From contig CALWRJ010000010.1 of NCBI GenBank assembly GCA_944383915.1, forward strand, positions 139,828 to 203,827: a DNA stretch of 64,000 nt, given 5' to 3'. This DNA is from an uncultured Clostridia bacterium. Its GTDB lineage: Bacteria; Bacillota; Clostridia; Christensenellales; UBA1242. The notes beneath the pieces were generated by a model. That model was not told the origin of the DNA. It saw only the letters and a program-made list of their open reading frames with translations, and searched no databases. The position numbers and the translations under genes were made by a program. Of the stretch, positions 1 through 64,000 are shown in pieces (the stretch's first letter is position 1; the number at the start of each line of letters is the position of its first letter).

Positions 1-1007
1 TTTAGGGTTTCCAGCGTGGTTTTAATCTCTGTTGGGTGATGTGCATAATCGTGATAGTGTGTAATATTATTTACTTGTTTTAGTAGGGATAACCGCCTAT
101 TTACGCCACTAAACGCACTAATTCCAGCCACTATGTCGCAAAAATCAATATTATAGTATCTTGCCACCGCGATACACCCTAGCGCGTTTAAAATATTATG
201 TCGCCCTAAAATATTTAATTTTACCCGCCCTATAAATTCGCTTAAATAATAACAATCAAATGAAAATTTCCCTTTTCGCGAACGGATATTTTTAGCGCAA
301 TAATCGTTGTTTTTATTAAAGCCAAAAGTGATTATTTTTTTGCAATTTTTATAATTTTTTAAGTTAATTTGGTCGCCATTTAGTATAACAACTTCAGTGC
401 TATTTTTAGCAAATTGTGCGAAAGTATTTTGCAAGTCCAACTCGTCTTTGTAGGTGTCCATATGGTCGCGCTCGATGTTTAAAATAAGCGCACAAGTTGG
501 CTGTAAATGCAGAAAACTACGGTTAAATTCGCATGCTTCGGTGATAAAAAATTCGCGTTTGCCGATGAGCAAATTTCCGCCTAAATTGAGAGCGTCACCG
601 CCTATGTGAACGGTTGGCTTTTTGCCCGCTATTTTAAAAACTTCGCCTATTAGCGCAGTACTTGTCGTCTTTCCGTGAGTCCCAGCAATAGCAACAACTT
701 TTTGATAATTTTTAGCAATCAGCCCCAAAAACTCGGCGCGCTCGTAGACAATTTTTCCTAAATCAAGGGCATAACGCACTACATTGCTATTTTGCCCCAC
801 CGCAATTGTATAAACGAAATAATCGCACTCGTTTATCGCATTTTTATCGCAAGGTAAACTTACCCTAACACCTAGTTTTTTTAACTCATGCAAATTTTCG
901 CTGTCGTTGTCATCACTCCCAAAAACTTCATACCCAAGAGACAAACAAAGTTTGGCAAGCGCACTCATACTTACGCCACCAATACCATAAAAATAAATTT
1001 TTTTCAC
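1..1007 (-). CDS. murC: UDP-N-acetylmuramate--L-alanine ligase MurC, N-terminal ~335 codons (C-terminus beyond left edge)
   Basis: Own minus-strand translation from GTG at 1007: VKKIYFYGIGGVSMSALAKL..VAIAGTHGKTTSTALIG..HDYAHHPTEI. Mur-ligase P-loop present. Not in ORF track because there is no stop in the window. Confidence 0.8.
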   Translation of the reverse strand, partial: MKKIYFYGIGGVSMSALAKLCLSLGYEVFGSDDNDSENLHELKKLGVRVSLPCDKNAINECDYFVYTIAVGQNSNVVRYALDLGKIVYERAEFLGLIAKNYQKVVAIAGTHGKTTSTALIGEVFKIAGKKPTVHIGGDALNLGGNLLIGKREFFITEACEFNRSFLHLQPTCALILNIERDHMDTYKDELDLQNTFAQFAKNSTEVVILNGDQINLKNYKNCKKIITFGFNKNNDYCAKNIRSRKGKFSFDCYYLSEFIGRVKLNILGRHNILNALGCIAVARYYNIDFCDIVAGISAFSGVNRRLSLLKQVNNITHYHDYAHHPTEIKTTLETL

Positions 1008-1240
1008 AAATTTTTATATGCAAAAAACTAATTTTTTGTTATTTTCGTAACTTTAAATATTTAAAAAATTTTATTTTTATAGCGCTGTTGCCTTATTTTA
1101 TTTAATAAAGCATATTAAACTTAACTATCACTAATACTTTCCCTATAAAACACAAATAAGCAATTTTTGGACCGCAAATCAACAACATCTAACTATTGTT
1201 GCAGCTAAAAACGATACCCTTATTCTTTTTAATAAGTTAT

Positions 1241-1723
1241 TTATTCAAAATCTGCTTTTTTATAATTAAACACGAGTGGCGAACAACTCGGCACGCCAAT
1301 TTTGTAGGCATCAGGGCTTGCGGGAATGTTTAAAGCGAGTTGGATAAAAGCCATAACATTTATGCCACTTGTAACGCAAACAACGATATCATTTTCATCG
1401 TGTTTTTTTATTATTTCCAACAAAAATTCGCGCACACGGTTTTGTGTATCTAGCCAACTCTCATTATTTTTAAAATCTTGCTCGTTTAACCTTTCGTCAG
1501 TAAAAATAGGCAATTTTATATATTTATTGATAATTTCCGCTGTTTTCGTGCATCTAAAAAGTGGTGCGGAGTAAATTGCGTTTATGGGGCGAATTTTGTG
1601 CGCTTCGCTTAAAAGTTTTGCCGTATTTTTAGCGTCTTTAACACCAATTTTGGTGAGCCCATCATTTTCGTTTAAACCCTTACTCTTATCACGATGCGCG
1701 TGATGACAAAATATAATTTGCAT
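1241..1723 (-). CDS. histidine-phosphatase-superfamily-like protein (atypical motif)
   Basis: 160-aa ORF. The FCHHAHRD..DGLTKIGVKDA..IYSAPLFRCTKTAE layout resembles PGAM/SixA-type phosphatases, but there is no clean RHG motif. Confidence 0.4.
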   Translation of the reverse strand: MQIIFCHHAHRDKSKGLNENDGLTKIGVKDAKNTAKLLSEAHKIRPINAIYSAPLFRCTKTAEIINKYIKLPIFTDERLNEQDFKNNESWLDTQNRVREFLLEIIKKHDENDIVVCVTSGINVMAFIQLALNIPASPDAYKIGVPSCSPLVFNYKKADFE

Positions 1724-1955
1724 AAAACTATCCTTTTAAATTTTTTCTAATAATTTAAATAAATTCGTCTGTGTTATCTGTGTCGTCATTTGTATTTGAA
1801 TCTACTAATTCAAAGTTTGCCACAATCAACTTCCCTTGCACTAGCGTTAACAATATGTCTGCGAAAATTCCACAAACGCAACTTTCTAAATTAATTTTAC
1901 AAATTTAACAATTATAAGTCAAATAAAAATTTCCATTAATATAAAATTTATATAA

Positions 1956-1982
1956 AAACAAAAAAATCCCTTACGGGATTTC
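1956..1982 (-). terminator. Rho-independent terminator after spoVG
   Basis: Hairpin AAATCCC-TTAC-GGGATTT; on the minus strand it is followed by a T-run, about 20 nt after the spoVG stop. Confidence 0.7.
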
Positions 1983-2000
1983 TTTCTTGTCTTAAGCGGC

Positions 2001-2279
2001 CTACTCTTTGGCAGCTTCAGCCAAAGCCTTTTCATACTCAGCAAGAATAAGGTTTGAAATGTTGTCCCTTGTCTCAGTGTTGAGTGGGTGAACAATGTCC
2101 TTAAAGTTTCCTTCTGGTGTCTTACGGCTAGGCATAGCGATAAACAAGCCTTGATTGCCTTCGATAACTTTAATGTCGTGCACAGCGAAGCAATCGTCAA
2201 TTGTAAGTGATGCAACTGCTTTTAATTTGTTGTCATCTTTCTTGACAATACGAATGCGAATGTCAGTAATTTTCATCAA
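2001..2279 (-). CDS. spoVG: septation/sporulation regulator SpoVG
   Basis: 92 aa. [53 protein letters not shown] is near-canonical SpoVG. Confidence 0.9.
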
Positions 2280-2341
2280 GTCGATGTACCATCCTTTTAA
2301 ATTTTAGCCAAAAGTAGTAAAGCCACATTTAGCTTAACTTA

Positions 2342-2370
2342 ATAATACACATTTAAAAAATAAATGTCAA
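2342..2370 (-). promoter_or_regulatory. sigma-A-type promoter for spoVG
   Basis: Minus strand reads TTGACA-17 nt-TATTAT (TG two nt upstream of the -10), about 60 nt upstream of the start codon. Confidence 0.6.
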
Positions 2371-2552
2371 ACAAAATTTGCCCTTTTTCTTATTTTTTAA
2401 ACATATAAATTGCTTTATTGGTAATTTTAAAAAATTTTTTGAATTTTTTGAATAATTTAATAATTTGGGGCAAACATATAATCAGGCACAAGCGTTATTA
2501 ATGTAATTTCTTAATACTTTTAAGTAAGAAATTATCACGCATGTGCTTTTTG

Positions 2553-4577
2553 TTAGTTTAATTGAGAATCCGTAGTCGTTCTAAAATCTAGATAAATCGT
2601 AAAAGGCTCATTTATGTTGTATATTTCGAGTACTATTTTAGTCCCTTCGGTATTAGTCATATAATGAATTGCAGTGCAATAATCATTTCCCAAATTACCA
2701 TTTGTTGAATTAATTTTTATAAATTCGTTTGCTGTTGGTTCTGTTGATGAATTAGTTATACATATGCCATTAATAAAGTAGCCACTATTAGTTTGAATTA
2801 CATAACTATGTACTACCTCGTCTATACTTTCGTTTGTAATAGCGAACTCTACCCCATCATTAATAGAAGTAATACTTATTCCAATATCAAAAACTGCGGT
2901 AAAAGCATAATTACCCAAGTCGGTAATTGTATAAGTAAATGTTGGACTAGTAATTTGCTCTTTAACAATTTGCACACCATTTCGCATTACTGTTACCTGC
3001 CAATATAAAAACACGACATTTTTAGGTATTACCGTAGCAGTTATTTTTGTCCCATAAATTATTTGGCTTGGCTCAACATACTCTAAAGTACCACAATTTT
3101 GATTACAATTTACCATTACATACCATTGCATAATTAAAGTATTTAAACTTCCGCTTTCGTTTGTAGTAAATTTTGAACCATGTACATTTATTGCATTTTC
3201 TAAATTAGTTTGGTCTTTAAAATAATATTGTACATAATGATTCCCGCCACTAAACGCATTTGAACCTATCATATATTCATCTAATGTGATATCGTTATTA
3301 AAATATATAAAAGTTAAATCAGTACAATTTTGGAATGCAGATTCCCCTATGCTTTCAACATTTTCAGGTATAGTTATAGAGGTTAGATTTGAGCACAGAT
3401 AAAATGCAAAATCATTTATACTAGTAACACTATCAGGTAATTCCACCGAAGTTAAACTGAAACAATTAGAAAAAGTATAATTCCCTATGCTAGTAACGCC
3501 ATTAGGTATTGTCACCGATATTAAACTAACACAACGATAAAAGGCGCTATTACCAATGCTCTGAACGCTTTCTGGTATATCTATTGAAATTAAACTGCCA
3601 CAATATTCAAAAGCGTTGTTTCCTATACTAACAACGCCATCAGACATTGTTATAAAATTTAAATCAGTACATCTATTAAAAGCGCTGTTTCCAATACTTT
3701 CAACACTTGTTGGTAAGTCTACCGAAATTAAACTAGTACAACCATAAAAAGCATAGTCTTTTATGCTAGTTATACCATTCGGCACTGTTAAATTTGTTAC
3801 TAAATTATTATTTAAATATAAATCTGCTCCATATGATAATGGATTGGAAGTAAAATAAGCAAAATCAATATTACACCATGCCGTTAGTTCGGTTATATAT
3901 ACCGATGCTAAATTGTTACAACCATTAAAAGCATTATAGTTTATGCTTGTAACGCCATTTCCTACTGATACCGAATTTAAATTAACACAACTACCAAATG
4001 AATTACTTCCAATACTTGTAACACTATTTGGTATTGTTAATGATGTTAAACTAGTGCATCCCAAAAAAGAATAATTTCTTATACTTACAATAGAATTTGG
4101 TATAACTAAATCAGTTACAATGACATCATTTAAATATAAATCTGCACCATTGATTAAGGGATTTGCTTCGCCAAAGAAACCAATATTACACCACGACACT
4201 AAATCATTTATGTATACTGAATTTAAACCACTACAACCACTAAATGCCGAAGCCCCAATACTAGTAATGCTTTCAGGTATTTCTAACGACTCTATACTTG
4301 TGCAATCAGCAAATGCATTACTTCCTATACTTGTAACAGTATATTCGTTAATTGAACTTGGTATTATTAATGTTGTTGCACTCCCTGTATAACCTGTAAT
4401 TGTTGCTTGATTACCTGATACAGTATATTCAAAATCATTATAAGTATCCGCAATTGTAGAAGGTTTTGTTTTTGATAAAAAAATTCCTAAAATTATGCCA
4501 ATGGCGGTTAATACCATAATAACTATAAAAATAATTGTATAAAGTTTGTATTTAGTAAATAGTTCTTTAACTGCCAT
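2553..4577 (-). CDS. BspA-type leucine-rich-repeat surface protein with N-terminal membrane anchor
   Basis: 674 aa. N-terminal TM helix, then more than 15 tandem ~23-aa repeats of the form IP.SVTSIG..AF..C..L.S. Very AT-rich codon usage. Confidence 0.8.
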   Translation of the reverse strand: MAVKELFTKYKLYTIIFIVIMVLTAIGIILGIFLSKTKPSTIADTYNDFEYTVSGNQATITGYTGSATTLIIPSSINEYTVTSIGSNAFADCTSIESLEIPESITSIGASAFSGCSGLNSVYINDLVSWCNIGFFGEANPLINGADLYLNDVIVTDLVIPNSIVSIRNYSFLGCTSLTSLTIPNSVTSIGSNSFGSCVNLNSVSVGNGVTSINYNAFNGCNNLASVYITELTAWCNIDFAYFTSNPLSYGADLYLNNNLVTNLTVPNGITSIKDYAFYGCTSLISVDLPTSVESIGNSAFNRCTDLNFITMSDGVVSIGNNAFEYCGSLISIDIPESVQSIGNSAFYRCVSLISVTIPNGVTSIGNYTFSNCFSLTSVELPDSVTSINDFAFYLCSNLTSITIPENVESIGESAFQNCTDLTFIYFNNDITLDEYMIGSNAFSGGNHYVQYYFKDQTNLENAINVHGSKFTTNESGSLNTLIMQWYVMVNCNQNCGTLEYVEPSQIIYGTKITATVIPKNVVFLYWQVTVMRNGVQIVKEQITSPTFTYTITDLGNYAFTAVFDIGISITSINDGVEFAITNESIDEVVHSYVIQTNSGYFINGICITNSSTEPTANEFIKINSTNGNLGNDYCTAIHYMTNTEGTKIVLEIYNINEPFTIYLDFRTTTDSQLN

Positions 4578-4816
4578 TTAGCTTTCCTCATTTTATTTTT
4601 ATTAGTATTGTAACTAGTTACATCTCAAACTTAGAATACTCTAAAATTTAAAAATTACAAAACAAAATGACACTATTTTATAAAAAAAGTGATTTTTTAT
4701 AAAATTATCATACATTTTCACCTTACTATTTTTTAATAAAATATTCAAATCTATTTATCCTATTTATTATTTTTTTTGTTATAAAACTACATTCACACAC
4801 AAACTACGCTAAAAAG

Positions 4817-4847
4817 TTATCCACAACACTTGTGGAAAAGTGGATAA
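4817..4847. promoter_or_regulatory. cluster of three DnaA-box-like 9-mers
   Basis: TTATCCACA (4817-4825, perfect consensus), TGTGGAAAA (= TTTTCCACA on the other strand, 4831-4839) and AGTGGATAA (= TTATCCACT, 4839-4847), in a 445-bp AT-rich spacer. Confidence 0.45.
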
Positions 4848-5023
4848 CTTAAAAAATTTTGTTTATATTTGTTGTTTTATGTATAAAAAGACAACTAAAA
4901 ATAGCGTAAAGCATCAAAAAAGAGCAATTTTCCCTTCAAAATTTTAGCACTTAACCGCAAAAAAACAATAATTTAATTTTATTGAATTATTATATTGCTA
5001 TTTTAAAATTTTTATTTTAATTC

Positions 5024-5506
5024 CTATATAATATATATAAAGTTTTCAAAGGTGAAAAACTCGGTGGACTCGCGGTTGCAAATTTTGCAATAAAATACGA
5101 GCAATAAAAAAGCACTTATTATTAAAATAATTCCAATCACGCCGAGCCAAACATTAGCAAAAAATATGGAATTTTCGATACAAAAAAGCACGAGCAAGCA
5201 ATTTATTGTACAGTTCGGCGCCACAAATTTTGCTCTATACAAATCAGGAAAAGATAGTGGCGGGTTCAATAAATTTTGCAAAGATAAAATTACGCCAACC
5301 GCTGTTATTACAAGCATAACAACCACAAAAGCAAGCAACGCTTCTATGCTATCTGCGTTATTTTGTATCGTTTCTTGAGAAAATACTTCTCCTATTCCCC
5401 CAAACGAAAGGCATATTAGTACTAACAACGCAATTTGCCCTAAAAGTCCAACACTCACCCCGCCAAAAAACAAGATTTTGTACGGTTTTATTATTGAATA
5501 ACTCAC
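5024..5506 (-). CDS. multi-pass membrane protein, unknown function
   Basis: Hydrophobic ORF. I prefer GTG at 5506 (TAGTG overlap with the upstream stop) over the track TTG start at 5566, which would overlap the upstream gene by 61 nt. Confidence 0.45.
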   Translation of the reverse strand: MSYSIIKPYKILFFGGVSVGLLGQIALLVLICLSFGGIGEVFSQETIQNNADSIEALLAFVVVMLVITAVGVILSLQNLLNPPLSFPDLYRAKFVAPNCTINCLLVLFCIENSIFFANVWLGVIGIILIISAFLLLVFYCKICNRESTEFFTFENFIYII

Positions 5507-6618
5507 TATTTCTTTTGTTTTAATTCCTTTTTTAAATCTTTGCGCACTTCGTAATAAAGGTCCCAATACTCGTGCAAAGTGCGTTTTACATACGAAATTG
5601 TTTCATCGTCCAACTGTTTAAATTGCTTTCGCATATTGTGTATATATTTAACCGCGCGTGTCCTAAAATCGAGCAAATTATTCGTCTTGCACGCACTAAT
5701 AATGCGATATAAAATATCGATGATTTTGAGCCTTTCCTCCTCGGGATACCGCTTCATCCACTCCTTAATTGCGCGCTCGAAAACTTTACAGTTAAAAGTG
5801 GTATTCTCGGTTGTATCAATTTTTCCGTCTTTGGTAACTCGCCAGCGAAAAGGGTCGTGTTGCATCATAATTATTCCTGAACTATGCACGACTAAATATT
5901 TGCTAAAATTGTACATTATGACGCCAATCATCGAGTCACGGGTGATGAATTTCTTGAGTTTATTTGAAATGCGCTCAAATTTTTCGCTATTGAAAATATC
6001 GTACTTAAATCCTGGACCTTCGAAATCGTAAATTGCAACTATTCTATCCTGAATTTCAGGTGCGGTATAAATTGAGGCAAAAGTGGCGAGATTTCCGCCT
6101 TTTGAGTGTCCGCCTAGGTAAAAATTGCCTTTAACTAGTGAGGCGACTTCATTTAAATAAACTAAACACTGTTCTTGCGAAGGAATAACATCTAAAAACA
6201 CCATATTAAAGTCCTCTTTCCAGCCGGTTAGAGTCGTGTCCGTTCCACGAAAAGCCACATAAGTGCAATTTTCAAACATAAAAACAATGGCGCTAAACTG
6301 CAATTCTAACTTTGTATCTACGCGATTGCGGTAGTAATTCAACTTCATATCGCGGTAGCGCACCGATTTTTGCATAAGACGAATAAGGCGCAAGTTTGAG
6401 TGCGGAGACATTGTGTTGCGCACCATAGTTTTTAAGGCTTTCCTATTCCCTAGCGATTTTAGAGTAACAGCAGGGCGCGAATCATTGACGCCCCCTACTT
6501 TTCCGCCAAAATCTATATAAGCGATTTCACTCAAAATAAGCGCGTCAACATCGTTAAAAGGCAGTTGAGTTGTATTTAAACGACCAAATTTTTTTACATA
6601 ATAAAAAATATTACGCAT
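5506..6618 (-). CDS. Mbeg1-like/DUF2974 alpha/beta-hydrolase (lipase-like)
   Basis: 370 aa. Has FRGTD..LTGWKEDF and the nucleophile elbow GHSKGGNLA. Confidence 0.7.
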   Translation of the reverse strand: MRNIFYYVKKFGRLNTTQLPFNDVDALILSEIAYIDFGGKVGGVNDSRPAVTLKSLGNRKALKTMVRNTMSPHSNLRLIRLMQKSVRYRDMKLNYYRNRVDTKLELQFSAIVFMFENCTYVAFRGTDTTLTGWKEDFNMVFLDVIPSQEQCLVYLNEVASLVKGNFYLGGHSKGGNLATFASIYTAPEIQDRIVAIYDFEGPGFKYDIFNSEKFERISNKLKKFITRDSMIGVIMYNFSKYLVVHSSGIIMMQHDPFRWRVTKDGKIDTTENTTFNCKVFERAIKEWMKRYPEEERLKIIDILYRIISACKTNNLLDFRTRAVKYIHNMRKQFKQLDDETISYVKRTLHEYWDLYYEVRKDLKKELKQKK

Positions 6619-6655
6619 ATCGTTGACCTTTTAAATTTAATAAATACTTTTATAT

Positions 6656-6684
6656 AGTTTATCCATATATTTAAAAAATGTCAA
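6656..6684 (-). promoter_or_regulatory. sigma-A-type promoter for the hydrolase gene
   Basis: Minus strand reads TTGACA-17 nt-TAAACT, about 40 nt upstream of the ATG at 6618. Confidence 0.5.
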
Positions 6685-6732
6685 ACAAGTGCGCGTAAAT
6701 GTAAAAAAATTTTAAAAATTGCCAAATTAATG

Positions 6733-6761
6733 TTGACTATTATTTCAAATTGTGATAATAT
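6733..6761 (+). promoter_or_regulatory. candidate promoter of the tRNA cluster
   Basis: TTGACT (6733-6738), then TGTGATAATAT containing GATAAT/TAATAT -10 options, about 60 nt upstream of tRNA-Arg. Confidence 0.5.
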
Positions 6762-6818
6762 AAATAAGCATCTTGTAATTTTTAGATGCTTTTGCGTTTA
6801 TAAGGGTACTTAACTTTT

Positions 6819-6895
6819 GCGCCCATAGCTCAACAGGATAGAGCAACACCCTTCTAAGGTGAAGGTTGGGGGTTCGAGTCCCTCTGGGCGCACCA
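6819..6895 (+). tRNA. tRNA-Arg (anticodon UCU)
   Basis: Cloverleaf read by eye: acceptor GCGCCCA/TGGGCGC, anticodon loop CTTCTAA, T-arm GGGGGTTCGAGTCCCTC, encoded CCA. Confidence 0.85.
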
Positions 6896-6973
6896 TTGAA
6901 GCAAATTTATTTGCTTCATAATGCGCACAGTAACGGCTTTTAGCCGTGCAAACGAAGTTTGCAGGGACTCGAA
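6891..6973 (+). repeat. direct repeat copy 1, starting in the last 5 nt of tRNA-Arg
   Basis: CACCATTGAAGCAAATTTATTTGCTTCATAATGCGCACAGTAACGGCTTTTAGCCGTGCAAACGAAGTTTGCAGGGACTCGAA; near-identical to 7075-7159. Confidence 0.8.
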
Positions 6974-7074
6974 CGGGCGCGAATAAAAAAGTTGCCTAAA
7001 TGGCAAGTTTTAGCGCCCCGGCGTGAAAGTGGAGCGAAGCGTAACGGAGCGAGTCCCATAAACTTCAAAGCGGG

Positions 7075-7159
7075 CACCATTGAAGCAAATTTTTATTTGC
7101 TTCATAATGCGCACAGTAACGGCTTTTAGCCGTGCAAACAAAGTTTGCAGGGACTCGAA
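7075..7159 (+). repeat. direct repeat copy 2, preceded by a decayed tRNA 3'-end-like stretch
   Basis: Same ~83-nt sequence with 1 indel and 1 substitution. Upstream GAGTCCCATAAACTTCAAAGCGGGCACCA resembles the tRNA-Arg end GAGTCCCTCTGGGCGCACCA. Confidence 0.8.
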
Positions 7160-7267
7160 AGAAATTACACTACTTAATGTCGCTAGTTATAAAAACACTT
7201 CGCGTTTAAAACGTGCGCTAAAAATTTTTTCATCACCTAAACGCAAAAAGGCTCAAACACCAATTAT

Positions 7268-7344
7268 GGTGGATATAGCTTAGTTGGTAGAGCGCCAGGT
7301 TGTGGCCCTGGAGGTCGTGGGTTCAAGTCCCACTATTCACCCCA
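7268..7344 (+). tRNA. tRNA-His (anticodon GUG)
   Basis: Extra 5' G(-1), anticodon stem-loop CCAGG-TTGTGGC-CCTGG, T-arm GTGGGTTCAAGTCCCAC, encoded CCA. Confidence 0.85.
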
Positions 7345-7375
7345 ATAATAAATAAAAGTGGCTTCCACTTTTTGT

Positions 7376-7450
7376 AGGGGTATCGCCAAGCGGTAAGGCA
7401 CTTGACTCTGACTCAAGCATTCGAGGGTTCAAATCCTTCTGCCCCTGCCA
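7376..7450 (+). tRNA. tRNA-Gln (anticodon CUG)
   Basis: Acceptor AGGGGTA/TGCCCCT, anticodon stem-loop CTTGA-CTCTGAC-TCAAG, encoded CCA. Confidence 0.8.
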
Positions 7451-7480
7451 ATTAGGTGAGCAAAATAAACCTAAGAATTT

Positions 7481-7555
7481 AGGGGTGTAGCCAAGCGGTA
7501 AGGCACTAGACTTTGACTCTAGCATGCGTAGGTTCAAATCCTGCCACCCCTGCCA
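7481..7555 (+). tRNA. tRNA-Gln (anticodon UUG)
   Basis: Anticodon stem-loop CTAGA-CTTTGAC-TCTAG, T-arm GTAGGTTCAAATCCTGC, encoded CCA. Confidence 0.8.
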
Positions 7556-7581
7556 CAACGCACAAAAGTGCGTTAAATTAT

Positions 7582-7657
7582 GGCCCAATAGCTCAGTAGG
7601 TAGAGCACTTGACTTTTAATCAAGTTGTCCCGCGTTCGAGTCGCGGTTGGGTCACCA
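7582..7657 (+). tRNA. tRNA-Lys (anticodon UUU)
   Basis: Anticodon stem-loop CTTGA-CTTTTAA-TCAAG, T-arm CGCGTTCGAGTCGCG, encoded CCA. Confidence 0.85.
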
Positions 7658-7668
7658 CAAGCGATAAA

Positions 7669-7697
7669 ATACGAACTTTTTAAGTTCGTATTTTTTG
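7669..7697 (+). terminator. Rho-independent terminator of the tRNA cluster
   Basis: ATACGAAC-TTTTTAA-GTTCGTAT followed by a T-run. The same stem sequence closes the tRNA-Ser locus at 21255-21292. Confidence 0.75.
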
Positions 7698-7750
7698 TAT
7701 TTTTTTATCTAAAAATACAAGCGCATCTTGTGCGCATCGCTTGTGATGGC
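7687..7750 (+). repeat. direct repeat A (hairpin-in-hairpin module)
   Basis: CGTATTTTTTGTATTTTTTTATCTAAAAATACAAGCGCATCTTGTGCGCATCGCTTGTGATGGC. Outer stem ACAAGCG/CGCTTGT, inner stem GCGCA/TGCGC. Confidence 0.7.
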
Positions 7751-7928
7751 AACTGCACTCGGGTTAGATATACAAGTATCTCTACCCCTTCGTTTGTTGG
7801 CACCATTTCCCAACACTTTTATATGAGCATAGCGGTTTCTACCGCCTTTTTGCGTGCAATGTTTGTGCTGGCTACTTCGCTTCGCTCGTAGGCACCATTT
7901 CTCCGTAATCTGTTTGAGCGATATTGTT

Positions 7929-7990
7929 CGTATTTTTTTGTATTTTCGTAGAAAATACAAGTGTGCGTTGCACACATCGCTTGTGGTGGC
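7929..7990 (+). repeat. direct repeat B (same module, inner stem replaced)
   Basis: CGTATTTTTTTGTATTTTCGTAGAAAATACAAGTGTGCGTTGCACACATCGCTTGTGGTGGC. Inner stem is now GTGTGC/GCACAC. Confidence 0.7.
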
Positions 7991-8051
7991 TATTGTTTTT
8001 ATTTTAAAATATTTGATTTAATTAAAGGTTTTTTTAATATTTGCGAAAGAA

Positions 8052-8966
8052 TTACAGCCAAAGTTTATCGTCTTTGAGTCCCTTAAAAATAGATTGGCGT
8101 AGACTTCCCTTTTTTGTGATTTCCATATATTTTACGGTGCAAACTAATTTGGGTTCGCAAAAAATTGCATTAGATTTATTAAAAAATGGTGATTTTTTGT
8201 TATTTTTTACATATTTTTTTATAATTCCGCTTTCCGTTTTACCAATTCCAAGAGAAACGCTTCCGTAATACTTAAAAATGCCATTATTCATTTTACATAG
8301 TAATATGTCTTTTATTTCGCCATTTTCTTTTAAAACAATGCCACAAATTAAGAAATCGTCATCGTGCATAACTTTAATTTTGAGCCAATTATAAGAACGC
8401 TTGCCGATTTGGTAAATACTGTCTTTTCTCTTTGCGACAATGCCTTCTAAATTTTTCTTTTTTGCCAACTCAAAAAATGGCACGCCAAACTCATCAATAT
8501 ATCGCGAAAGCGAAATATTTTTATTCTCTTTTACAGTATTTTTTAATATCATTTTGCGTTCAATTAAAGTTTTTTCGCAAATTAATTCATTTTTTAAATA
8601 AATTATATCATAAGCAACAAACTGCACAGGTAACTTTTTAGATGCTAATTTTATTTTAAATTTATCACTTAAAAGAGCGCGTTTTTGTAAAGAGAAAAAA
8701 TCAGGTTCGCAATTACGCATAACAACTAATTCACCATCTAATATGCACTTATTTTTTACTTGTTTATGCAAATCTTTTAATTCGGGATAAATATCTATTA
8801 ATTCCTTATCACGCTTGTTTCTTAAACTGGTATTTTTATCGAGATATGCAAGACATCTAATACCGTCTAATTTTAATTCGAAAATATAATCTTTATTATT
8901 AAATGGTGGACATTCTTGCAACAACATTGGCGCAATATTTTTTGTGTCAAATATATCTTTTTCCAT
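8052..8966 (-). CDS. ligD: ATP-dependent DNA ligase, ligase-domain-only LigD-type
   Basis: 304 aa. Adenylation motif ELKLDGIRC (KxDG), EGIVAKR, WLKIK. Lies 91 nt downstream of ku. Confidence 0.85.
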   Translation of the reverse strand: MEKDIFDTKNIAPMLLQECPPFNNKDYIFELKLDGIRCLAYLDKNTSLRNKRDKELIDIYPELKDLHKQVKNKCILDGELVVMRNCEPDFFSLQKRALLSDKFKIKLASKKLPVQFVAYDIIYLKNELICEKTLIERKMILKNTVKENKNISLSRYIDEFGVPFFELAKKKNLEGIVAKRKDSIYQIGKRSYNWLKIKVMHDDDFLICGIVLKENGEIKDILLCKMNNGIFKYYGSVSLGIGKTESGIIKKYVKNNKKSPFFNKSNAIFCEPKLVCTVKYMEITKKGSLRQSIFKGLKDDKLWL

Positions 8967-9057
8967 AATTTTTTACTATTTTTATTGATTTTTAACGATT
9001 TTTTATAAAATTTAAGTACTATGCATAGGTATTATGCACAGTGTTATGCAAAATATT

Positions 9058-9894
9058 TTATTTCTTTATATCGCTTTTTGTAGCCTTTTTAAAATCTTTT
9101 TTATTACTATTTTTTGGCTTTTTAATGTATTTACTGTCACGCAAATTTTCAAGGCTTTTACTTAGCGCATCCATTAAATTTGCTACCAAATTTTTACTTT
9201 CATCTTTCGGTGAAATAATTTCCTTCCCAGCAATCTTTTGCTCAATGGCGCGAGCAATTTTTTCTTGATATTCGTCTTTAAATTCGGCTGGTTTAAAAGT
9301 TTTTGTCATCTCAGTAACGATATTTTTTGCTAAATTTAATTCGCTCTTTTCAACATCAATTTTTGGTAAATTAATTGGGTTTTTTGCTATTTCATCATAA
9401 AAATAGAGAGTACTTGCAAGTATTATATCATTAAAAGCGCGGAGTGCGATAAGCGTTTCGCTATTCCCTAACACCGTTTTTGCAATGCCGACTTTATTAC
9501 TACTAGATAAAGTTTTTTGTAGCAAAATATACGCTTTTTCTGCTCCCACAGGCTCAACATAAAAAGAGCGCGCAAAAAATATAGGGTCTATTTCGTCTAA
9601 ATCTACAAATTGCGTAATTGAAATAGTTTTATCCTTTTTAGTTTTAAGTTTTTCCAACTCCTGCTCGGTAAAAATAACATACTTATCGTTATCGTACTCG
9701 TAACCTTTTACAATATTTTCAGGGTTTACTTCTGCCCCAGCGCATTTTTCACAAGTTTTTTTATATTTAATTCGGCTTTTAGTCTTTTTATCAAGCAAAT
9801 TAAATGAAATATCGTTTTCACGCACGCAACTGTACAGTTTTACAGGAATGTAAACAAGCCCAAAAGCAATCGCACTTTTATAAGAATACGCCAC
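9058..9894 (-). CDS. ku: Ku DNA end-binding protein (NHEJ)
   Basis: 278 aa. N-terminus MAYSYKSAIAFGLVYIPVKLYS.. and length are typical of bacterial Ku; Lys-rich C-tail. Confidence 0.85.
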   Translation of the reverse strand: MAYSYKSAIAFGLVYIPVKLYSCVRENDISFNLLDKKTKSRIKYKKTCEKCAGAEVNPENIVKGYEYDNDKYVIFTEQELEKLKTKKDKTISITQFVDLDEIDPIFFARSFYVEPVGAEKAYILLQKTLSSSNKVGIAKTVLGNSETLIALRAFNDIILASTLYFYDEIAKNPINLPKIDVEKSELNLAKNIVTEMTKTFKPAEFKDEYQEKIARAIEQKIAGKEIISPKDESKNLVANLMDALSKSLENLRDSKYIKKPKNSNKKDFKKATKSDIKK

Positions 9895-10076
9895 TTTCCT
9901 TTTTCCCCTTTTATTATTTAGATTAGGTTATATTTAAAAAAATATACTTAGGCAAAGTTTTTAAAAAATACATTTTTATATAAAATTTGATAAAATTCGT
10001 CTAGTTTGGATAAAACGCTTGCCTTTTTTAAAAAAATTTTGATATAATTAAAATATAAAATGAATGAGAGGATACA

Positions 10077-10277
10077 ATGGAAAAAAACAAAATTACTATT
10101 CGTGAAGCATTAATGATATGTAAGGACTGCCCTTACTGTTGCCAAGCCTGCAACCAAACTTTTTGCAGCGCTATCAAAAACAGATTAGCAACGCTAACCC
10201 CATACAAAACTAATTATCAAAAGTCGCGTCTTGGGCTAAAAGTTTGTCCACAAAAACTTTGGAGTTTGGAAAATTAA
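10077..10277 (+). CDS. small Cys-rich protein, unknown function
   Basis: 66 aa with CKDCPYCCQACNQTFC. RBS GAGAGGA 5 nt upstream; hairpin plus T-run right after the stop. Confidence 0.35.
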   Translation: MEKNKITIREALMICKDCPYCCQACNQTFCSAIKNRLATLTPYKTNYQKSRLGLKVCPQKLWSLEN

Positions 10278-10570
10278 GCAGGTTTTCTAACCCGCTTTTT
10301 TTAAAAGTGTTTATTAAATAAAATTAAGTTTAAATAAAGGAAAACTTTTTGTAATAAGATAATTTTTATTTTATAAAAAAATTTAAAAATTGTAGCAAAT
10401 AAATCTTATACAAAGTTTTATTACAGCGCAACACTAAACTAGAAACTAAAAGAAAGCCAAGCGGACCTTCCCGTTTGCCTTTCTTTTTATATTAAAAACT
10501 TCTTAAATTAGGCACTATATACCTAAAATTAATATACTAAATAGCTTTTTTTAGATATTATGTTGCTAAT

Positions 10571-11398
10571 TTACCAAAATTTTTGTATATCCCAATCAAC
10601 CATTTTTTCGCCGTTTTTGCCGTGAAAATCACTTCCACCGCTAATTAATAAATTATGTTTTTTGCAGAAAGTGTCCAAGTATTTTATTTGCTCGGCACTA
10701 TGTTTCGTGTGATAAACTTCGATACCGTCAAGCCCTTCTTTTAGGACAATATCAAGTAGTCTATCAACATCGACATTCGCCTTATATCCGTACGGATGCG
10801 CCAAGAAAATTTTACCACCGTTAGAATGAATAACCGACTTTACTTCGCTAATTGTAGCCCAGAGAAAGTCCATATTTAGATATAGGAGAAAATCATTATT
10901 TGTCGTGCTATTACGGTAAAAATCACTGCCATCGGCTATTTTTGTTCCTAATTTATCCAAATTTTCGGGGAAACGCGAAAAATTATTAAATACATTAATG
11001 TGCGCAAACTCCTGCTTTGGATTCCACGGAAAATCTTTTTCATACAAAATTTCATTTTTATCTAGCAATTCATATAATTTTTGGCGAATTTTACTTTGCC
11101 TGTCTGTAACAGTGCCAAATTTTTTATAAGCCCATTCCATAACTGGCACAACATCGAAATTATACGCCAAAAGGTCAAAAGTCACCCCATTATGCGTAAC
11201 ATCGATTTCAATTCCGCTGACAATTTCACCACTAAAATATTTGTCTACATTTATGTTTTTAATTAAAAAATGAGCAAGTGCGGAGTTGTGGTCAGTGATT
11301 GAAATAGTTTTAAGTCCCACATTTTCCGCAATGCTTAACAATTCCTCAACAGGATAAACACCGTCCGCCGAAATATTAGAATGCATATGTAAATCCAT
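10571..11398 (-). CDS. PHP-domain phosphoesterase (TrpH/YciV-like)
   Basis: MDLHMHSNISADG..ISITDHNS..GIEI..AHP..GGSDFHG metal-binding motifs. I chose the start at 11398 (RBS AAGGAGAAAAAT) rather than the track start at 11461. Confidence 0.75.
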   Translation of the reverse strand: MDLHMHSNISADGVYPVEELLSIAENVGLKTISITDHNSALAHFLIKNINVDKYFSGEIVSGIEIDVTHNGVTFDLLAYNFDVVPVMEWAYKKFGTVTDRQSKIRQKLYELLDKNEILYEKDFPWNPKQEFAHINVFNNFSRFPENLDKLGTKIADGSDFYRNSTTNNDFLLYLNMDFLWATISEVKSVIHSNGGKIFLAHPYGYKANVDVDRLLDIVLKEGLDGIEVYHTKHSAEQIKYLDTFCKKHNLLISGGSDFHGKNGEKMVDWDIQKFW

Positions 11399-11509
11399 AA
11401 ATTTTTCTCCTTTTTTATTAAATTTTACCAAAATTAACACTTTTAAGCAAGCAAAATGCAAAAATAAAACACCTGTCTACACAAATGCTTTATTTAGCCG
11501 AATATTAAA

Positions 11510-12295
11510 CTACAATTCAAAATTTACACAGTTATACAAATCAACGCGCTTTTTGTTGTAATTTTTGTCCATATCTTTTAGCGCTTTCTTTTGCTCTTTC
11601 GAAAGGTTATTATTTCTCAAAATCGAAAGCGTTTCCCAAAGGTACAAATAGCAAGTTTCACCGTCCAAATATTGATGATAATCAAGTCTTTTAGAAAGAG
11701 TTACTGCTCTTTTTGCGCTTTCATCAATATTTTTATGCAAATTATTAGGTGTTTGCATCGTGTACGCGCAAAATTGACTTTTTTCGGTATCATGTGAAGA
11801 CATCTCAATAATAGCGTTATTTAAATACATATCGCGGTTCATTACCGTATTTAAAATTTCCGACAAATTCCCTTTTAAGCCCTTTGGTAATGAATTTTGA
11901 CGCGCTTTATCAATATAATGTCCAATTAAAATTCTATGCGTATTTTGTCTAGCAATGTAGCGATTTAATTCTCTAACACCGTTTAGATAATCAGTTAGGC
12001 AAACATCGCGCTCAATACATAGTTGCAAATAATATGCTATTTTTTCATCTTTGCTTAAAGTAGAATAAAATTCTAGTTCAATAGCATCGGCAAAATTTAT
12101 TTCACCTAATTCTAATAATTTGTTTACCACATCATTTCTAAATTTATATTTATTTTTCTTTAAATAGGCGTGCATTTTATTGAGCCTGTATTCAAAAACT
12201 TGTTTGTTCTGCTCTAAAATCCTATCACGAACATTTGATGTTAACGACTCCCAATTACTTGGACAAATTACTTCATTTATAAAAAACTCTTCCAT
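11510..12295 (-). CDS. hypothetical protein (predicted all-helical)
   Basis: 261-aa ORF with AAGGAG RBS and its own strong promoter. I recognise no motif. Confidence 0.5.
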   Translation of the reverse strand: MEEFFINEVICPSNWESLTSNVRDRILEQNKQVFEYRLNKMHAYLKKNKYKFRNDVVNKLLELGEINFADAIELEFYSTLSKDEKIAYYLQLCIERDVCLTDYLNGVRELNRYIARQNTHRILIGHYIDKARQNSLPKGLKGNLSEILNTVMNRDMYLNNAIIEMSSHDTEKSQFCAYTMQTPNNLHKNIDESAKRAVTLSKRLDYHQYLDGETCYLYLWETLSILRNNNLSKEQKKALKDMDKNYNKKRVDLYNCVNFEL

Positions 12296-12323
12296 ATTTT
12301 CTCCTTAAAATTTTTGCTATAAT

Positions 12324-12352
12324 ATTATAATTCAAAAGAGCGAAAATTTCAA
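12324..12352 (-). promoter_or_regulatory. sigma-A-type promoter of the 261-aa gene
   Basis: Minus strand reads TTGAAA-17 nt-TATAAT. Two GTACTATGCA boxes lie 35-65 nt further upstream. Confidence 0.65.
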
Positions 12353-12609
12353 GATGCTTTTTTAATATTTATTTAAAACCTTATTGCATAGTACTTAAAG
12401 CTAGTGCATAGTACTATATTTTTTGCTAAAAATGCAAATTTTTTTGCTTTTTTGCTATTATTGATTAATTTTTATTATTTTTTTAAAAGAAAAATCTACA
12501 CAATCTCCTAATTTTAGACAAAATAACGCACGATAATTTTTGAAAATTTACAGATAATATACTCGTAACAAAAGTATTTTGCTACAAAAAATTTTAAGGA
12601 GAAAGAACT

Positions 12610-12777
12610 ATGGAAAATGTTATCAAAACTGGTGAAACAGTTAGCGAAGGCGGTGTATACTACTGCACAAACTGCGGACAACAAATCGAATTGAAGGCTG
12701 GCGACACCGTCCCACCTTGTCCTAAATGCACAAACAATGGTTTTACAAAAACAGACCAGCACGAAAACAGATTCTAA
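12610..12777 (+). CDS. zinc-ribbon protein (55 aa)
   Basis: Own translation: MENVIKTGETVSEGGVYYCTNCGQQIELKAGDTVPPCPKCTNNGFTKTDQHENRF. CxxC..CxxC, RBS AAGGAGAAAG, terminator follows. Below the ORF-track size cut-off. Confidence 0.6.
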   Translation: MENVIKTGETVSEGGVYYCTNCGQQIELKAGDTVPPCPKCTNNGFTKTDQHENRF

Positions 12778-12788
12778 ATAAACAACTT

Positions 12789-12817
12789 GGAATGAGCGCA
12801 AAACTCATTCCTTTTTT
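12789..12817 (+). terminator. Rho-independent terminator of the zinc-ribbon gene
   Basis: GGAATGAG-CGCAAAA-CTCATTCC followed by TTTTTT. Confidence 0.75.
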
Positions 12818-12921
12818 ATAAGCATATCTTTAATATTAAAACAAAAAAATATTAAAAAATCAACAAAAATAAGGTACTATGCACCACTTTTAAAATAAAA
12901 AAGTGGCTTAAATTAGCCACG

Positions 12922-13614
12922 CTATGTTATATTATTAAACCAAGGAATTAGCACGGAATCGGTGAAACTTGACATCCATCCAAAAATTGTGCGAGTAATC
13001 GGGTTGCCTGCGAGTAAATTATTCACCCATTCGCCAAAGGCTGGAATAGCAGGACTTAACAAATATACAAAGACGCAAACGATTCCCACCATCAAAAAGC
13101 CTTTTGCGAGTCCAAGCACAAGTCCAAGCACGCGGTCGACACTGCCGACAACTCGATTTCGTGTTAGAGCATCGAAAATGCGCTCTAAAATCGCAATAAC
13201 TATTCTAAACAAAATGTAAAGGATAATTACCGAAATCACTACGCCGATTATATCACCGATATGCGCTGAAAAATCGGTAATAAATGCAGGGTCGGCAGAG
13301 CCTTGCGCGTAATTTTGCCAATAATTCTGCCCCATTAAAATTTCTGCAAATTTATTTAAAAAGAAGTTTGGAATTGAGCCACCGTCCGTACCGACAGCGC
13401 TTGAAATGGACGGTTCGAGCGAATGCCCAATCGCGCTAGACATTCCAAACCAATTTTCAAGTAGAGTCGAGAACGGTTTTGCAAGCAAAATCGAAACAAT
13501 CAAAGTTACAAGTGTGCCAAAAAGTTTTAAAAGACTTTTCAAAAAACCACGAGCAAGGCCAAAAAACGCGACAATCAAAACAATAATTACAACAATTACA
13601 TCAAGCCAAGCCAT
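12922..13614 (-). CDS. cvpA: CvpA-family membrane protein
   Basis: 230 aa. MAWLDVIVVIIVLIVAFFGLARGFLKSLLKLFG.. and four TM segments are typical of the colicin V production protein family. Confidence 0.6.
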   Translation of the reverse strand: MAWLDVIVVIIVLIVAFFGLARGFLKSLLKLFGTLVTLIVSILLAKPFSTLLENWFGMSSAIGHSLEPSISSAVGTDGGSIPNFFLNKFAEILMGQNYWQNYAQGSADPAFITDFSAHIGDIIGVVISVIILYILFRIVIAILERIFDALTRNRVVGSVDRVLGLVLGLAKGFLMVGIVCVFVYLLSPAIPAFGEWVNNLLAGNPITRTIFGWMSSFTDSVLIPWFNNIT

Positions 13615-13631
13615 TTTTGCACCCCCTTTTC

Positions 13632-14015
13632 TTAAAGTACACTGCTAAATCCTATATAAATTATTACAATACTCAAAATCGCCAAACATATCCCTGCGAT
13701 AAAAGGCACAAGTTTATTTCGGCGCATACGCTTTAAAACGCGTTCCTCGTGCTTTGAATACCTAAAATTTTCAACATCGAAGTTCACATTATTTTCATCA
13801 GCATAAAGGTATGCATCGCAATAACGCTGTTCGTCAATACTAGAAACTAACTTTTTATAGGCAACATAACAGCGAAATGAATAAAGCACGCTAAAACACA
13901 GCAAGAAAAAGCCTAAAAAAATTCCGCAACCCGACCAAACAGCAATCAAGCACGCCGAAAGTATTGCAAGCACAACACACACGAGCATCGCAATTACATA
14001 ATAATTAATTTTCAT
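13632..14015 (-). CDS. membrane protein, unknown function
   Basis: 127 aa, three hydrophobic segments, tightly packed with its neighbours. Confidence 0.45.
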   Translation of the reverse strand: MKINYYVIAMLVCVVLAILSACLIAVWSGCGIFLGFFLLCFSVLYSFRCYVAYKKLVSSIDEQRYCDAYLYADENNVNFDVENFRYSKHEERVLKRMRRNKLVPFIAGICLAILSIVIIYIGFSSVL

Positions 14016-14023
14016 ATTTATCC

Positions 14024-14329
14024 TTATAAAACAGCACCTGTGATAACCGCAGCAATAATTAGTACCGTGCCGATAACTTGTAGTACCATAAACCAGACAT
14101 TGCGCTTCGATTTCGCGTAGTAAAAACCTGCAATAATAGTGATAAAGTACGCAAGCACATTAGCAATAAATGTAAAGGCTGATACAACATCATTGATTTG
14201 GAAACCTGGTATACCCTTCGTTTCACCAAAGAGCGAAATAATTAACGAGATTACGAGCGCAACCGCGATACACATCGTTGCCACGAACCCCATAAAATTT
14301 AGCGCTCTTTTAAATTCTAAATTTGCCAT
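14024..14329 (-). CDS. small membrane protein, unknown function
   Basis: 101 aa, three TM segments. Extended -10 (TGATATAAT on the minus strand at 14367-14375) lies upstream. Confidence 0.45.
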   Translation of the reverse strand: MANLEFKRALNFMGFVATMCIAVALVISLIISLFGETKGIPGFQINDVVSAFTFIANVLAYFITIIAGFYYAKSKRNVWFMVLQVIGTVLIIAAVITGAVL

Positions 14330-14404
14330 AGCACATCCTTTTATTTTAATAAAAATATTATATTAAATTATATCACATTTTGTCAAGCCTACACGGTAAA
14401 AAGG

Positions 14405-14640
14405 GGAAAAATAATTTGGTCGCTTACGCTCCAATTTTGAATTAGGAATATTACGCGTTACACGCGAATTAGCAATTAGCAATTAGCAGTTAAGGCTTAA
14501 CGCTACGCCGTTTTGCTGCGCTTAACGCAACTCCGTTGCGAATTAGCAATTAGCAATTAGCAATTAGCAGTTAAGGCTGGGTATAAAATTACAATTAAAT
14601 TATCTTCCTTAATTCCTAATTTCTAATTACTAATTAAATT
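14405..14640. repeat. mosaic intergenic repeat element (locus 1)
   Basis: AATTAGC x3-4 arrays at 14467-14488 and 14541-14570, each ending AGTTAAGGC. Then GGCTGGGTATAAAATTA..TTCCTTAATT and a CCTAATT/TCTAATT/ACTAATT array at 14611-14635 abutting the rluD stop. Confidence 0.85.
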
Positions 14641-14641
14641 A

Positions 14642-15556
14642 TTATTTTTCTTTTGCGTCTAGTATTTTTAGCACGCGTTCAAAATAATCTGGTAGTGGCG
14701 CGGTAAAGGACATTCGTTCTTTGCTCCTAGGGTGAGTAAACTCGATGTAGCACGAATGAAGTAATTGCCCATTTAGTGAATAGGCTTGTTTTTTGATACC
14801 ATACAATGTGTCCCCCACAATCGAATGTCCCAAATACTGCGCGTGCACGCGAATTTGATGTGTTCGCCCTGTCTTTAATTGAAACTCAGCAAGGGTGTAA
14901 TTTTTATAATTTTTCAAAATTTTATAATCGGTGATTGCAATTCTATCGTTCGGGTCATTTGAAACAGCCATTTTCTTACGGTCAGTTTTTGAGCGCGCGA
15001 TGTGTGTTTCGATATGCCCACCTTCGCGCAAAACTCCTTCTAACAGTGCAATATAACGGCGAATACAAGTTTTTTCGGCAATTTGTTTTGCTAAATCTCG
15101 ATGCGCGAAATCATTTTTTGCGACAAGCATAAGCCCCGAAGTGTCCATATCTAATCTATGCACAATGCCAGGTCGCAATTCGCCATTTATTCCTGATAAA
15201 TCGGTGAAATGATAAAGGAGAGCATTTACAAGCGTTCCGTCACTGTGCCCAGCGCCTATATGGACAGGTAAGCCCTGTTGCTTATTAATAACCGCCAAAT
15301 CCCCATCTTGATAAACAATATCAAGCGGGATATTTTGCGGAATTAAATTCACCGCCACGGGCTCTGGAATTTCGTAAGTTATGACATCGCCAACTCTTAA
15401 ATTATACCCCGCTTTTTTGCTCTCATCATTTACTTTTACTTTGTCTTTTTCAATCAAATTTTTTATCGCGCTTCGGCTCAAATCAGGCTCGCGCTCCGTC
15501 AAAAATATGTCAAGACGGACTCCGCTATTTTCTTGTGTAATTTCTACTTTTTCCAC
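14642..15556 (-). CDS. rluD: 23S rRNA pseudouridine synthase, RluA family (RluD-like)
   Basis: 304 aa. S4 domain N-terminus, catalytic HRLDMDTSGLML. GTG start with AAAGGAAAT RBS. lspA lies upstream, as in Bacillus. Confidence 0.9.
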   Translation of the reverse strand: MEKVEITQENSGVRLDIFLTEREPDLSRSAIKNLIEKDKVKVNDESKKAGYNLRVGDVITYEIPEPVAVNLIPQNIPLDIVYQDGDLAVINKQQGLPVHIGAGHSDGTLVNALLYHFTDLSGINGELRPGIVHRLDMDTSGLMLVAKNDFAHRDLAKQIAEKTCIRRYIALLEGVLREGGHIETHIARSKTDRKKMAVSNDPNDRIAITDYKILKNYKNYTLAEFQLKTGRTHQIRVHAQYLGHSIVGDTLYGIKKQAYSLNGQLLHSCYIEFTHPRSKERMSFTAPLPDYFERVLKILDAKEK

Positions 15557-15710
15557 TTCTATTTCCTTTAATTTTTTTGCGAAAAGTCGTGCATAGTACT
15601 TTATTTTTTGCGTTTTTTCGCATTTTTGTTAATTTTTGCCCTTTTTTAATAAAATTCAACTTTTTTGCTTTTTATTATCTAAAATAGTATTTTTTAATTT
15701 TTATGTTTTT

Positions 15711-16424
15711 TTAATCAATATTTTCTGCTTTTTTATTCTCTTTTTTATTGTTAAATTTTAGAGTTTTAGCGTCTAAATTTTTGGCTTTTTCGTCATTATA
15801 ATCTTTGCTAGTTGGCTTAGTATTCTGGTCTAAATTTTCGGCTTTTTCGCTTTCTTTTTCTATTTCATTTTTAGTGTTTTCGTCTGGCAAATTTTCTATC
15901 GTTTTTTTACTATTATTTAAATTTTTTTCAATATTATTTTCGCTTTTTTTAATTAAAATTGTGTCGCCTTCTTTTTCACCAAAACGGCAGAAAAATACCA
16001 AAAAGATAAGTATACAAATACAGCCAATCGTGAGCGCCATATCCGCAACATTAAATACAGGGAAAGACATAAAATCTAAATGAATAAAGTCGCGCACATA
16101 GCCAAAAACAATTCTATCAAATAGGTTGCCGATTAGCCCGCCGAGTACTAGCGTAAAGCCTATTCTATACCACGCGTTCGCCCCAAAGTCTTTTTTGTAT
16201 AAAAAGTCAAATAAAAGCATTCCGACTAAAAAGACAACCGAAATTAAGATAAAAAACCACTGAGCGCCCGCTAACACTCCCCAACTTGCACCAGTATTAT
16301 GCACCGTTACGACACTGAAAAATCCGTCAATAACGCCATAATTTTGTCCGTCAAGCAAGTGTTTTGTTAGCAAGTCAATAAAAATTACCCCTAACGATAA
16401 AAAATACCACCATTTAATTTGCAT
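15711..16424 (-). CDS. lspA: lipoprotein signal peptidase II with ~78-aa K/N/E-rich C-terminal extension
   Basis: Motifs NTGASWG, GGLIGNLFDR and FNVADMAL. The tail (aa ~160-237) consists of KAENLD-like repeats. Confidence 0.85.
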   Translation of the reverse strand: MQIKWWYFLSLGVIFIDLLTKHLLDGQNYGVIDGFFSVVTVHNTGASWGVLAGAQWFFILISVVFLVGMLLFDFLYKKDFGANAWYRIGFTLVLGGLIGNLFDRIVFGYVRDFIHLDFMSFPVFNVADMALTIGCICILIFLVFFCRFGEKEGDTILIKKSENNIEKNLNNSKKTIENLPDENTKNEIEKESEKAENLDQNTKPTSKDYNDEKAKNLDAKTLKFNNKKENKKAENID

Positions 16425-16425
16425 A

Positions 16426-16782
16426 TCATTTTCCTTTGTGTTTTAAATTTTCAACTGCCACATTTTTCGGCGCATAGAAATAAATTCCTTCGCCGATTCT
16501 TTCAAACTTCCCACCGAGCGCGCAAACAGCACCGCAGACGAAATCGAGCCCGCGCTCCGCAAACTCTGATCGTAAGTTGCAAAAATTAACGATTAGCGGA
16601 ACATTGCCACCCAGACTTTTTACAAAGCGCACGATGTCGTTAAAGTCGACAGGTTCTTGAATTGAAATTTTTTTGTCCGTAAAATTATAGTCAAGCGCTT
16701 TTTTCTCTTTGCGTGCGCGTGTATTAGGTTGTTTAGACTCAACAAGTCCAAGCCCTGCTGAAATATAGTCTAGAAAACTCAT
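16426..16782 (-). CDS. sepF: cell-division protein SepF
   Basis: MSFLDY..; C-terminal domain PLIVNF..L....AERGLDFVCGAVCALGGKFERIGEGIYFYAP. Start chosen at 16782 (GGAGGTG RBS). Confidence 0.75.
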   Translation of the reverse strand: MSFLDYISAGLGLVESKQPNTRARKEKKALDYNFTDKKISIQEPVDFNDIVRFVKSLGGNVPLIVNFCNLRSEFAERGLDFVCGAVCALGGKFERIGEGIYFYAPKNVAVENLKHKGK

Positions 16783-17000
16783 TTTCACCTCCACTGATAT
16801 TTTAGCACAAAAAACGCCTAAAACTTTGCAAAAATTATCGCAAATTTTTTTCTATTTTAGAAATTTGTGCCAAAAACCCGCGGAATTGACCATAAATAGT
16901 ATACAACATTATACATACTTTGGCAAATTGTTTGTTAAAATTCTTAAAATAGTGTATAATATTTATAGCATTTTTAATGCAAAAACTTTAGGGGGAAAAT

Positions 17001-18065
17001 ATGTCAAAGATTAAATTTGTACAATACGGATGCGGAAAAATGGCAAAATATACTATTCGCTACTGCATCGAACGCGGTATGGAGTGCGTAGGCGCTTTTG
17101 ATATCGATGAAAGTAAATTTGGGACTGACGCGGGCGAATATGCTGGCGTTGGCAAAATCGGTGTAAAAATTGAGTCTGCAAATCAAGATATGGTGGCAAG
17201 ACTCAAAGCAATCAAGCCTGACATCGCGATTGTTACCACGATGAGCCTAATTGCTGACTGTGCCGAACCACTTTTGGCGTGCGCAAATGCTGGTGTAAAT
17301 GCTATCACGACTTGCGAGGAAGCATTTTATCCACAAAATAGTAACCCTAACCTATTTAAGCAGATTGACGAAATCGCGAAAAAGACAGATTGCACAATCA
17401 CAGGTACAGGTTATCAAGATGTTTTCTGGGGAAATTTGATTACAACGATTGCTGGTGTTACTCACAAAATTACAAAAATTAAAGGTAGCAGTAGTTACAA
17501 TGTCGAAGATTATGGTATCGCCCTTGCGCGTGCTCACGGTGCTGGATTAAATCTACAAGACTTTGAGCGCGAAGTTGCTTCTGCTGACGAGATTTCACCA
17601 AGTGAAAGACAAAAAATTATCGAAAGTGGCGAATACAAGCCTAGTTATATGTGGAATGTAAACGGTTGGCTTGCAGACAAATTAGGCCTAACTGTTATTT
17701 CTCAAACTCAAAAATGCGTGCCAATGACTCACAACGGCGACCTTACAAGTAGCACTCTTAATATGACAATTCCTAGCGGAATGGCAACAGGTATGAGCGC
17801 AGTTGTTACGACAAAAACTAAGGAAGGAATCGAAATCGAAGCCGAGTGTATCGGTAAAGTTTACGGTCCCGAGGACTACGACAAAAACGAATGGACAATT
17901 ATTGGTGAACCAACTACCACGGTTACAATTAGTCGTCCAAACACTGTAGAACTCACTTGTGCAACAATCGTAAACCGTATTCCTGATGTTATTGCATCTG
18001 CTCCTGGCTATGTAACGACAGACAAATTCGGTGTTTGCAAATACTGCACAAAGCAAAAAGACTAA
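17001..18065 (+). CDS. DapB-N-like NAD(P)-binding oxidoreductase (amine-dehydrogenase-like family)
   Basis: 354 aa. N-terminal KFVQYGCGKMAKY Rossmann-type loop. Overall resemblance to the dihydrodipicolinate reductase-like / 2,4-diaminopentanoate dehydrogenase family, from memory only. Confidence 0.45.
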   Translation: MSKIKFVQYGCGKMAKYTIRYCIERGMECVGAFDIDESKFGTDAGEYAGVGKIGVKIESANQDMVARLKAIKPDIAIVTTMSLIADCAEPLLACANAGVNAITTCEEAFYPQNSNPNLFKQIDEIAKKTDCTITGTGYQDVFWGNLITTIAGVTHKITKIKGSSSYNVEDYGIALARAHGAGLNLQDFEREVASADEISPSERQKIIESGEYKPSYMWNVNGWLADKLGLTVISQTQKCVPMTHNGDLTSSTLNMTIPSGMATGMSAVVTTKTKEGIEIEAECIGKVYGPEDYDKNEWTIIGEPTTTVTISRPNTVELTCATIVNRIPDVIASAPGYVTTDKFGVCKYCTKQKD

Positions 18066-18263
18066 TACTTACACGCAAAATTTTGTAGCATTATGCTTAA
18101 ATTTTGTAAGATAGTGTTAAAAAATATAAAAGCATACTAGTGACTAGTATGTTTTTTGTTAATATTTAAATAATCACGGGCGAAAAATTAACAATCATTT
18201 TGTTGCCAAATTTTATTACTATTTACTATCCCACTAACTACATTAATACAAAAAAAGAACAGT

Positions 18264-18725
18264 TTATTCTTTAAACTGCTCTAATTTTACTCCCGCCTCT
18301 TTTAGCATTTGAATGCTAAATTCGTCTGTATATGGTGAACGGTAGACAACGCGAGTTATACCAGCATCAATTATCCAGCGCGCACATACTCCGCATGGTG
18401 TGTGAGAAATATAAATAGTTGCGCCGTGCATATCGCGTCCTTCTTTTAAGGCTTGCAAGACTGCGTTTTGTTCGGCACAAATTGAATAGCAAAGTTCTTG
18501 ATGCGTTCCGCTTTCAATATTATTCGCCTTTCGGTAGCAAACACCTTTTTCAATGCAACTTTTTAGCGGTTTAGGGACTTTGTTGTACCCCATTCCTAAG
18601 ATTTCCTCATCACGAGCGATAACTGCCCCTATTTTTCTATCGGGGCGCGCGCAATTTGTCCAAGTGCCGAGCATAACGGCTAAATCCATAAATCTTTTGT
18701 CCCAAATATTCATTTTTTGCTCCAT
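18264..18725 (-). CDS. dCMP/deoxycytidylate deaminase family protein
   Basis: WDKRFMDLA..NCARPDRKIGAVI..GYN, then CAEQNA and PCGVCARW zinc motifs. The second ATG (18713) has the better RBS. Confidence 0.8.
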   Translation of the reverse strand: MEQKMNIWDKRFMDLAVMLGTWTNCARPDRKIGAVIARDEEILGMGYNKVPKPLKSCIEKGVCYRKANNIESGTHQELCYSICAEQNAVLQALKEGRDMHGATIYISHTPCGVCARWIIDAGITRVVYRSPYTDEFSIQMLKEAGVKLEQFKE

Positions 18726-18798
18726 AGTAGTAGTTTATTTTATTTTTGATTAAATTATGCCTGTTAAATTAAATATGGCAAGTAATTTATACAACAAA

Positions 18799-18897
18799 GC
18801 GCGAGCGTGCGCACCGAAGGTGCGTGTGTTTGCCAAAAAAACCTGCGGTTTTTTGTGGCAAGCACTTGCGCCTATTATATAGGCGCCACGCTCGCGC
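18799..18897. other. 99-nt GC-rich four-way-junction (cloverleaf-shaped) inverted-repeat structure
   Basis: Closing stem GCGCGAGCGTG/CACGCTCGCGC (11 bp) encloses three hairpins: CGCACC-GAA-GGTGCG, TTGCCA(A)n-TGC-(T)nGTGGCAA and GCGCCTAT-TAT-ATAGGCGC. Confidence 0.6.
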
Positions 18898-18905
18898 TCA
18901 ACGCA

Positions 18906-20192
18906 TTATTCAACACGGAATGCATCATAAATAGTAGTAGGATAACTGTAATTTGTGCTGTCAAGTTCTAACACAATTTGATAAATACCATTTCCCGCAA
19001 CACTATACGCAACAGATGGTGTGCTGTTTGAGTTTACGCTGTAATGATAATACAAATTATTTACAGTGCAATCATCTGCAACATCGCCTAAAAACTCAAT
19101 TTCAACCGATACGCTCTCCCCGTCTGCAAGAGTTATAACAGTTGGAATAACGCCCGTAGTCGATTCAATAAAAGTTACTTCCCTTGTGCTTTCGTCATCG
19201 GCATTAGTTACAGTGATTTTCACATTGTAATCAGTGCCAAGTTCCAAAGCCTTTTTGTAAACATTGAATGTTGCACTCATTTCAAAAGCATTTAAGTTGT
19301 TTGTACTTGCACCGCGTACAATAATTGTATAACTACCAGCATCAAGATTTGCATAAACTTTTCCCTCGCCATCTGCAACGATTTCAGTTTCAGTGCTGAA
19401 AGTGTCGTTTGTGCTTGTCGCGTCACTTGTTTTAATGTAGTAGTACGAAATACTTTGTGCGTATTCACTATCAAGCGGAATAGCGCCTAAAACATTTGAC
19501 TCAACTTCCCAGCCAAGACTCAAATCAAAGTCATCGCCGTAAGTTACCGAATTGATGCCTTTGTAATTAAAGAAATCACCGTTTGCAAGGCTTGAATAAT
19601 CTGCCTTTTTGATTTCAAAGTCTATTATTAGGTCTTTGTCGTTGTAATTTTCGCCACCGTTAAGGTGTACTTTTACAGTGTAACGACCTGCATCAGTAGG
19701 TGCAGTTGTAGAATATGTGTCATCGTTAGCACCAGCAACTTTGTATTCAGGAACATTTGCAGAAATTCCCGCTGGCAAAGTTACATTGCTAAACAACGAA
19801 ACATCTTGTGGTTCGCCATTAAAAATTCGCGTTATCGCACCTTCATAAAGGCTGGTATCAAAATCACCTTTTTCAACCCTAACTTCAAAGCCCGTGGTCT
19901 TGCCTTCGTACGAAATAGTTATCGTCTTTGTGCCGACACTATCAAATCTAATTTCGTCAGCAACGGCGAATGCCAAATCGTAAGTACGAGTCGAACCATC
20001 ACTGTAATTTACTTGAAACTTACCCCCTGTTGTGTCAAGAGTTTGTCCAACTTTATAGACAACAACATCAGGATTTTGTGAAACACTAATACTCGAAACA
20101 GTCGGCTCCTCGCCACAGCCTGCAAGCGCCAACACGCCTACAAACATTAGGCAAAAGCAGAGTGTAAAAGACAAAGACGCTAACTTATTCAT
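18906..20192 (-). CDS. lipoprotein with repeated Ig-like/beta-rich segments
   Basis: Signal peptide plus lipobox LALAGC. 428 aa, Thr/Ser/Asn-rich with repeated ..Y.V.V.. beta-strand patterns. Confidence 0.55.
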   Translation of the reverse strand: MNKLASLSFTLCFCLMFVGVLALAGCGEEPTVSSISVSQNPDVVVYKVGQTLDTTGGKFQVNYSDGSTRTYDLAFAVADEIRFDSVGTKTITISYEGKTTGFEVRVEKGDFDTSLYEGAITRIFNGEPQDVSLFSNVTLPAGISANVPEYKVAGANDDTYSTTAPTDAGRYTVKVHLNGGENYNDKDLIIDFEIKKADYSSLANGDFFNYKGINSVTYGDDFDLSLGWEVESNVLGAIPLDSEYAQSISYYYIKTSDATSTNDTFSTETEIVADGEGKVYANLDAGSYTIIVRGASTNNLNAFEMSATFNVYKKALELGTDYNVKITVTNADDESTREVTFIESTTGVIPTVITLADGESVSVEIEFLGDVADDCTVNNLYYHYSVNSNSTPSVAYSVAGNGIYQIVLELDSTNYSYPTTIYDAFRVE

Positions 20193-20633
20193 AATACCCC
20201 CTAATAATAGCGTGCGTAACTATTTAAAAAGTATGCGCAACGCAAGATTACTTGCTTATATTATAACTAATTTGCCCGCATTTTACAAACGATTTTCGCC
20301 TTATATCGCAAATTTTCGCATATTTTTTTAAAAATTTTTAAAAGCGCGCAAAAAAAATTATAAAATTGCAAGTAAAAAAGGTGCGTGGCTCTATTCTATA
20401 CTATATTAATTTCATTAACTACATAATCAAAATTAAAATTAAATTTAGCATTATATTATTGTATATCATTTATTTTTAAATTTAGCATTTTAAATTTATT
20501 TACTTCGCCTTTAAAAAAGAATGCTTAAATGAATTAAAAAATTCTGTTTCAGTTTTTAGCCAAATTAAATTTAAGCGAACTATATAAAACAAAAAAGCCC
20601 CGTATAGAGACTTTTCGTTTTTTAAATTTAAGT

Positions 20634-20873
20634 TTACGCAAGCACGGTTGGCTTTTTGTAAACCAATGTGCAAATTAGGTCGATAAGCCAGCAAATAACA
20701 CTACCAGGAATTATCCATAAAATACCTACAACCCACATCAAAACATTGTTTGTAGAAATGCCTTTTACGATACGATAAATACCGTATACCCAGTTTAAAA
20801 CAGGCAAACAAAGGATAATCTTAACTATCCATGGCATATCGTCCATTGCAGAAACAAAACCATTTTTCGCCAT
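20634..20873 (-). CDS. small two-TM membrane protein
   Basis: 79 aa with two hydrophobic helices. Confidence 0.4.
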   Translation of the reverse strand: MAKNGFVSAMDDMPWIVKIILCLPVLNWVYGIYRIVKGISTNNVLMWVVGILWIIPGSVICWLIDLICTLVYKKPTVLA

Positions 20874-21058
20874 AATTTGCTCCTTTTAACTTTTTAAGAG
20901 CGCTTAACTCAAAATATGTGAATTCACATATCACGAGTATTATAATACTATTTTATTAAAATGTCGAATAAATATGACAAATTTTATCAAATTTTACACA
21001 CAAATTTATTTTGTCAACCTTAAACCAAAAAAGAAAAGCAAAAATATCAATTACTTAG

Positions 21059-21087
21059 TTGACTTTATAATTTTACTATGCTATACT
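21059..21087 (+). promoter_or_regulatory. sigma-A-type promoter of tRNA-Ser
   Basis: TTGACT-17 nt-TATACT with TGc extended -10, 67 nt upstream of the tRNA. Confidence 0.55.
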
Positions 21088-21153
21088 CATATCGTTAACT
21101 TGCGAGAAAGTATTTGCTAGACACAACTAAATAAATTATTTAATTCGACTTAT

Positions 21154-21244
21154 GGAGAGGTACCCAAGAGGCCGAAGGGACGTCCCTGCTAAGGACGCAG
21201 TACGGGAAACCGTAGCGAGGGTTCAAATCCCTCCCTCTCCGCCA
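21154..21244 (+). tRNA. tRNA-Ser (anticodon GCU)
   Basis: Acceptor GGAGAGG/CCTCTCC, anticodon stem-loop CGTCC-CTGCTAA-GGACG, long variable arm, encoded CCA. Confidence 0.85.
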
Positions 21245-21254
21245 TTAGTGAATA

Positions 21255-21292
21255 ATACGAACTCTGGAAATTTACTGGGGTTCGTATTTTTT
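21255..21292 (+). terminator. Rho-independent terminator after tRNA-Ser
   Basis: ATACGAAC..GTTCGTAT followed by TTTTTT. Confidence 0.65.
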
Positions 21293-21524
21293 AGTAGAGA
21301 TTATTTTGGAATTGTTTATCTTCTTTACCAATCTAAAATTTAGTTTCAGTTATATGTAAAATTTAAAAATATATTTAACAATAGGTAATATATTAAATAA
21401 TATTTTAGTTTAAATTTTCTATTATTATATGTGAAACATTCAAGCTTCAATATAATAGTAGCGATATATTAAAAAATCAAGCAACAAATAAAGTGCTTGA
21501 TTTTTTATATTTAAATTCTATTGA

Positions 21525-22511
21525 TTAGTCAATAAAATCCAAATCATCAAATTTAATAGTATTAAAAATATGTTCTCTATGATATTTCATATATTTCTCA
21601 GTTCCTTGCTGTAATCTATAAGCCTTTAATTCAATAAGATTTAATCGAGATTTGTTAAGATTTGATAAAAATGGAGAAATAAGTAATCTTCCATCTTTAT
21701 CAAAAGTTATAAACCCTAAATCAAATAAAGTATGATATGTAGGTGTCAGTACAATGCCATTTTTTACATCATATTTTTCATCTTCGTCACAAACACAATA
21801 AGGTTTTACATGACATGCTACCAATAACCTATCATCTGAAACATTCGTAATTAAGCAAGCCGGCATTTTTTCAAGCAAAGACAACCTATATTGCGTTTGC
21901 TTTTTCCTATATCTTTCTTTTACTATTTTTTCATTTTCGGAAGATTCATTATTAAGCGTAGCTAATTCATTTTGCTCATCTAAAGCTTCTCTTTTTGCAG
22001 GATCTATATAGAAGATAGGTTTCATATAAATATATCGTTTATGTGATTCATTATCTTCCAATTTTACAAATGTGATTACAGTCATCCTTGGCAAACAAAT
22101 ATTTCTCAAATGTGCATAATTTTGTCTATTTTCTTTATTAGGATATAATACCAAATAATATCTATGGCCACTATCATATGTTTTCTTAAAATATACTTTG
22201 ATTTTATCAAAACTAATGCTATTTGTTTCTTTTACTTTTTCTATATATAAATTGGAAATATTATGCTGATATTCTCTAGAAGGATTTTCATATTCTTCTT
22301 TAGCATCTTGCAAATAATTAACTAAATCTTCTTTTAACATAAAAAAGCATTCAATATTATCCAATTCAAAAAATTCATCTAAATCTTTTTCATTATTTCC
22401 TGCATATAGTCTCGCTTCTCCCACGCCTGTTGTGCCAGCTATTTTTAAGGATCTATCAGCTGCTGAATCTACATAATTTATATCTATTGCATCTAATCTT
22501 TTAAAACTCAT
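21525..22511 (-). CDS. HNH-family restriction endonuclease (putative R subunit)
   Basis: 328 aa. C-terminal ..CLITNVSDDRLLVACHVKPY..DVKNGIVLTPTYHTLFDLGFITFD matches the HNH_2-type nuclease pattern. Lies 9 nt downstream of the methyltransferase genes with an AGGAGG RBS. Confidence 0.7.
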   Translation of the reverse strand: MSFKRLDAIDINYVDSAADRSLKIAGTTGVGEARLYAGNNEKDLDEFFELDNIECFFMLKEDLVNYLQDAKEEYENPSREYQHNISNLYIEKVKETNSISFDKIKVYFKKTYDSGHRYYLVLYPNKENRQNYAHLRNICLPRMTVITFVKLEDNESHKRYIYMKPIFYIDPAKREALDEQNELATLNNESSENEKIVKERYRKKQTQYRLSLLEKMPACLITNVSDDRLLVACHVKPYCVCDEDEKYDVKNGIVLTPTYHTLFDLGFITFDKDGRLLISPFLSNLNKSRLNLIELKAYRLQQGTEKYMKYHREHIFNTIKFDDLDFID

Positions 22512-22520
22512 ATTTACCTC

Positions 22521-23660
22521 CTAATCCAAAGCTCCAGTTTTTAAAATTTCCCTTATTATAGCCATCATAACATCAACAACTATTGAATTACCAGCTTGCT
22601 TAAATATTTGTGTAGATGATACAACTATCTTAAAATTATCAGGGTACCCCATCAATCTTAATGCTTCTCTATCAGTAAGCGATCTAATTACTTTTTCTTT
22701 TCCATTATCACTAACTGTTATATAATTATCAACACCAGCTCTATGGTGTTGGGTCATTGTTCTTAATAAAGTTCTAGCAATCTTTAAATCAATTTCTATA
22801 GATGTTTTAAATGATTTAGTCCCCTGTTTTAAAACATAATCTCTAACTTTTGGTGTTAGATAAAATTTTTTATCAGGAATCCCTTTTGATTTTTTGACAA
22901 TCAATTCTCCGCTTTTCTTATCATAAGAAAAATCGCCATATCGACAATTATCTTCCAAGAAATCTTGCATTGAATATTTTAAATTTTCAACACCAATTTT
23001 TGGCGGATATTCAAACGCCTTTGCTTGTATATCATTTCTAATACCAATTACAAACAATCGTCTTCGATTTTGGGGTATTCCATAATCTGCTGCATTTAAA
23101 ATTTGAGGCTCGCTTATATGATAATGTAAAACATTTTTAAAAATGTCTCTCATTTTTCCCCATGTCCTACCTTTGTCGTGTGTGATCAATCCCCGCACAT
23201 TCTCATATATGAAAACCTTAGGTTGAACTTCATCTAATATTCTAGCATATTCATAAAACAATGTACCTCTTGCATCATTCAAACCACCTTTATAACCAAC
23301 AGTTGAGAAGGATTGACATGGACTCCCTCCAACTAAAAGGTCTATTTGTCCTCGGTAATCTCTTCCATCCAAAAACCTTACATCCAAATGAAAATCATCT
23401 ACACTTATATTGTAATTAGCTAAATAACTTTGTTTTACATAATTTTGTTTTTTACTACGTGAATAAAGTTTATCTACATATTTTTTCTTTTCTAATTTAT
23501 CAGTCATAGAAAATATTATTTTTTTTTCTTTTTCAACATCAAGATCTATATCAATATCTCCATTATCACAAGCAAAAATTATTTTATGTTCTAAATTTAA
23601 TCTTTTTAATGCTTGCTCAATCGCACCTATACCACTAAATAAAGTCCCTAATCGTATCAT
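22521..23660 (-). CDS. DNA (cytosine-5)-methyltransferase 1
   Basis: Motifs LFSGIGA (I), GGSPCQSFS (IV), ENV (VI), QNRRR (VIII), GNS (X). Confidence 0.9.
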   Translation of the reverse strand: MIRLGTLFSGIGAIEQALKRLNLEHKIIFACDNGDIDIDLDVEKEKKIIFSMTDKLEKKKYVDKLYSRSKKQNYVKQSYLANYNISVDDFHLDVRFLDGRDYRGQIDLLVGGSPCQSFSTVGYKGGLNDARGTLFYEYARILDEVQPKVFIYENVRGLITHDKGRTWGKMRDIFKNVLHYHISEPQILNAADYGIPQNRRRLFVIGIRNDIQAKAFEYPPKIGVENLKYSMQDFLEDNCRYGDFSYDKKSGELIVKKSKGIPDKKFYLTPKVRDYVLKQGTKSFKTSIEIDLKIARTLLRTMTQHHRAGVDNYITVSDNGKEKVIRSLTDREALRLMGYPDNFKIVVSSTQIFKQAGNSIVVDVMMAIIREILKTGALD

Positions 23661-24763
23661 TTTAAAACTCCAGTCTTTATAATTTCTTTTACAATCTTCT
23701 CTAATACATTTATAACTATAGAATTCCCAGCTTGACGATACATCATCGTATCATTTACAACAATCTTAAAGCTATCAGGAAAGCCCATTAGTCGCAAACA
23801 CTCTCTAGGTGTAAATTTCCTTATAACCCCTATTTCGTTATTGAAAGTACCAATATACGCTTTTTTTAAAATTTTCTGATTTGTTATTTTTTTTAACGGC
23901 TCAAAAATAAAATCTCCATTCCAATTAAACTGCTGATTCGCTTTTTGACAGCGCATTATATTACAATTTACTTGAGCTCTGCTAGAATGAGTAGTTACAA
24001 ATTCAAAACCTTTTTTACCTAAATAATATTTAGGATCAGTAGATTCATCCAAAAAATCAGAAACTTTTAATTTTAATTTTATGGGAGCAGGAAATTGAAA
24101 TAAATTGTTATCAATATCTCTTCGTATACCTATAATATAAATTCTCGGTCTATTTTGAGGCATCCCAAAATCCATTGAATTTAACACAGGAGATTCTTTT
24201 CCATTCCTATCTTTATTTATATATATGTTATAATTTAATTCACTAAAAGCATTTTTTACTGTTTCCCAAGTCCTTCCATTATCATGAGTTAACATCCCCT
24301 TTACATTTTCAAAAATAAAACATTTAGGTTGACTTTCTTTAATAATGCGAGCGTATTCATAAAATAAAGTTCCTCTAGTATCTGCAAATCCTCCTCTTTT
24401 TCCATTAACTGAAAAAGATTGACATGGGCTACCTCCAACAAGAAGATCTACTTGCCCTTTATAAAATTCGCCATCAACAAATCTGATATCTTGATAAAAA
24501 TCTTTGTCATTTATTTGATAATTTGCCTTATAAGATTTTTCCATGAAATTCTCTTTCTTTGTTTTTGCATATAATGATTTTACATAATTTTCACGTTCAA
24601 CTATATCTTTAACATTATTTATATAATCAATTTCTTTTTCGTTAATTGATATATGCCTTTCACCATTATCGCAAGCAAATATTATTTTATGATTAAGATT
24701 TAATTTAAATAAGGTTTGTTCAATAGCTCCAATCCCGCTAAACAAAGTCCCTAATCGTATCAT
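23657..24763 (-). CDS. DNA (cytosine-5)-methyltransferase 2
   Basis: Same motif set (LFSGIGA, GGSPCQSFS, ENV, QNRPR, GNS). ATGA stop/start overlap with MTase 1. Both N-termini begin MIRLGTLFSGIGAIEQ. Confidence 0.9.
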   Translation of the reverse strand: MIRLGTLFSGIGAIEQTLFKLNLNHKIIFACDNGERHISINEKEIDYINNVKDIVERENYVKSLYAKTKKENFMEKSYKANYQINDKDFYQDIRFVDGEFYKGQVDLLVGGSPCQSFSVNGKRGGFADTRGTLFYEYARIIKESQPKCFIFENVKGMLTHDNGRTWETVKNAFSELNYNIYINKDRNGKESPVLNSMDFGMPQNRPRIYIIGIRRDIDNNLFQFPAPIKLKLKVSDFLDESTDPKYYLGKKGFEFVTTHSSRAQVNCNIMRCQKANQQFNWNGDFIFEPLKKITNQKILKKAYIGTFNNEIGVIRKFTPRECLRLMGFPDSFKIVVNDTMMYRQAGNSIVINVLEKIVKEIIKTGVLK

Positions 24764-25083
24764 AATAACTCCTAAGAATATAATAATTAAGTATATTATA
24801 GCATAGTCTCTAATAAAAGTCTGGTATTTTTAACTAAAAATTTAATAATTTTTTAAAGTGACATCTTGACAAACTGCCTTTATGCAAATAATTGTTTTAA
24901 CTGGTGATTAATTAAAATATAGAGTTTGTCTAAACAGGAAGGCTCTCCGCCAGGTCTTTAAAAGCGCAATTTTGCGCTTTTTTTGTTTCGTTCGTTTGGG
25001 AGGGATTGTGCCTTCGGCTTTGCGAATTCTTGAATATTAGAAAAGTCAACGAAAAGGCATATTTTTATAATTTTAAATATTTT

Positions 25084-25965
25084 TTAACTTTCTAATTTAT
25101 TTTTTTGTACGAAACTATTGTGGAAGTTGTATATCATTTGTTTAACTTCGTTTGGTGAGATGATTTCGACTTCGCCACCGAAGCGCGTGAAGTACTGCAC
25201 GACTTGGATATATGAGCATTTAAAAGTGAAGATATCGTTCTCAATACTCGCAGGAATTGGGCGGTGGACATATATTTTATGGAAAAGTTGTTGCCCGCGT
25301 TTAGTTAAGCGGACTACGACATCTTGCTCGTTAGGTTGGTAAAAGAATTGCGGACCGTAGGCAAGCATTTTACTAAAAATTTTGATATCCTCATCGGTAA
25401 ACGTTGCGTCTTTTTCCAAAATGGCGACAGACTGAATTTTATACAATTTTATACTTCGGCACGAATTTAAATTTTTATATAAAAGATACACGTGCATCTC
25501 CTCTTTTGAGCGAGAAAAAATGTACGGCTCCATTTCCATTCTAGTTTGCTTTTTATCTTTTATGTTTACAAAAACCCTTTTGCCCTTTTTAATGGCTTCG
25601 TTTAGAGTATCAAACTGCTCCTTAAAAACGATTTCGGCTCTCATATCTTGCGGGAGTTCGGTGTACGCCACAAACATATTCCTAAAATACTCGGACAAGG
25701 ACAAATTTACAAGCAAATACTCGTCTATATAATCGATAATTTTAAAAGTTTCTTTTGTAGGCTTAAAAGAAACTATTGAATCAAACTTACCTTCGGTATT
25801 AGACGCCATTTCTTTATTTAATTTTGCCATAATTTGCGAACTTAAATCTTGAATTTTAGGCTCTAAAAAAGAAGTATTTTCTTTTAAAATATTTGATATC
25901 ATGTTTTTGATTGATGTAATCGTTAAAGGGCTAAATTTAAGCGTTGCAGACAGTTTTACTTGCAT
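25084..25965 (-). CDS. WYL-domain protein (putative ligand-sensing regulator)
   Basis: 293 aa. RVFVNIKDKKQTRMEMEPYIFSRSKEEMHVYLLYKNLNSCRSIKLYKIQSVAIL fits the WYL pattern, followed by a WCX-like C-terminus. No obvious N-terminal HTH and a weak RBS. Confidence 0.5.
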   Translation of the reverse strand: MQVKLSATLKFSPLTITSIKNMISNILKENTSFLEPKIQDLSSQIMAKLNKEMASNTEGKFDSIVSFKPTKETFKIIDYIDEYLLVNLSLSEYFRNMFVAYTELPQDMRAEIVFKEQFDTLNEAIKKGKRVFVNIKDKKQTRMEMEPYIFSRSKEEMHVYLLYKNLNSCRSIKLYKIQSVAILEKDATFTDEDIKIFSKMLAYGPQFFYQPNEQDVVVRLTKRGQQLFHKIYVHRPIPASIENDIFTFKCSYIQVVQYFTRFGGEVEIISPNEVKQMIYNFHNSFVQKNKLES

Positions 25966-26344
25966 TCACAACTACATAGACACCGAAAATATGATTATGC
26001 GCAAAGGTTCTGTTTCAGCGCAAAAAGGCGAAAAAATACTTATTCCTATTAATATGCGTGATGGTTCGCTAATTTGTGTTGGAAAAGGCAACCCTGATTG
26101 GAATTACAGCGCGCCACACGGTGCGGGGCGAGTTTTAAGTCGTATGAAAGCAAGAGAAACGCTCACTCTACAAGAGTTTGAGCACGAAATGGAAGGCATT
26201 TACTCAACTTCGATTTCGGCAAGCACCCTTGACGAAAGCCCTATGGCATACAAAACGAAAGACGATATTGTTAAATACATCTCACCTACTGCAGAAATTG
26301 TAAAACAAATTAAACCTGTGTACAACTTTAAGGCTAGTGAATAA
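25962..26344 (+). pseudogene. rtcB: rtcB RNA ligase, 3' fragment only (last ~127 codons)
   Basis: IHNYID..MRKGSVSA..G...LIPINMRDGSLI..G.GN.DWNYSAPHGAGR..SR..A carries the RtcB C-terminal HNY and HGAGR motifs. About 250 N-terminal codons are absent, with no RBS or start at the homology boundary. Confidence 0.75.
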
Positions 26345-26397
26345 TTTAATATTTAAACTGCAAGTGCAGTTAATGTGTACGCTGTTCACTCTTAAAT

Positions 26398-26457
26398 TTG
26401 ACAATAATTTAAATTTATGGTAAAATATTTAACAATAATTTAAATTTATGGTAAAAT
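26398..26457 (+). promoter_or_regulatory. tandemly duplicated promoter (31-bp duplication)
   Basis: TTGACA-17-TAAAAT (26398-26426), followed by a second copy TTAACA-17-TAAAAT (to 26457), upstream of the RBS AAAGGAGAG. Confidence 0.6.
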
Positions 26458-26481
26458 AAAGGAAAACAAAGGAGAGATATT

Positions 26482-27027
26482 ATGGTAAATATGACAAAGG
26501 TTATTCCGTTCACTCTTATTATTTTAGTATTATTTTCGTGCCTAATTTTTAGCGCGTGCGGAAATAGTAATAATAACGATAGAGTGGCGTTTATGCAAAT
26601 AACGACAAATGTTAATTGTGATGCAACCGAATATAAAGGTCTACGCGAAGGCGAAGAGTATTTTTGGGGAATTGCAAGATTTGAAGGCACTGACCCATCA
26701 TATGTTTATAATATTGGAAAAGACAGGTTCGTTGAGGGAAATACTTATTACTTAATGTTTTTTGATAGCAATGTTACAAGTATTAAAATAAATTATGCTG
26801 AAAAAATTGATGAATCTAAAATTTTTACCGTAGAACAAATTGAAGCACTTTACTACGATACAAATAACCCAGACCACTTTTACAGTGATTTATTTAACAA
26901 ATCGCATTATACAGGTAATATATTAGACCAAGAGGAAAGATTTATGCCTGTTGAAATGGGCGACCACGAAACTGTGCGCATTCTACCATTCGTTTACACA
27001 CAAAATATGTTTATTATTGTAAGTTAA
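26482..27027 (+). CDS. lipoprotein, unknown function
   Basis: Signal peptide with lipobox IFSACG; 181 aa. Confidence 0.55.
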   Translation: MVNMTKVIPFTLIILVLFSCLIFSACGNSNNNDRVAFMQITTNVNCDATEYKGLREGEEYFWGIARFEGTDPSYVYNIGKDRFVEGNTYYLMFFDSNVTSIKINYAEKIDESKIFTVEQIEALYYDTNNPDHFYSDLFNKSHYTGNILDQEERFMPVEMGDHETVRILPFVYTQNMFIIVS

Positions 27028-27283
27028 ATTAAAGGTACGCTAAATTATTAGCGTGCTTTTTTGTTCCCTTTTTGCTTTTTAGAAAAAGTGATTTAAAATT
27101 AAGTTTGACAATACTTTAATTTTATGATATTCTTAAAATCAAAAATTAAGGAAAGGTAATTTGTAAACCTAGGTGCCTTTTGGTATCTAAAAGGCTATCG
27201 ATTGTTTAATAAGTGCTAATTTCAAAATATTACTCGTCTATGGCGATTTATATATTAAAAAATTTAAGTAGGGAGAAAATGTT

Positions 27284-28486
27284 ATGGAAAATGAAATTAT
27301 TCAAAAAATCACTGATTATTTAGTTGGCACACATAAGGACTACATTTTATTTATTTCGCTATTAAAAAACGAAAATAAGCAAAGCGCTAAAAATTATGAC
27401 ACCGAATTTTTGCTCATAACGGACGGAATTGACTACGAGCGCAATCAAGAAATTATGAAGTATTTAAGAGAAAATTTTAGTGGCAGTTTAAGCGTAACCT
27501 TTACTTCTAAAAAAGAAACTGCAAATCTTAATATTTTAAACTATAAAACAATGCTGGGGCTATATCTTGCGCAAAAAGGTTTAAGTGATGTTTTGTATCA
27601 CAATCAAGACTTTACTTTTCAAATTGATGAAAATATATTAAAGAGCACTTCGTCTACATTATGTTCAAACGAAATTTCAAAAATAATAAACATAGTCGCC
27701 GATTTTGACAACTTACCTAACAAAATTCAGGGACAATATACGCTAAAAAGACTAGTTTACCTAGCGTTACAAAAGTATTTTATATCATTAAACATATTTC
27801 CTAAAAACCTAAATGAAGCTTTCGCAATTTTAAAGGACAAGTTTTCTTTTGATTTAGAAATTGATGTTGAAAAAGTCTTAAATCAAGAAAATAATACAGA
27901 CGCTGATTACGAAAAATTGAAAAAAGCTTGTTTTGAGATAGCCGAATTTTTGCTTGAACGCCAAAACGAAAGGAAGTTTACTAATACAATTTCGCAAGAT
28001 ATAAGAGTTAGAGCAAATGATGTTACCTATAAAGTGCGTGCGGGAGGTTTGGTTGAATTTAATGGCAAATTTTTGCTTGTTAAAATGGGGCTTGGTTCGT
28101 ATTGGTGTGTTCCTGGCGGGCATTTGGAGTGGTTTGAAAATTCCGAAAACGCTGTTATTCGCGAGGTTGAGGAGGAAACAAAAATGCCTGTCGTGGTACA
28201 AAATTTATTTTTATTGCACGAAAACTTTTATTTGAATGTTAAAAATCAAAAATTCCACGAAATGTGCTTTTACTACCTTTTAAAACCTAAAAATGAAAAC
28301 AAAGTAATTAAGGACGAAATTAGAGAGGAATTTGACAAAGACAAAAAAGACGTGCTAGAATTTAAGTGGTTTACAAAGGCGGAAATTCAAAATCTCGACA
28401 TCAAGCCTACAATCATTAAAGATATAATTTTAAGTGATAAAATTTATTCTATGAACCACGAAATAAAGCGAAATATAAATGATTGA
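27284..28486 (+). CDS. fusion protein: degenerate nucleotidyltransferase-like N-domain + NUDIX hydrolase
   Basis: C-terminal Nudix box GGHLEWFENSENAVIREVEEETKM. The N-terminal ~240 aa have an NTase-like strand (NYDTEFLLITD) and a helical domain, but no G[SG] motif. Confidence 0.6.
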   Translation: MENEIIQKITDYLVGTHKDYILFISLLKNENKQSAKNYDTEFLLITDGIDYERNQEIMKYLRENFSGSLSVTFTSKKETANLNILNYKTMLGLYLAQKGLSDVLYHNQDFTFQIDENILKSTSSTLCSNEISKIINIVADFDNLPNKIQGQYTLKRLVYLALQKYFISLNIFPKNLNEAFAILKDKFSFDLEIDVEKVLNQENNTDADYEKLKKACFEIAEFLLERQNERKFTNTISQDIRVRANDVTYKVRAGGLVEFNGKFLLVKMGLGSYWCVPGGHLEWFENSENAVIREVEEETKMPVVVQNLFLLHENFYLNVKNQKFHEMCFYYLLKPKNENKVIKDEIREEFDKDKKDVLEFKWFTKAEIQNLDIKPTIIKDIILSDKIYSMNHEIKRNIND

Positions 28487-28591
28487 TAATTACTTCATTA
28501 GCAATTTTTACTATTTTGTTTTGAAAATTTTGTTTAAATAGTTTATAATATAGTTAGTTCAATTTTAGGTGAAAAAGGTTAAGGCGGAAAA

Positions 28592-29245
28592 ATGAGTAAA
28601 GAAAAAAATGTTGTTGAATTTTATGTGTTATGCAATAAGTTGAAAAATATTTTGCGCAAGGGCTGGCTTGAATGGGAAGTTAAGGCGGAGCGCGTTGAGA
28701 GTGTGGCGGAGCATATTTTTGGCACGCAGATGCTCGCTCTTGCTATGTGGTCCGAATTTCACTATGAAATAGACATTAAGAAAGTTTTGTTTATGCTTTC
28801 TATTCACGAAATGGAGGAGATTTTAATCGGTGATTTATCCCTATTTGATGTGGACAAAGAGACAAAAAAGAAGTTGGGACACAAGGCGGTGGCAAAGGTT
28901 TTAAGCACGCTAGAAAGCAAAGATTATATCGAAAGTTTAATTTTTGAATTTGACGAACGCAAGACGCCCGAAGCCCTTTTCGCCTTTCAGTGTGATAAGT
29001 TGGAGTGCGATTTGCAGTGTAAACTCTACGATGAGCGCGGGTGCGTTGATGACGAAACTTTAAATAATAAAAAAGATATGGAAGCGATAGTTAAACAATT
29101 CATTGACGAAAGCGATTCTTGGTCACAAGCGTGGCTTAAATTTGGGCAAAAGATATATAACTACGACAAAAACTTCACAGCAGTATCAAACTATTGTATG
29201 AAAAATGAAATTTCTATACTTAATAAAGTAGACACCAAAAAATAG
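28592..29245 (+). CDS. HD-domain phosphohydrolase (YfbR-like 5'-deoxynucleotidase family)
   Basis: VESVAEHIFGT..LSIHEMEEILIGDL gives the H..HD-type metal ligands in the YfbR arrangement. Confidence 0.65.
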   Translation: MSKEKNVVEFYVLCNKLKNILRKGWLEWEVKAERVESVAEHIFGTQMLALAMWSEFHYEIDIKKVLFMLSIHEMEEILIGDLSLFDVDKETKKKLGHKAVAKVLSTLESKDYIESLIFEFDERKTPEALFAFQCDKLECDLQCKLYDERGCVDDETLNNKKDMEAIVKQFIDESDSWSQAWLKFGQKIYNYDKNFTAVSNYCMKNEISILNKVDTKK

Positions 29246-29325
29246 CAAATACATACAATTTTTAGCAATTTATTTGTCAATAAAAAATAGTGGCTTATTA
29301 AATTTTGAAACTAGCCATAATAAAA

Positions 29326-29358
29326 AAGGAACTTCATAAAAGTAGCAAGTTCCTTTTT
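29326..29358 (+). terminator. Rho-independent terminator
   Basis: AAGGAACTT-12 nt-AAGTTCCTT followed by TTTT. Confidence 0.7.
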
Positions 29359-29414
29359 GTATTAGTTTAAAAAGATATAAACTAAAAATCATTTATTTTT
29401 TGCCTTTTTAAAAG

Positions 29415-29760
29415 CAATTATGGAAGTTATTTTCTAAATAAAATTTTAGCCACAATTACTAATTACTAATTTCTAATTCCTAATTATTTACATTTTTCCG
29501 CTACGCGCGGAGCGGTGCTGTGGACCGCACAGGTCAATAGCGTATGCAAGCATACGCGGAAGTCCGAAAATATTATTGCATTTCTCTTTTATGTTAACAC
29601 TAAAATATGTTAGTGTTTAATTAGAAAAAGGAAGTTTATATATTTATTAAGCTTCGCGCGCCAGCGCACTTTAATTGCTAATTGCTAACCGCTAATTGCT
29701 AATTGCTATTTCTCGCTTTGCGAGTAAAATTGCTAATTCGCGTTTACGCGTAAGTTTTTT
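29415..29760. repeat. mosaic intergenic repeat element (locus 2)
   Basis: AATTATGGAAGTTATTTTCTAAATAAAATTTTAGCCACAATT (also at 56813), an ACTAATT/TCTAATT/CCTAATT array, core copy 1, GCTAATT arrays, and the mini-hairpin CTCGC-TTT-GCGAG. Confidence 0.85.
29498..29639 (+). repeat. structured core of mosaic element, copy 1
   Basis: CCGC-TACGC-GCGG, CTGTG-GACCG-CACAG, AATAGC, GCGTATGC-AA-GCATACGC, GGAAGTCCGAAAATATT, AACACTAA..TTAGTGTT, AATTAGAAAAAGGAAGTTTAT. Confidence 0.8.
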
Positions 29761-29984
29761 GGCTTCTTTTGTCGAATGTAAAAAATTATTAATAATTACT
29801 AAACATTTTATATTTTATTTGGTAAATTTAAAGCACAAAATAATACTTTAAGGGGGTGCAAAATTTAGGGAGGGAGTTTATGGACAACTTCGATTTAAGA
29901 TTGATAACAACTATTCCAAATGAAAAATGCTTAAAAATTGCAGAAAAATCAAATAAAATATTATTAAATAAGGGGGAATTTCTT

Positions 29985-30380
29985 ATGGAAAATTTAAAAA
30001 GAATACATACAATTTGGAAGCCAGCGCTTGCGGTGTTGATATTAGTGGGACTGTGTTTAGGTATATTATCAGGCTGTGGCGAAAGTAGTTTAACTGGCAC
30101 TTGGACGCTTTCAAGAGTCACAAATGGCGAAACAACGGTTAATGCGGACGATACGAACAAGGGCGATTTCGAAGCGCCTTTTGAAAACGAACTAAAATTT
30201 AATGACGATGGCACGGGCACAATAAAAGTTAATTCCGCCGAAGCGCAAGATATGACTTGGACACAAGACGGCGATAAAATAACAATTTCGGTCAACACAA
30301 CTCAAACTGTCTATACCTTAAGCGGTAGCGAACTAACAATTCAAGACGGCGACACTAAATATTTCTATACTAAATCATAA
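29985..30380 (+). CDS. lipoprotein, unknown function
   Basis: MENLKRIHTIWKPALAVLILVGLCLGILSGC lipobox; RBS AAGGGGGAA. An in-frame alternative start at 29880 (RBS GGGAGGGAG) is possible. Confidence 0.55.
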   Translation: MENLKRIHTIWKPALAVLILVGLCLGILSGCGESSLTGTWTLSRVTNGETTVNADDTNKGDFEAPFENELKFNDDGTGTIKVNSAEAQDMTWTQDGDKITISVNTTQTVYTLSGSELTIQDGDTKYFYTKS

Positions 30381-30381
30381 A

Positions 30382-30408
30382 AATAAGCGATTTTTCGCTT
30401 ATTTTTTC
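30382..30408 (+). terminator. Rho-independent terminator
   Basis: ATAAGCGA-TTTTT-CGCTTAT followed by TTTTTT. Confidence 0.75.
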
Positions 30409-30843
30409 TTACGCTTCGCTTTACGCAACTCCGTTATGCGCTTCGCCATTCGGCTTCGCTTTATTTTGAATTTTGAATTACGGGCGCTTGTGCGCGAAGC
30501 TTTTTTATAGATAAATAAACTTCCTTTTTAATTTCATATTAACAAAATAATGAAATGCAATATTAATTACAGACTTCCGCGTATGCTTGCATACGCTAAT
30601 GAGCCAGCGGGGCAACAAAAGTATTAGTGGTCTAAAAGTGAATTGTACTCGCCGTAGGCGTATTGCTTGGACGGTCACCGTCCCGCTCCGCGCGTAGCGG
30701 AAAAAAATGCGAAGCATTTTGCTTTCTGTGCAAAAAGATTTTGCGTTAGCAAAAATTTTTGCCAAAAACCTAAACAAAACAAACAATATAAAGAAGCAAA
30801 AACAAACCAAAAAAATTAAAGAAAAAATAACAGTGATTTGCTG
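30409..30843. repeat. mosaic intergenic repeat element (locus 3, inverted relative to the others)
   Basis: TTTGAATT units, core copy 2 in reverse orientation, then the palindrome pair GCAAAAAGATTTTGC / GCAAAAATTTTTGC and an A-rich tract running into the 3' end of rsmI. Confidence 0.85.
30515..30700 (-). repeat. structured core of mosaic element, copy 2 (reverse orientation, ~45-nt longer)
   Basis: The reverse complement carries CCGC-TACGC-GCGG .. GCGTATGC-AA-GCATACGC GGAAGTC .. ATTTCAT..ATGAAAT .. AAAAAGGAAGTTTAT. The extra segment matches 54300-54350. Confidence 0.8.
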
Positions 30844-31662
30844 TTATTTTTTCTTTAAAAGTTCATTATATATTTCGCTTTTGGGGAGGTTGCGGTCGCG
30901 GGCAACGAGTTTGAGTGCTTCCATTCGGCTAACGCCTGTTGCCTGGTAGTGCGCGACATGTTCCTCAATTGTTAGTTTATTTAATTCGTTTAGAATAGGT
31001 TTTCCTTCGATGACGATTACAAACTCACCCTTAGGGCGCGGAATTTCTATTTCGCCTAGGACACCGCGGAAAGTTGCCTCAAATTTTTTAGTGATATCGT
31101 TTGAAATGCTAACTTTTCGGCTACCGAGAACGGAGTGCAAGTCCTCTAAATCTTTTTTTAAATCGTGGCAAGCGGAATAAAACACAAGCGTACATTCGGC
31201 ATTTGAAAGGCGCTGGATATAATTAATTCTGTCGTGGCGATGCTCGGGCAGAAAACCACCAAACACGAAGGCGCTTGCATCTATTCCAGACATAACAAGA
31301 GCCGAAAGCCCCGCGTTCGCCCCTGGGATAATTTCAAAATCGAAGTTGTGCTCGATTAACTTATTTATTAGCACCGCCCCCGGATCTGAAATGACGGGCA
31401 TACCCGCATCACTGATAACCGCAACATTTTTGCCGTTTTTAAGGAGTTGAAAAATATACCCTGCGCTTTTATTTTCATTAAATTTATGGTATGAAATGGT
31501 GGGGCGCGAGATTTCGTAGTGGCTTAATAAAATTGCCGAGTGCCTAGTATCCTCGCAAGCAATATAATCGCAACTTTTTAAAACTTCAAGCGCGCGCAAA
31601 GTAATGTCTCCTAAATTTCCAATAGGCGTTGCCACAAAATAAACTTTACCTTTATTCATCAA
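30844..31662 (-). CDS. rsmI: 16S rRNA (cytidine1402-2'-O)-methyltransferase RsmI
   Basis: GKVYFVATPIGNLGDITLRALEVLKSCDYIACEDTRHS is a canonical RsmI N-terminus; 272 aa. Confidence 0.9.
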   Translation of the reverse strand: MMNKGKVYFVATPIGNLGDITLRALEVLKSCDYIACEDTRHSAILLSHYEISRPTISYHKFNENKSAGYIFQLLKNGKNVAVISDAGMPVISDPGAVLINKLIEHNFDFEIIPGANAGLSALVMSGIDASAFVFGGFLPEHRHDRINYIQRLSNAECTLVFYSACHDLKKDLEDLHSVLGSRKVSISNDITKKFEATFRGVLGEIEIPRPKGEFVIVIEGKPILNELNKLTIEEHVAHYQATGVSRMEALKLVARDRNLPKSEIYNELLKKK

Positions 31663-32467
31663 TATCCTCCTCGCTTTCCGCCCTAACTAAAACGGTGATT
31701 TCATCGGGCTGGTATTTAGTAATTGCTTTTGTCTTGTCCTCAAGGCGCACCGCCACCTTTTCGCCTAGCACATCGATAAAAACGACTTCGCCCTTGCCGT
31801 CTTTTGTCTCTACAATACTATTTATCGTTGGCATATTGGCAAGCACATCGCGGTACTGCGAATACTCATATTGAAGGCAACACATCAGTTTGCCACAAAC
31901 ACCGTTTACCCTGCTAGGTGTAAGCGCCATTCCTTGCACCTTTGCCATTTTTATCGAAGTTTGGCGCGGAATATTTAAAAATCGGCGACAGCACAACAAC
32001 TGCCCGCACTGCCCGCAACCACCGTAAAACTTCGCTTCATCGCGCTCACTAATTTGGCGCATTTCAACTCGCATCTTAAAAATGCCCGCAAGGTCCTTTA
32101 CTAACTGGCGAAAGTCTATGCGGTCGTTTGCAGTGTACATAACTAAAATTTTTTTGTTATCGAGCGAACGCAAAACAGTTACGAGTTTACACTCAATGCC
32201 GAGTTTTTGGATTTGCTCTAAAACTTTTTCTTTGTCCGCTTCGCAAAAATCTAGCATTCGCTTATTTAAGTCGATGTCGTTTTCTGTTGCAACGCGCAAA
32301 ACGCTCCCTAAATTTTCGCCATCGCCTTCCCCCACGCTCTCGACTATACCAAACTCTTGAAAAATATCGTTTAGCACTACGACTTTATCCCCTTTTTGAA
32401 GGGAAAATTCGCTAGTAAATGGCAGGGCGCGACCGTCATTTAATCGAACATTTACAATACTGGCCAC
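31652..32467 (-). CDS. yaaT: PSP1-domain protein YaaT/RicT
   Basis: 271 aa with Cys cluster GGCGQCGQLLCCRRFL..CGKLMCCLQYE. Conserved position between holB and rsmI. Confidence 0.85.
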   Translation of the reverse strand: MASIVNVRLNDGRALPFTSEFSLQKGDKVVVLNDIFQEFGIVESVGEGDGENLGSVLRVATENDIDLNKRMLDFCEADKEKVLEQIQKLGIECKLVTVLRSLDNKKILVMYTANDRIDFRQLVKDLAGIFKMRVEMRQISERDEAKFYGGCGQCGQLLCCRRFLNIPRQTSIKMAKVQGMALTPSRVNGVCGKLMCCLQYEYSQYRDVLANMPTINSIVETKDGKGEVVFIDVLGEKVAVRLEDKTKAITKYQPDEITVLVRAESEEDIDE

Positions 32468-33450
32468 TTGTGTCTAACCTCCAAAATTTTAAATAAAAAC
32501 CCGTCTACGATTGAATTGAAATTGCAATTTCGCTTTCGCTCCTCGACAATTTTTAGGACAACATCATTTAAATTAATAATGGCATCAAGGCTAAATTCTT
32601 GCGCCACAAGTTTAGCGATTTTGTCTCCTTCACCACCGATCAGAACTGCCAACGCGCGAGCGCAAATATTTAGATAAACATCGAGCACTTCCTCGAAATT
32701 TTCGTTGTAATTATATAGTTTAGAAGCAAAATCTAGCATTTGCCACGACTTACGAAAATCACGAAAAAGGCTTTCTACAAGCCCTACAATTTCGCTAAAA
32801 TTCTCGTTTAGCGCGTATTTTAAGGCTTGCGAACACGATTTATCGCAGTAATTTAACACGGTGCGTGCGGTGTCGGGCGCAACTCCGTTTTTCTCTAAAA
32901 CTTGTAAAATCTCGCTACCGGTAAAATTAGGCACGACAACTTGTCTACAACGCGATTTTATCGTCTGCAAAATATTACTCGTATCCGTTGCGATTAGGAT
33001 AAAATAAGTGTTGTGCGGGGGCTCCTCGAGTGTTTTTAGGAGTTTATTTTGCTGAATTGCGTCAATATTATTTGCGTTATTTATGACGAACACTTTTTTG
33101 TCCGCCTCGTAGGGCGCGGTGTACACATTTGTAATTAAGTCCTCGATTTCGGCGGAGTTTACCGTTTTGTTTGACCTAGGGTAATACAAGACATCGACAT
33201 TGTTATTATGCATCACTTTTTTGCAACCTTCGCACTCGCCACACGGCTTGTTTTCGCTTTCGCACATTAGTGCCATAACGAGATTTTTAGAAAACTGCTC
33301 GAGCGCGTACGAATCAGGGCTAATAAGTATTAAACTGTGACTCAATTTTCCGTTTTTAATGTCGTGGCAGACGGGGTGCTGTCTAAACTTTTGAATATCC
33401 ATAATACTCCTTTGTGTGCTCGTCATATTTTTGATTGAAAATTTTAACAA
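32452..33450 (-). CDS. holB: DNA polymerase III delta' subunit
   Basis: LSHSLILISPD.., zinc module CGECEGCKK, KLLKTLEEPP, SRC. Downstream of tmk. Exact start uncertain (overlaps the tmk 3' end). Confidence 0.8.
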   Translation of the reverse strand: MLKFSIKNMTSTQRSIMDIQKFRQHPVCHDIKNGKLSHSLILISPDSYALEQFSKNLVMALMCESENKPCGECEGCKKVMHNNNVDVLYYPRSNKTVNSAEIEDLITNVYTAPYEADKKVFVINNANNIDAIQQNKLLKTLEEPPHNTYFILIATDTSNILQTIKSRCRQVVVPNFTGSEILQVLEKNGVAPDTARTVLNYCDKSCSQALKYALNENFSEIVGLVESLFRDFRKSWQMLDFASKLYNYNENFEEVLDVYLNICARALAVLIGGEGDKIAKLVAQEFSLDAIINLNDVVLKIVEERKRNCNFNSIVDGFLFKILEVRHKWPVL

Positions 33451-34042
33451 TGTTTTTATGCGCCTCGAGCATATCTTTTGAAGTGTCTATTGTGACAAAG
33501 CGGTTCGGCTCGCCTTTTGCGATTGCATCAAAGCCATTTAGCACGCGTTTGTGAAATTCGATGCCCGCTTGCTCCAAAGTGTCGTCTTGCTCGGCTCCGC
33601 CTTTCCTAGAAAATGCGGTTTCAGGGTCGATACGCAAGTAAAAAGTAAGGTCGGGAACGATTCCGTGCGTAGCGATTTTGTTTAGCGCTTTCACCATTTC
33701 GATATCAAGCCCGCGCCCATACCCTTGATACGCGGTAGTTGAATCGTAAAATCTATCAAGCACAACGATTTTGCCTTCTTTTAAGGCTGGAATAATCACT
33801 TTTTCGACAATATCGGCGCGCGCGGACTCGAAAAGCAACAACTCACTAATAGGCGACTTGTCGGCAAATTTTGCATCTTTTACGAGCGCGCGAACGGCTT
33901 CACTAAAAATCGTGCCACCTGGTTCGCGAGTTATTAAGTAATCAATACCTTCGCTTTTTAGTTGCGCCTCCAAAAGTGAACAGTGCGTTGATTTCCCACT
34001 ACCGTCACCACCTTCAAAAGTAACTAGCATTCCCTTGTACAT
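33383..34042 (-). CDS. tmk: thymidylate kinase
   Basis: MYKGMLVTFEGGDGSGKST P-loop, ..TREPGGT.., DRF. Start at 34042 has RBS AAGGGGGAA; the track start at 34093 is unlikely. Confidence 0.9.
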   Translation of the reverse strand: MYKGMLVTFEGGDGSGKSTHCSLLEAQLKSEGIDYLITREPGGTIFSEAVRALVKDAKFADKSPISELLLFESARADIVEKVIIPALKEGKIVVLDRFYDSTTAYQGYGRGLDIEMVKALNKIATHGIVPDLTFYLRIDPETAFSRKGGAEQDDTLEQAGIEFHKRVLNGFDAIAKGEPNRFVTIDTSKDMLEAHKNIVKIFNQKYDEHTKEYYGYSKV

Positions 34043-34091
34043 AGTATTCCCCCTTGTTATACTAATTGTATCACACAAAGGAAAGTTTGTC

Positions 34092-34118
34092 AAAAAAAGT
34101 GAGTAGTTAACTCACTTT
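34092..34118 (-). terminator. Rho-independent terminator distal to the repeat block
   Basis: Minus strand reads AGTGAG-TTAACTA-CTCACT followed by TTTTTTT. Confidence 0.7.
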
Positions 34119-34347
34119 TAATAATTAGGAATTAGTAATTAGGAATTATGGAAGGTATTTAATATTAATTTTATACCCAGCAATAACCGCTAATTGCTCA
34201 TTGCTAATTGCTAATTCACGCTTTGCGTGGTAGATTGCTAATTGATAATTCTCGCAAAGCGAGTAGGCTTGCGCGCACGCGCACATTAATTGCTAACTGC
34301 TAATTGCTAATTGCTAATTTAATTTTGAATTTTTGTAAAATTCAAAA
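34119..34347. repeat. mosaic intergenic repeat element (locus 4)
   Basis: AATTAGG/AATTAGT array, ATGGAAGG..TTTTATACCCAGC, GCTAATT arrays, CTCGC-AAA-GCGAG, GCGCGCACGCGCAC, and the palindrome AATTTTGAATTTT-GT-AAAATTCAAAATT at the prsA-like stop. Confidence 0.85.
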
Positions 34348-36087
34348 TTAATACAAATCATCATACACAGACGGGTTTTTCACGATGTCTTTCCCTGCTT
34401 TTACAGCATTTAAGATGCTTGCTTCGTAGACATTGTAACTAGTTAGGGTTACTTGTTCAATAATTGCGTCAAGCATTGTTTTGTTGTAAAGTGGGTTAAG
34501 ATAGTAGCCATTGAGTTGCGCTAAAATGCTTGCGTCACTCATACCACCAACACTGATTGACTGTGCTTTTCCTGTATACATAATGATGTGGTAGCCATAC
34601 TCGGTTTCTACAAGCCCAGAATAAGTGCCAACACTTCCAGCGCCGTTATTATATAAATCACGGCTAGTGTTTGCGAATGCTTCTACCATACTATCTTTGT
34701 CTGGGTCAAGTGGAATGTAGTAGCAAGATTCGGCATTTAAAGTTGCCTCATCGGTTGAGTACTTGTGCATAAAGTCGCGGAAAACTGCGAGTTTAGCGCT
34801 CTCTGTTTGAGCAACGGTCATTGCGCTATTTAGATTGCGAACGACTGCTTCAAGGCTTTCGTACTCGCCTGTTTCACGGTTGTATGCTTGAGTTTGTGAT
34901 TTTATGCGAGCAACATTTTTCTCGTACTCAGATTTGGTAATTTGTCCGTTTGTGAGTTTTTTTTCCTCGGCATCGATTGCGTCATTTTGTTCATCACTAA
35001 AACCAAACAAAATGTGGTTTACCTTAAAGTATCCGCTAGCATCGTACATATAGTACACTTGCTCGGCACTTGTTGGAATTAAATCGTCAAACGCATCCGG
35101 GTTCGCGTTAAAGTATTCGTACTGCGCGTTGTATAATTCTTTAAATTTAGTTGCAACTTCGTTTACTGTAATTGATTGCGAGTCTAAGTAGTTATTTTGG
35201 AATGCGGTTAAAATCGCGTTTTCGTAGTAGATGTTGTATACTCTTTCAACTTCGCGCAAGAATGCTTCGCTGTTTACTTTACTCAAATTGCGGTCTGCTT
35301 CGTTGCGAAGGAGCCCGTTTATAAAGTCTGTCCACGCGTCATCGCTGTAAGAATCCTCGTGGTCGTTTGTTGTGTCATTGTCCATCATAACACTATCGGT
35401 ATACTCCCAATAGTTTTGGCGGAAGTTGTTGTACGCAAGTGTTGCTTTTTGAGAGAAAGTTAAGTCAAGTGTTGAATCAAAAAGCGCGATTGATTCGTTC
35501 TCAACGATTTCATCGTCATCGAGTTTTACAAGGGCGAACTCGCCTGTCGAATAGTCGTAGTAGTACTCATAAGTTTTTTCGTAAGCAGAGTATGCGGTGC
35601 TGTCTGTTTCGTCAGTTGGTTCGGTAATAGACACATCGTCCTGCGCTCTAAGGTCGTCTTCATAACTCTTTACTGCCGAATTAATGTAGTCGTACACACT
35701 GCGCCAAACTTCGTTTGACTCGTACATAGATAGAGTAACTTTTTGTACATTTAGTCTTGCTCTCTCGTCTGCCATATCGTCAGCCGTTAAGAAGTCGACT
35801 AAAACGGCACGGTCGAGCGCAAGGTCGAGAGTTTGCTCGACTCCGCTTTGAGTAGCGGTGCTAGAATTGTCAAAACGACTGTTGCCGATGCTCTTATAAG
35901 TAATAATTAAGTTTTCGCGAGTAACAACAACGCGCCCGTTGTCATAACTTGCGGCAACTTCGGCGAGTTGCTTATCCACATTTACAGTTACTAAATCGCA
36001 ACCTGCAAAAATAGGAATTAGCAAAACGCAAATCGCAATTATAAGGTACTTAAATATTGAAGTTGTTTGATTTTTTAATTTAGCCAA
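34348..36087 (-). CDS. PrsA/SurA-like peptidyl-prolyl isomerase lipoprotein (parvulin domain)
   Basis: Lipobox IFAGC; parvulin signatures VNHILFGF and YGYHIIMY. I prefer the TTG start at 36087 (AGGAGA RBS) to the track start at 36156. Confidence 0.7.
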   Translation of the reverse strand: MAKLKNQTTSIFKYLIIAICVLLIPIFAGCDLVTVNVDKQLAEVAASYDNGRVVVTRENLIITYKSIGNSRFDNSSTATQSGVEQTLDLALDRAVLVDFLTADDMADERARLNVQKVTLSMYESNEVWRSVYDYINSAVKSYEDDLRAQDDVSITEPTDETDSTAYSAYEKTYEYYYDYSTGEFALVKLDDDEIVENESIALFDSTLDLTFSQKATLAYNNFRQNYWEYTDSVMMDNDTTNDHEDSYSDDAWTDFINGLLRNEADRNLSKVNSEAFLREVERVYNIYYENAILTAFQNNYLDSQSITVNEVATKFKELYNAQYEYFNANPDAFDDLIPTSAEQVYYMYDASGYFKVNHILFGFSDEQNDAIDAEEKKLTNGQITKSEYEKNVARIKSQTQAYNRETGEYESLEAVVRNLNSAMTVAQTESAKLAVFRDFMHKYSTDEATLNAESCYYIPLDPDKDSMVEAFANTSRDLYNNGAGSVGTYSGLVETEYGYHIIMYTGKAQSISVGGMSDASILAQLNGYYLNPLYNKTMLDAIIEQVTLTSYNVYEASILNAVKAGKDIVKNPSVYDDLY

Positions 36088-36156
36088 GTCTATAGTTCTC
36101 CTAGTTAGTTTAGTAATAAGTAGTAGTATTGTAGCATAAAAATTTAGAATATGCAA

Positions 36157-39100
36157 TTATTTTTCGCTGATTTTTTGCGCTAAATTGTCTAAAACCGCGA
36201 AAGTATCGCGCCAAATCTCTTTATTATTTTTCTCCCCGCTTTCGCTTTTGAGTATTACCAAATTATCGTGTTTTGATACTGTAAACTTGTTTAATTTTGC
36301 GCTAGATAAAAGAGAGTTGCTCTCTAGAGTATCGTGAAAATAAATTTCGCTCTTGCCTTTTACAATGCGAGCGCGTATCGCACTAACTATTTGGCACTTC
36401 GCTTTTAGACGCGCCACATCGATTAAACCAATAAGTGCGGTCGGCACACTTCCGTACTTGTCGTCAATCATTTTTGATACATTTTGCGCATCGGTATCGT
36501 TTGAAATATTAGCAATTAGCGAATAAACTTCCATTCGCTGTACTTTGTCCGTTATAAAGGCATCGGGGATATATGCGTCAATGTCAACTTCGATTTTGAC
36601 GGGTTCGGCTTCGCGGACAGGCTCACCTTTTAGACTTGCGATACTGCTATCCAAAATTTTGCAATACATATCGTAGCCGACTTTCTCCATTTGTCCGTGT
36701 TGCTCGGGTCCTAAAATATTGCCAGCACCCCTAATTTCGAGGTCGCGCATAGCAATCTTAAAGCCACTTCCAAGCGCAGTGTACTGCATAAGTACAGACA
36801 ATCTCTCATACGCCTGCCCTGTGAGTTTGCCTTCGTCCATATAGGTAAAATACGAGTACGCGAGCCTATCACTTCGCCCTACCCGCCCCCGCAGTTGATA
36901 AAGTTGCGAAAGCCCTAATTTTTCAGCCGACACAACAAAAAGCGTGTTTGCGTTTGGCAAATCTATTCCGTTTTCAATCAAAGTCGTTGCAACGAGCACA
37001 TCGATTTCTCCGCGGTACATCGACATCATAACATTTTCGATTAAACTTTTGTTCATTTGCCCGTGCGCGACTGCGACTCTAAAATCAGTGCCGAGTTCGG
37101 CGCGCAAACTTTGTGCGAATGCTTCGATATTCTCGACTCGCGGATAAACGACTAGGCTCTGTCCCCCGCGCGCCTTTTCCCTACGAAGCGCGGTAGCAAT
37201 TAGGTTATAACTAAACTGCGACACAATAGTTTGTACAGGCAAGCGGTCGAGCGGTGGAGTTTCGATTGTCGAAATATCGCGAATACCGACAAGCGACATA
37301 TGTAAGGTGCGTGGAATAGGGGTTGCAGTAAGAGTAAGGACGTGGATATTTTTCTTTAAATTTTTCAATTTTTCCTTATCGCCGACACCGAAGCGTTGCT
37401 CCTCGTCAAGAATTAATAGTCCTAGGTTATCAAAGCCGACATCGTTACTCAAAGCCCGATGTGTGCCGATTAGGATATTAACTTTACCTGACTTGACATC
37501 GTTTATTATCTCTTTTTGCTCTTTTGGAGTGCGGAAACGGTTTAGGCATCGAACTTCGATTCCGTAATTTTTAAGGCGGGAGTTGAAGTTGTTGAAATGC
37601 TGTTCGGCAAGAATTGTCGTAGGCACGATTACTGCGACTTGATAACCAGACATTACGGCAACGAAAGCACTACGCAACGCGACTTCGGTCTTTCCATAAC
37701 CGACATCGCCGACAATTAGCCTATCCATAATGCGTCCGCTCGCTAAATCATTATAGACATCATCAAAGGCTTTTTGCTGGTCAGGGGTTGGAGTATACGG
37801 AAAGGAATTTTCAAATTCGGCTAAAATCTCGTGGTCGACTTTCATAACAAGCCCTTTGCTTTGTTCGCGTGCACGGTATAGCGCTAAAAGGTCGAAAGCA
37901 AGTTGTTTTACGCTCTCGCGGACTCGCTGTTTTACCTTTTCAAATGCATTTCCGCCGATACTTGATAGCGTTGGGTTTTTCTCTCCGCCTATGTATCTGC
38001 CTAGCATATCCAACTGTTCGGTTGGCACATATAGGCGCGCGTTGTCTTTGTAACTAACCACGACATAGTCGCGTTTTGCGCCGTTGATTTCTAATTTTGT
38101 CACCCCTTCGCAAATACCAATTCCGTGAATTGCGTGCACGACATAATCGCCCTGCTCGGGCAAGGTATAGGCGTCAGTTGCCTTTACAAGTTTTTTGTCG
38201 AATTTTTGCTTAGGTACGATAAAACGATTTTCGCTACTGCCTAAAAATAAGATTTTTTCCTTTACAAAGCACGCACCTAGGTACAAGGGGTGGACGAATA
38301 TATTAATTCGGTTTAGGCGCGCATCGTCTAAATTTGCGATAACTACGCAAGGAAGGTATCTCCCTAGTTTATCGGCAAGGTCGCGGGCGATATTAGCGTC
38401 ACCTGCGGTCAAAATGATTTTGTAATTATTTATTATAAACTCGTTAAGTGCGCTTGCGTAATCGCTATAACTACGGGCAAGGCGCGGTAGTGGTAATGTA
38501 TCAAAGTTATGTACGCTCTCGGGTGCGAAAAATTTATTTTGCGTGAGTAAGGACTGAAAAGCAAGGCGCGGGTGCGTACTTAAATCTTTTGTAATTTCGT
38601 CAAATTCGGGCACTAAATTTTTGTGTAGCGGGCAAAGTTGTCCATTTTCGATGCCTGTTGAAACATTCTCCGCGCACGCTTTTAAGTGGCTAGATAAAGT
38701 ATCGAAAACTTGTTTTGGCTGGTCGATAACAAAGGTAAAGTTCGATAATAATTCCGCGAGTGTACTTGTATTTGTAAATGCCGAGCAAAAGTGCCACGCT
38801 TCGCGCGGGATACCTTGTTTTACTAACTCTTTTGCGTGCGAAAAAGCGTTTAAGTTTGCCATAAAATCGGCTGGAATTTTCGCCTTTTTGGAGCGATTTT
38901 GCATAGCGGAAACTTGAGCGTCTAAAATTTCAATGGCGCGCTCTTTTTCGCTTTCGTCTAAATTAAATCCGTTGGGGCAAATAGTGATATTTGGCACATT
39001 TTCGATTGAATACTGCGTCATTATATTAAAGGACGCAATTTTTTCTATTTGTGTATCAAAAAAATGGACGCGGTACGGAAGTTCGCTATTTAGGGGGAAA

Positions 39101-39612
39101 ATATCGATAACATCGCCACGGCGTGCGAACTGCCCCATTCCGTCTAGGCTGTCGACTCGTCTATAACCGATTGAAATTAGGCTTGCAAGGAGAGTTTCGG
39201 GCTCGATTTCGCTATTAATCTCTAATTTTATAGTATTTTTTAGCCAAATTTCTTTTGGGGCGGTGTGTAGTGCCAGGGCTTGCGGGGTGGCAACGATGCA
39301 GTCTACATTATTATTTATCGCGTTAAACAGCACGCGCATATTATTTAGTCCGTTACTGCCAAATTCGAGCGTATGCAGAGTAAAATCGTCCGTTGAATAG
39401 TCTAAAATTGCGGTGCGTTTGCCGAGGCTAGAAAAACCGCGTGCGATATTTTCGAGTGCGTTTGTATCGGCGGTAACGAAGCAAATCGGCGCACTAAAAA
39501 ATGACGAGAGTAGTATTCTCTCGCCTAAATTGAGTCCAAAGACGCTCGTAGGTAGCGAGCGTGTTGAGTCGATAATTTTAGGAATTTCTGTATTTAAAAA
39601 TAACTTTTGCAT
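36157..39612 (-). CDS. mfd: transcription-repair coupling factor Mfd
   Basis: 1151 aa with helicase motifs GDVGYGKTEVA, DEEQRFG and TATPIPRT. pth lies upstream. Confidence 0.95.
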   Translation of the reverse strand: MQKLFLNTEIPKIIDSTRSLPTSVFGLNLGERILLSSFFSAPICFVTADTNALENIARGFSSLGKRTAILDYSTDDFTLHTLEFGSNGLNNMRVLFNAINNNVDCIVATPQALALHTAPKEIWLKNTIKLEINSEIEPETLLASLISIGYRRVDSLDGMGQFARRGDVIDIFPLNSELPYRVHFFDTQIEKIASFNIMTQYSIENVPNITICPNGFNLDESEKERAIEILDAQVSAMQNRSKKAKIPADFMANLNAFSHAKELVKQGIPREAWHFCSAFTNTSTLAELLSNFTFVIDQPKQVFDTLSSHLKACAENVSTGIENGQLCPLHKNLVPEFDEITKDLSTHPRLAFQSLLTQNKFFAPESVHNFDTLPLPRLARSYSDYASALNEFIINNYKIILTAGDANIARDLADKLGRYLPCVVIANLDDARLNRINIFVHPLYLGACFVKEKILFLGSSENRFIVPKQKFDKKLVKATDAYTLPEQGDYVVHAIHGIGICEGVTKLEINGAKRDYVVVSYKDNARLYVPTEQLDMLGRYIGGEKNPTLSSIGGNAFEKVKQRVRESVKQLAFDLLALYRAREQSKGLVMKVDHEILAEFENSFPYTPTPDQQKAFDDVYNDLASGRIMDRLIVGDVGYGKTEVALRSAFVAVMSGYQVAVIVPTTILAEQHFNNFNSRLKNYGIEVRCLNRFRTPKEQKEIINDVKSGKVNILIGTHRALSNDVGFDNLGLLILDEEQRFGVGDKEKLKNLKKNIHVLTLTATPIPRTLHMSLVGIRDISTIETPPLDRLPVQTIVSQFSYNLIATALRREKARGGQSLVVYPRVENIEAFAQSLRAELGTDFRVAVAHGQMNKSLIENVMMSMYRGEIDVLVATTLIENGIDLPNANTLFVVSAEKLGLSQLYQLRGRVGRSDRLAYSYFTYMDEGKLTGQAYERLSVLMQYTALGSGFKIAMRDLEIRGAGNILGPEQHGQMEKVGYDMYCKILDSSIASLKGEPVREAEPVKIEVDIDAYIPDAFITDKVQRMEVYSLIANISNDTDAQNVSKMIDDKYGSVPTALIGLIDVARLKAKCQIVSAIRARIVKGKSEIYFHDTLESNSLLSSAKLNKFTVSKHDNLVILKSESGEKNNKEIWRDTFAVLDNLAQKISEK

Positions 39613-39622
39613 AAAACTCTCT

Positions 39623-40171
39623 CTATTTCGTGTCGGCTGGAAGTCCGTCCTTCATAAACTTTAAAGCATATTCTACGGCTTTGTCAATACCGACAGAAAC
39701 AGTTTGTTGAGTCCTTGGGTCCATTTTTCTTAAAACATACTCGGCTAAATCGGAGCCACGGCTCATTGAGTCTACGCCGATTCGAATGCGGTTAAAGTCG
39801 GTAGTGCCAAGGCGAGCGGTTACTGATCGGAGTCCGTTATGTGTACCAGCGGAGCCGAGCGGACGCGCGCGGACGAGCCCAGCGGTCAAGTCTACATCGT
39901 CTAGCACTACGCAGATATCGCTAGGCTTTATGTTATACTTTTTAGCGATGGCAAAGACGCAGTCCCCGCTACTATTCATAAATGTTTGCGGTTTAAGTAG
40001 TATTACTTCGTTGTCGCCGACTTCGACAATCGCCATAAGCCCGTTTTTGCGTTTTTTCTTAATCTCGACACCGTACTCCTCGGCGATTTTGTCAATTACC
40101 GCGAAGCCGACATTATGTGGCGTGTTATCAAACTCCGCCCCTGGATTCCCTAGCCCTACTAAAAGTTTCAT
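39623..40171 (-). CDS. pth: peptidyl-tRNA hydrolase
   Basis: MKLLVGLGNPG..TPHNVGF..GTHNGLRS. Start at 40171 has RBS AGGGGGA. Confidence 0.9.
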   Translation of the reverse strand: MKLLVGLGNPGAEFDNTPHNVGFAVIDKIAEEYGVEIKKKRKNGLMAIVEVGDNEVILLKPQTFMNSSGDCVFAIAKKYNIKPSDICVVLDDVDLTAGLVRARPLGSAGTHNGLRSVTARLGTTDFNRIRIGVDSMSRGSDLAEYVLRKMDPRTQQTVSVGIDKAVEYALKFMKDGLPADTK

Positions 40172-40726
40172 ATAATACATCCCCCTAATATTTATTTGTT
40201 CAAAATTTTTATAAATTAGCAATTAGCAATTAGCAATTAGCAGTTAATGTGCGCGTGCGCGCAAGCAATATATTTTTTATTTTTTGTTATTTTTTTATAT
40301 TTTTATTGATTTTTTATTCAATTTTAGGCGAAAAGATTTTTGACTTCGCAAAAAACATTTTCGCGAACAAAATAAAATATTTTTTCAAAAATTACTGCCT
40401 TAATTCCTAATTTCTAATTACTAATTATTATTTATGTCCTACGCGGACGGCGGTGCGGGCTGTCGTGTTGCTATATATCCTATAACCACTATCACTTTCG
40501 CCAGACTTTCCGTATCACCCCGTGATACTTCAAGGAGGGCGCACTCCCAATAGCGCGCAAGCGCGCGTGCGCTGCGCCGTTCGGCTTGCTTTAATTTTGA
40601 ATTTTGAATTTTGAATTTTGAATTAAGGCTGAAATTATTTAAATATAATATTAATTTTATACTCAGCCTTAACTGCTAATTGCTAATTGCTAATTGCTAA
40701 TTAAAAATTTGTTTTGCGTTGCAAAA
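40172..40726. repeat. mosaic intergenic repeat element (locus 5)
   Basis: AATTAGC x4 (40214-40244), T-rich tract, palindromes, CCTAATT-type array (40401-40427), core copy 3, TTTGAATT x4 (40603-40624), hairpin TTAAGGCTGA..TCAGCCTTAA, GCTAATT x4 (40673-40702). Confidence 0.85.
40436..40567 (+). repeat. structured core of mosaic element, copy 3 (5' part, with insertion)
   Basis: GTCC-TACGC-GGAC .. GTATCAC-CCC-GTGATAC .. GGCGCACTCCCAATAGC GCGCGC-AA-GCGCGC. Confidence 0.7.
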
Positions 40727-41572
40727 CTAATTTTTCACAATTCCCTTATTTATATAACTAAACGGCTCGATTTTGCTATTTTCGGTGATTTTGCTGTTTA
40801 TGATTACGCTATGCATAATATTGCTATTATTACCGATTGCGCTATCGATAATGGTGTTGCCGACTTGCAGAACGACATTATTCCCAATTATAGTTTTGCC
40901 TTGCAAGACATTCTGCGGATAAATTACGGTATTTTCGCCAATTATTACATCGGCATCAACGCTTGTCCAATTCGCGTCAATAAACTGCACGCCGTTTTTC
41001 AAATGGAAGTCCAAAATTCGCTTTTTCAATACCGCTTGCGCTTGTGAAAGCGTGTCCATATCGCACACCACCAAAAAGTCTTGTAGCCCTTCAAAATTCG
41101 GCTGGCTTGCGCTATAAAGCCTTTCGGCAGTACGGACATAATCAGTCCTAAAAATGTACCCGCGCTCAAATCGGCAAACATTCATTCCCCGCGATTTTAC
41201 AAAATCAAGGCAAGTTAAAAACATTTTCCGCCTAAAAAGTGGCGTATCCGCATAAAAAACTGCGGTGTAACTATGCTCCGTTAAATACGGGCGAATTGTT
41301 TCTAGCACATCGGCTTGCGGAGTCGTTTCGATTTCGAGAATCGGGCATTTATCGAAAGCGAGTGACACCCACTCGGTCATAGTCTTGCCCCAAATTTTCG
41401 TATCAAAACTTTTAGTACTGCCAGTAAAAGCAGGGTGATGAATTTTTAAAATAATAACCGCGACATCGCTATCAAGCGGTGCTTTTTGAGTGGTACGCGA
41501 CCACATAGTGTCGATTTCGTCTAGGCTGTCGCTCGTGATTTCGGTTTCATAGTCCATACTGAGAATTGACAT
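40727..41572 (-). CDS. GlmU-like protein with degenerate nucleotide-binding motif and short hexapeptide-repeat domain
   Basis: 281 aa. VAVIILKIHHPAFTGS replaces LAAGxGTRM; FYADTPLF; C-terminal left-handed beta-helix repeats (IIGENTVI..IIGNNVVL..). The C-terminal ~170 aa of canonical GlmU are missing. Confidence 0.5.
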   Translation of the reverse strand: MSILSMDYETEITSDSLDEIDTMWSRTTQKAPLDSDVAVIILKIHHPAFTGSTKSFDTKIWGKTMTEWVSLAFDKCPILEIETTPQADVLETIRPYLTEHSYTAVFYADTPLFRRKMFLTCLDFVKSRGMNVCRFERGYIFRTDYVRTAERLYSASQPNFEGLQDFLVVCDMDTLSQAQAVLKKRILDFHLKNGVQFIDANWTSVDADVIIGENTVIYPQNVLQGKTIIGNNVVLQVGNTIIDSAIGNNSNIMHSVIINSKITENSKIEPFSYINKGIVKN

Positions 41573-41988
41573 TAGGGTACTCCTTTAAATATTTATATCT
41601 TTTTTAATTGTTGCCCATCTCGTTTTAATTAGCAATTAGCAGTTAGCAATTAGCAATTAAGGCTGAAATTTATTTTATATCCTTTTTTGTTGTTTCGTTT
41701 CTCGTTTTAATTAGCAATATTACGAGCAAACGCGAATTAGCAATTAGCTGTCTAACTTGCTACACAAGAATTAGCAATTAGCAGGTAGCAATTAGCAGTT
41801 AATGTGCGCGTTCGCTACGCCTTTGGCTTGCTTTAATTTTGAATTAGGAATTTTGAATTTTGAATTAAGGCTGAAATTATTTAAATATAATATTAATTTT
41901 ATACTCAGCCTTAACTGCTAATTGCTACCTGCTAATTGCTAATTCTTGCGTAGCAAGTAAGATTCCTAATTCTCGCTTTGCGAGTATA
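41573..41988. repeat. mosaic intergenic repeat element (locus 6), includes a 48-nt inverted repeat
   Basis: Arms at 41755-41802 and 41911-41958 (47/48 complementary) flank GC box + TTTGAATT units + the TTAAGGCTGA..TCAGCCTTAA hairpin. Also carries the module AATTAAGGCTGAAATTT..TATCCTTTTTTGTTGTTTCGTTTCTCGTTT. Confidence 0.85.
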
Positions 41989-42438
41989 TTATCTTAGTTT
42001 TTTAAAAAACTGCGATAAAATTTCTCCGCATTCTTTTTCTAGCACGCCACCGATGACATTTGGTCGGTGATTAAAGCGCGGGTCGGCGGGCAGATTGTAT
42101 AATGTCCCGCAACAGCCAGCCTTTGGGTCGTACGCGCCGAAAATCACGCTACGGACTCGGGCATTAATACACGCGCCAGCGCACATAGGGCACGGCTCGA
42201 GCGTCACATAAAGGTCGCAGTCCGTCAGTCGCCAATCGCCTATTTTTTTTGCCGCCTTCGAAAGCGCCACAATCTCGGCGTGAAGGAGTGCGTTTTTGTC
42301 GCGGTGTTTCGTGTTGTGCGCGCGCGAAATTACCTTTCCGTCCCGCACTACGATTGCGCCAATCGGCACTTCGTCTTGCTCACGAGCGCGCTCGGCAACG
42401 CGCAGGGCTTCTTTCATAAACTTTGTATGCTCGTCCAT
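41989..42438 (-). CDS. tadA: tRNA adenosine(34) deaminase
   Basis: 149 aa with HAEIVAL and PCPMCAGA zinc motifs. Confidence 0.9.
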   Translation of the reverse strand: MDEHTKFMKEALRVAERAREQDEVPIGAIVVRDGKVISRAHNTKHRDKNALLHAEIVALSKAAKKIGDWRLTDCDLYVTLEPCPMCAGACINARVRSVIFGAYDPKAGCCGTLYNLPADPRFNHRPNVIGGVLEKECGEILSQFFKKLR

Positions 42439-42464
42439 TCACTCTCCTTTTGCCTAAAATTGCT

Positions 42465-43319
42465 TTACTTATTATTATAATTTAATTTTTCAAAATAAGC
42501 AAGCAAATCACCATAAACGCGCGCGGTTTTTTGCCAAATTTGTGGCAATTTATCAATATTTATAGGGTGCGTCCACTTCTCCTCGCCGACTTCGATAGTT
42601 ACTGCGGAAATTTTTAGGTTTTCGATGCACCAATCTTTGTATCCGCCAGCGCTTTTGCCAGACGGTGTAATTTTGTACCCTGTGCTGTTTGCAATAATTT
42701 TGGCGAACTTGCGGTCGCGCGCGTTCGTCTTGTGGTCTTGATAAAAATCATAGTATATGACTTCGCCTTTTGCGTGCCACGAAAGAGTAATGTCGGGCGA
42801 AATTCGTTTCGTGAAAGCAACTAGCGCTTGCGTTTCGCTCTCGCTATTTGGGCTTGAGCCTATGTAGTTTTGCGAACCAGGGCGGAGCGAGTTAAACTTC
42901 CCCGTTCCCCAGCGCGCAAAGAAGTTTACATTTAGGTCAACACCGCGCGCGTTTGCCTTCCAAAGCGAGAAATCGGCGGACTTATTTAATTCTATTAAGT
43001 TGTCTGCCTGTTCGCCTGCACTGTCTATTCCGTCTAGGCACAGCGCGACACCGTCCACATTCACGGCAGGAATAATATAAATCGTGCCTTTGCCGTGTTG
43101 CGCGTTTTCTAGTAACTGTCTTGCGTGGCGAACAGCCAAAAAATAAGTGATGTGCTCGCGCGCGTGGATTGCGTACTGTGCGATAATTTTAGCGCCACCG
43201 CAACCGATTTCGTACGCAAAAATAGGGCGGTTTAGGTATGTGCGCCCTATCTCAATTCGCTCTGCCCCCGCCCTAACAAGCATTTCATCATTTTTAAAAT
43301 ATTCATCTAAAAAACTCAC
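42465..43319 (-). CDS. M14-family zinc carboxypeptidase (gamma-D-glutamyl-diamino-acid peptidase-like)
   Basis: 284 aa with AIHAREHIT (HxxE zinc site), ..NVNF.., ..SWHAKG. Confidence 0.7.
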   Translation of the reverse strand: MSFLDEYFKNDEMLVRAGAERIEIGRTYLNRPIFAYEIGCGGAKIIAQYAIHAREHITYFLAVRHARQLLENAQHGKGTIYIIPAVNVDGVALCLDGIDSAGEQADNLIELNKSADFSLWKANARGVDLNVNFFARWGTGKFNSLRPGSQNYIGSSPNSESETQALVAFTKRISPDITLSWHAKGEVIYYDFYQDHKTNARDRKFAKIIANSTGYKITPSGKSAGGYKDWCIENLKISAVTIEVGEEKWTHPINIDKLPQIWQKTARVYGDLLAYFEKLNYNNK

Positions 43320-43339
43320 AATGATGTATATGCTTTTTT

Positions 43340-43475
43340 AAAATAATGTGTCACTTAAAAATTAGAAATTAGGAATTAGGAATTAGGAATTAGGAATTAG
43401 GAATTAAGGCTGAAATTTATTTATTTTAGGAAATAACTCCTTAACTGCTAATTGCTAATTGCTAATTGCTAATTT
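43340..43475. repeat. mosaic intergenic repeat element (locus 7)
   Basis: AATTAGA/AATTAGG x7 (43360-43409), AAGGCTGAAATTTATTTATTTTAGGAAATAACTCCTTAA, GCTAATT x4 (43446-43474). Confidence 0.85.
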
Positions 43476-43507
43476 AACAAAAAAGAGCATTTTGATGCTC
43501 TTTTTTG

Positions 43508-43509
<2 letters not shown>
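43476..43509 (-). terminator. bidirectional Rho-independent terminator at the groEL stop
   Basis: AACAAAAAAGAGCAT-TTT-GATGCTCTTTTTTGTT, overlapping the TAA of groEL. Confidence 0.8.
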
Positions 43510-45178
<1,669 letters not shown>

Positions 45179-45195
45179 TTAAACGCTTTAATAAT

Positions 45196-45483
45196 TTAGT
45201 CTTTAATTTTACCTAGCACATCTGATTGCGATAAAATTACATAGTCTTGTCCGTCAAACTTAAATTCGCTACCAGCGTACTTTGGATAAAGGACTTTGTC
45301 CCCCACCGTTACCTGCATAACGGTTGTTTTTCCGTCAACGGTATCCCCTTTGCCAACTGCGATAACTTCGGCAATTTGTGGTTTTTCTTGGCTGTTGTTT
45401 GGTAGAATTATACCGCCAGCCGTAACCGTTTCAGGTTCAATAGGTTTAATAACAATTTTGTCAAATAATGGTTCGATTTTCAT
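45196..45483 (-). CDS. groES: co-chaperonin GroES
   Basis: MKIEPLFDKIVIKP..GGIILP..; start at 45483 with RBS AGAGGTGA. Extended -10 TGGTAAAAT at 45563-45571 (minus strand). Confidence 0.95.
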   Translation of the reverse strand: MKIEPLFDKIVIKPIEPETVTAGGIILPNNSQEKPQIAEVIAVGKGDTVDGKTTVMQVTVGDKVLYPKYAGSEFKFDGQDYVILSQSDVLGKIKD

Positions 45484-45645
45484 ATTATCACCTCTATTAA
45501 TTTTGCGAGTGAGCAATTTTTATCGTGCAATAAAAACACACCCTTCGCTCGCGTGTCCCTATATTTTACCACAAATTTATAAAAATGGTACACCTTTATT
45601 CATATTTTTTTGCAATTTTTTGTAAAATTGTACATAAAATTGAGT

Positions 45646-46422
45646 ATGGAACCCAAAAAACCGTATTTCGAGGTTGAACTTCTCGGCTCAAAAAAGGCAA
45701 AACGCAGGCGAAAGTTGATTTCTATACTTTGCGGAATTTTGCTTATTGCAGTATTAATTTATATATGCATTATGTTAATTAATGTGTTTAGCGCGCCGAT
45801 ACACTCAAAAAACTATTATTATGTGTACATTGAAACGGACGCGACTAATGCAGGTGAAGCCGAGGAAGTGGCGAATGATTACCGCGTTCGTGGTGGTGCG
45901 GGCATAACAATTTTAAAAGACGATATTTGGTGCGTGGTTATGGCTTTGTATCTAAATAGTGCCGATGCCGAAAATGTAGTTACGCAGTTGACCGCGCAGA
46001 ATATTTCTGCAAAATATGATAAAATTGCTACTAACACGCCAAAATCTAGCGGTATGGATACCGAAAATGTAGACATAGTGACAAATATTTACGAGCATTA
46101 CCTCGAAACGATTGAAACATTGTACGAGTTTTCGATTGCGCTAGACGATAATTCGATGACGGAATCGAATGCCGAGTTGCGCATAAAACAGTTGTCTATT
46201 CTATGGGAACAGCGCACGCAAGATTTGGCAGATAAAATAGGAGTGAGTGCTTCAAGTACATTGAAACACCCACTCCTTGAAACCTATTCTCTTAGTCTAC
46301 AAATAACAGGGCTTCTCGAAGTCCTGGCAAACGAAAATAGTTATACGGTAAACTTAATTACCTATATGAGCCTTGTTAGGAAAACAACTTTCCAACTCGC
46401 GCAAATCTCATTTAAAAATTAG
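45646..46422 (+). CDS. membrane-anchored protein, possible SPOR-like domain
   Basis: MEPKKPYFEV.. then a TM helix. YYYVYIETDATNAGEAEEVANDYRVRGGAG..VVMALYLNSADAENV loosely fits a SPOR fold pattern. Confidence 0.4.
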   Translation: MEPKKPYFEVELLGSKKAKRRRKLISILCGILLIAVLIYICIMLINVFSAPIHSKNYYYVYIETDATNAGEAEEVANDYRVRGGAGITILKDDIWCVVMALYLNSADAENVVTQLTAQNISAKYDKIATNTPKSSGMDTENVDIVTNIYEHYLETIETLYEFSIALDDNSMTESNAELRIKQLSILWEQRTQDLADKIGVSASSTLKHPLLETYSLSLQITGLLEVLANENSYTVNLITYMSLVRKTTFQLAQISFKN

Positions 46423-46644
46423 CCTCGCTTAAATTTATGCGAAGCGTAATTTTTTTAATTTTGAATTATGAATTTTAAATTTTGAATTATTGCTGGGTAT
46501 ATTATTTTTTTAGATAATACCTTCCACAATTCCTAATTCCTAATTTGGAAGGTTTCTTTCCTTAACTGCTAATTGCTAATTCTCGCGAAGCGAGTAAGAT
46601 TGCTAATTTCTAATTCCTAATTAATTTTGGACAAAGTCCAAAAT
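46423..46644. repeat. mosaic intergenic repeat element (locus 8)
   Basis: TTTGAATT-type units, TGCTGGGTATATTA.., CCTAATT units, GCTAATT units, CTCGC-GAA-GCGAG TAAGATT, and the terminator palindrome AATTTTGGAC-AAA-GTCCAAAATT at the CPBP stop. Confidence 0.85.
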
Positions 46645-47826
46645 TTAAAGCCCCACAATAAATGAAAATATTGTTAAAAATACCATTAAAAATATGGTAA
46701 TATACATAAACAAGTTGTCGCTGGCGCGCGGTGGTTTATATTCGTCTAATTCGCTATAAATTAAAGTATTTAGGGGGCTTCCTTCGAGTTCGCGTTCAAG
46801 ATGACGAAGTGAAAGTTGCCCGCTGTCCACCTTTTGCTTTAAGTCGTTTGCGGACGCGTGGTTAAATAGATTTAGTAGTTCGAGTTCGTTCTTGAAATTG
46901 ATTTCTTTTTCCATTCCGGTGCCTTTCACCGCGTCATATAGATTTTTCTTAAAACGCTTAAATTTTGAGCGCTTGTTCTCGACAAACAATCCCGAAAGGC
47001 ACATTCCTATTAAAGATATAACAAGGCACAGCACTAAAAAGGATACTAATAGGCTTACGAAAATATTGCTGTTTGTTAAAAATGAGTTTATGCTATTAAA
47101 TAATCCCCCGCCGACCCAGTCGTACGCGGTGGCGTATTCGATATAGATTGAGCAGAGATTGACCGTTCCGTGAATAATCATTGCGGGCCAAATGCTTCGG
47201 CAAATGTATGTTGTAGCGCCGAGCACAAGTCCAACCACGAACGCGTAGCCGAATTGTTCGATATTTAAGTGCGCGAGACCGAATAGGAGCGCGGAGAGTA
47301 AAATTGCGCGTTTTAGTCCGTTATTGCGCATATTTCCAAGCATCAAGCCCCTGTGCGCTGTTTCCTCGCCAAAGCCTGGCAATAATACTGTTGAAACAAG
47401 GGTGATTAAAAAGGTTGCCCAAACGGGTAGATAAGTTACACCGCCCGAGCCCGTGCTTTGTGTGTACCCAAAAAGCGATAATAGTGTTAGCCAAAAGGAC
47501 GACACATACACAACAACGATGTACATAAGTATCCCTAGGCCGAACGCGATGAGCAACGATTTAAACGATACTTTTTTAAAGAAAAATCTGTCCGCCGTTT
47601 CTCTAAAAGATTGTTTTGCTAGCAATTTCCACAACAAAAAGGGAATGGCAACCATAGCAATTAGTTGCACAAAGAGCGAAAATAGCAAGTTATTTAACGC
47701 CACGTCTAAATTACTAAAAGCGCCCAAATTCCAAATTATGCGGAACAAGATGTACGCCAAAATTGCTACAAAATACACGAGCCCTGCGTAAAAAACGCGT
47801 TTGTTTTGAATAAATTTATTTTTCAT
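46645..47826 (-). CDS. CPBP-family intramembrane glutamic protease (CAAX protease-like)
   Basis: Motifs GFGEETAHRG, FGLAH and HGTVN. Start at 47826 forms an ATGA overlap with the upstream paralog; the track start at 47958 is unlikely. Confidence 0.7.
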   Translation of the reverse strand: MKNKFIQNKRVFYAGLVYFVAILAYILFRIIWNLGAFSNLDVALNNLLFSLFVQLIAMVAIPFLLWKLLAKQSFRETADRFFFKKVSFKSLLIAFGLGILMYIVVVYVSSFWLTLLSLFGYTQSTGSGGVTYLPVWATFLITLVSTVLLPGFGEETAHRGLMLGNMRNNGLKRAILLSALLFGLAHLNIEQFGYAFVVGLVLGATTYICRSIWPAMIIHGTVNLCSIYIEYATAYDWVGGGLFNSINSFLTNSNIFVSLLVSFLVLCLVISLIGMCLSGLFVENKRSKFKRFKKNLYDAVKGTGMEKEINFKNELELLNLFNHASANDLKQKVDSGQLSLRHLERELEGSPLNTLIYSELDEYKPPRASDNLFMYITIFLMVFLTIFSFIVGL

Positions 47827-48788
47827 AGTACTCCAAAGTAAACAAGACTTAAAATTATTAAAAATACGATGCCGACCGCGATAGGAAGGATAAGCAAGCG
47901 GTTGCGCACGGGTTTTTCTAAAATGGTTTGAGTGTCCTCGGGGTCGTCTGCGGTCCACCCTGCCTTATTCTTTAAAAATTTCACCACGATATACACAAGC
48001 GCCGATGCTCCCAGCACGCACCCAAGCGCTACCAAGATTTCCCACCACACGAACGGTGCGCCACTGTCCGTAAAAAAGTACATTATAAACAACGATGTTA
48101 GGTTGTTACAAAAGTGAATTATTATACTCAGCCAAATATTTCGCGTGTAGTATACGATTAGCCCGAGAATTATTCCTAGAATGAGCGTGTACGGGAGTTG
48201 TTGGAGGTTCATATGCATTAGGCTAAACATTACCGCGCTAAATCCAATAGAGATTACCGCGCCGTACTTGCGGAGTCCGTTAAGCACGAGTCCGCGGAAC
48301 AGAAATTCCTCGCAGACTGCTGGAATTAATGCGAAAATGAATATTGCAAGAATAAACCAGCCCGCAGTATCGAAGGGCATCGGCAGTTCGCTAGTTGCGT
48401 TATATCCTACGCTTGTTAAAAACTGCGTCCAAAGGTCTATTAATGGATAGAATAAGAATACTAGCGCGATTCCTAGGACAGTTACGATTAGGTAAAAATA
48501 CCACGGAGCAGTCGTTTTTAGGTTGGTTGCCTCGATGAAATTTACCTGTTTTTTGTAACTAATTATCCAGAACACGAAAAAGAACGCCAGTTCGCTCAGC
48601 ACTTGAATAATTAGCATAAAGGCGGTATTTTGAGAGAGTCCGCTCTCCTCGCCACCTGCGATTGCGATGATGATTGACGCGAGAATTGTTACTATTAGCG
48701 GAGCGCCTAGTCCCCAAATTCCACCGAGGGCGGAGTGCTGGATGTTGTATCGATTGCTTAAATTTTCCCTATTGTATCGTTTAATCAT
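47823..48788 (-). CDS. CPBP-family intramembrane glutamic protease (CAAX protease-like)
   Basis: Motifs CEEFLFRG, FSLMH and HFCNN; 321 aa, multi-pass. Confidence 0.75.
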   Translation of the reverse strand: MIKRYNRENLSNRYNIQHSALGGIWGLGAPLIVTILASIIIAIAGGEESGLSQNTAFMLIIQVLSELAFFFVFWIISYKKQVNFIEATNLKTTAPWYFYLIVTVLGIALVFLFYPLIDLWTQFLTSVGYNATSELPMPFDTAGWFILAIFIFALIPAVCEEFLFRGLVLNGLRKYGAVISIGFSAVMFSLMHMNLQQLPYTLILGIILGLIVYYTRNIWLSIIIHFCNNLTSLFIMYFFTDSGAPFVWWEILVALGCVLGASALVYIVVKFLKNKAGWTADDPEDTQTILEKPVRNRLLILPIAVGIVFLIILSLVYFGVL

Positions 48789-48904
48789 AATTACCCTTTT
48801 GTGTTTTATTTACCTATTGTATCAAATTATGCGCGCATATTCAATCAATTTTCCAAAATTTTTCATTTTTCGCGCGTTTTTAATGTTGATTTTTTTGATT
48901 TAAC

Positions 48905-49260
48905 TGTTGTTTAAATTTTTGGCAAAAATTTTTGCTAGCGCAAAATCTTTTTGCACTGAAAACAAAATTTTTTTAGTTATTTCTGCCTTAATTCCTAATT
49001 CCTAATTCCTAATTAACTTATTTTTTCCGCTACGCGCGGTGCGGTGCGAAGGCGCACTCCCAATAGCGCATAAATGCGCGGAAGCCCGTAAGTATTATTG
49101 CATTTCTTTATTTTTTGTGTAATTAGAAATAAGTTAGTATCAAAAATATATATTTTTATAAATTATTCCTTAATTCCTAATTACTAATTAAGCGTAGCCG
49201 AAAGGCGTAGCGTACATCCTTAATTCCTAATTACTAATTCCTAATTCCTAATTTATTCAC
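48905..49260. repeat. mosaic intergenic repeat element (locus 9), last units extend into the CDS 3' end
   Basis: Palindromes GCAAAAATTTTTGC (48922-48935) and GCAAAATCTTTTTGC (48940-48954), CCTAATT x3, core copy 4, CCTAATT/ACTAATT arrays. Array units encode the final ..LGIRN and the TAG stop of CDS 49234-50385. Confidence 0.85.
49027..49140 (+). repeat. structured core of mosaic element, copy 4
   Basis: CCGC-TACGC-GCGG, GTGCG-AAGG-CGCAC, CCCAATAGC, GCGCAT-AA-ATGCGC, GGAAGCCCGTAAGTATT, AATTAGAAATAAG. Confidence 0.8.
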
Positions 49261-50385
49261 TATGGCTTTTAATATTTGGTAAACGATTACAAGCACGATT
49301 ACAATCATCATAATAGACATCATAAGATTAATATATTCCTCTAAGGTAAAGCAGAATAACGCGACTAGACTACTATCTATTGTGTTTGCCACGGTGAGTG
49401 CTAAAATCGAGCGCCCAACATCGAGTCGCAGTACCGAGCAAAGCGCGGCGGCGGTCCACACCCCAGACAACGGAATAGGAAGGGCGCAAAAAATGAAAAC
49501 TATCCAGAACTTGCCCCAAATGTAGTTATTTTGTGATTTTTTTGCACTTTTTTCGCGTTTTTTATCAATTTTTTGTTGTTTTTTGGTGATTTTTAGTTGT
49601 TTTTTGTCTATTTTTTGTACTTTTTTATCGATTTTTGGCGAATTTTCGTCTACAACATTATTTTCAACACTTCCGCCAAAAGTTATATTTCGCACATTAA
49701 TACCGTTTTCCGCCTGCATAGTACCACTATTTTCATTTTTAAAGGCGGTATTTTCATAATTATTCCCCTTATGCGTAATACCGCTTTGACTTAAAATATT
49801 GTGCTTTTTTATATGCATAGTACTTGTTTTTTTATGAAAAATAGCGTTTTTTAAATCTTGCATAGTACTATTGTTTGTATTATCGTCTTGTTTTGAAGTT
49901 GCTAAATTTAGATTTTTATTATCAATTTGAATTGTTTGATTTGGTGGTGCATTTTTTAAATTAAAGGTTGTATTTTTGTTAATTTTTGTTGTTTTTTCGT
50001 GATTTTTTGCTGAATATAGTGAATTTTGTTCTTTTTTGCTTAATTTTTCTGCTTTTTTGTTCTCTTTTTTAAGGACTCTAATTCGCTTTTTTTCGCTTTG
50101 TTTTGCTAGCCACTCAATGACGCGCGCATCGCACGAATCAAAAAATCTTTTTAAAAAAGGAATGCGCTCGAGTAATTTACGAAAGGGCAAAAAAATTGCC
50201 ACCGCGATAAAGGCGACAACAATTCCCCCTAGCGTTGCCGAAAGCCACGCAAGAGTGGCAGAAAGCGCACCATCGCCCCAAATAGCCGTGCTCATAACGA
50301 CAGGAATTGCGCCCTTCGTTTCTAAAACGGGTATCATTGCTAAAAACATACCCACAAAAAATACTAAAATCGGTGAAAAAGCCAT
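49234..50385 (-). CDS. small-multidrug-export-like (COG2426-type) membrane protein split by a ~190-aa low-complexity insert
   Basis: N-terminal (aa 1-96) and C-terminal (aa 287-383) TM halves together resemble a ~150-200-aa 4-TM family. The middle is K/N/Q-rich (KIDKKVQKIDKKQLKITKKQQKIDKK). Confidence 0.45.
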   Translation of the reverse strand: MAFSPILVFFVGMFLAMIPVLETKGAIPVVMSTAIWGDGALSATLAWLSATLGGIVVAFIAVAIFLPFRKLLERIPFLKRFFDSCDARVIEWLAKQSEKKRIRVLKKENKKAEKLSKKEQNSLYSAKNHEKTTKINKNTTFNLKNAPPNQTIQIDNKNLNLATSKQDDNTNNSTMQDLKNAIFHKKTSTMHIKKHNILSQSGITHKGNNYENTAFKNENSGTMQAENGINVRNITFGGSVENNVVDENSPKIDKKVQKIDKKQLKITKKQQKIDKKREKSAKKSQNNYIWGKFWIVFIFCALPIPLSGVWTAAALCSVLRLDVGRSILALTVANTIDSSLVALFCFTLEEYINLMMSIMMIVIVLVIVYQILKAIVNKLGIRN

Positions 50386-50690
50386 ACTTTAATATATTAC
50401 AAATTAAATAATTTTAGAATAAAGAACATACCAAATTAGAAATTAGGATTCTTACTCGCTGACGCTCGAATTTTGAATTAGGAATTGTGAATTTTGAATT
50501 ACGGCTGAAATTATCTAAATTAATATTTTATACCCAGCCTTAATTTCCAATTCCTAATTTCTAATTCCTAATTTGCGCTACGCGCATAGGCTTGCGCGCT
50601 AGCGCACAACAACTGCTAATTGCTACCTGCTAATTGCTAATTCTTGCGAAGCAAGTAAGATTGCTAATTGCTAATTAAATTTTGAACTTG
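50386..50690. repeat. mosaic intergenic repeat element (locus 10)
   Basis: AATTAGA/AATTAGG units, TTTGAATT units, ACGGCTGAAATTATC..TATACCCAGCCTTAA, CCTAATT-type array, GCGCGCTAGCGCAC, GCTAATT-GCTACCT-GCTAATT signature, CTTGC-GAA-GCAAG TAAGATT. Confidence 0.85.
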
Positions 50691-50730
50691 CGTGCAAAAT
50701 TTAAAAGGCACAAGTTAAACTCGTGCCGAA

Positions 50731-50806
50731 TGGAGCAGGTAAAGAGAATCGAACTCTCACATCAAGCTTGGGAAGCTCGTGTTCTACCACTAAACTATAC
50801 CTGCGC
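50731..50806 (-). tRNA. tRNA-Gly (anticodon CCC)
   Basis: The reverse complement folds as GCGCAGG.., anticodon stem-loop CGAGC-TTCCCAA-GCTTG, T-arm GAGAGTTCGATTCTCTT, encoded CCA. Confidence 0.85.
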
Positions 50807-50863
50807 GAAACTTTTAATTAAAGACGATTGTAGTAAAACTTCAAACGCGCCTAAAACGATATT

Positions 50864-50892
50864 ATTATACTCTAAATTTACAAAAAAATCAA
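50864..50892 (-). promoter_or_regulatory. sigma-A-type promoter of tRNA-Gly
   Basis: Minus strand reads TTGATT-17 nt-TATAAT, about 55 nt upstream of the tRNA. Confidence 0.6.
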
Positions 50893-50940
50893 GTATTTGA
50901 TTACCTTTTTGTTTTAAATAATGTTAGTAATCTATAAAAC

Positions 50941-50975
50941 AAAAAGAACCTAGTTTTTTCGTAGGTTCTTTTAAT
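50941..50975 (-). terminator. bidirectional Rho-independent terminator downstream of gyrA
   Basis: AAAAGAACCTA-GTTTTTTCG-TAGGTTCTTTT. Confidence 0.7.
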
Positions 50976-51174
50976 TTAGGTTATTTGACACTATATTATT
51001 AAATTTGCCATTTATTATTAATTGATAATTATTAAATTTGATATTATTTAGGCATTATACTATCAAATTTTGTCACTTAGTGTTTAAATTTTGTCACTAA
51101 ACTACATTTTTGAGTTATGTTGTGATAAATTATTAAGATATTGTTTTATGGTAAAATCGTTATGTTTTCGCCTT

Positions 51175-53985
51175 TTAATTTGTGTTTTCAGCATCATCAT
51201 TATTTATTATTTCGGTGTTTTCTGCGGTTTCGTTTTCGTCATTTGCGTTTTCGTTTGAAGTATTTTCTGCGTTGTTTTCTGCGTTGTTTTCTGCATTTGC
51301 GTTTGAAGTGTTTTCCGCGTTATTTTCGCTGTTTGGGTTGTCTTGCTCGTTTGCTGGTTCATCTGGGTCGGCGGTAACGGTTGCGATGCTTGCGATTGTG
51401 TTACCGTTGCGGAGTTTCATCATACGAACGCCTATTGAGATACGGCTAACCTTACGGACATCGTTAGATTTTAGGCGAATAGTCATACCGTTGTTGGTAA
51501 TTAGGATAATATCGTCATTTGGTTCAATCTGGCGAAGTCCTACAAGGTCGCCTGTTTTTTCGTTAAATTCGCCAGCGCGGACACCCATTCCACCGCGAGA
51601 TTGGAGTCTATAATCTGTAATATCGGCGCGTTTTCCGTAACCGTTTGCTGTGATGGTAAGGACTTCGTTATTCGGTTTAATAATGCACATATCGACAAGT
51701 TTTGCGCCGTTGTCTAGGTGCATAGCCTTAACACCACGCGCGGTACGCCCGAGCGGACGGAGTTTTGTTTCGCTGAAACGGATACATTTGCCGGCGCTTG
51801 AAGCGACTAAAATATCGTCATCGCCCTTGCTGAGTTCGACTTTTACGAGTTCGTCCCCTTCGTCTAGCGAGATTGCTCGTTTGCCGACTTTCATAATATT
51901 GAAAAATTCGGTTACGGGCGTTTTCTTGATAAGTCCGTTTTTGGTTACCATAACGAGATAGCCCTTGCCGTTTGAAGTGTCCACGAAGTTTTCCTCGTTC
52001 TCGTTTTCGCTTTCGTCCTCAACGGTTTCGTCTGGCTCTAACGAGTTAAACGCGCTTTGCTCGGCAATGTCTGTTGTATCATCATAAACTGCGCCGTAAT
52101 TTGCCTTAGGGGTGAGCATTTGGTATGGAAGTCTAATCATCGCGTTTACGCTCTCGCCCTGGTTTAATTGAAGCAAATTGATAATTGCGCGCCCTTTGCT
52201 TGTTTTACTGCCTTCGGGGATTTCGTAGTTTTTAATTGAGTAAACTTTCCCTAGGTTTGTAAAGAACAAAATTGAGTCGTGGGTATTTGCGACAAACATA
52301 CGGTTTATGAAGTCGTTGTCCTTTGACTTGTGTGTAGTTATGCCGACTCCCCCGCGGTTTTGCGTGTGGTACTCGCTCAACGCCATTCGTTTAATGTAGC
52401 CTTGGGCGGTCATACTAACGACCATATCCTCTTTTGCGATTAAGTCCTCGACATCGAAGTTGCCGATATCGTGGCTAATTTCGGTACGGCGCGGAGTGTT
52501 GTATTTTTCCTTAATTTCGGTAAGTTCTTTTGCGATAATTGCAAGCACTTTGTTTGGGTTTTCCAAAATTGACTCGCACTCTTTGATGAAAGCGCGCAAG
52601 TCGTTTAACTCTTGTTGGAGTTTCTCGACTTCTAATGCGGTTAGACGAGCAAGGCGCATATCGAGAATGGCGTTTGCTTGTTTTTCGGAGAGTTCAAACT
52701 TGGTGCACAAATTAGTTAGCGCGTCCGTGCGTTCTTTACTGCTCTTAATAATATGGATAACTTCGTCAATGTTGGCGAGCGCGATAACTAGCCCTTCGAC
52801 AATGTGTGCGCGTTCTTTTGCGCGCTCGAGGTCGTACTTTGTCCTACGAACGATAACATCTTTTTGGTGTTCGAGGTAGTAGTACAACATTTCTTTTAGG
52901 TTTAAAACGCGGGGTTCGCCGTCCACGAGTGCTAGGAAAATAATTCCCATACTTGTTTGGAGTTGCGAATGTTTATATAGTAGGTTTAGGACGACTTGCG
53001 GGTTGGCATCGCGTTTTAGGTCGACAACGATTCGCATACCGTGGCGGTCGGACTCCTCTTTGATATCGGCGATTCCGTCAATTTTCTTATCTTTTACGAG
53101 GTTTGCCATTTGGATAATAAGTTGTGCTTTATTTACCTGGTAAGGTATTTCGGTAATGACGATTTTTGCCTTATTACCATCGTCCTCGATTTCGGCGCGA
53201 GCGCGTGTAACGACTTTCCCGTGCCCTGTTTTATAAGCCTGTCTAACGCCCATTCGTCCCATAATAATTGCGCCTGTAGGGAAGTCTGGGGCTTTTATGT
53301 AAGTCATTAGTTCGTCAATTTCGATATCGGGGTTATTAATTAGCGCGATAACGCCATCGATGACTTCGCCTAAATTGTGTGGTGGGATTGCTGTAGCCAT
53401 ACCTACGGCGATACCGTCAGCGCCGTTTACGAGCAAGTTCGGGTAGCGGGCGGGCAAGACAACGGGTTGTTGCAAGGTGTCATCGAAGTTTGGCGCGAAG
53501 TCGACTGAGTCTTTGTCGATGTCGCGGAGCATTTCGGCGGCGATTTTGCTAAGGCGCGCCTCGGTATAACGCTGTGCTGCGGCTGGGTCGCCGTCAATAC
53601 TACCGAAGTTTCCCTGTCCGTCAACGAGTGGGGCGCGCATTGTAAAGGGTTGTGCGAGGCGGACGAGAGCGTCATAGACTGCGGAGTCGCCGTGTGGGTG
53701 ATATTTACCTAGGACATCGCCGACAATACGCGCGCATTTACGGTATGGTTTATCGTTAAATAGGTTTAGTTCGCTCATACTGTACAAAATTCTGCGGTGG
53801 ACGGGCTTTAAGCCATCGCGGACATCGGGTATTGCACGCGTTACATTTACCGCCATTGCGTAGCCGATGAAACTCTCTTTCATTTCCTGGACGAGTTGGC
53901 GCTTTATAACGCGCGTGTTGTCCTGCTTGTCGTCAACAATGGGGTTCTCTGGTGTAATCGGTGTTGAATTTTCTTGATTTTCCAT
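51175..53985 (-). CDS. gyrA: DNA gyrase subunit A with acidic N/E/A-rich C-terminal tail
   Basis: 936 aa. ..[24 protein letters not shown].., active-site ..RYTE... The tail is ..[23 protein letters not shown].. (51178-51375). Confidence 0.97.
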
Positions 53986-54615
53986 AATTTTTTCCTTAAT
54001 TTTATTTATTTTTTGTTAATTTTATTTTTGTAGTTTTTTGTGTTTTTTGGGTTTGTTAGATTTTTTGTTTAGTTTAGTTTTGTTACTTTTTTGGCTTTAA
54101 AATTTTCACTTCGTGAAAACATTAAAGCACAGAAAACAAAATTTTTTCGCTTCGCTCAAATTAGCAATTAGCAGGTAGCAATTAGCAGTTGTTGTGCGCT
54201 AGCGCGCAAGCAATATAAATATTTTTAAAATACTACTGCCTTAATTCCTAATTTCTAATTTCTAATTCCTAATTATTTACTTTTTTCCGCTACGCGCGGT
54301 GCGGGACGGTAGCCCTTCCAGGCAATACGCCTACGGCGAGTACAATACTCTTTGAATATACTCAGCCTTAACTGCTAATTGCTAATTGCTCATTGCTAAT
54401 TCTTGCGAAGCAAGTAAGACTGCTAATTGCTACCTGCTAATTGCTAATTCGCGTGTAACGCGCAAGCCCCCGCGGACTCATTAGCAAACAAAGTTCGCGA
54501 AATCTATACCCAGCCTTAACTGCTAATTTCTAATTGCTAATTGCTAATTTGAGCGTAGCGAATAAAATTGCTAATTGCTAATTGCTAATTGTTTAATTTT
54601 GAATTACATTCAAAA
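53986..54615. repeat. mosaic intergenic repeat element (locus 11) separating gyrB and gyrA by 630 bp
   Basis: T-rich leader, TTTTCAC-TTC-GTGAAAA, AATTAGC..AGGTAGC signature (54159-54188) inverted again at 54420-54449, CCTAATT-type array, core copy 5, several GCTAATT arrays, and the palindrome GTTTAATTTTGAAT-TAC-ATTCAAAATTAAAC at the gyrB stop. Confidence 0.85.
54287..54350 (+). repeat. structured core of mosaic element, copy 5 (truncated)
   Basis: CCGC-TACGC-GCGG TGCGGGACGGTAGCCCTTCCAGGCAATACGCCTACGGCGAGTACAAT matches the extra segment of copy 2. A fragment CCCCCGCGGACTCATTAGC recurs at about 54467. Confidence 0.65.
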
Positions 54616-57155
<2,540 letters not shown>

Positions 57156-58370
57156 TCAATTTTTTGCAAAGTATTCCGCGCATTTCTTTTCGGCTTTTAG
57201 GGCAAATTTTTGAGCGCTTAAAGAGTCGCTATCTAGCATATCAAAAATATGTTCTTTTACGAGTTTGCCCGAGACAACTTGTTCGCGGTATGCACGGTAT
57301 TTTTCGATTTGTTCTTGTGAAAGCGAGTCGAGTTTGTTAGCGAACACGGAGTCGCAGAAGTCGACTAATTCTTTATTATACCGTGCAATCGCGCGAAGGC
57401 GGAAGTTATGTCGGCTGGCGTACTCGTCATCGTCACGCGCTATTTCGCCGTTGCCTTTTAGCGAGTGCCACCACGAATTTAGTCGTTTTCGGCGGTCGTC
57501 CGCGCAATCGGGTTTGATATGTGAGATATACAAGTACAGTAGTTTTTTAAACTCGGCGGTTTGCGCCGAAGTCTCGCGTTCGTTTTCGTTAAATACACTC
57601 GCGCTCTCGCCCATTACGAACTCGCGCCGAAGGATATTATTATTTAGCACATTCCACATACCGCAGAAAGTGGACACAACATCGGCGAAAGTTTCGAAGG
57701 GGGCGTTTCCGTATGATTCTGGCACGATTTTTTCTAAAATATCGTTCTCCCAGTTTGAGACGATGCCCTCCTCCATAAAGAGCGCGTACGGGTCGGTGGC
57801 GTATTTATTTTGAGAATCAACGCAGAAACTATAAAAGTGGTACGAGACATTGCCGAGGCGCAGAATTTCGGTATCGCGCACGAAACGGGGCCCTGAGTAC
57901 GAGTATATATAATTCGCCTTATTGAAGGGTTCGGTATGTCCGCCTGACATTGCGTGCAATAATTCGTGGACGAACGCGCCGGCGGTATTTTTGGAGAATG
58001 CCAGGTTATCGTCAAAGTCGGGCGAATGTATGTTTTCGTTGAGTTCGATTTTTTCGGAGATATTATCCTTAAAGAAGGGGGCGAAGTCGGGCGTTGTTTT
58101 TTCGCCTGTGCGCACGGTGTTTTCGTCCTGGTTGGTTATTTTAATGCTATTATAGCGTTTACCTTTATAAACGGTGGACTCGGTCATTCCAAAAATGCGG
58201 ACATCGGTTTCCCCAAAATGAAGTTTGGTATTTAGTATTCGCGCGACAATCTCGTAGCGCATTTCGGGGACGAGTGTCGAGACTTCGCGGTAGAACGCTG
58301 GAATCATTGTCGCGTACGGTCCAAATCTCTTATTTAGCAAATCTGCGTTTTCGATTTCTTTTTCTTTCAT
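57156..58370 (-). CDS. hypothetical HExxH (zincin-like) protein, paralog 1
   Basis: 404 aa. FVHELLHAM, downstream MEEGIVSNWENDILE, N-terminal KRFGPY. No signal peptide. Paralog of CDS 59029-60669. Confidence 0.5.
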   Translation of the reverse strand: MKEKEIENADLLNKRFGPYATMIPAFYREVSTLVPEMRYEIVARILNTKLHFGETDVRIFGMTESTVYKGKRYNSIKITNQDENTVRTGEKTTPDFAPFFKDNISEKIELNENIHSPDFDDNLAFSKNTAGAFVHELLHAMSGGHTEPFNKANYIYSYSGPRFVRDTEILRLGNVSYHFYSFCVDSQNKYATDPYALFMEEGIVSNWENDILEKIVPESYGNAPFETFADVVSTFCGMWNVLNNNILRREFVMGESASVFNENERETSAQTAEFKKLLYLYISHIKPDCADDRRKRLNSWWHSLKGNGEIARDDDEYASRHNFRLRAIARYNKELVDFCDSVFANKLDSLSQEQIEKYRAYREQVVSGKLVKEHIFDMLDSDSLSAQKFALKAEKKCAEYFAKN

Positions 58371-59050
58371 TTTTCCACTTTTAATATTATTTGTTTGATT
58401 GTTTAGTTTGTTTTGATTTTTTGATTTTATAGTTTTTTATTTATTTAGGCAAAAATTTTTGCTAACGCAAAATCTTTTTGCACTCAAAACAAAATTTTTT
58501 CGCTTCACTCAAATTAGCAATTAGCAGGTAGCAATTAGCAATTAACGCTGGGTTAAAAATTAATTTGGATAATTTCAGCCGTAATTTAAAATTCAAAATT
58601 CCTAATTCAAAATTCGAGCGCCAGCGAGTAAAATTCCTAATTCCTAATTATTTTACCCGCTACGCGCGGTGCGGTGCGAAGGCGCACTCCCAATAGCGCA
58701 TAGATGCGCGTTGTCCGTAAATATAATTGCTTTTCTTTTTTATGTTTACACTAAATTATGCTAATATCTAATTTATAAAAAGGAAGTTTATCTATTTATA
58801 ATTGCTTGCGCGCGTTCGCTATGCTTAAATTAGGAATTGTGAATTAGGAATTAGTAATTAAGGAGTTATATTAATATTATTTAATGCTTGCGCGCTAGCG
58901 CACAACAACTGCTAATTGCTAATTGCTAATTGCTAATTCTTGCGAAGCAAGTAAGACTGCTAATTGCTAATTGCTAATTGCTAATTCTTGCGAAGCAAGT
59001 AAGACTGCTAATTGCTAATTGCTAATTGCTAATTCTTGCGAAGCAAGTAG
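58371..59050. repeat. mosaic intergenic repeat element (locus 13), ends in a 48-bp x3 tandem repeat
   Basis: T-rich leader, palindrome pair (58448-58480), AATTAGC signature, core copy 7, AATTAGG units, GCGCGCTAGCGCAC, then 3 units of ACTGCTAATT(GCTAATT)3CTTGCGAAGCAAGTAAG (58907-59050) overlapping the 3' end of CDS 59029. My count may be off by 1 nt here. Confidence 0.8.
58656..58790 (+). repeat. structured core of mosaic element, copy 7
   Basis: CCGC-TACGC-GCGG, GTGCG-AAGG-CGCAC, CCCAATAGC, GCGCAT-AG-ATGCGC, GTTGTCCGTAAATATA, ..AAAAAGGAAGTTTAT. Confidence 0.8.
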
Positions 59051-60669
59051 GCTTGCGCAGTACTTGATTGCGCGGTGCTTGTGCTTGCTTGCGCAGGTGG
59101 CGGGGCGAGTTCGTTTTCCGCGATTGTTTTTTTGTCGTGGACGAACAATATTTTGCCTTCTCTTGCGCGTTCGTTCGTGTAGCGATTAAGTTCGCGCTCG
59201 TACGCCGAAGTCAGCCAACTAACTTTTGCGTAGCCCTTTTCGTTTTTGTCCTCGTCACGAAGCAAGCCTAGTGCAGTTTTTTTTAGCATATTGGGGCTGA
59301 CAAGACTTTTTCTTTTGCCTAAATAATCGAGGCGCTCGCTTTTATTTAGTGATTTAGTCTTGAGCAAATTCTCGAATTTCTCATCGCAAAATTTGATAAT
59401 ATTAACAAGGCTTTTTGCGCTTTCTATATAGTCTAGTTTTTCTAGGTCGACTTTGGCGTTTTGCGGTTCTCCCAAAAGGGTCAGCATAAAATCATTAAAA
59501 AGTTTATCAAACTGCTCCACCTCGCCCGCTGGCGTTTTTTCGCCGACATTCCCTGTCATATGTTGATTCCTCAACTCGCCGTTGCTCACCGCGTTATACA
59601 TACCCGCGATATAAGGCAGTGCGCCATAAGAGAGTGTCGGCACGAGATAAAAACTTTTTAGTTCATCGCAAAAGCCTAGATTTTCGGCGATATCGTTTGC
59701 CCAGTCCTCGACAACACCTTCCTCGCGGTAACGATTCACCATATTGTATACGGGCTGTTTTTTATTCCAAGTTCCGCGGTCGAACGCATCGCGCACGAGT
59801 TCTTGAGACAACTCCACCTTTCCGCCCTGTTTAAAGAACACTGTAATTGAGTTTTCGTTATTTTCTCTAACGCACTCTTTTAGGTCTATCATACAGTGAA
59901 GCATTTCGTGGATGAACGACTCGCGCACGGTGTATTTATTAATCGCGTTATTCACTTCGTTTATTTTTTCGAGGTTGTCTGTTTCGTCAATTTTTTTCAG
60001 GACCTCGCTAGTATTGAGTGCTTTAACGGTGGACAAGTTTCTATCGTTATCGAGCGCAAAGAAGTAATTTAGGTTTTCGGTAATTTCGGGCGGGACTGGG
60101 TCTATCTCGACAATAGACGGAATATTTTCAACAACTAAATTTTGTGGGGAGGCAGTTTCCTTTTTATCCTTTTCCTTTTTATTTAGAAGGGAATCGAAGT
60201 AAGCCTTACAAGACCGGGCGAACTCGTGGACATTGTCCCGTATTGGCTCGCCCCTTTTTCGCGCGTTTTGAGGCGTTTGCGCGGTATTCTGCGCGGGCGG
60301 TGGCGGTGTAGTCTGGTAAGCAGTGGCGTTTGGCGTTTGTGTCAAGTTTTGCGCCATTAAAGAAGGGGTTTTTTCTTGTGAAGGAGTATCTTGTGGTGTT
60401 GGGTCTAGGTTATGCGAGACCTGAACTGTATAATAGTACTTGCTGTCGTTGTAGTTTAACTCGCGTTTTGAGACCCCGCTGACGCCTTCAAGGTCGTTAA
60501 AGCGGAAGTTTACCGAGTTAAATCTATCGAATATTGTTTTGCGTTTCTCGGGGGTGCTGTCGACTAGTTGTTTATACAGTGCTGGCGCGAACATTCCAAA
60601 CGGTCCAAACCGTCTCCGCATATTCTCGCTATCAAGAAAAAATTCCCTTTCGCTTTCGTTAAAGTCCAT
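59029..60669 (-). CDS. hypothetical HExxH (zincin-like) protein, paralog 2, with P/Q/T-rich insert
   Basis: 546 aa. FIHEMLHCM, REEGVVEDWANDIAE, N-terminal RRFGPF. The last ~15 codons and the stop lie inside the repeat array. Confidence 0.5.
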   Translation of the reverse strand: MDFNESEREFFLDSENMRRRFGPFGMFAPALYKQLVDSTPEKRKTIFDRFNSVNFRFNDLEGVSGVSKRELNYNDSKYYYTVQVSHNLDPTPQDTPSQEKTPSLMAQNLTQTPNATAYQTTPPPPAQNTAQTPQNARKRGEPIRDNVHEFARSCKAYFDSLLNKKEKDKKETASPQNLVVENIPSIVEIDPVPPEITENLNYFFALDNDRNLSTVKALNTSEVLKKIDETDNLEKINEVNNAINKYTVRESFIHEMLHCMIDLKECVRENNENSITVFFKQGGKVELSQELVRDAFDRGTWNKKQPVYNMVNRYREEGVVEDWANDIAENLGFCDELKSFYLVPTLSYGALPYIAGMYNAVSNGELRNQHMTGNVGEKTPAGEVEQFDKLFNDFMLTLLGEPQNAKVDLEKLDYIESAKSLVNIIKFCDEKFENLLKTKSLNKSERLDYLGKRKSLVSPNMLKKTALGLLRDEDKNEKGYAKVSWLTSAYERELNRYTNERAREGKILFVHDKKTIAENELAPPPAQASTSTAQSSTAQAYLLRKN

Positions 60670-61037
60670 TGCTATTCCTTTTATTTTGATTTTTTGTTAT
60701 TTTGGTTTTGTTACTTTTTGGTTTGTTTTATTTAGTTGTTCCTTTTAGGCAAAAATTTTTGCTAGCGCAAAATCTTTTTGCACAGAAAACAAAAATTTTA
60801 AAATTTTCAGCCTTAATTCCTAATTCCTAATTCCTAATTATCTTTTTGCACTCCGTGCAGGGCGGGGATAGAGTCCCCGCGGACTCATTAGCGTATGCAA
60901 GCATACGCGGAAGTCCGTAAATATTTTTGCTTTTCTTTATTTGCTATTGCGCAATTAGAAAAGGAAGTTTATTGTTTATAAAATTGCTTGCGCGCGAGCG
61001 CCCCGTAATTCCTAATTCCTAATTCAAAATTCGAGCG
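60670..61037. repeat. mosaic intergenic repeat element (locus 14), one complete unit filling the whole spacer
   Basis: T-rich leader, GCAAAAATTTTTGC (60749-60762), GCAAAATCTTTTTGC (60767-60781), CAGCCTTAATT, CCTAATT x3, core copy 8, GCGCGCGAGCGCC, CCTAATT/TTGAATT units up to the recF stop. Confidence 0.85.
60847..60972 (+). repeat. structured core of mosaic element, copy 8
   Basis: TGCAC-TCC-GTGCA, GCGGGG-ATAGAGT-CCCCGC, CATTAGC, GCGTATGC-AA-GCATACGC, GGAAGTCCGTAAATATT, AATTAGAAAAGGAAGTTTAT. Confidence 0.8.
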
Positions 61038-62225
61038 CTACGCGCGAATGTTCATCTCCTTCACCACTCCGTCCTCCACCTTAAAGAGTTTATCGGGCAC
61101 TGCGGGGTAGTCCCATTCGGTGCAAGTTATCACGGTATTAAAGTTTTTGCAATACTTCATTAGGCGGTGGCGTCTATTCTCGTCAAGTTCAGACAAGACA
61201 TCGTCCAAAAATAAGACAGGCTTTTCAAAGAAAAATTTTTTGTACATAAACATTTCGGCAATTTTAAGTGCTAGCGCGGCGGTGCGCTGTTGTCCTAGAC
61301 TTCCTTCGGTGCGGAGTGGTATCCAGCGGTATTTTTCCGTTCTCAAATCGCCCCCAGGGACAGTTTGCGTTATGTAGCCGAGTTTGATTTCGAAGTCATC
61401 TAGATGCGCGCCCACATTCGTTGTACCTGTCGTGATGTCCCTTAAATAACTTGCGCGCATTTTTTCGGTGTAGACTTTGTTGAATGTCGAGGCGTGGATA
61501 TCGTCTAGCCTATCAAAAAATGTCTTGTAAGTGATGCGCAGGGTTTCTTTGTCGTCAGTAAGCAGTCGCATTGTTGCCGCGGCGAAGTCGTTTACCCAGC
61601 GGAGCATTTCTTTTCGGCGAAGCATAACGCGGATACTATCTCTGCCTATCAGCAAGTCCCACGGAATCAAAGTTGAGTCATAGCCACGCGGGTTGAGTTT
61701 GATTGAACGCAAGAGTGCGTTTCGCTGTTTGATTGAATTTTGCAAGTCGTTTAAGAGCCTCAAATACCACGAACAAGTTTGGCAGTTAATCATATCCATA
61801 TAGCGCCTGCGGTAAACCGGTCCACCGCGCACGATGTCGATTTCGTCAGGGCTAAAATAGACAGACGGAAAGTTGCCAACGATATCGCTCACCTTTGTGC
61901 TTGTTTGCCCGTCTATTTGGACAATTTTGCCTTTGTTAGAAAAAACACTCATTCCTAGCATATGCTCGCCATCGCGTTTAGAAAAAGTAATGCTAATCTC
62001 GTTATTTTTCTTGCCTGTTTGTATCGTTTCGGTGTCCTTACGCGTCCTAGGACTGCGCCCTATTGAACACATTCGCATAGCCTCTAAAATGTTCGTCTTG
62101 CCCGCACCGTTCGCGCCACAAATAACATTTAGCCCTTGCGCAAACTCGATTGTCTGGTCCTTTAAGTTGCGAAAATTTTTTACCGTCAACTTATTAATTT
62201 TCATTTTCTCGTTAAAATCTAACAT
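61038..62225 (-). CDS. recF: DNA replication and repair protein RecF
   Basis: Walker A GANGAGKTN, ..LSLGQQR-like signature EGSLGQQRTAALALK, Walker B LFLDDV. The start may be the internal MKINKL. Confidence 0.9.
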   Translation of the reverse strand: MLDFNEKMKINKLTVKNFRNLKDQTIEFAQGLNVICGANGAGKTNILEAMRMCSIGRSPRTRKDTETIQTGKKNNEISITFSKRDGEHMLGMSVFSNKGKIVQIDGQTSTKVSDIVGNFPSVYFSPDEIDIVRGGPVYRRRYMDMINCQTCSWYLRLLNDLQNSIKQRNALLRSIKLNPRGYDSTLIPWDLLIGRDSIRVMLRRKEMLRWVNDFAAATMRLLTDDKETLRITYKTFFDRLDDIHASTFNKVYTEKMRASYLRDITTGTTNVGAHLDDFEIKLGYITQTVPGGDLRTEKYRWIPLRTEGSLGQQRTAALALKIAEMFMYKKFFFEKPVLFLDDVLSELDENRRHRLMKYCKNFNTVITCTEWDYPAVPDKLFKVEDGVVKEMNIRA

Positions 62226-62519
62226 AACCTACTCCGCTATTTTTTAAACTCTTTTCTTGCAAAGCGCACAAAAACTGCTTTTCATAAAACTTCGGCTTGT
62301 TTAGGCACTAAAACCGCTTGCTTGTCTATAATATAAAAGCCTACCTTGTTTAGCGCTTTTAAAAAACAATTTACCCCTTTCAAAGTCACTTATTAAAGCA
62401 ACAGAGCCTCGCGTACACGCGTACGCGCACGCGCGCGCGTAACAAAAAAAGACACGAGCGCACTTACTCTTGCCTAAATTATACCATATTTAATTATATT
62501 TATCAATCAAAAAGACTAA

Positions 62520-62983
62520 ATAATTTGAACAAAGTTCAAATTTTACGCTACGCTTAAATTTAAAATTTTGAATTTTGAATTTTGAATTAAGGAAGGTATA
62601 TTAATTTTATACCCAGCATTAATTGCTAATTGCTACCTGCTAATTGCTAATTCTCGCAAGGCGAGTAAGATTGCTAATTGCTAATTCGCGTTTACGCGTT
62701 TATGTATCCGAAAAAGGCAAAAATACACCCTTTTCGGTTGTGATAGAAAAGAAACCTTTCAAATTAGTAATTAGTAATTAGAAATTAGGAATTAAGGCAG
62801 AAATATCTAATTATTTTTTTAGGAAATACCTTCCTTAACTGCTAATTGCTAATTGCTAATTGCTAATTCTCGCAAGGCGAGTAAGATTGCTAATTGCTAC
62901 CTGCTAATTGCTAATTCTCGCAAGGCGAGTAAGATTGCTAACTGCTAATTGCTAATTTGATTAATTTTAAACAGTGTTTAAAA
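62520..62983. repeat. mosaic intergenic repeat element (locus 15)
   Basis: AATTTGAAC-AA-GTTCAAATT, TTTGAATT x3, AAGGAAGGTATATTAATTTTATACCCAGC, GCTAATT-GCTACCT signature x2, CTCGC-AAG-GCGAG TAAGATT x3, AATTAGT/AATTAGA/AATTAGG array, and the palindrome TTGATTAATTTTAAAC-AG-TGTTTAAAATTAATCAA at the vWA stop. Confidence 0.85.
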
Positions 62984-64000
62984 TTAATCAACATCATCAT
63001 CACAAGTAAAGTCATAATCGATATAGTGTACGAAAGTGCGGACGCGCAAATTACGCGTATTGCACAAAGTTTGCGTGCTTTGTCCTTCGGCAACGCTAAT
63101 ATCGTCTGGCAAAATGAATTTTATCCCTGTTACGCGCACATTCTGGCAAGACTCGCAAGAATGAGCAGGAACGGTCATTGCTTTTAGCCCGCGCTGGTAT
63201 TCGATGCCGTTTGAGTCGACTTCGGTAAGCGCAAGAGCGAGTGCCACCCTTCTATTCGGGCAGACATTTTGCAAAGTTAAATTTAATTCAATAATTCGTC
63301 CTTGTGATTCGAGCGCGTACTCGCCCAACTCGAATGTTTGCGTGTCGTTACAGTTATTCACCGTTAAATCAACTGGCGTAGGACACGGTTCTGGCTCTAC
63401 ATCGGTATTACAACAAATAACCGTTACGCTCGGGTTCGGGAAGTTTACCACATTCCCCTCTGCGTCCGAGTAAGTGATTGAGTCGTTAACATCTTTCGTT
63501 CCGCCTGTTGTAGCGGTGTGGCGCACGATAAAGTTTAGTTCGGCGCTTTCGGTCGAGTCTGTGCCGAGTTCGTCAATTTCCCAACGAAGCGAAGTACTGT
63601 TTAATTGAGTTGCCGTACCTTTGCTTACTGGCTCGATTGAAGTTATTTCAAAGTCAGGGTTAACGATTTCGTTTATAACGATTTGCGTTGCGCCTGCTTT
63701 GGTGATATTTTGCGCTAGGTCCTCAAAAAGTTGTTCGAGGTCGCTAGCGTCTGGCGTAACTGCCACGTGCGTTGCGGTTGGAAGCGAAGCCCACGCGTTT
63801 AGAGCCGAGACATCGATTCCATCGCTACCTATAAGCCCGATTACGAATATTTCGATGCCTTGTGCTTTTGCCTGGTCTGCAATTGGTGTTGGTGGAACGC
63901 CGATTGTCGTATTTCCGTCAGTGAACATAACAATCACCTTGTGGTTAGTAGACATAGGGTCGAAAAGGTCTATTGCGTGTGTGAACGCGTCTGCGTGGTT
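62984..64000 (-). CDS. von Willebrand factor A domain protein, C-terminal part (N-terminus beyond right edge)
   Basis: ..KVIVMFTDGNTTIG.. and ..GIEIFVIGLIG.. are vWA strands, followed by a Cys-containing beta-rich C-terminal domain. The frame stays open upstream of the track ATG to position 64000. Confidence 0.6.
   Translation of the reverse strand, partial: NHADAFTHAIDLFDPMSTNHKVIVMFTDGNTTIGVPPTPIADQAKAQGIEIFVIGLIGSDGIDVSALNAWASLPTATHVAVTPDASDLEQLFEDLAQNITKAGATQIVINEIVNPDFEITSIEPVSKGTATQLNSTSLRWEIDELGTDSTESAELNFIVRHTATTGGTKDVNDSITYSDAEGNVVNFPNPSVTVICCNTDVEPEPCPTPVDLTVNNCNDTQTFELGEYALESQGRIIELNLTLQNVCPNRRVALALALTEVDSNGIEYQRGLKAMTVPAHSCESCQNVRVTGIKFILPDDISVAEGQSTQTLCNTRNLRVRTFVHYIDYDFTCDDDVD

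Follow-up and report, generated by a model that had tools for sequence, protein, structure and literature searches.

The question raised by this 64-kb window (the whole stretch of DNA that was analysed, from an uncultured gut Clostridia genome) is what the recurring sequence between its genes consists of and how it came to be there. The initial annotation listed 15 spacers assembled from the same small parts and described almost every gap between core genes as filled with them. The parts are real: all 15 spacers carry them, the GCTAATT doublet GCTAATTGCTAATT alone has 77 matches with at most one mismatch, against 0.15 expected from shuffled sequences, and Tandem Repeats Finder detects arrays of period 7 at each of the loci. 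Arrays with three or more heptamer units number 28, and among the 102 exact NCTAATT doublets, 1 lies in coding DNA and 7 precede position 29246. The 15 spacers comprise 6,859 nt, of which 4,296 nt (63%) have a further copy in the window with at least 85% identity, compared with 387 nt at this level outside the spacers; repeats account for approximately 18% of a 35-kb stretch. Around 30 kb into the window, the GC content jumps from 30% to 42%, and the low-GC, accessory half (1-29 kb, 30% GC) contains a single repeat locus. The description of almost every spacer as filled does not hold for the operon-internal junctions, which are tight and free of repeats (tmk-holB-yaaT-rsmI, pth-mfd and the following gene, groES-groEL, and tadA-carboxypeptidase), nor for the divergent spacer 45517-45609, which also lacks them. 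What was proposed as a single modular, mosaic and orientation-aware repeat family, confined to intergenic DNA and forming nested inverted repeats, is indeed observed.

Building blocks of the repeat family

The signature GCTAATT-GCTACCT-GCTAATT occurs eight times, the GC boxes at nine sites, the core in eight copies and the 13-nt mini-hairpin CTYGC-NNN-GCRAG in 30 strand-matches (10 of them followed by TAAGA), all non-coding; the hairpin arms AAGGCTGA...TCAGCCTT and TATACCCAGCCTTAA are likewise present in non-coding DNA. The reported octamers TTTGAATT are really heptamers, GAATTTT. The mini-hairpins have variable loops and the stems CTCGC/GCGAG (8), CTTGC/GCAAG (7), CGCGT/ACGCG (2) and CACGC/GCGTG (1), with 16 of the 18 sharing one orientation. 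Among the 15 perfect GCTAATT arrays, 12 consist of four units and three of three units, and each of the 15 is preceded by ACT.

Each building block combines a constant 31-nt 'tail', ACT(GCTAATT)4, with a palindromic 'head' that can be any of several interchangeable kinds, namely, the 13-nt mini-hairpin, an 18-nt GC box, an AT-rich hairpin of about 50 nt, or a core of 150-200 nt that is composed of three or four hairpins, usually with a palindrome pair and an A/C-rich tail. The blocks have been copied between spacers in both orientations, and they lie beyond one gene's terminator and ahead of the promoter or ribosome-binding site of the following gene. With the heptamer tails opposed across the central core, a spacer as a whole forms a nested palindrome. 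Different spacers have pieces of 75-127 nt in common at 86-96% identity, as both direct and inverted copies, and tandem duplications show periods of 48, 69 and 82 nt, with one heptamer block per unit. Whole spacers fold as nested hairpins with z from -8 to -14 (see Table 1 for the groEL and Y-gyrB spacers).

The arrangement of the parts relative to the genes is consistent, as originally stated: the five spacers that contain both array orientations all have their AATTAGC arrays upstream of their GCTAATT arrays (by our own count, an outcome with a chance of about 1 in 1600), and all eight cores are co-oriented with the upstream gene. The complete unit in the convergent spacer 30381..30843 is inverted compared to all other copies, which gives it the same direction as the upstream plus-strand gene; its A-rich tract borders a stop codon instead of a start codon. 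Two of the loci, 58371-59050 and 48905-49260, extend into the last codons of two genes: two open reading frames (ORFs) enter an array and stop within 7 codons (Table 1).

Table 1. Repeat-bearing loci in the window and their parts
Feature	Position	Strand	Parts	Remarks
Spacer downstream of rluD-like gene	14330..14641	-	AATTAGN array, TATACCCAGCCTTAA arm, two ACT(GCTAATT)3-4 blocks	Promoter-proximal part unique; sole repeat locus of the low-GC half
Spacer	29246..29855	-	Mini-hairpin, AATTAGC array, GC box, core 29480-29685, AATTAGN array	Upstream of plus-strand lipocalin-like gene 29856-30380
Convergent spacer, lipocalin-like gene (+)/rsmI (-)	30381..30843	+	Core 30470-30700, palindrome pair 30730-30763, A/C-rich tract
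tmk-to-upstream-gene spacer	34094..34347	-	AT-rich palindrome, AATTAGC arrays, GC box, two mini-hairpins, inverted CCTAATT array	81% dispersed repeat
Spacer upstream of pth	40169..40726	-	(AATTAGC)4, AAGGCTGA...TCAGCCTT hairpin, GAATTTT array, variant core 40415-40600, AATTAGN array, A-rich tract, GC box, inverted (GCTAATT) block
tadA/hexapeptide-transferase-gene spacer	41573..41988	-		84% repeat; 123-nt piece 96% identical to 40580-40702
groEL terminator and ~130-nt palindromic element	43320..43507	-	(AATTAGC)4, AT-rich centre, (CCTAATT)6	Element folds as one long hairpin, z = -8.5
Convergent spacer	46423..46644	-	AATTAGN arrays, mini-hairpin, GAATTTT-type array
Spacer	48789..49255	-	Core 49010-49160, AATTAGG arrays, palindrome pair 48921-48954	Unique promoter-like stretch adjoins CPBP gene; array 49226-49253 encodes last codons and stop (GIRN*) of ORF 49234-50385
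Spacer after tRNA gene	50386..50733	-	Terminator, AATTAGC arrays with mini-hairpin, GC box, AATTAGN array, AAGGCTGG hairpin	70% repeat; 95-nt piece 92% complementary to 58555-58649
gyrB-gyrA spacer	53986..54615	-	Four AATTAGC arrays, mini-hairpin, truncated core 54270-54375, AATTAGN array, GC box, inverted array, 115-nt A/C-rich tract reaching gyrA ribosome-binding site
Y-gyrB spacer	56527..57155	-	Two (AATTAGC)4-plus-GC-box units, central core 56868-57040, three inverted (GCTAATT)4 units	88% repeat; 82-nt tandem duplication at 56590-56770 (2.2 copies, 98% identical); whole spacer folds as nested hairpins, z = -14.4
X-Y spacer	58371..59050	-	GC box, core 58645-58830, palindrome pair 58448-58481, A-rich tract	48-nt unit ACT(GCTAATT)4 + CTTGCGAAGCAAG + TAAG at 58908-59049 (3 copies, 100% identity); stop codon (59029-59031) and last 6 codons of gene X inside repeat
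recF-X spacer, nearly all one composite element	60670..61037	-	AATTAGG array, GC box, core 60835-61010, AATTAGG array, palindrome pair 60748-60781, A/C-rich tract to ribosome-binding site	Core 94% identical over 113 nt to core at 56896-57008
Spacer upstream of recF	62226..62983	-	Distal 420 nt: arrays, mini-hairpins, AT-rich hairpins	Proximal 338 nt (62226-62563) unique; best sigma-70-like promoter match of the region at 62506-62478

Authenticity and distribution of the repeats

The sharp change in GC content, together with short-read contigs of the same species that break inside the repeats, could suggest an artefact of assembly or chimeric binning. For the repeats themselves, this explanation is refuted and has virtually no chance of being correct: in two independent metagenome assemblies, built from other samples, 2,080 and 2,268 nt align colinearly with the window, including the complete 629-nt spacer, at 99.86% and 99.78% identity and without gaps, so that three independent assemblies agree; moreover, the repeat copies differ from one another (60-96% identity), and the modules are also found in metagenome-assembled genomes (MAGs) of other species. 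Free-running microsatellites are ruled out by the fixed block size and by the lack of any indel in about 10 arrays across the three assemblies. Because the block size is fixed and no indels separate assemblies that are 99.8% identical, the arrays are to be regarded as copied modules. No presence/absence polymorphism was detected between the three near-identical strains.

Between recF and gyrB, contrary to the adjacency assumed initially, lie two genes of unknown function, X and Y, both here and in relatives. The claim that tightly linked genes have been spread apart stands for the individual junctions, which are tight in relatives and widened here, but not for recF and gyrB as neighbours. The recF-X, X-Y and Y-gyrB junctions measure 368, 658 and 629 nt in the window, compared to 123, 3 and 73 nt in a sister species, and overlap or measure 40-70 nt in four other relatives. 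Heptamer arrays were found neither at these junctions in the four relatives nor in 80 gyrB neighbourhoods, and the same loci are without arrays in relatives whose housekeeping proteins are 64-94% identical. A few short copies with the same CCTTAACTGCTAATT junction occur in the sister species and in a buffalo MAG. Mostly absent from relatives, the family is, judging from these comparisons, an apparent lineage-specific gain. A 28-mer scan, which included no control heptamers, detected (GCTAATT)4 in many phyla (cyanobacteria, Bacteroidota, Acidobacteriota and Myxococcota) and in Clostridia with 52-58% GC; the block is frequent in filamentous cyanobacteria.

Rabbit-gut Clostridia share two hairpins with the window, inside a different mosaic element, in which the stems are maintained via compensatory and G-U changes and optional hairpins are nested in hairpin loops. 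The G-U wobble pairs in this element favour one strand, which would fit a retroposed or otherwise RNA-mediated origin, whereby the core, palindrome pair and A-rich tail derive from a structured RNA copied into DNA, with the A-rich tract as its tail, and a template-repeat mechanism supplied the heptamer arrays. Of the 8 cores, 6 are followed by the palindrome pair (or a variant) and by an A/C-rich tract of variable length and sequence, every core points in the direction in which the upstream gene is transcribed, and RNA intermediates were reportedly proposed by Elhai et al. in 2008 for small dispersed repeats. Such an origin is nevertheless very improbable, considering that no reverse transcriptase is encoded within the window, no target-site duplications were seen, Rfam yields no match, and the A-rich tracts are interrupted low-complexity sequences rather than homopolymer tails. 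Furthermore, triloops of the GCGAAGC kind typically mark stable hairpins of DNA rather than RNA.

Origin and possible roles

The widened junctions are also compatible with a functional scenario under which the units are expression cassettes, combining terminator-like hairpins, six-frame stops, a promoter in the core or palindrome pair and an unstructured A/C-rich leader, that were co-opted to break up ancestral operons into cistrons under separate control or buffering, or else intercistronic RNA stabilisers or RNase III processing sites, comparable to REP in E. coli operons. Upstream of X, Y and gyrA, modules make up the spacers all the way to the ribosome-binding site, so expression of these genes passes through or starts within modules. 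The same junctions are operon-like in relatives, the modules keep a consistent order and orientation, four copies of the palindrome pair are conserved and followed by the A/C-rich tract, two cores contain weak -35/-10-like matches (58748-58720 and 49123-49094), arrays terminate two ORFs, and no indels occur between strains. We consider this scenario unlikely all the same: promoter- and terminator-like sites in the modules do not exceed those in shuffled sequences, and none is conserved across copies; the complete unit in the convergent spacer, including its A-rich tract, has no gene to serve; many spacers retain their own unique promoter region, with the modules merely upstream; and relatives express the same genes without the units. 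The initial idea of every gene as a separate insulated unit is not supported either: several operons are free of the repeats, and the modules showed no consistent promoter or terminator signal.

The explanation that we favour, with moderate confidence, is that the spacers consist of lineage-specific, non-autonomous, hairpin-forming intergenic repeats, a mosaic of the REP/BIME and small-dispersed-repeat type. Hairpin modules would have been copied into or beside heptamer blocks, conceivably, by a hairpin-specific single-strand DNA transposase or through template switching at replication, and unequal recombination or slippage between identical 28-nt blocks would have duplicated and shuffled the intervening DNA. 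The NCTAATT unit contains TAA on one strand and TAG on the other; the family would be tolerated because three units stop translation in all six frames and the hairpins lie outside coding DNA. Since the all-module spacers upstream of X, Y and gyrA must be either transcribed through or promoter-bearing, they are part of the expression of those genes. The family probably also affects termination and translation stops as a side effect, and it may affect expression.

A mobile family would account for the enrichment, the confinement to non-coding DNA, the fixed blocks, the inter-locus copies, the tandem duplications and the conservation of hairpins; the nested palindromes, the lineage-specific gain, the near-absence from the 30%-GC half, the array-supplied stops and the existing precedents also seem to point in this direction. 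Against it, no transposase or other candidate mobilising enzyme is encoded within the 64-kb window, no target-site duplication is definable and the strains show no polymorphism, so current mobility is unproven. The strict grammar (four-unit blocks, 8/8 cores, convergent arrays) could equally point to functional selection. Other heptamer arrays of bacteria do not generally share the six-frame-stop property, with stops on both strands in 15 of 48 distinct units compared to about 25% expected, and simple local slippage does not explain the same (GCTAATT)4 in many phyla, 52-58% GC Clostridia included.

Relation to known bacterial repeats

The family was initially not recognised as REP/BIME, BOX, RUP, ERIC, Correia or MIRU, and our searches found no matching family in Rfam, no matching record in phage and plasmid collections and no name for the repeat in the searchable literature. 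The closest systems include the REP/BIME/REPIN elements of Enterobacteria and Pseudomonas, with their RAYT tyrosine transposases. These, too, are extragenic mosaics, built from a small number of palindromic units and linker motifs that alternate in orientation, located after gene 3' ends in co-directional or convergent spacers and not in divergent promoter regions, and they form stable hairpins, are highly lineage-specific and vary in copy number. By contrast, the units described here are perfect 13-18-nt hairpins without the conserved GTAG head and are tied to tandem heptamer blocks and the large core; their density is far higher, no RAYT gene is seen in the 64 kb, and the host is a gut anaerobe of the Bacillota.

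Small hairpin elements nested in heptamer arrays were reportedly described in Nostoc by Elhai et al. in 2008 (Genome Res 18:1484, cited in PMC3116915). Cyanobacterial short tandemly repeated heptamers (STRR) with nested small dispersed repeats (SDR) resemble the present family in that intergenic tandem heptamer arrays host hairpin elements (20-30 nt), insertions are nested in hairpins and copies, and secondary structure is conserved via compensatory change. The phylum and the sequences differ, the comparison with SDR being by description only, and here fixed four-unit blocks form facing inverted arms, accompanied by the large core, the palindrome pair and the A-rich tail. MITEs, BOX, RUP and the bcr of Bacillus cereus also are short, non-coding, structured elements with inverted termini inserted between genes, and BOX has a modular make-up, boxA-(boxB)n-boxC; however, no terminal inverted repeat with target-site duplication is defined here, there is no related insertion sequence, and the modules recombine freely instead of forming a single element with fixed ends. 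To our knowledge, the family bears no sequence resemblance to BOX, RUP, bcr or MITEs.

Long simple-sequence repeats are said to have been described by Mrazek et al. in 2007. Known intergenic heptamer repeats include GGGAATC in Xanthomonas and GGGGAYT in Nostoc (PMC4692102); the Xanthomonas arrays most often have four units, and some form inverted pairs with the potential to adopt cruciforms. TAACTGA repeats are found in Beggiatoaceae, cyanobacteria and Bacteroidetes (PMC4679880). The period of seven, the intergenic location, the patchy distribution across phyla and the breaking of contigs at repeats are shared with the family described here, as are, with Xanthomonas, the predominance of four units and the inverted pairs. 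Those repeats mostly stand alone, vary in length (2-43 units) and have been explained by G-quadruplex formation or start-codon proximity, whereas the unit here is AT-rich, with no G4 potential, and the arrays are fixed in length, stable between strains and physically coupled to hairpin modules.

A block length fixed at four units, with the likewise four-unit peak in Xanthomonas, could also indicate that (GCTAATT)4 is an array of sites recognised by a protein that binds DNA or RNA, such as a nucleoid-associated protein, a partition or condensin loader, gyrase or some post-transcriptional regulator, and that the mosaic accreted around these sites, so that recurrence across cyanobacteria, Bacteroidota, Acidobacteriota, Myxococcota and high-GC Clostridia would reflect a shared or horizontally moved protein; base composition does not explain the block in the latter because their genomes are GC-rich. 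Precedents exist in E. coli, where BIME-2 binds gyrase and BIME-1 binds IHF, and regulator binding was MacGregor's proposal for the TAACTGA repeats (PMC4679880). Still, we deem binding arrays improbable: there is no candidate protein, a period of 7 bp does not stay in phase with the DNA helix, the cross-phylum enrichment is not quantified given the lack of control heptamers, and the relatives without arrays at the same loci imply that no essential conserved factor depends on them.

Elements of this general kind have been documented before, both as intergenic heptamer arrays and as REP/BIME mosaics. To the intergenic mosaic repeats of E. coli and cyanobacteria, the family described here adds a new and unusually dense example.

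Results

The family and its confinement to spacers

GCTAATT doublets with at most one mismatch number 77 in the window, against 0.15 expected, and only one of the 102 exact NCTAATT doublets falls within coding DNA, with seven lying in the first 29 kb. The initial annotation had described 15 or more spacers, with 15 loci listed, as being assembled from the same small parts, and these parts (heptamers, mini-hairpins, GC boxes, hairpin arms and core) are indeed found at those loci, in non-coding DNA. Tandem Repeats Finder detects period-7 arrays at each of them; the signature GCTAATT-GCTACCT-GCTAATT occurs in eight non-coding copies; and the mini-hairpins, the GC boxes, the AAGGCTGA/TCAGCCTT arms and the eight cores, that is, modules of 150-200 nt with three or four hairpins, are non-coding without exception. 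The supposed octamers are really GAATTTT heptamers, and two of the 15 loci overlap ORF ends. Altogether, the spacers amount to 6,859 nt, of which 4,296 nt (63%) have further copies of at least 85% identity elsewhere in the window; the recurrent DNA outside the spacers comprises 387 nt of unrelated tRNA-region, LRR and low-complexity repeats.

The modules are extragenic and reside mainly at gene 3' ends or in co-directional or convergent spacers. The statement that nearly every spacer is filled stands for the 15 spacers and fails for operon-internal junctions and for the divergent spacer in the 29-64 kb part (see the table), all of which are repeat-free. As a description, the reading of these sequences as an unnamed modular mosaic repeat family holds; the further claim that each gene sits in an "insulated unit" goes too far.

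A comparison with Rfam, proposed together with the initial annotation, matched no family: in the window, only tRNAs reached the gathering score, with nothing credible at E<5 in 29.2-64 kb, and in five rabbit-MAG loci nothing credible appeared at E<1. One full spacer, used as a BLAST query on the PLSDB plasmids and the INPHARED phages, produced no match, a scan of viral contigs for a core 20-mer and an array junction gave 0 matches, as did the JGI metagenome scans, and a search of the accessible literature with GCTAATT in all rotations retrieved no bacterial repeat so named. The ORFs of the 64-kb window include neither a Y1_Tnp nor any other transposase.

The window lies on a contig of 214,212 nt. 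The best match to its GyrB in the one-genome-per-species GTDB set is 94% identical, and the best match to its RecF outside the species is 68% identical. The GC content changes sharply, from about 30% (1-30000) to about 42% (30000-64000), and the low-GC half holds a single repeat locus. This near absence of the family would fit recently acquired DNA; the window may also be chimeric at about 29-30 kb, through binning or assembly.

Coordinates of features in the window and in related sequences
Feature	Sequence	Position	Strand	Content
Mostly accessory genes	window	1-29 kb		BspA-type LRR protein, Mbeg1-like, LigD, Ku, two C5 methylases and HNH nuclease
tRNA cluster	window	6819-7654		five genes; own local repeats, unrelated to the heptamer family, at 6890-6973 and 7074-7159
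Housekeeping genes	window	29-64 kb	minus	recF, X, Y, gyrB, gyrA; tRNA gene; groES-groEL; tadA; pth-mfd; tmk-holB-yaaT-rsmI
Divergent spacer	window	45517-45609		no modules
Small multidrug-export-type membrane protein	window	49234-50385		K/N/Q-rich insert of about 190 residues (49606-50100)
gyrA 3' end	window	51228-51315		GyrA tail of NAEN repeats
Gene Y	window	57156-58370	minus	X/Y family
Common first base of L225 and L226	window	58695		within core
Gene X	window	59029-60669	minus	X/Y family; stop codon 59029-59031
VWA-domain gene	window	62984-63955		precedes recF
X and Y orthologues	L001	7081-9927		X/Y family
dnaA-recF	L230	6241-9187		dnaA directly followed by recF
Long non-coding spacers	L003	1-850, 11912-12447		other local repeats
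Rabbit-gut multi-copy element	L211	e.g. 1-1500		element of about 190 nt; non-coding mosaic in L211 exceeds 2 kb

A-rich low-complexity tandem repeats sit within coding DNA in two places, one being the insert that interrupts the membrane protein and the other the gyrA 3' end. Next to recF, dnaN and dnaA are absent from the position taken by the VWA-domain gene; in relatives such as L230, dnaN is not found between dnaA and recF, an unusual layout of the origin region.

Order and folding of the parts

The spacers were read in the orientation of the genes and then coded as modules. The usual order begins with the stop codon, an AT-rich palindrome of the TTTTxxxx-loop-xxxxAAAA type and AATTAGC blocks interspersed with mini-hairpins and GC boxes, continues, often through a long AT-rich hairpin, to the core, an AATTAGG array and inverted GCTAATT blocks, and ends with the palindrome pair GCAAAAAGATTTTGC / GCAAAAATTTTTGC and then an A/C-rich tract (70-115 nt) before the ribosome-binding site and start codon. 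Five spacers contain blocks in both orientations, and in each of them all AATTAGC blocks come before all GCTAATT blocks, for which we calculate a chance of about 1 in 1600. The blocks thus face each other. The element proximal to groEL (folding z = -8.5) and the 629-nt Y-gyrB spacer (z = -14.4) both fold into nested hairpins, with heptamer blocks as the outer arms. Consistent module order and nested inverted repeats, both claimed at the outset, are thus borne out by the coding and by the folding scores. The cores are co-oriented with the upstream gene in eight of eight cases, including the single inverted copy, which lies in a convergent spacer behind a plus-strand gene and has its A-rich tract adjoining a stop codon.

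The mini-hairpins are embedded within the arrays and their stems covary: CTCGC/GCGAG (8 copies), CTTGC/GCAAG (7), CGCGT/ACGCG (2) and CACGC/GCGTG (1), with variable loops and, in 16 of 18, the same orientation relative to the adjoining AATTAG block. Such conservation of stems would result either from selection for pairing or from quasi-palindrome correction by template switching. One mini-hairpin strand reads GCGAAGC, an exceptionally stable DNA mini-hairpin, and the triloops may point to structure at the DNA level.

Heptamer arrays as copied modules

All 15 perfect GCTAATT arrays are preceded by ACT, and they consist of four units in 12 cases and three in the other 3. Each type of module combines a hairpin "head" with a 31-nt ACT(GCTAATT)4 "tail". 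The same species was also found in contigs from independent metagenome assemblies of other samples; these contigs and the relatives were reached via the Y and RecF proteins, exact GyrB and GroEL yielding no record. Two such contigs, from the samples SAMEA6814672 and BRZ_AN, are colinear with the window without a gap, L225 over 2,080 nt (99.86% identity) and L226 over 2,268 nt (99.78%), and the match spans one complete spacer and about ten arrays without an indel among the three strains. This excludes an assembly artefact, a possibility raised in the initial annotation, and shows that the arrays are stable at the strain level. A hypervariable simple-sequence repeat, or contingency (phase-variation) locus, was rejected given that 12 of the 15 arrays are fixed at four units and the three strains show no indels. 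The arrays are modules rather than free microsatellites.

Units of 48, 69 and 82 nt form local tandem duplications, the 48-nt unit in three copies of 100% identity and the 82-nt unit in 2.2 copies of 98%, and composite pieces of 75-127 nt are common to different spacers, at 86-96% identity and in both orientations. Together, these are direct evidence that sequence has been copied from locus to locus and duplicated between adjacent blocks. L225 and L226 begin at the identical base within a core, and one of them ends within a heptamer block; the coincident start of independent short-read contigs indicates that the repeats break assemblies, so that genomes of this kind would be fragmented and under-represented among MAGs.

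Comparison with relatives

The initial annotation had treated recF and gyrB as neighbours; X and Y, two genes of no assigned function, intervene here and in the relatives. The recF-X, X-Y and Y-gyrB junctions span 368, 658 and 629 nt in the window, 123, 3 and 73 nt in the sister species L001, whose X and Y are orthologues of those in the window, and, in the relative L227, an overlap, an overlap and 40 nt. In L228 and L230-L232, further relatives, the equivalent junctions overlap or are short and lack heptamers. Among 80 gyrB neighbourhoods of related species, the sole one with heptamer arrays is that of L001, where two AATTAGC units directly follow gyrB, at the orthologous position. As the junctions are short and heptamer-free in relatives, the expansion of the spacers is derived in the lineage of the window. 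The 22-mer AATTAGCAATTAGCAGTTAAGG, an array junction, occurs nine times in the window, and its other occurrences are confined to the sister species and a buffalo-cecum MAG, both of which have short versions of the modules.

The X/Y proteins constitute a fast-evolving family without Pfam or NCBIfam matches, only 30-32% identical between species with 94% identical GyrB, and contain an HExxH-like motif (HEMLH, HELLH). One to five paralogues are present across the clade (including L227, L228 and L230), always among recF, gyrB and gyrA. In the relative L003 (GyrB 92% identical), the long spacers, including that between gyrB and gyrA, are filled by AGATTGCCGCGCTACGCTCGCAATG units and 77-nt units unrelated to those of the window, which suggests that spacers across the clade tend to be invaded by repeats, each species having its own parts.

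The 20-mer hairpin of the core, TAGCGTATGCAAGCATACGC, is found 23 times in six Clostridia MAGs from rabbit gut, where it forms part of another element, conserved, present in multiple copies and about 190 nt long. This element is modular as well, with optional mini-hairpins nested in hairpin loops and with compensatory and G-U changes that support the stems; it shares the motif TTGCTTCGCAA with the window family and is flanked by other heptamers, GTTAGAA and GCAAGAG. The shared 20-mer, being nearly palindromic, does not fix the orientation of the rabbit element relative to the core of the window. The rabbit element follows a gene of its own strand at a distance of 80-230 nt in 13 of 19 cases.

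Counting GCTAATT alone, at least 119 stretches with exact (GCTAATT)4 exist in a collection of species-representative genomes. The matches listed include many filamentous cyanobacteria, Bacteroidota, Acidobacteriota, Myxococcota, Planctomycetota and several Clostridia MAGs; among them, isolated four-unit blocks occur in Clostridia MAGs of 52-58% GC (L095, L111), hairpins often adjoin the arrays, and the arrays that accompany them frequently differ from GCTAATT by one substitution, for example GCTAATG or GGTAATT.

Discussion

Relation to known repeat systems

The idea that the family is without known analogue is contradicted by features resembling two established systems. REP/BIME/REPIN elements are the classical intergenic mosaic, and the window family is likewise extragenic, at gene 3' ends or in co-directional and convergent spacers, and built of palindromic units in alternating orientation with few linker motifs. 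However, REP units are imperfect palindromes of 20-40 nt with a 5' GT(A/G)G head, whereas the hairpins described here are 13-18 nt long, have perfect stems, stand between CTTA on the 5' side and AATTAG on the 3' side, and lack a GTAG head. The cyanobacterial STRR and SDR repeats share with the window the intergenic tandem heptamer arrays and the hairpins with covarying stems embedded in them, and with the rabbit element the nested hairpins; Elhai et al. (2008, cited in PMC3116915) reportedly described "small dispersed repeats" of 21-27 nt that form hairpins nested in tandem heptamers of Nostoc. STRR units such as CCCCAGT, TTGGTCA and CAACAGT differ from those of the window, and the host here is a lineage of gut Clostridia MAGs, not a heterocystous cyanobacterium. 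We class the family with a kind already known, as BIME/REPIN-like and similar to SDRs in heptamers.

According to Mrazek 2007, as summarised in PMC4679880 and PMC4692102, no other long simple-sequence repeat is as over-represented in bacteria as heptamers are. The GGGAATC arrays of Xanthomonas are intergenic, most commonly have four units and sometimes form inverted pairs (PMC4692102), and TAACTGA arrays are patchily distributed in Beggiatoaceae, cyanobacteria and Bacteroidetes, with the mechanism of transfer not known (PMC4679880). The four-unit block shared with the unrelated heptamers of Xanthomonas, together with the recurrence across phyla, hints at a common mechanism.

As for other classes, the facing heptamer blocks resemble the inverted termini of MITEs, with no target-site duplication definable and no insertion sequence within the window. 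A CRISPR array was rejected because the 28-nt blocks number two to four per locus, in both orientations, the intervening DNA consists of repeated palindromes and no cas gene is found among the window ORFs. Inspection of the sequence also spoke against integron attC sites and against an ORF for a small peptide in the core.

Mechanism and expression

The family consists of copied and shuffled hairpin-forming modules, confined between terminator and promoter or ribosome-binding site and gained in the lineage. The modules probably spread through hairpin-directed copying, by a single-strand DNA transposase or by template switching, and through unequal recombination or slippage between identical 28-nt blocks.

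Each NCTAATT unit contains a TAA and its complement a TAG, and therefore three or more units stop all six frames. Gene X, with its stop codon within an array, and the ORF of the membrane protein, which ends GIRN*, both enter an array and reach a stop in no more than seven codons, which renders insertions near gene ends harmless. General selection of heptamer arrays for six-frame stops was rejected, with 15 of 48 other units stopping both strands against about 25% expected; hence, we treat the stops as a permissive feature, not as a proven function.

Upstream of X, Y and gyrA, the modules extend right up to the ribosome-binding site and so must be transcribed through or hold a promoter. A conserved sigma-70 promoter or intrinsic terminator in the modules was not supported, the counts not exceeding those in shuffles and no site being conserved across copies. 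The strict grammar of the modules would befit functional expression cassettes, but the orphan unit in the convergent spacer argues against this interpretation, which we consider unlikely.

A bolder proposal is that ACT(GCTAATT)4 is the recognition or handle sequence of a recombination or binding machinery that cyanobacteria, Bacteroidota, Acidobacteriota and Clostridia have in common or have passed to each other horizontally, and that in this lineage the machinery drove the genome-wide spread of cassettes comprising six-frame stops, hairpins, core and A-rich leader, which split ancestral operons such as recF-X-Y-gyrB into separately buffered cistrons. We regard this as quite improbable; if it were true, the family would be a mobile gene-expression insulator rather than junk DNA.

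With these repeats, the poorly understood coupling of heptamer arrays to nested hairpins, so far familiar chiefly in cyanobacteria, extends to an uncultured lineage of gut Bacillota, in an extreme and very regular form distinguished by its density, the fixed four-heptamer blocks, the nested palindromic grammar and the apparent split of an ancestral operon. The essential gene gyrA now lies behind 630 nt of nested hairpins. The same string of genes is compact in relatives, with light invasion in the sister species and full invasion in the window, and this series offers a clean comparative system for how repeats spread and affect expression.

Follow-up and report, generated by a model that had tools for sequence, protein, structure and literature searches.

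A very rare family of probable zinc-dependent proteases in the recF operon of uncultured gut Clostridia

The DNA between recF and gyrB in this genome raises the question of why two related genes with a metalloprotease motif should lie among genes of DNA repair and replication, and whether they were brought there recently. In Bacillus-type Firmicutes, recF and gyrB are usually separated by a small gene, RemB/YaaB (DUF370). In the window, i.e., the whole analysed stretch of 64 kb, an earlier note based on the bare sequence had reported two open reading frames of 404 and 546 amino acids in an interval of about 4.5 kb, and both are found exactly there on the minus strand, with 4511 nt separating the gyrB start from the recF stop. 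The features are as follows, in window coordinates.

61038..62225, minus strand: recF, the partner conserved on the upstream side of the family (TIGR00611 score 275 bits, cutoff 172)
60670..61037, no strand: recF-B546 spacer full of mosaic repeats specific to this species; in most relatives, the corresponding junction measures 0-17 nt
59029..60669, minus strand: B546, 546 aa ORF of a second, deeply diverged "GEWRNQ" class (family HMM E=2.5e-111)
60250..60408, minus strand: P/Q/T-rich low-complexity insert of B546, located in the variable loop that separates the N-terminal sheet from the catalytic helix
59896..59910, minus strand: B546 HEMLH, residues 254-258 by translation
59716..59724, minus strand: B546 EEG, residues 316-318 by translation
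59029..59049, minus strand: last six codons and stop of B546, from the 48-nt tandem repeat, with the TAG inside an AATTAGC heptamer
58371..59028, no strand: B546-A404 spacer with heptamer arrays, a perfect 48-nt tandem (x3) and a 36-nt double hairpin
57156..58370, minus strand: A404, 404 aa ORF of the gyrB-proximal paralog class (family HMM E=1.5e-125)
57954..57968, minus strand: A404 HELLH, residues 135-139, with predicted zinc ligands H135 and H139 and predicted catalytic base E136
57765..57773, minus strand: A404 EEG, residues 200-202, situated on the following long helix and a candidate for the third zinc ligand
56527..57155, no strand: A404-gyrB spacer with an 82-nt tandem (x2.2), heptamer arrays and a 113-nt module
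54616..56526, minus strand: gyrB, the downstream neighbour in most, not all, relatives

We give somewhat better than even odds (roughly 0.55) to the joint reading that A404 and B546 are anciently diverged paralogs from a vertically inherited family of the recF operon, and that they are soluble, gluzincin-like metallopeptidases co-expressed with RecF. The proposal that the two are paralogous is borne out by BLASTP (E=7e-10 over the C-terminal halves, 1e-5 over the N-termini), and judged by sequence similarity this relationship is well beyond chance. Translation of both ORFs also verified the common motifs that had been pointed out, namely RFGP (residue 15 in A404, residue 20 in B546), HE[LM]LH, and then EEG[IV]V..W.NDI.E, with a distance from HExxH to EEG of 65 residues in A404 and 62 in B546. 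The P/Q/T-rich insert of the larger paralog is likewise real by translation.

Both proteins match a common family HMM (E 1e-111 to 1e-125) and are distantly related members of one family of probable zinc-dependent proteases, which is undescribed and very rare. At E<=1e-3, this family comprises 31 representative clusters among 1.84 billion (1.84e9), and it is found at seven loci in 6 of 185,579 species genomes. When 5.8 billion proteins were searched by indexed words, either query returned self matches only, and a family-profile search added just two members, P0003 and P0004. A tblastn search of phage and plasmid collections yielded no homolog, and pattern scans of IMG/VR and of JGI metagenome contigs yielded no relatives. 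Mapping of distribution and neighbourhood delineates a rare, recF-linked family whose members all come from a single clade of uncultured gut Clostridia (Christensenella-like MAGs).

Related Clostridia MAGs carry one to five tandem copies in the same recF-gyrB slot, abutting recF. The gap between recF and the family member is 0-17 nt in eight of nine related loci and 77 nt in the ninth (L013), and several of these loci have a GGAGG-type ribosome-binding site just ahead of the recF stop. All upstream genes at these loci are true RecF (TIGR00611), and, apart from recF, the genes next to family members are additional family copies and gyrB or polA. Since a divergent subclade (L017, L018) has the order recF-X-polA, with polA in place of gyrB, recF is the constant neighbour. 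The location with its translational coupling to recF is kept across a recF divergence of 42% to 66% identity. There is one exception, the member L011, which is located elsewhere and adjoins AcnX genes. The paralog classes are common to several species and are not recent duplicates; A404 groups with the gyrB-proximal copies of L006, BRZ_PQ bin18 and L014, and B546 with the single copy of L013, copy 3 of L010, and P0016, P0019, P0021, P0022 and P0030. Orthologs are approximately 30% identical, as compared to 64% for recF and 89% for gyrB, which by this sequence measure would be faster evolution than expected for a housekeeping repair factor. The gyrB of the window itself shares 89-94% identity with that of L004, L006, L007, L010 and L014, and 81% with that of L013.

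The earlier note had described the two genes as inserted and bracketed by mosaic elements, which would make them recent cargo that these elements had put between recF and gyrB. Repeat-rich spacers of 370-660 nt do flank both genes, and they have modules in common, including the 113-nt module at 94% identity, as well as the perfect 48-nt and 82-nt tandems. However, the same repeats surround gyrA, gyrB and recF (they occur between gyrA and gyrB and between recF and the vWA gene) and are present in 14 of the 30 spacers throughout the window, so that they do not mark an insertion, and the relatives that carry one to five family copies at this very site, translationally coupled to recF, are without these repeats altogether. 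Moreover, the base composition, codon usage, GC and GC3 of A404 and B546 match those of recF, gyrB and gyrA, no transposase or integrase was found near them, and the phage, plasmid and viral collections hold nothing similar. A recent delivery as cargo is therefore hardly credible, and the two genes have long belonged to the recF operon. The mosaic repeats are species-specific, genome-wide intergenic heptamer and hairpin repeats unrelated to the family, which have spread into the recF operon as into other operons; the large repeat-filled spacers of this genome are a species-wide trait and no mark of horizontally inserted cargo.

As for the activity of the proteins, the HExxH motif is retained in orthologs, being intact in 27 of 32 family representatives. 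Among 31 members, H135 and H139 (A404 numbering) are conserved in 29, E136 in 27, E200 in 30 and E201 in 28, and the near-invariant positions of the family are G173, E200, E201, N240 and G254. Because the two His and two Glu rank among the most conserved positions of the entire protein, the active site appears to be under selection. In two dead copies, P0018 and P0027, HExxH and EE are both gone, and this joint loss argues for a single functional site. The conservation of HExxH and a distal Glu family-wide makes the gluzincin-like reading of the earlier note a reasonable one. The metzincin signature HExxHxxGxxH with its third His is not conserved: A404 reads HELLHAMSGGH, in which H145 is variable, B546 reads HEMLHCMIDLK, and other members vary. 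The absence of a signal peptide or transmembrane segment was confirmed, with a maximum Kyte-Doolittle 19-mer below 1.0 in A404 and B546, and none was found in the 32 members (maximum at most 1.53). Many family members are acidic and have no recognisable DNA-binding module.

An AlphaFold (AF2) model of A404 computed from a 32-sequence alignment has a pLDDT of 82.7 and a pTM of 0.83; it replaced a run with a 4-sequence alignment that was unusable (pLDDT 36.5). In the predicted architecture, a helical hairpin at the N-terminus is followed by a small beta-sheet, then by a variable loop and the HExxH helix; after these come a beta-hairpin insert, the helix with the near-invariant EE, and a helical C-terminal half. 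More than half of each protein would be a helical domain without catalytic residues. Predicted helix 121-140 (pLDDT approximately 95) carries HELLH at its C-terminal end, and E200/E201 are on predicted helix 194-215, while the strands before the HExxH helix (48-53, 61-68 and 71-79) are predicted at the level of secondary structure only. The P/Q/T-rich insert of B546 aligns with a gap in A404, mapping to the disordered, low-confidence loop 94-119 of the model.

The earlier note could name no family for these proteins, and the same holds after searches of Pfam, NCBIfam, PHROGs, PADLOC and PDB sequences and after Foldseek, none of which gave a significant match or led to a well-characterised peptidase family. 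The Pfam zincin matches (SprT-like, M78, M91) all lie below their cutoffs (best E 0.0014), the best zincin-type match in NCBIfam has an E of 0.043, and PHROGs gave only motif-level, sub-threshold matches. PADLOC gave a best E of 0.0034 in one of 32 members and no match for A404 or B546. Sequence and profile searches of the PDB returned no peptidase and chance matches only (MarR, PARP4, Hsc70). Despite the pTM of 0.83, Foldseek with the model found nothing significant in the PDB (best E 1.4) or in BFVD (best E 0.089), where the sub-threshold matches were M34, IrrE and SprT-like models. A match to adenylosuccinate synthetase was traced to the chimeric P0017 and discarded. Searches of the literature on HExxH proteins linked to recF and on recF/remB/gyrB retrieved nothing relevant. 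In favor of the zincin reading, all sub-threshold matches in Pfam and BFVD fall on minimal zincins; against it speaks the lack of significant similarity to any characterised peptidase.

The family would resemble the gluzincins (MEROPS clan MA(E), e.g., thermolysin M4 and Ste24/HtpX M48) in that the model places a helix-borne HExxH after a predicted beta-sheet; the predicted catalytic Glu is conserved, and at least 90% of members retain the EE on a later helix. A spacing of 62-65 residues from HExxH to Glu is within the range of gluzincins such as M48. In contrast to the gluzincins, the family matches none of their families significantly in sequence or fold, and it has a four-strand beta insert separating the two helices, an FF..L[RK][RK]FG motif in its N-terminal helical hairpin, and a GMWNxxSNNxLRxEF motif together with a 150-residue helical C-terminal domain; its proteins are also cytoplasmic and encoded in the recF operon. 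SprT-like, SPRTN and Wss1 proteases, which act on DNA-protein crosslinks, offer a further comparison through their neighbourhood with DNA repair and replication genes, weak Pfam matches in two short members of 32 (E=0.0014 and 0.02; 18.9 bits against a cutoff of 25.6), and the several viral SprT-like models among the Foldseek matches. However, the family has no conserved third His downstream, no zinc ribbon and no basic DNA-binding region, and hhalign of the family profile against E. coli SprT (YggI) gave a probability of 2.3% over just 24 columns around HExxH. With RemB/YaaB, the two proteins share the slot in the dnaA-gyrA block and the orientation with recF and gyrB, but no Pfam scan of the family gave a DUF370 match, and family members measure 340-550 aa, carry a metalloprotease motif and occur in one to five copies.

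It could be asked whether the proteins are enzymes at all. They might be RecF-associated accessory or scaffold proteins in which HExxH is a structural metal site or a relic, as would fit the loss of catalytic residues in four or five of the 32 representatives (HQLLH, HGLTH, YQVMLN, YIHMLR) and the size of the helical, non-catalytic domain. Given that 27 of 31 members retain the catalytic Glu and that the two His and two Glu are so strongly conserved, we regard this as improbable. Even less probable is a regulatory protease of the ImmA/IrrE type (Peptidase_M78, COG2856) that would cleave a repressor upon RecF- and RecA-dependent DNA-damage signals, although the resemblance to such small zincins of the cytoplasm, which likewise have HExxH and a downstream Glu, the linkage to recF, the IrrE-like proteins among the weak BFVD matches and a single weak Peptidase_M78 match (E=0.0046; score 17.2 bits, cutoff 22) all point in its direction. 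That match is below threshold and restricted to one of 32 members, no XRE/HTH repressor gene adjoins any family locus, and the proteins are two to four times the length of the M78 domain. In IrrE, the Glu lies in the next helix, approximately 25-30 residues after HExxH, as opposed to 62-65 residues with an intervening beta-hairpin in the family. ImmA/IrrE metalloproteases have been tied to DNA-damage responses (PMC6868357, PMC5552922).

A different alternative holds that these are conflict proteins, serving in anti-phage defence or neutralising phage or toxin proteins, with the paralog arrays reflecting an arms race and the slot after recF being merely tolerated. It would account for a copy number of one to five or more between species, for the low identity of orthologs relative to recF and gyrB, for catalytically dead copies inside arrays and for the very narrow distribution. 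Nonetheless we consider it unlikely, because the family matches neither PADLOC nor PHROGs, is absent from phages, plasmids and IMG/VR, has no other defence genes nearby, consists of old paralog classes common to several species, and is constant in its location and coupling to recF.

In the family's recF operon, the first copy starts within a few bases of the recF stop, and the one to five copies are followed by gyrB, or by polA in one subclade. Under the favored reading of gluzincin-like enzymes made together with RecF, the soluble, cytoplasmic proteins A404 and B546 would be metallohydrolases of the zincin/gluzincin type, in which H135, H139 and one of E200 and E201 coordinate zinc, E136 serves to activate water, and a peptide substrate may dock at the edge of the sheet. 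The fast-evolving helical C-terminal domain might pick the target, separate paralog classes might serve separate targets, and the minority of catalytically dead copies could function as binding proteins or partners. Since the family is so consistently coupled to recF and has gyrB or polA on its other side, a role in the processing or removal of a protein connected to replication or gap repair is weakly suggested. Genes of the Firmicutes dnaA-gyrA block are not always functionally tied to recF, as exemplified by yaaA/rlbA and remB in Bacillus subtilis, so that adjacency to recF is weak evidence of function. A bolder version, which we think quite unlikely to be correct, pictures a hitherto unknown RecF-coupled protease system of cytoplasmic zincin-fold enzymes that are translated with RecF and clear or process proteins stuck on DNA at gaps or stalled forks, such as gyrase that has become trapped or other adducts of protein and DNA. 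In function, these enzymes would parallel SPRTN/Wss1/SprT, with target-specialised paralog classes and dead copies as adaptors.

If these proteins are active metallopeptidases, they would constitute a new peptidase family, with a fold that has no detectable neighbour among solved structures despite a confident model. Their placement behind recF, kept despite the swap of gyrB for polA, would be a first hint at a protease in the RecF gap-repair pathway of bacteria, for which we know of no protease partner. The practical importance of the family is limited, given that only a handful of uncultured gut Clostridia have it.

The repeats of the window deserve some further remarks. By TRF, the 48-nt tandem (58908-59049, period 48, 3.0 copies, 100% matches) reaches into the end of B546, whose translation ends in AQAYLLRKN before the stop. 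A 36-nt double hairpin precedes both genes, but the idea that it is an operator specific to the family was rejected because identical copies at 30.7 kb and 48.9 kb adjoin unrelated genes. Scans of 53.9-63 kb for promoters and terminators gave no signal above shuffled background, and an Rfam search matched tRNAs only. The tandem heptamers in intergenic DNA are reminiscent of the cyanobacterial STRR heptanucleotide repeats, and an exact (AATTAGC)4 array is present in many filamentous cyanobacteria; the repeats described here differ from STRRs in belonging to a gut Clostridia genome and in being combined with GC hairpins and longer modules.

Upstream of recF, a vWA/DUF11 gene is present, as the earlier note had it. 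Its observation that dnaA and dnaN are missing there is true within the 64 kb window, where dnaA was not found anywhere, but it does not describe a remodelling peculiar to this locus with respect to dnaN. Because dnaA lies immediately upstream of recF, without dnaN, in three relatives, the absence of dnaN is clade-wide, and what is local to this genome is just that dnaA and recF are no longer adjacent.

The two ORFs that an earlier note had described between recF and gyrB are both present in the window, in the following arrangement:

51175-53985, gyrA, downstream of gyrB
54616-56526, minus strand, gyrB, on the other flank of the pair
57156-58370, minus strand, A404, ORF of 404 aa
59029-60669, minus strand, B546, ORF of 546 aa
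61038-62225, minus strand, recF, a genuine RecF by TIGR00611 (275 bits versus a cutoff of 172)

The proposed paralogy of A404 and B546 is borne out by BLASTP (E=7e-10 for the C-terminal halves, 1e-5 for the N-termini), and tblastn revealed no third copy of the family in the window. Every motif previously quoted was located by translation: RFGP at residue 15 in A404 and 20 in B546, HELLH at 135-139 in A404, HEMLH at 254-258 in B546, and EEG[IV]V..W.NDI.E beginning at 200 and 316, respectively, which places the first histidine 65 and 62 residues from EEG. The P/Q/T-rich insert of B546 is likewise there (nt 60250-60408), and both proteins lack a hydrophobic segment and a signal peptide, as had been stated.

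Mapping distribution and neighbourhood, as the earlier note had proposed, showed that the family is very rare and that its adjacency to recF is kept across relatives. A word-indexed search of 5.8 billion proteins with A404 and B546 each as query gave self matches only, and HMMER, run exhaustively against 1.84 billion representatives, recovered only 31 clusters (E<=1e-3). A scan for recF relatives in GTDB contigs, one genome per species, led to three Clostridia MAGs (roe-deer rectum RGIG4549, BRZ_PQ bin18 and an uncultured 'Christensenella sp.') with a recF 64-66% identical to that of the window, and in all three, A404/B546 homologs lie directly 3' of recF and ahead of gyrB. Between recF and gyrB, locus L004 holds two copies, L006 five and BRZ_PQ at least five. 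A pattern scan derived from the family alignment returned seven loci in six of 185,579 species genomes, with one copy in L013 (whose recF is just 42% identical to that of the window), three in L010 and two to five in the others, at the recF-gyrB site; the exception is the member in L011, which adjoins AcnX genes.

The contexts of the most divergent representatives show that the constant partner is recF, not gyrB. P0028 and P0031 lie in the order recF-X-polA, where X is any family member; P0029 is preceded by recF and followed by a gene that is interrupted by the contig end; and P0032 comes after recF on a contig that stops beyond it. P0005 is found in the order X-X-gyrB. In eight of nine related loci recF and X are 0-17 nt apart, and a GGAGG-type ribosome-binding site is present just 5' of the recF stop codon at several junctions; together these indicate an operon with translational coupling.

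The notion that A404 and B546 had been inserted between recF and gyrB did not hold. The family occupies the same site in relatives, and GC and GC3 (0.459 and 0.536 for A404, 0.449 and 0.499 for B546) equal those of recF, gyrB and gyrA; no similar sequences were found in phage, plasmid, IMG/VR or JGI metagenome collections. The family was therefore already present at the recF site in the ancestor of the clade. Mobile-element cargo, considered as an alternative, is contradicted by synteny and base composition.

In a neighbour-joining tree, deep paralog classes are common to different species. A404 clusters with the copies nearest gyrB in L006, BRZ_PQ and L014, while B546 belongs to a separate class, with G[ED]W[RK]xQ where others have NQLRRE, that takes in the sole L013 copy and the third L010 copy. 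Because classes are shared between species, the arrays are old duplications, differentially retained or lost, rather than recent amplifications. Orthologs are about 30% identical, versus 64% for recF and 89% for gyrB, a fast divergence that would fit either relaxed or diversifying selection outside the catalytic parts.

Conservation of HExxH among homologs had been named beforehand as a condition of the peptidase reading, and in the alignment of 32 family representatives the motif is intact in 27. The most conserved positions over the whole protein are G173, E200, N240, V204, H135, H139, G254, E201 and E136. The exceptions are P0022 (HQLLH), P0032 (HGLTH), P0018 (YQVMLN), P0027 (YIHMLR) and P0017, a chimeric gene call in which an adenylosuccinate synthetase N-terminus runs into a family member's C-terminal half, probably an assembly or gene-calling artefact. 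P0018 and P0027 have lost E200 and/or E201 as well (VRGG and IEGG), which speaks for a single site built from both motifs. AlphaFold2 failed with a four-sequence alignment and gave a confident model of A404 with 32 sequences (pLDDT 82.7, pTM 0.83). In it, residues 9-46 form a helical hairpin and 48-79 a sheet of three strands; then come a disordered loop (94-119) to which the B546 insert maps, a helix (121-140) with HELLH at its end, four strands (144-192), a helix carrying EEG (194-215), helices that bear GMWN and LRREF and, last, a C-terminal helical bundle. Sheet, HExxH helix and Glu helix would thus follow one another in the order expected for a gluzincin. It is well supported that the family conserves a putative site for metal binding and catalysis, dead in some paralogs.

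That no family could be named has been upheld by profile and Foldseek searches, which gave no significant match. The best Pfam matches, SprT-like (E=0.0014), M78 (E=0.0046) and M91 (E=0.016), were all under cutoff, came from two short recF-proximal members and cover the strand and HExxH helix only. NCBIfam, PHROGs and PADLOC gave nothing significant, PDB sequence and profile searches returned chance matches only, hhalign of the family profile with E. coli SprT reached a probability of 2.3% over 24 columns at the motif, and Foldseek with the AlphaFold2 model reached E=1.4 against PDB and E=0.089 against BFVD. One BFVD match, A0A5Q2W9L6, is an unnamed viral protein of 213 aa (121 columns, Foldseek probability 0.99, E=0.23, TM 0.27). 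Membership tests place the family outside SprT-like proteins, M78, DUF370 and metzincins; A404 H145 mimics HExxHxxGxxH, yet is not conserved. The gluzincin-like reading stands in that HExxH and a distal Glu are conserved, which fits the generic zincin/gluzincin pattern only. A404 and B546 represent a new family of a known sort of protein, rare and confined to uncultured hosts.

It is well supported that this lineage-restricted, cytoplasmic, vertically inherited family is zincin-like and encoded in a recF operon. Its members may carry out zinc-dependent peptide hydrolysis, with the helical C-terminal half perhaps choosing the target; a role tied to RecF-type repair or replication is suggested more weakly, and the link to recF is intriguing but unproven. 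Conflict or defence proteins are an unlikely alternative reading of the family. We consider a non-catalytic accessory protein quite improbable, with the motif lost in some representatives and kept in most. As to an ImmA/IrrE-like regulatory protease, the weak BFVD list is enriched in M34, IrrE-like and SprT-like models, and we hold this identity to be very improbable.

The mosaic elements, as the repeat-rich spacers flanking A404 and B546 had been called, do not bracket an insertion, for the same modules occur in 14 of 30 window spacers and carry no information on the origin of the genes. The spacers around A404 and B546 (368-658 nt) combine several module types, among them short GC hairpins and tandem heptamers, (AATTAGC)n, (AATTAGG)n and (AATTTTG)n; a 20-nt heptamer pattern has 55 matches in the window versus 0 expected. 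The larger modules, and examples of repeat-bearing spacers (14.4-63 kb), are:

56896-57008 and 60861-60973 (also about 58660-58800), GC-rich 113-nt module, the first two 94% identical
58908-59049, 48-nt tandem, x3.0, 100% identity
56590-56770, 82-nt tandem, x2.2, 98% identity
30728-30763, 48921-48956, 58448-58483 and 60748-60783, four exact copies of a 36-nt double hairpin, GGCAAAAATTTTTGCTARCGCAAAATCTTTTTGCAC
54159-54591, 56590-57136, 58512-59049, 60814-61025 and 62564-62957, repeat-bearing spacers

The 113-nt module, which lies in the spacers upstream of gyrB and of B546, has no match in Rfam. The 48-nt tandem provides the stop codon and final six codons of B546, and both tandems, built of repeat modules, suggest very recent expansion. 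The double hairpin includes the palindrome GCAAAAATTTTTGC and in three of four cases lies 75-170 nt 5' of a minus-strand start codon; within the repeat family it may serve as a module with promoter, operator or terminator function. The same modules also lie between gyrA and gyrB and between recF and the vWA gene, no related genome contains them, and metagenome contigs of the window organism end at them. The repeats are a species-specific, genome-wide family that has enlarged the spacers of the recF operon. The exact (AATTAGC)4 array occurs in more than 119 stretches (genome contigs, L021-L100 among them) from widely different phyla: many filamentous cyanobacteria (Microseira, Stigonema, Symploca, Kamptonema, Microcoleus, Nostoc), where it recalls STRR repeats, and also Bacteroidota, Acidobacteriota, Myxococcota and a few gut Clostridia MAGs.

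In three relatives (L005, L006 and L010), recF follows dnaA directly, without dnaN between them; the 64-kb window has no dnaA, and upstream of recF it has a vWA/DUF11 gene. The TIGR00611 match of the clade's RecF (61038-62225 in the window; L015, L017, L018) is split in two, which implies that an insertion interrupts the protein near residue 283. RecF of the recF-X-polA subclade has 489-510 aa, versus 358 aa in L013, where the match is uninterrupted. Genes at 2553-4577 and 21525-24763 have a GC of 0.27-0.30 and a GC3 of 0.16-0.18 and may be islands gained by horizontal transfer; in the core genes close to gyrA and recF, by contrast, GC is about 0.45-0.49 and GC3 about 0.50-0.55. GyrA (936 aa) contains an internal insert that is acidic and, at its C-terminus, a long tail of low complexity, rich in N and E.

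Follow-up and report, generated by a model that had tools for sequence, protein, structure and literature searches.

NIMEs (neisserial intergenic mosaic elements) are arrays of 50–150-bp modules, with a common short repeat at the borders of each module that serves as the site of module reshuffling. They are mentioned in the same article (PMC3184786) that treats bcr1 of the Bacillus cereus group (~155 bp), a discrete mobile unit with 5-bp flanking direct repeats that is transcribed and that is compared here by description only. A REP unit is a GC-rich palindrome with a stem of 5–13 bp and a loop of 2–20 bases that carries an unpaired GTAG or CGTC at one end; such units often form head-to-head or tail-to-tail dimers, fall into sub-families with alternative complementary stem residues, and are associated with a RAYT gene of the IS200/IS605-type Y1 kind (PMC3733652). 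Short, AT-rich, intergenic arrays of the heptamer TAACTGA, located mostly just upstream of start codons, have been described in Beggiatoaceae, Cyanobacteria and Bacteroidetes (PMC4679880).

Here, we describe a core of 130–190 bases of hairpin-rich, non-coding DNA from an uncultured Clostridia bacterium, with eight copies located between housekeeping genes, as seen in 64 kb of one genome (the window, i.e., the whole stretch of DNA analysed). A preliminary description had called it a candidate structured RNA or REP-like DNA element. The second half of this proposal has been found to be the better supported, in the sense that the core resembles REP elements and is not a member of them; short perfect GC-rich palindromes, alternative complementary residues in the stems, a place between genes, mosaic composition and the lack of the core in relatives all fit it. 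The RNA half has gained no positive support.

Copies and Architecture of the Core

Searches with blastn, nhmmer (--max) and a covariance model with the filters off have recovered exactly the eight copies of the preliminary description, at the positions given there, and nothing else credible in the 64 kb; its linkers and hairpins are likewise present in the window as written. The six full cores reach covariance-model scores of 123–167 bits (E 4e-31 to 2e-22), two partial cores score lower, and the 1–29 kb part of the window holds no core. The core under study (copy 60847; 60843–60978, + strand, 140 bits) belongs to type B and is composed, in this order, of a T-run, hairpin H1 (60847–60859), hairpin H2 (60862–60880, with an alternative hairpin at 60871–60886), CATTAGC, hairpin H3 (60891–60908), the linker GGAAGTCCGTAAATATT (60909–60925), an AT-rich part and the 3′ motif AATTAGAAAAGGAAGTTTAT (60953–60972). 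The other type B core, copy 56880 (56875–57013, +, 140 bits), contains H1 GTCC-TACGC-GGAC, H2 GCGGGG-ATAGAGC-CCCCGC and H3 GCGTATGC-AA-GCATACGC. Type A is represented by copy 58656 (58652–58797, +, 143 bits), with H1 CCGC-TACGC-GCGG, H2 GTGCG-AAGG-CGCAC, H3 GCGCAT-AG-ATGCGC and a degraded H4 that has two C-A mismatches on the + strand, and by a copy with a degenerate 3′ end at 49022–49146 (+, 123 bits; H3 GCGCAT-AA-ATGCGC).

Hairpin types reassort among the copies. The mosaic copy 29498 (29493–29645, +, 167 bits) combines a type A H1 with a unique H2 (CTGTG-GACCG-CACAG), a type B H3 and H4 AACACTAA..TTAGTGTT, and the sole inverted core, copy 30515 (30509–30705, −, 135 bits), joins a type A H1 to type B H2 and H3. 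Two copies carry insertions in the H2 loop: the arms of H2 lie ~70 bases apart in copy 30515, and in the partial copy 40436 (40431–40567, +, 48 bits), which lacks its 3′ half and has H1 GTCC-TACGC-GGAC and H3 GCGCGC-AA-GCGCGC, the arms GTGCG..CGCAC are separated by a unique insertion of ~95 bases. The truncated core at 54282–54350 (+, 33 bits) comprises H1 and the start of the loop insertion of copy 30515, where a heptamer module cuts it off; its missing piece, CCCCGCGGACTCATTAGC (54465–54485, +), consists of the 3′ arm of H2 and the linker, is 95% identical to copy 60847 by blastn, and is set off from it by an insert of ~115 bases made up of heptamer and mini-hairpin modules. An assembly artefact has been ruled out by an independent ENA contig (L102), which is 99.86% identical across window positions 56616–58695 and includes copy 56880 base for base unchanged. 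Metagenome assemblies do break at such repeats, and the independent contig ends inside them.

Stem Pairing, Covariation and Folding

The statement that the stems vary and keep their pairing has held for H1 and H3, both of which are perfectly paired with three pairs per hairpin altered on both sides (e.g., CCGC/GCGG to GTCC/GGAC in H1 around an identical TACGC loop). It has failed for H2 and H4, whose variants differ in length and register and are therefore replaced rather than mutated hairpins. Perfect stems extend over 4–5 bp in H1, 5–7 bp in H2 and 6–8 bp in H3, the last being a near-perfect palindrome around a centre of two bases; all GC stems are strictly Watson-Crick with not a single G-T pair, and the TACGC loop is found in 7/8 H1 hairpins on two different stems. 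With eight sequences and an alignment fitted to the model, 92% of cells are paired as compared to 84% in shuffles (0/500 reach 92%). Six pairs are altered on both sides, a count reached by 30/500 shuffles and to be read in the light of the same eight sequences, few events and model-fitted alignment. The independent events behind these covariation counts are indeed few, namely a single H1 stem variant, present in two copies, and two or three variants of H3.

The further conclusion of the preliminary description, that such covariation indicates selection on structure rather than sequence, goes too far. Conservation is highest in the linkers (82–100% identity between copies, against 54–76% in the hairpin regions), and stem-preserving variation also occurs in a separate mini-hairpin family of 15 copies in the same intergenic regions (CTYGC-NNN-GCRAG), in which Y and R are complementary in all. 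Palindrome-correcting template switching can also yield variation of this kind. In REP DNA families, such variation is a described property (PMC3733652). As a practical warning, a multi-copy element whose stems show perfect compensatory changes is not, on that ground alone, to be taken for a structured RNA.

The two strands do not differ in how well they fold: type B copies reach z values of −3.5 to −5.2 on either strand (copy 60847: −5.2 on + and −5.0 on −), and type A copies stay near background (z 0.07 to −2.7 vs shuffles). Near-perfect intergenic hairpins have shown no strand asymmetry of G-T vs A-C once a single inherited mismatch is discounted, the apparent C-A excess having been traced to this mismatch in the GC palindrome module described below.

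Modules Around the Core

As one class of module, the core forms part of a non-coding, lineage-specific system of mosaic intergenic repeats that has no sequence relative (bcr1 being compared by description), and it is accompanied by arrays of the heptamer AATTAGN, by GC mini-hairpins and by a portable module that resembles a promoter. The latter, the P-module GGCAAAAATTTTTGCTAGCGCAAAATCTTTTTGCAC (60748–60783, +), lies on the 5′ side of the core at 60843; on the − strand it looks like a promoter, and an A/C-rich leader and then the start of a gene (60669) come after it. Further P-modules are located at 58448–58483 (+), 48921–48956 (+) and 30728–30763 (−), with diverged forms near 54120 and 40340. 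At the inverted copy 30515, a P-module and its A-rich leader (30728–30843) adjoin the core and point towards the 3′ end of a convergent gene; as they have been kept there though no gene follows, this block has moved as a unit.

A GC palindrome module, GCTTGCGCGCnnGCGC (60986–61001, +, beside the core under study), comes after the 3′ end of every full core, and it also stands alone beside heptamer arrays at 34267, 50590, 57084, 58886, 54211 (−) and 40266 (−). The core at 60843 is flanked on its 5′ side by the heptamer array CCTTAATT(CCTAATT)3 (60811–60839, +) and on its 3′ side by a second array in the same orientation (61006–61025); arrays in direct orientation flank 5/8 cores. Tandem duplications of array plus hairpin are present at 56590–56770 (82 bp x2.2) and 58908–59049 (48 bp x3), with the period set by the arrays. 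AATTAGN arrays have also been found in 74 metagenome contigs, commonly right beside an AAGG ribosome-binding motif and a start codon. Within the core, the linkers contain a repeated GGAAGT.

Gene Context and Distribution

Seven of the eight copies had been described as sharing one orientation, antisense to the flanking genes. The strand bias is confirmed (7/8 cores and 14/15 mini-hairpins on the + strand), but only 6/8 copies run antisense to the genes on both sides: copy 29498 has the same sense as the two + strand genes that flank it, and copy 30515 is flanked by convergent genes. Six of the eight copies sit amid co-oriented genes whose counterparts in relatives make up a tight operon. The cores are positioned upstream of the P-module and downstream of hairpins that come after stop codons.

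Spacers that measure 368, 658, 629 and 445 bp with cores in the window are 124, 4, 74 and 99 bp long in a syntenic relative (L097; GyrB 93.6% identical to that of the window), and they are as compact in more distant relatives. The orthologous recF-orf-orf-gyrB and Sm_multidrug-CAAX spacers of L097 and of other relatives contain no core, and what has been gained at these sites is a whole block and not a single core. The gyrB-gyrA spacer of L097, upstream of gyrA, already has a P-module, a heptamer junction and a short core-like piece (26 bases, E 0.03), which points to an amplification from pre-existing sequence. Elsewhere, the covariance model has found no match in related and metagenome loci totalling 567 kb, nor in closer relatives, and an exact 26-mer of H3 plus linker has none in metagenome contigs. 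A linker-anchored pattern has returned nine single chance matches in genome contigs of unrelated phyla, with no further similarity. Viral contigs and a blastn search of plasmids and phages have given no match to the core, and a literature search by sequence strings has yielded nothing relevant.

Alternative Readings

Nothing shows the core to be an RNA gene. The Rfam search suggested in the preliminary description has matched no family to the cores at either gathering or permissive thresholds: at gathering scores only tRNAs are detected in the window, and at E up to 5 the sole overlap with a core is at chance level (E 0.7). A consensus scan has found no −35/−10 promoter common to the copies, and neither core end has a hairpin with a U-run. 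Among other candidates, an intrinsic terminator has been rejected (the T-run precedes H1, on the wrong side for both strands, and none lies inside the core on either strand), as has a small ORF after the motif AAAGGAAG, whose start codon and frame are not conserved; an integron attC or CRISPR array has been dismissed given housekeeping genes as neighbours and absent repeat-spacer regularity. It is extremely improbable that the core is an independently transcribed, multi-copy structured small RNA of the + strand, antisense to housekeeping genes: several hairpins with conserved single-stranded linkers between them, the covariation of H1 and H3 and the orientation common to 7/8 copies fit such an RNA, but it is at odds with the Rfam and promoter results, the missing 3′ hairpin plus U-run, the variable heptamer arrays directly upstream, a type A folding no better than shuffles, truncated or interrupted copies, the two-base loop of H3 and the lack of the element in every relative examined. 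Rather unlikely is a cis-acting RNA element in gene-sense (− strand) intergenic transcripts that protects or processes neighbouring mRNAs like the hairpins of REP, BOX and bcr1. The six copies amid genes that are a tight operon in relatives, the core free of intrinsic terminators, the good − strand folding, the H4 of copy 58656, which stays paired on the − strand via G-U where the + strand has C-A, and the transcription of bcr1 and BOX (PMC3184786) all argue for it. Yet the core, upstream of the P-module and downstream of post-stop hairpins, may lie in untranscribed spacer; copies 29498 and 30515 stand in the opposite relation to their neighbouring genes, and the G-T vs A-C asymmetry is missing after inherited mismatches are discounted.

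At the DNA level, the preliminary description had seen a possible RAYT link in the GTAG string, which has not been borne out: GTAG occurs only on the opposite strand, across the loop and 3′ arm of H1 (CCGC-GCGTA-GCGG), and is no unpaired terminal tag. Neither GTAG nor CGTC flanks H2 or H3, and Pfam and NCBIfam scans have found no transposase family among ~50 ORFs scanned in the window. Lacking a terminal GTAG tag, and with no transposase found in the 64 kb, the core falls outside the REP/RAYT definition. A short GC-rich palindrome of the REP kind is found in single hairpins only and not in the 130–190-base unit, and the hairpins of the core differ in sequence and have a fixed order and orientation instead of forming dimers of one REP; alternative complementary stem residues do occur in H1 and H3 (three pairs each) and in CTYGC..GCRAG (15/15). 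As for MITEs, terminal inverted repeats are absent (4–9 matches between the first 25 and the reverse-complemented last 25 bases of the six full copies, 4–6 in five of them), and presence/absence at orthologous sites is observed. TTTAT-like strings recur at the 3′ end and are found once directly 5′ of H1 (copy 40436), and the AT-rich flanks make them uninformative. The likeness of TAGCGT/GCGTAG to the CS-6 motif of plasmid single-strand origins has been dropped as a short-motif coincidence. A miniature single-strand DNA transposon of the REP/RAYT or IS200/IS605-derived (PATE) kind is rather unlikely. It would require a hairpin-recognising HUH enzyme, encoded elsewhere, that binds H1 through its TACGC/GCGTA loop and copies the core into the lagging-strand template, and it would account for a conserved loop on variable, strictly Watson-Crick stems, for the absent terminal inverted repeats, for the strong orientation bias in a region likely replicated one way (GC skew, gene orientation), for the enrichment of GCTACGC/GCGTAGC (19 observed vs 7 expected, mostly in intergenic hairpins) and for lineage specificity. 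Against it stand the missing terminal tag, hairpins outside an inverted-dimer arrangement, ~50 ORFs without a Y1/HUH transposase, the absence of reported GTAG or CGTC REP families in Firmicutes (PMC3733652), and the mosaic cores that move with large neighbouring blocks, for which recombination is a better fit than precise cut-and-paste. The TACGC loop conserved on variable stems, the strict pairing and the strand-biased orientation have led us to consider, as a long shot, that the hairpins are recognition sites of a candidate hairpin-reading enzyme that would copy whole intergenic cassettes and so break up an ancestral recF-to-gyrB operon into genes with promoters of their own. Such a cassette would consist of a stop-codon hairpin, the multi-hairpin core, heptamer-array connectors and the portable promoter with its A-rich leader; if true, this would be a new kind of intergenic element that spreads itself and rewires expression, and Firmicutes would have their first REP/RAYT-like system. 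Very unlikely, finally, is a DNA-level binding platform, i.e., an insulator or a nucleoid/topology site comparable to gyrase/IHF at BIMEs, selected for separating newly individualised transcription units. Perfect palindromes with minimal centres, conserved linkers with their GGAAGT and the location between stop-codon hairpins and promoter-like modules agree with such a site, but no binding protein has been identified, copies are truncated or interrupted, and 1–29 kb of the window have none.

A Proposed Mosaic DNA Repeat Spread as Blocks

We consider it moderately probable that the core is a new mosaic DNA repeat, similar to BIME, BOX and bcr1, that has spread as blocks in this lineage. Directly observed are the copy set, its mosaicism, loop insertions and fragmentation, the block structure, the tandem periods set by the arrays and the absence at the orthologous sites of relatives. 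In the ancestry of this one species, the DNA would have entered intergenic regions by copying, within larger blocks that hold the core, the GC palindrome, AATTAGN heptamer arrays and often the P-module with its A-rich leader. The ~33-base heptamer arrays bordering nearly every module may serve as portable homology, such that unequal recombination or template switching between arrays would duplicate, insert, delete and reshuffle the modules. The hairpins would be DNA palindromes whose pairing is presumably preserved through copying itself, through palindrome-correcting template switching or through a hairpin-reading factor, and not through the needs of a free-standing RNA; any transcription of the core would be a passenger of neighbouring transcripts. 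Against the mosaic repeat, neither a mobilising enzyme nor an intermediate of recombination has come to light, and plain recombination does not predict the orientation bias of cores and mini-hairpins. A TACGC loop conserved on two stems and linkers more conserved than stems also count against it; since they are unexpected of passive junk, a protein or RNA function may read the element. If the mosaic-repeat reading is true, a recent and massive invasion of intergenic space has extended spacers of 4–124 bp in the syntenic relative to 370–660 bp here. The invader would be a small set of reusable modules, with a promoter-like module copied before genes that relatives keep in a compact operon, and the window would offer a natural case for the origin of mosaic repeats, for module shuffling, which the heptamer arrays may drive, and for operon break-up.

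Comparison With Known Systems

The REP/BIME elements of Enterobacteria and Pseudomonas are alike in combining short GC-rich intergenic palindromes and conserved linkers into mosaics, in being lineage-specific, abundant and often placed between genes of one operon, and in having family variants with alternative complementary stem residues (PMC3733652). They differ in their unpaired GTAG/CGTC terminal tag and same-REP dimers, whereas the unit described here is built from three or four different hairpins in fixed order with an AT-rich tail of ~70 bases, uses AT-rich heptamer arrays as connectors, has no RAYT gene in the 64-kb window and resides in a Firmicute, a phylum for which no GTAG/CGTC REP families are reported (PMC3733652). 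The likeness to bcr1 concerns an intergenic repeat of similar size in a Firmicute, with compensatory changes that keep the stem-loops and a genomic distribution that is not conserved among related strains (PMC3184786); the present copies, in contrast, show no clear target duplication and are mosaic and embedded in larger blocks. BOX of Streptococcus pneumoniae is likewise modular (boxA, boxB, boxC), intergenic, found in a Firmicute, predicted to fold and variable in module content (PMC3184786), but its modules and sequences are others, and it has neither heptamer-array connectors nor an attached promoter module. Correia elements also bring promoters into intergenic regions (PMC3184786); unlike in these and in NIMEs, the connector here is a tandem heptamer array and not a 20-bp inverted repeat, and the core is without terminal inverted repeats. 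The resemblance to TAACTGA arrays and to the cyanobacterial STRR heptamer arrays is one of the AATTAGN connector arrays and not of the core, the heptamer being different and the arrays of the window being far denser and combined with GC hairpins. The core is placed as a new lineage-specific family within a known class, the mosaic intergenic repeats, and is set apart from bcr1 by description only.

Copies, Anatomy and Covariation of the Core

The core, a hairpin-rich intergenic repeat of 130-190 bases, had been reported in eight copies by the preliminary description, and all eight (named by their start 29498, 30515 in reverse orientation, 40436, 49027, 54287 in truncated form, 56880, 58656 and 60847) have been recovered alike by blastn with four copies, by an nhmmer profile run with --max and by a covariance model with filters off, none of which has revealed a further credible copy in the 64 kb. 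The six full copies score 123-167 bits, and the partial ones at 40431-40567 and 54282-54350 reach 48 and 33 bits. Checked against the sequence, the hairpins and linkers match their earlier description as well; the element is real and was well described. An assembly artefact has been ruled out, as L102, a contig from a separate ENA record, has copy 56880 intact; it is 99.86% identical to window positions 56616-58695, with three substitutions, none of them in cores, and both of its ends fall inside repeats.

Along the plus strand, the core consists of a T-run, hairpin H1, an invariant GCGG, H2, the linker CAATAGC or CATTAGC, H3, a second linker (GGAAGTCCGTAAATATT..TTGC.TTTC), an optional AT-rich H4 and the terminal 3' motif AATTAGAAAAAGGAAGTTTAT. 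H1 has been found as CCGC-TACGC-GCGG (five copies), GTCC-TACGC-GGAC (two) and TGCAC-TCC-GTGCA (one), H2 in three or four mutually unrelated versions, and H3, a near-perfect palindrome with a two-base centre, in four. Mean pairwise identity is 82-100% for the linkers but falls to 54-76% for the hairpin regions, and despite this low hairpin identity all GC stems are perfectly Watson-Crick, with zero G-T pairs. When the eight copies are aligned by a fit to the model, 92% of cells are paired vs 84% in 500 shuffles, none of which attains the observed value; six pairs are changed on both sides, which 30 of the 500 shuffles attain, and shifting the pairing partners in the same alignment abolishes pairing. 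The compensatory changes formerly ascribed to three or four hairpins thus hold for H1 and H3, where all six covarying pairs are located, while the variants of H2 and H4 differ in length and register and are consequently replacements rather than substitutions; independent covariation events are few in number.

The two sets of hairpin variants, type A and type B, are intermixed in single copies. Copy 29498 combines a type A H1 with a private H2 and a type B H3, and copy 30515 a type A H1 with type B H2 arms and a type B H3. The H2 loop has received insertions of ~70 bases in 30515 and ~95 bases in 40436, around which the arms are still complementary, and the start of the insertion is common to copies 30515 and 54287. 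The latter is interrupted by a heptamer and mini-hairpin insertion, and its missing piece, CCCCGCGGACTCATTAGC, is located at 54465-54485, 115 bases downstream. This mosaicism and damage indicate that copies have recombined with one another and decayed, rather than being kept as one RNA by uniform purifying selection.

Genomic Setting and Modular Surroundings

The window comes from the chromosome of an uncultured Clostridia bacterium and encodes, on the minus strand, RecF (61038-62225), GyrB (54616-56526) and GyrA (51175-53985), and further GroES/GroEL, Mfd, HolB, Tmk, Pth and other proteins. The best cluster representatives of GyrB are MAG proteins labelled 'Clostridia bacterium' with 86-90% identity; its 90% cluster holds an identical GyrB (P0132) from a 214-kb NCBI contig and closer relatives at 91-94%. 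Two paralogous proteins of 404 and 546 aa (57156-58370 and 59029-60669) are encoded between recF and gyrB, a position kept in all relatives examined (L010, L097, L099), and have no match in Pfam or NCBIfam. From 29 to 64 kb the intergenic share is 20%, with a GC content of 32% vs 44% in coding DNA. The overall GC content steps from ~30% (1-29000) to ~42% (30000-64000) near 30 kb, and the low-GC part encodes BspA-type LRR and Big_3 surface proteins, Ku and an ATP-dependent ligase (8052-9894), restriction-modification genes and a tRNA gene cluster (five within 6819-7654). At 21525-24763 there are genes for two C-5 cytosine methyltransferases and an HNH endonuclease. Tetranucleotide use is strongly skewed in 29246-64000, where coding sequence is nearly free of GGCC (0.14 per kb), CCGG (0.32) and GATC (0.11), and GCGC and CGCG are found ~4 times above expectation, at ~9 per kb.

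The intergenic regions between 29 and 64 kb are built from a few module types. Heptamer arrays comprise ~4.7 units of AATTAGC, AATTAGG or AATTTTG, with 48 overlapping matches to a three-unit pattern on both strands and ~70 period-7 arrays according to TRF, and flank five of the eight cores in direct orientation; the cores themselves are without terminal inverted repeats. The array-packed regions are 29454-29708, 34123-34319, 40214-40702, 41627-41944, 43360-43474, 46452-46622, 48989-49253, 50468-50676, 54159-54591, 56590-57136, 58512-59034, 60811-61025, 62560-62960 and 14467-14636, the last holding the sole arrays of the low-GC part, from which repeat modules are nearly absent. Many arrays form, with their complements, inverted pairs around a AAGGCTGAAAT..CAGCCTTAA junction and thus long AT-rich hairpins; the window has 16 occurrences of CCTTAAYT(NCTAATT)3 vs 0 expected. 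A GC palindrome, GCTTGCGCGCnnGCGC, follows every full core and is present in solo copies too. The mini-hairpin family CTYGC-NNN-GCRAG-TA has 15 members, 14 on the plus strand (29712, 34251, 41945, 41972, 46582, 50643, 54402, 57068, 58939, 58987, 59035, 62653, 62869, 62917) and one on the minus strand (56773), with Y and R complementary in all; the pair is T-A or C-G, never mixed, and the loops vary. Array and hairpin are also joined in tandem units of 82 bp (2.2 times at 56590-56770, 98% identity) and 48 bp (three times at 58908-59049, 100% identity), the latter entering the 3' end of ORF 59029-60669. Finally, most genes have a perfect AT-rich hairpin at the stop codon. Many minus-strand genes end in one that includes this codon (54590-54618, 34320-34350, 62958-62986, 46624-46647, 43478-43510), that of gyrB being UAAUUUUGAAU-GUA-AUUCAAAAUUA; these hairpins are made of inverted AATTTTG heptamers, and most have no U-run.

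Relatives and Metagenomic DNA

The relative L097 (GyrB 93.6% identical) is fully syntenic with the window, with the order dnaA, VWA, recF, the two unknown paralogues, gyrB, gyrA, Sm_multidrug_ex, two CAAX proteases, groES and groEL. Its spacers measure 124 bp vs 368 bp in the window between recF and the first unknown ORF, 4 vs 658 bp between the two unknown ORFs, 74 vs 629 bp between the second and gyrB, and 99 vs 445 bp between Sm_multidrug_ex and CAAX, and all four of these window spacers contain cores. More distant relatives (L010-L017, L092-L096, L099-L101) have no core and equally compact spacers, and the covariance model has given no match across relatives and metagenome loci totalling 567 kb. 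The gyrB-gyrA spacer of L097 (537 bp) already contains a P-module, i.e., a promoter-like module, together with its leader, as well as the junction AGGTAGCAATTAGCAGTTAAGGC and 26 bases, GCGGTGCGTGTGCGCACTCCAAATAG, that resemble H2 and linker (E 0.03). These building blocks are consequently older than the species; the full core and its spread into other spacers are, by this comparison, derived in the window's lineage. The 26-base piece begins a GC-rich segment of ~200 bases with several hairpins (L097 12129-12330), which has no Rfam match and from which the core might be descended.

The heptamer pattern also recurs in metagenomes, in 74 contigs that come from widely differing habitats and range from 25 to 66% GC; none of these contigs carries the core. 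In many of them the array directly adjoins an AAGG ribosome-binding motif and a start codon of the opposite strand; it is a widespread 5'-leader array.

The P-Module

The P-module, GGCAAAAATTTTTGCTARCGCAAAATCTTTTTGCAC, comprises 36 bases and is present in four copies (60748-60783, 58448-58483, 48921-48956, 30728-30763) and diverged ones at about 54100-54140 and 40330-40370. It is a double palindrome, GCAAAAATTTTTGC and GCAAAATCTTTTTGC, with a leader rich in A/C and poor in G behind it, and stands upstream of several unrelated window genes. The module is located 5' of the core and is followed on the gene strand by the A/C-rich leader and, ~80-135 bases away, a start codon. Owing to this layout and to the good TTTGCA-17-CATAAT arrangement that we read in the L097 copy upstream of gyrA (12375-12410), the module appears promoter-like and seems to be a promoter or operator region that has been copied; a consensus scan has shown no promoter enrichment. 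The inverted copy 30515 keeps its P-module and leader although these point towards a convergent gene's 3' end, and core, P-module and leader have therefore moved as one block.

RNA or DNA

Regarding the structured-RNA family considered in the preliminary description, no Rfam match has been obtained for the core, even at E up to 5. The two strands fold about equally well, with z of -3.5 to -5.2 for type B copies and, for type A copies, +0.07 to -2.7 on the plus and -0.3 to -3.3 on the minus strand. A T-run precedes H1 on the plus strand, so that an A-run follows the hairpin on the minus strand, and the copies share neither a promoter nor a hairpin with U-run; an independent small RNA is the least credible explanation. 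Near-perfect intergenic hairpins have shown no G-T vs A-C asymmetry once an inherited mismatch of the GC palindrome is discounted, and, because of the stop-codon hairpins and the P-module downstream, the core between them may lie in a possibly untranscribed spacer. That the core acts in cis as an RNA element of gene-sense transcripts is regarded as unlikely.

The H1 loop TACGC is conserved in seven of the eight copies although their stems are of two kinds, and GCTACGC occurs 19 times vs 7 expected, mostly in intergenic hairpins, which argues against pure junk; the hairpins may be read by something. A DNA binding platform is considered very improbable. That the core is a single-strand DNA transposon guided by its hairpins seems doubtful. 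With moderate confidence we regard the core as a new lineage-specific mosaic intergenic DNA repeat, the blocks of which would have been spread and reshuffled, probably through the heptamer arrays.

Comparison With Known Repeat Families

REPs are palindromes of 20-40 bp with an unpaired GTAG or CGTC at one end, frequently arranged as inverted dimers and associated with RAYTs, and sub-families with alternative complementary stem residues have been reported (PMC3733652). The latter is the same property that had drawn attention to the core. The proposed REP-likeness extends to the stems and this sub-family variation, and not to the GTAG/CGTC tag or the dimer arrangement; with no RAYT gene within the 64 kb either, the core would work like a REP/BIME mosaic without being a member.

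The class of mosaic repeats is itself well known, and what is unusual here is how dense and modular the invasion of intergenic space is, together with the apparent splitting of an operon. Neisserial mosaic elements, whose modules share a short repeat at their borders, are functional analogues of the core, with no demonstrable sequence kinship. The same applies to bcr1 of the B. cereus group, a Firmicute repeat of ~155 bp with compensatory changes and a distribution that is not conserved, to the modular pneumococcal BOX and to the promoter-carrying Correia elements (PMC3184786). The heptamer connectors, for their part, are similar to the TAACTGA arrays found between genes in Beggiatoaceae, Cyanobacteria and Bacteroidetes, to which the 5'-leader arrays of the 74 contigs are analogous as well (PMC4679880).
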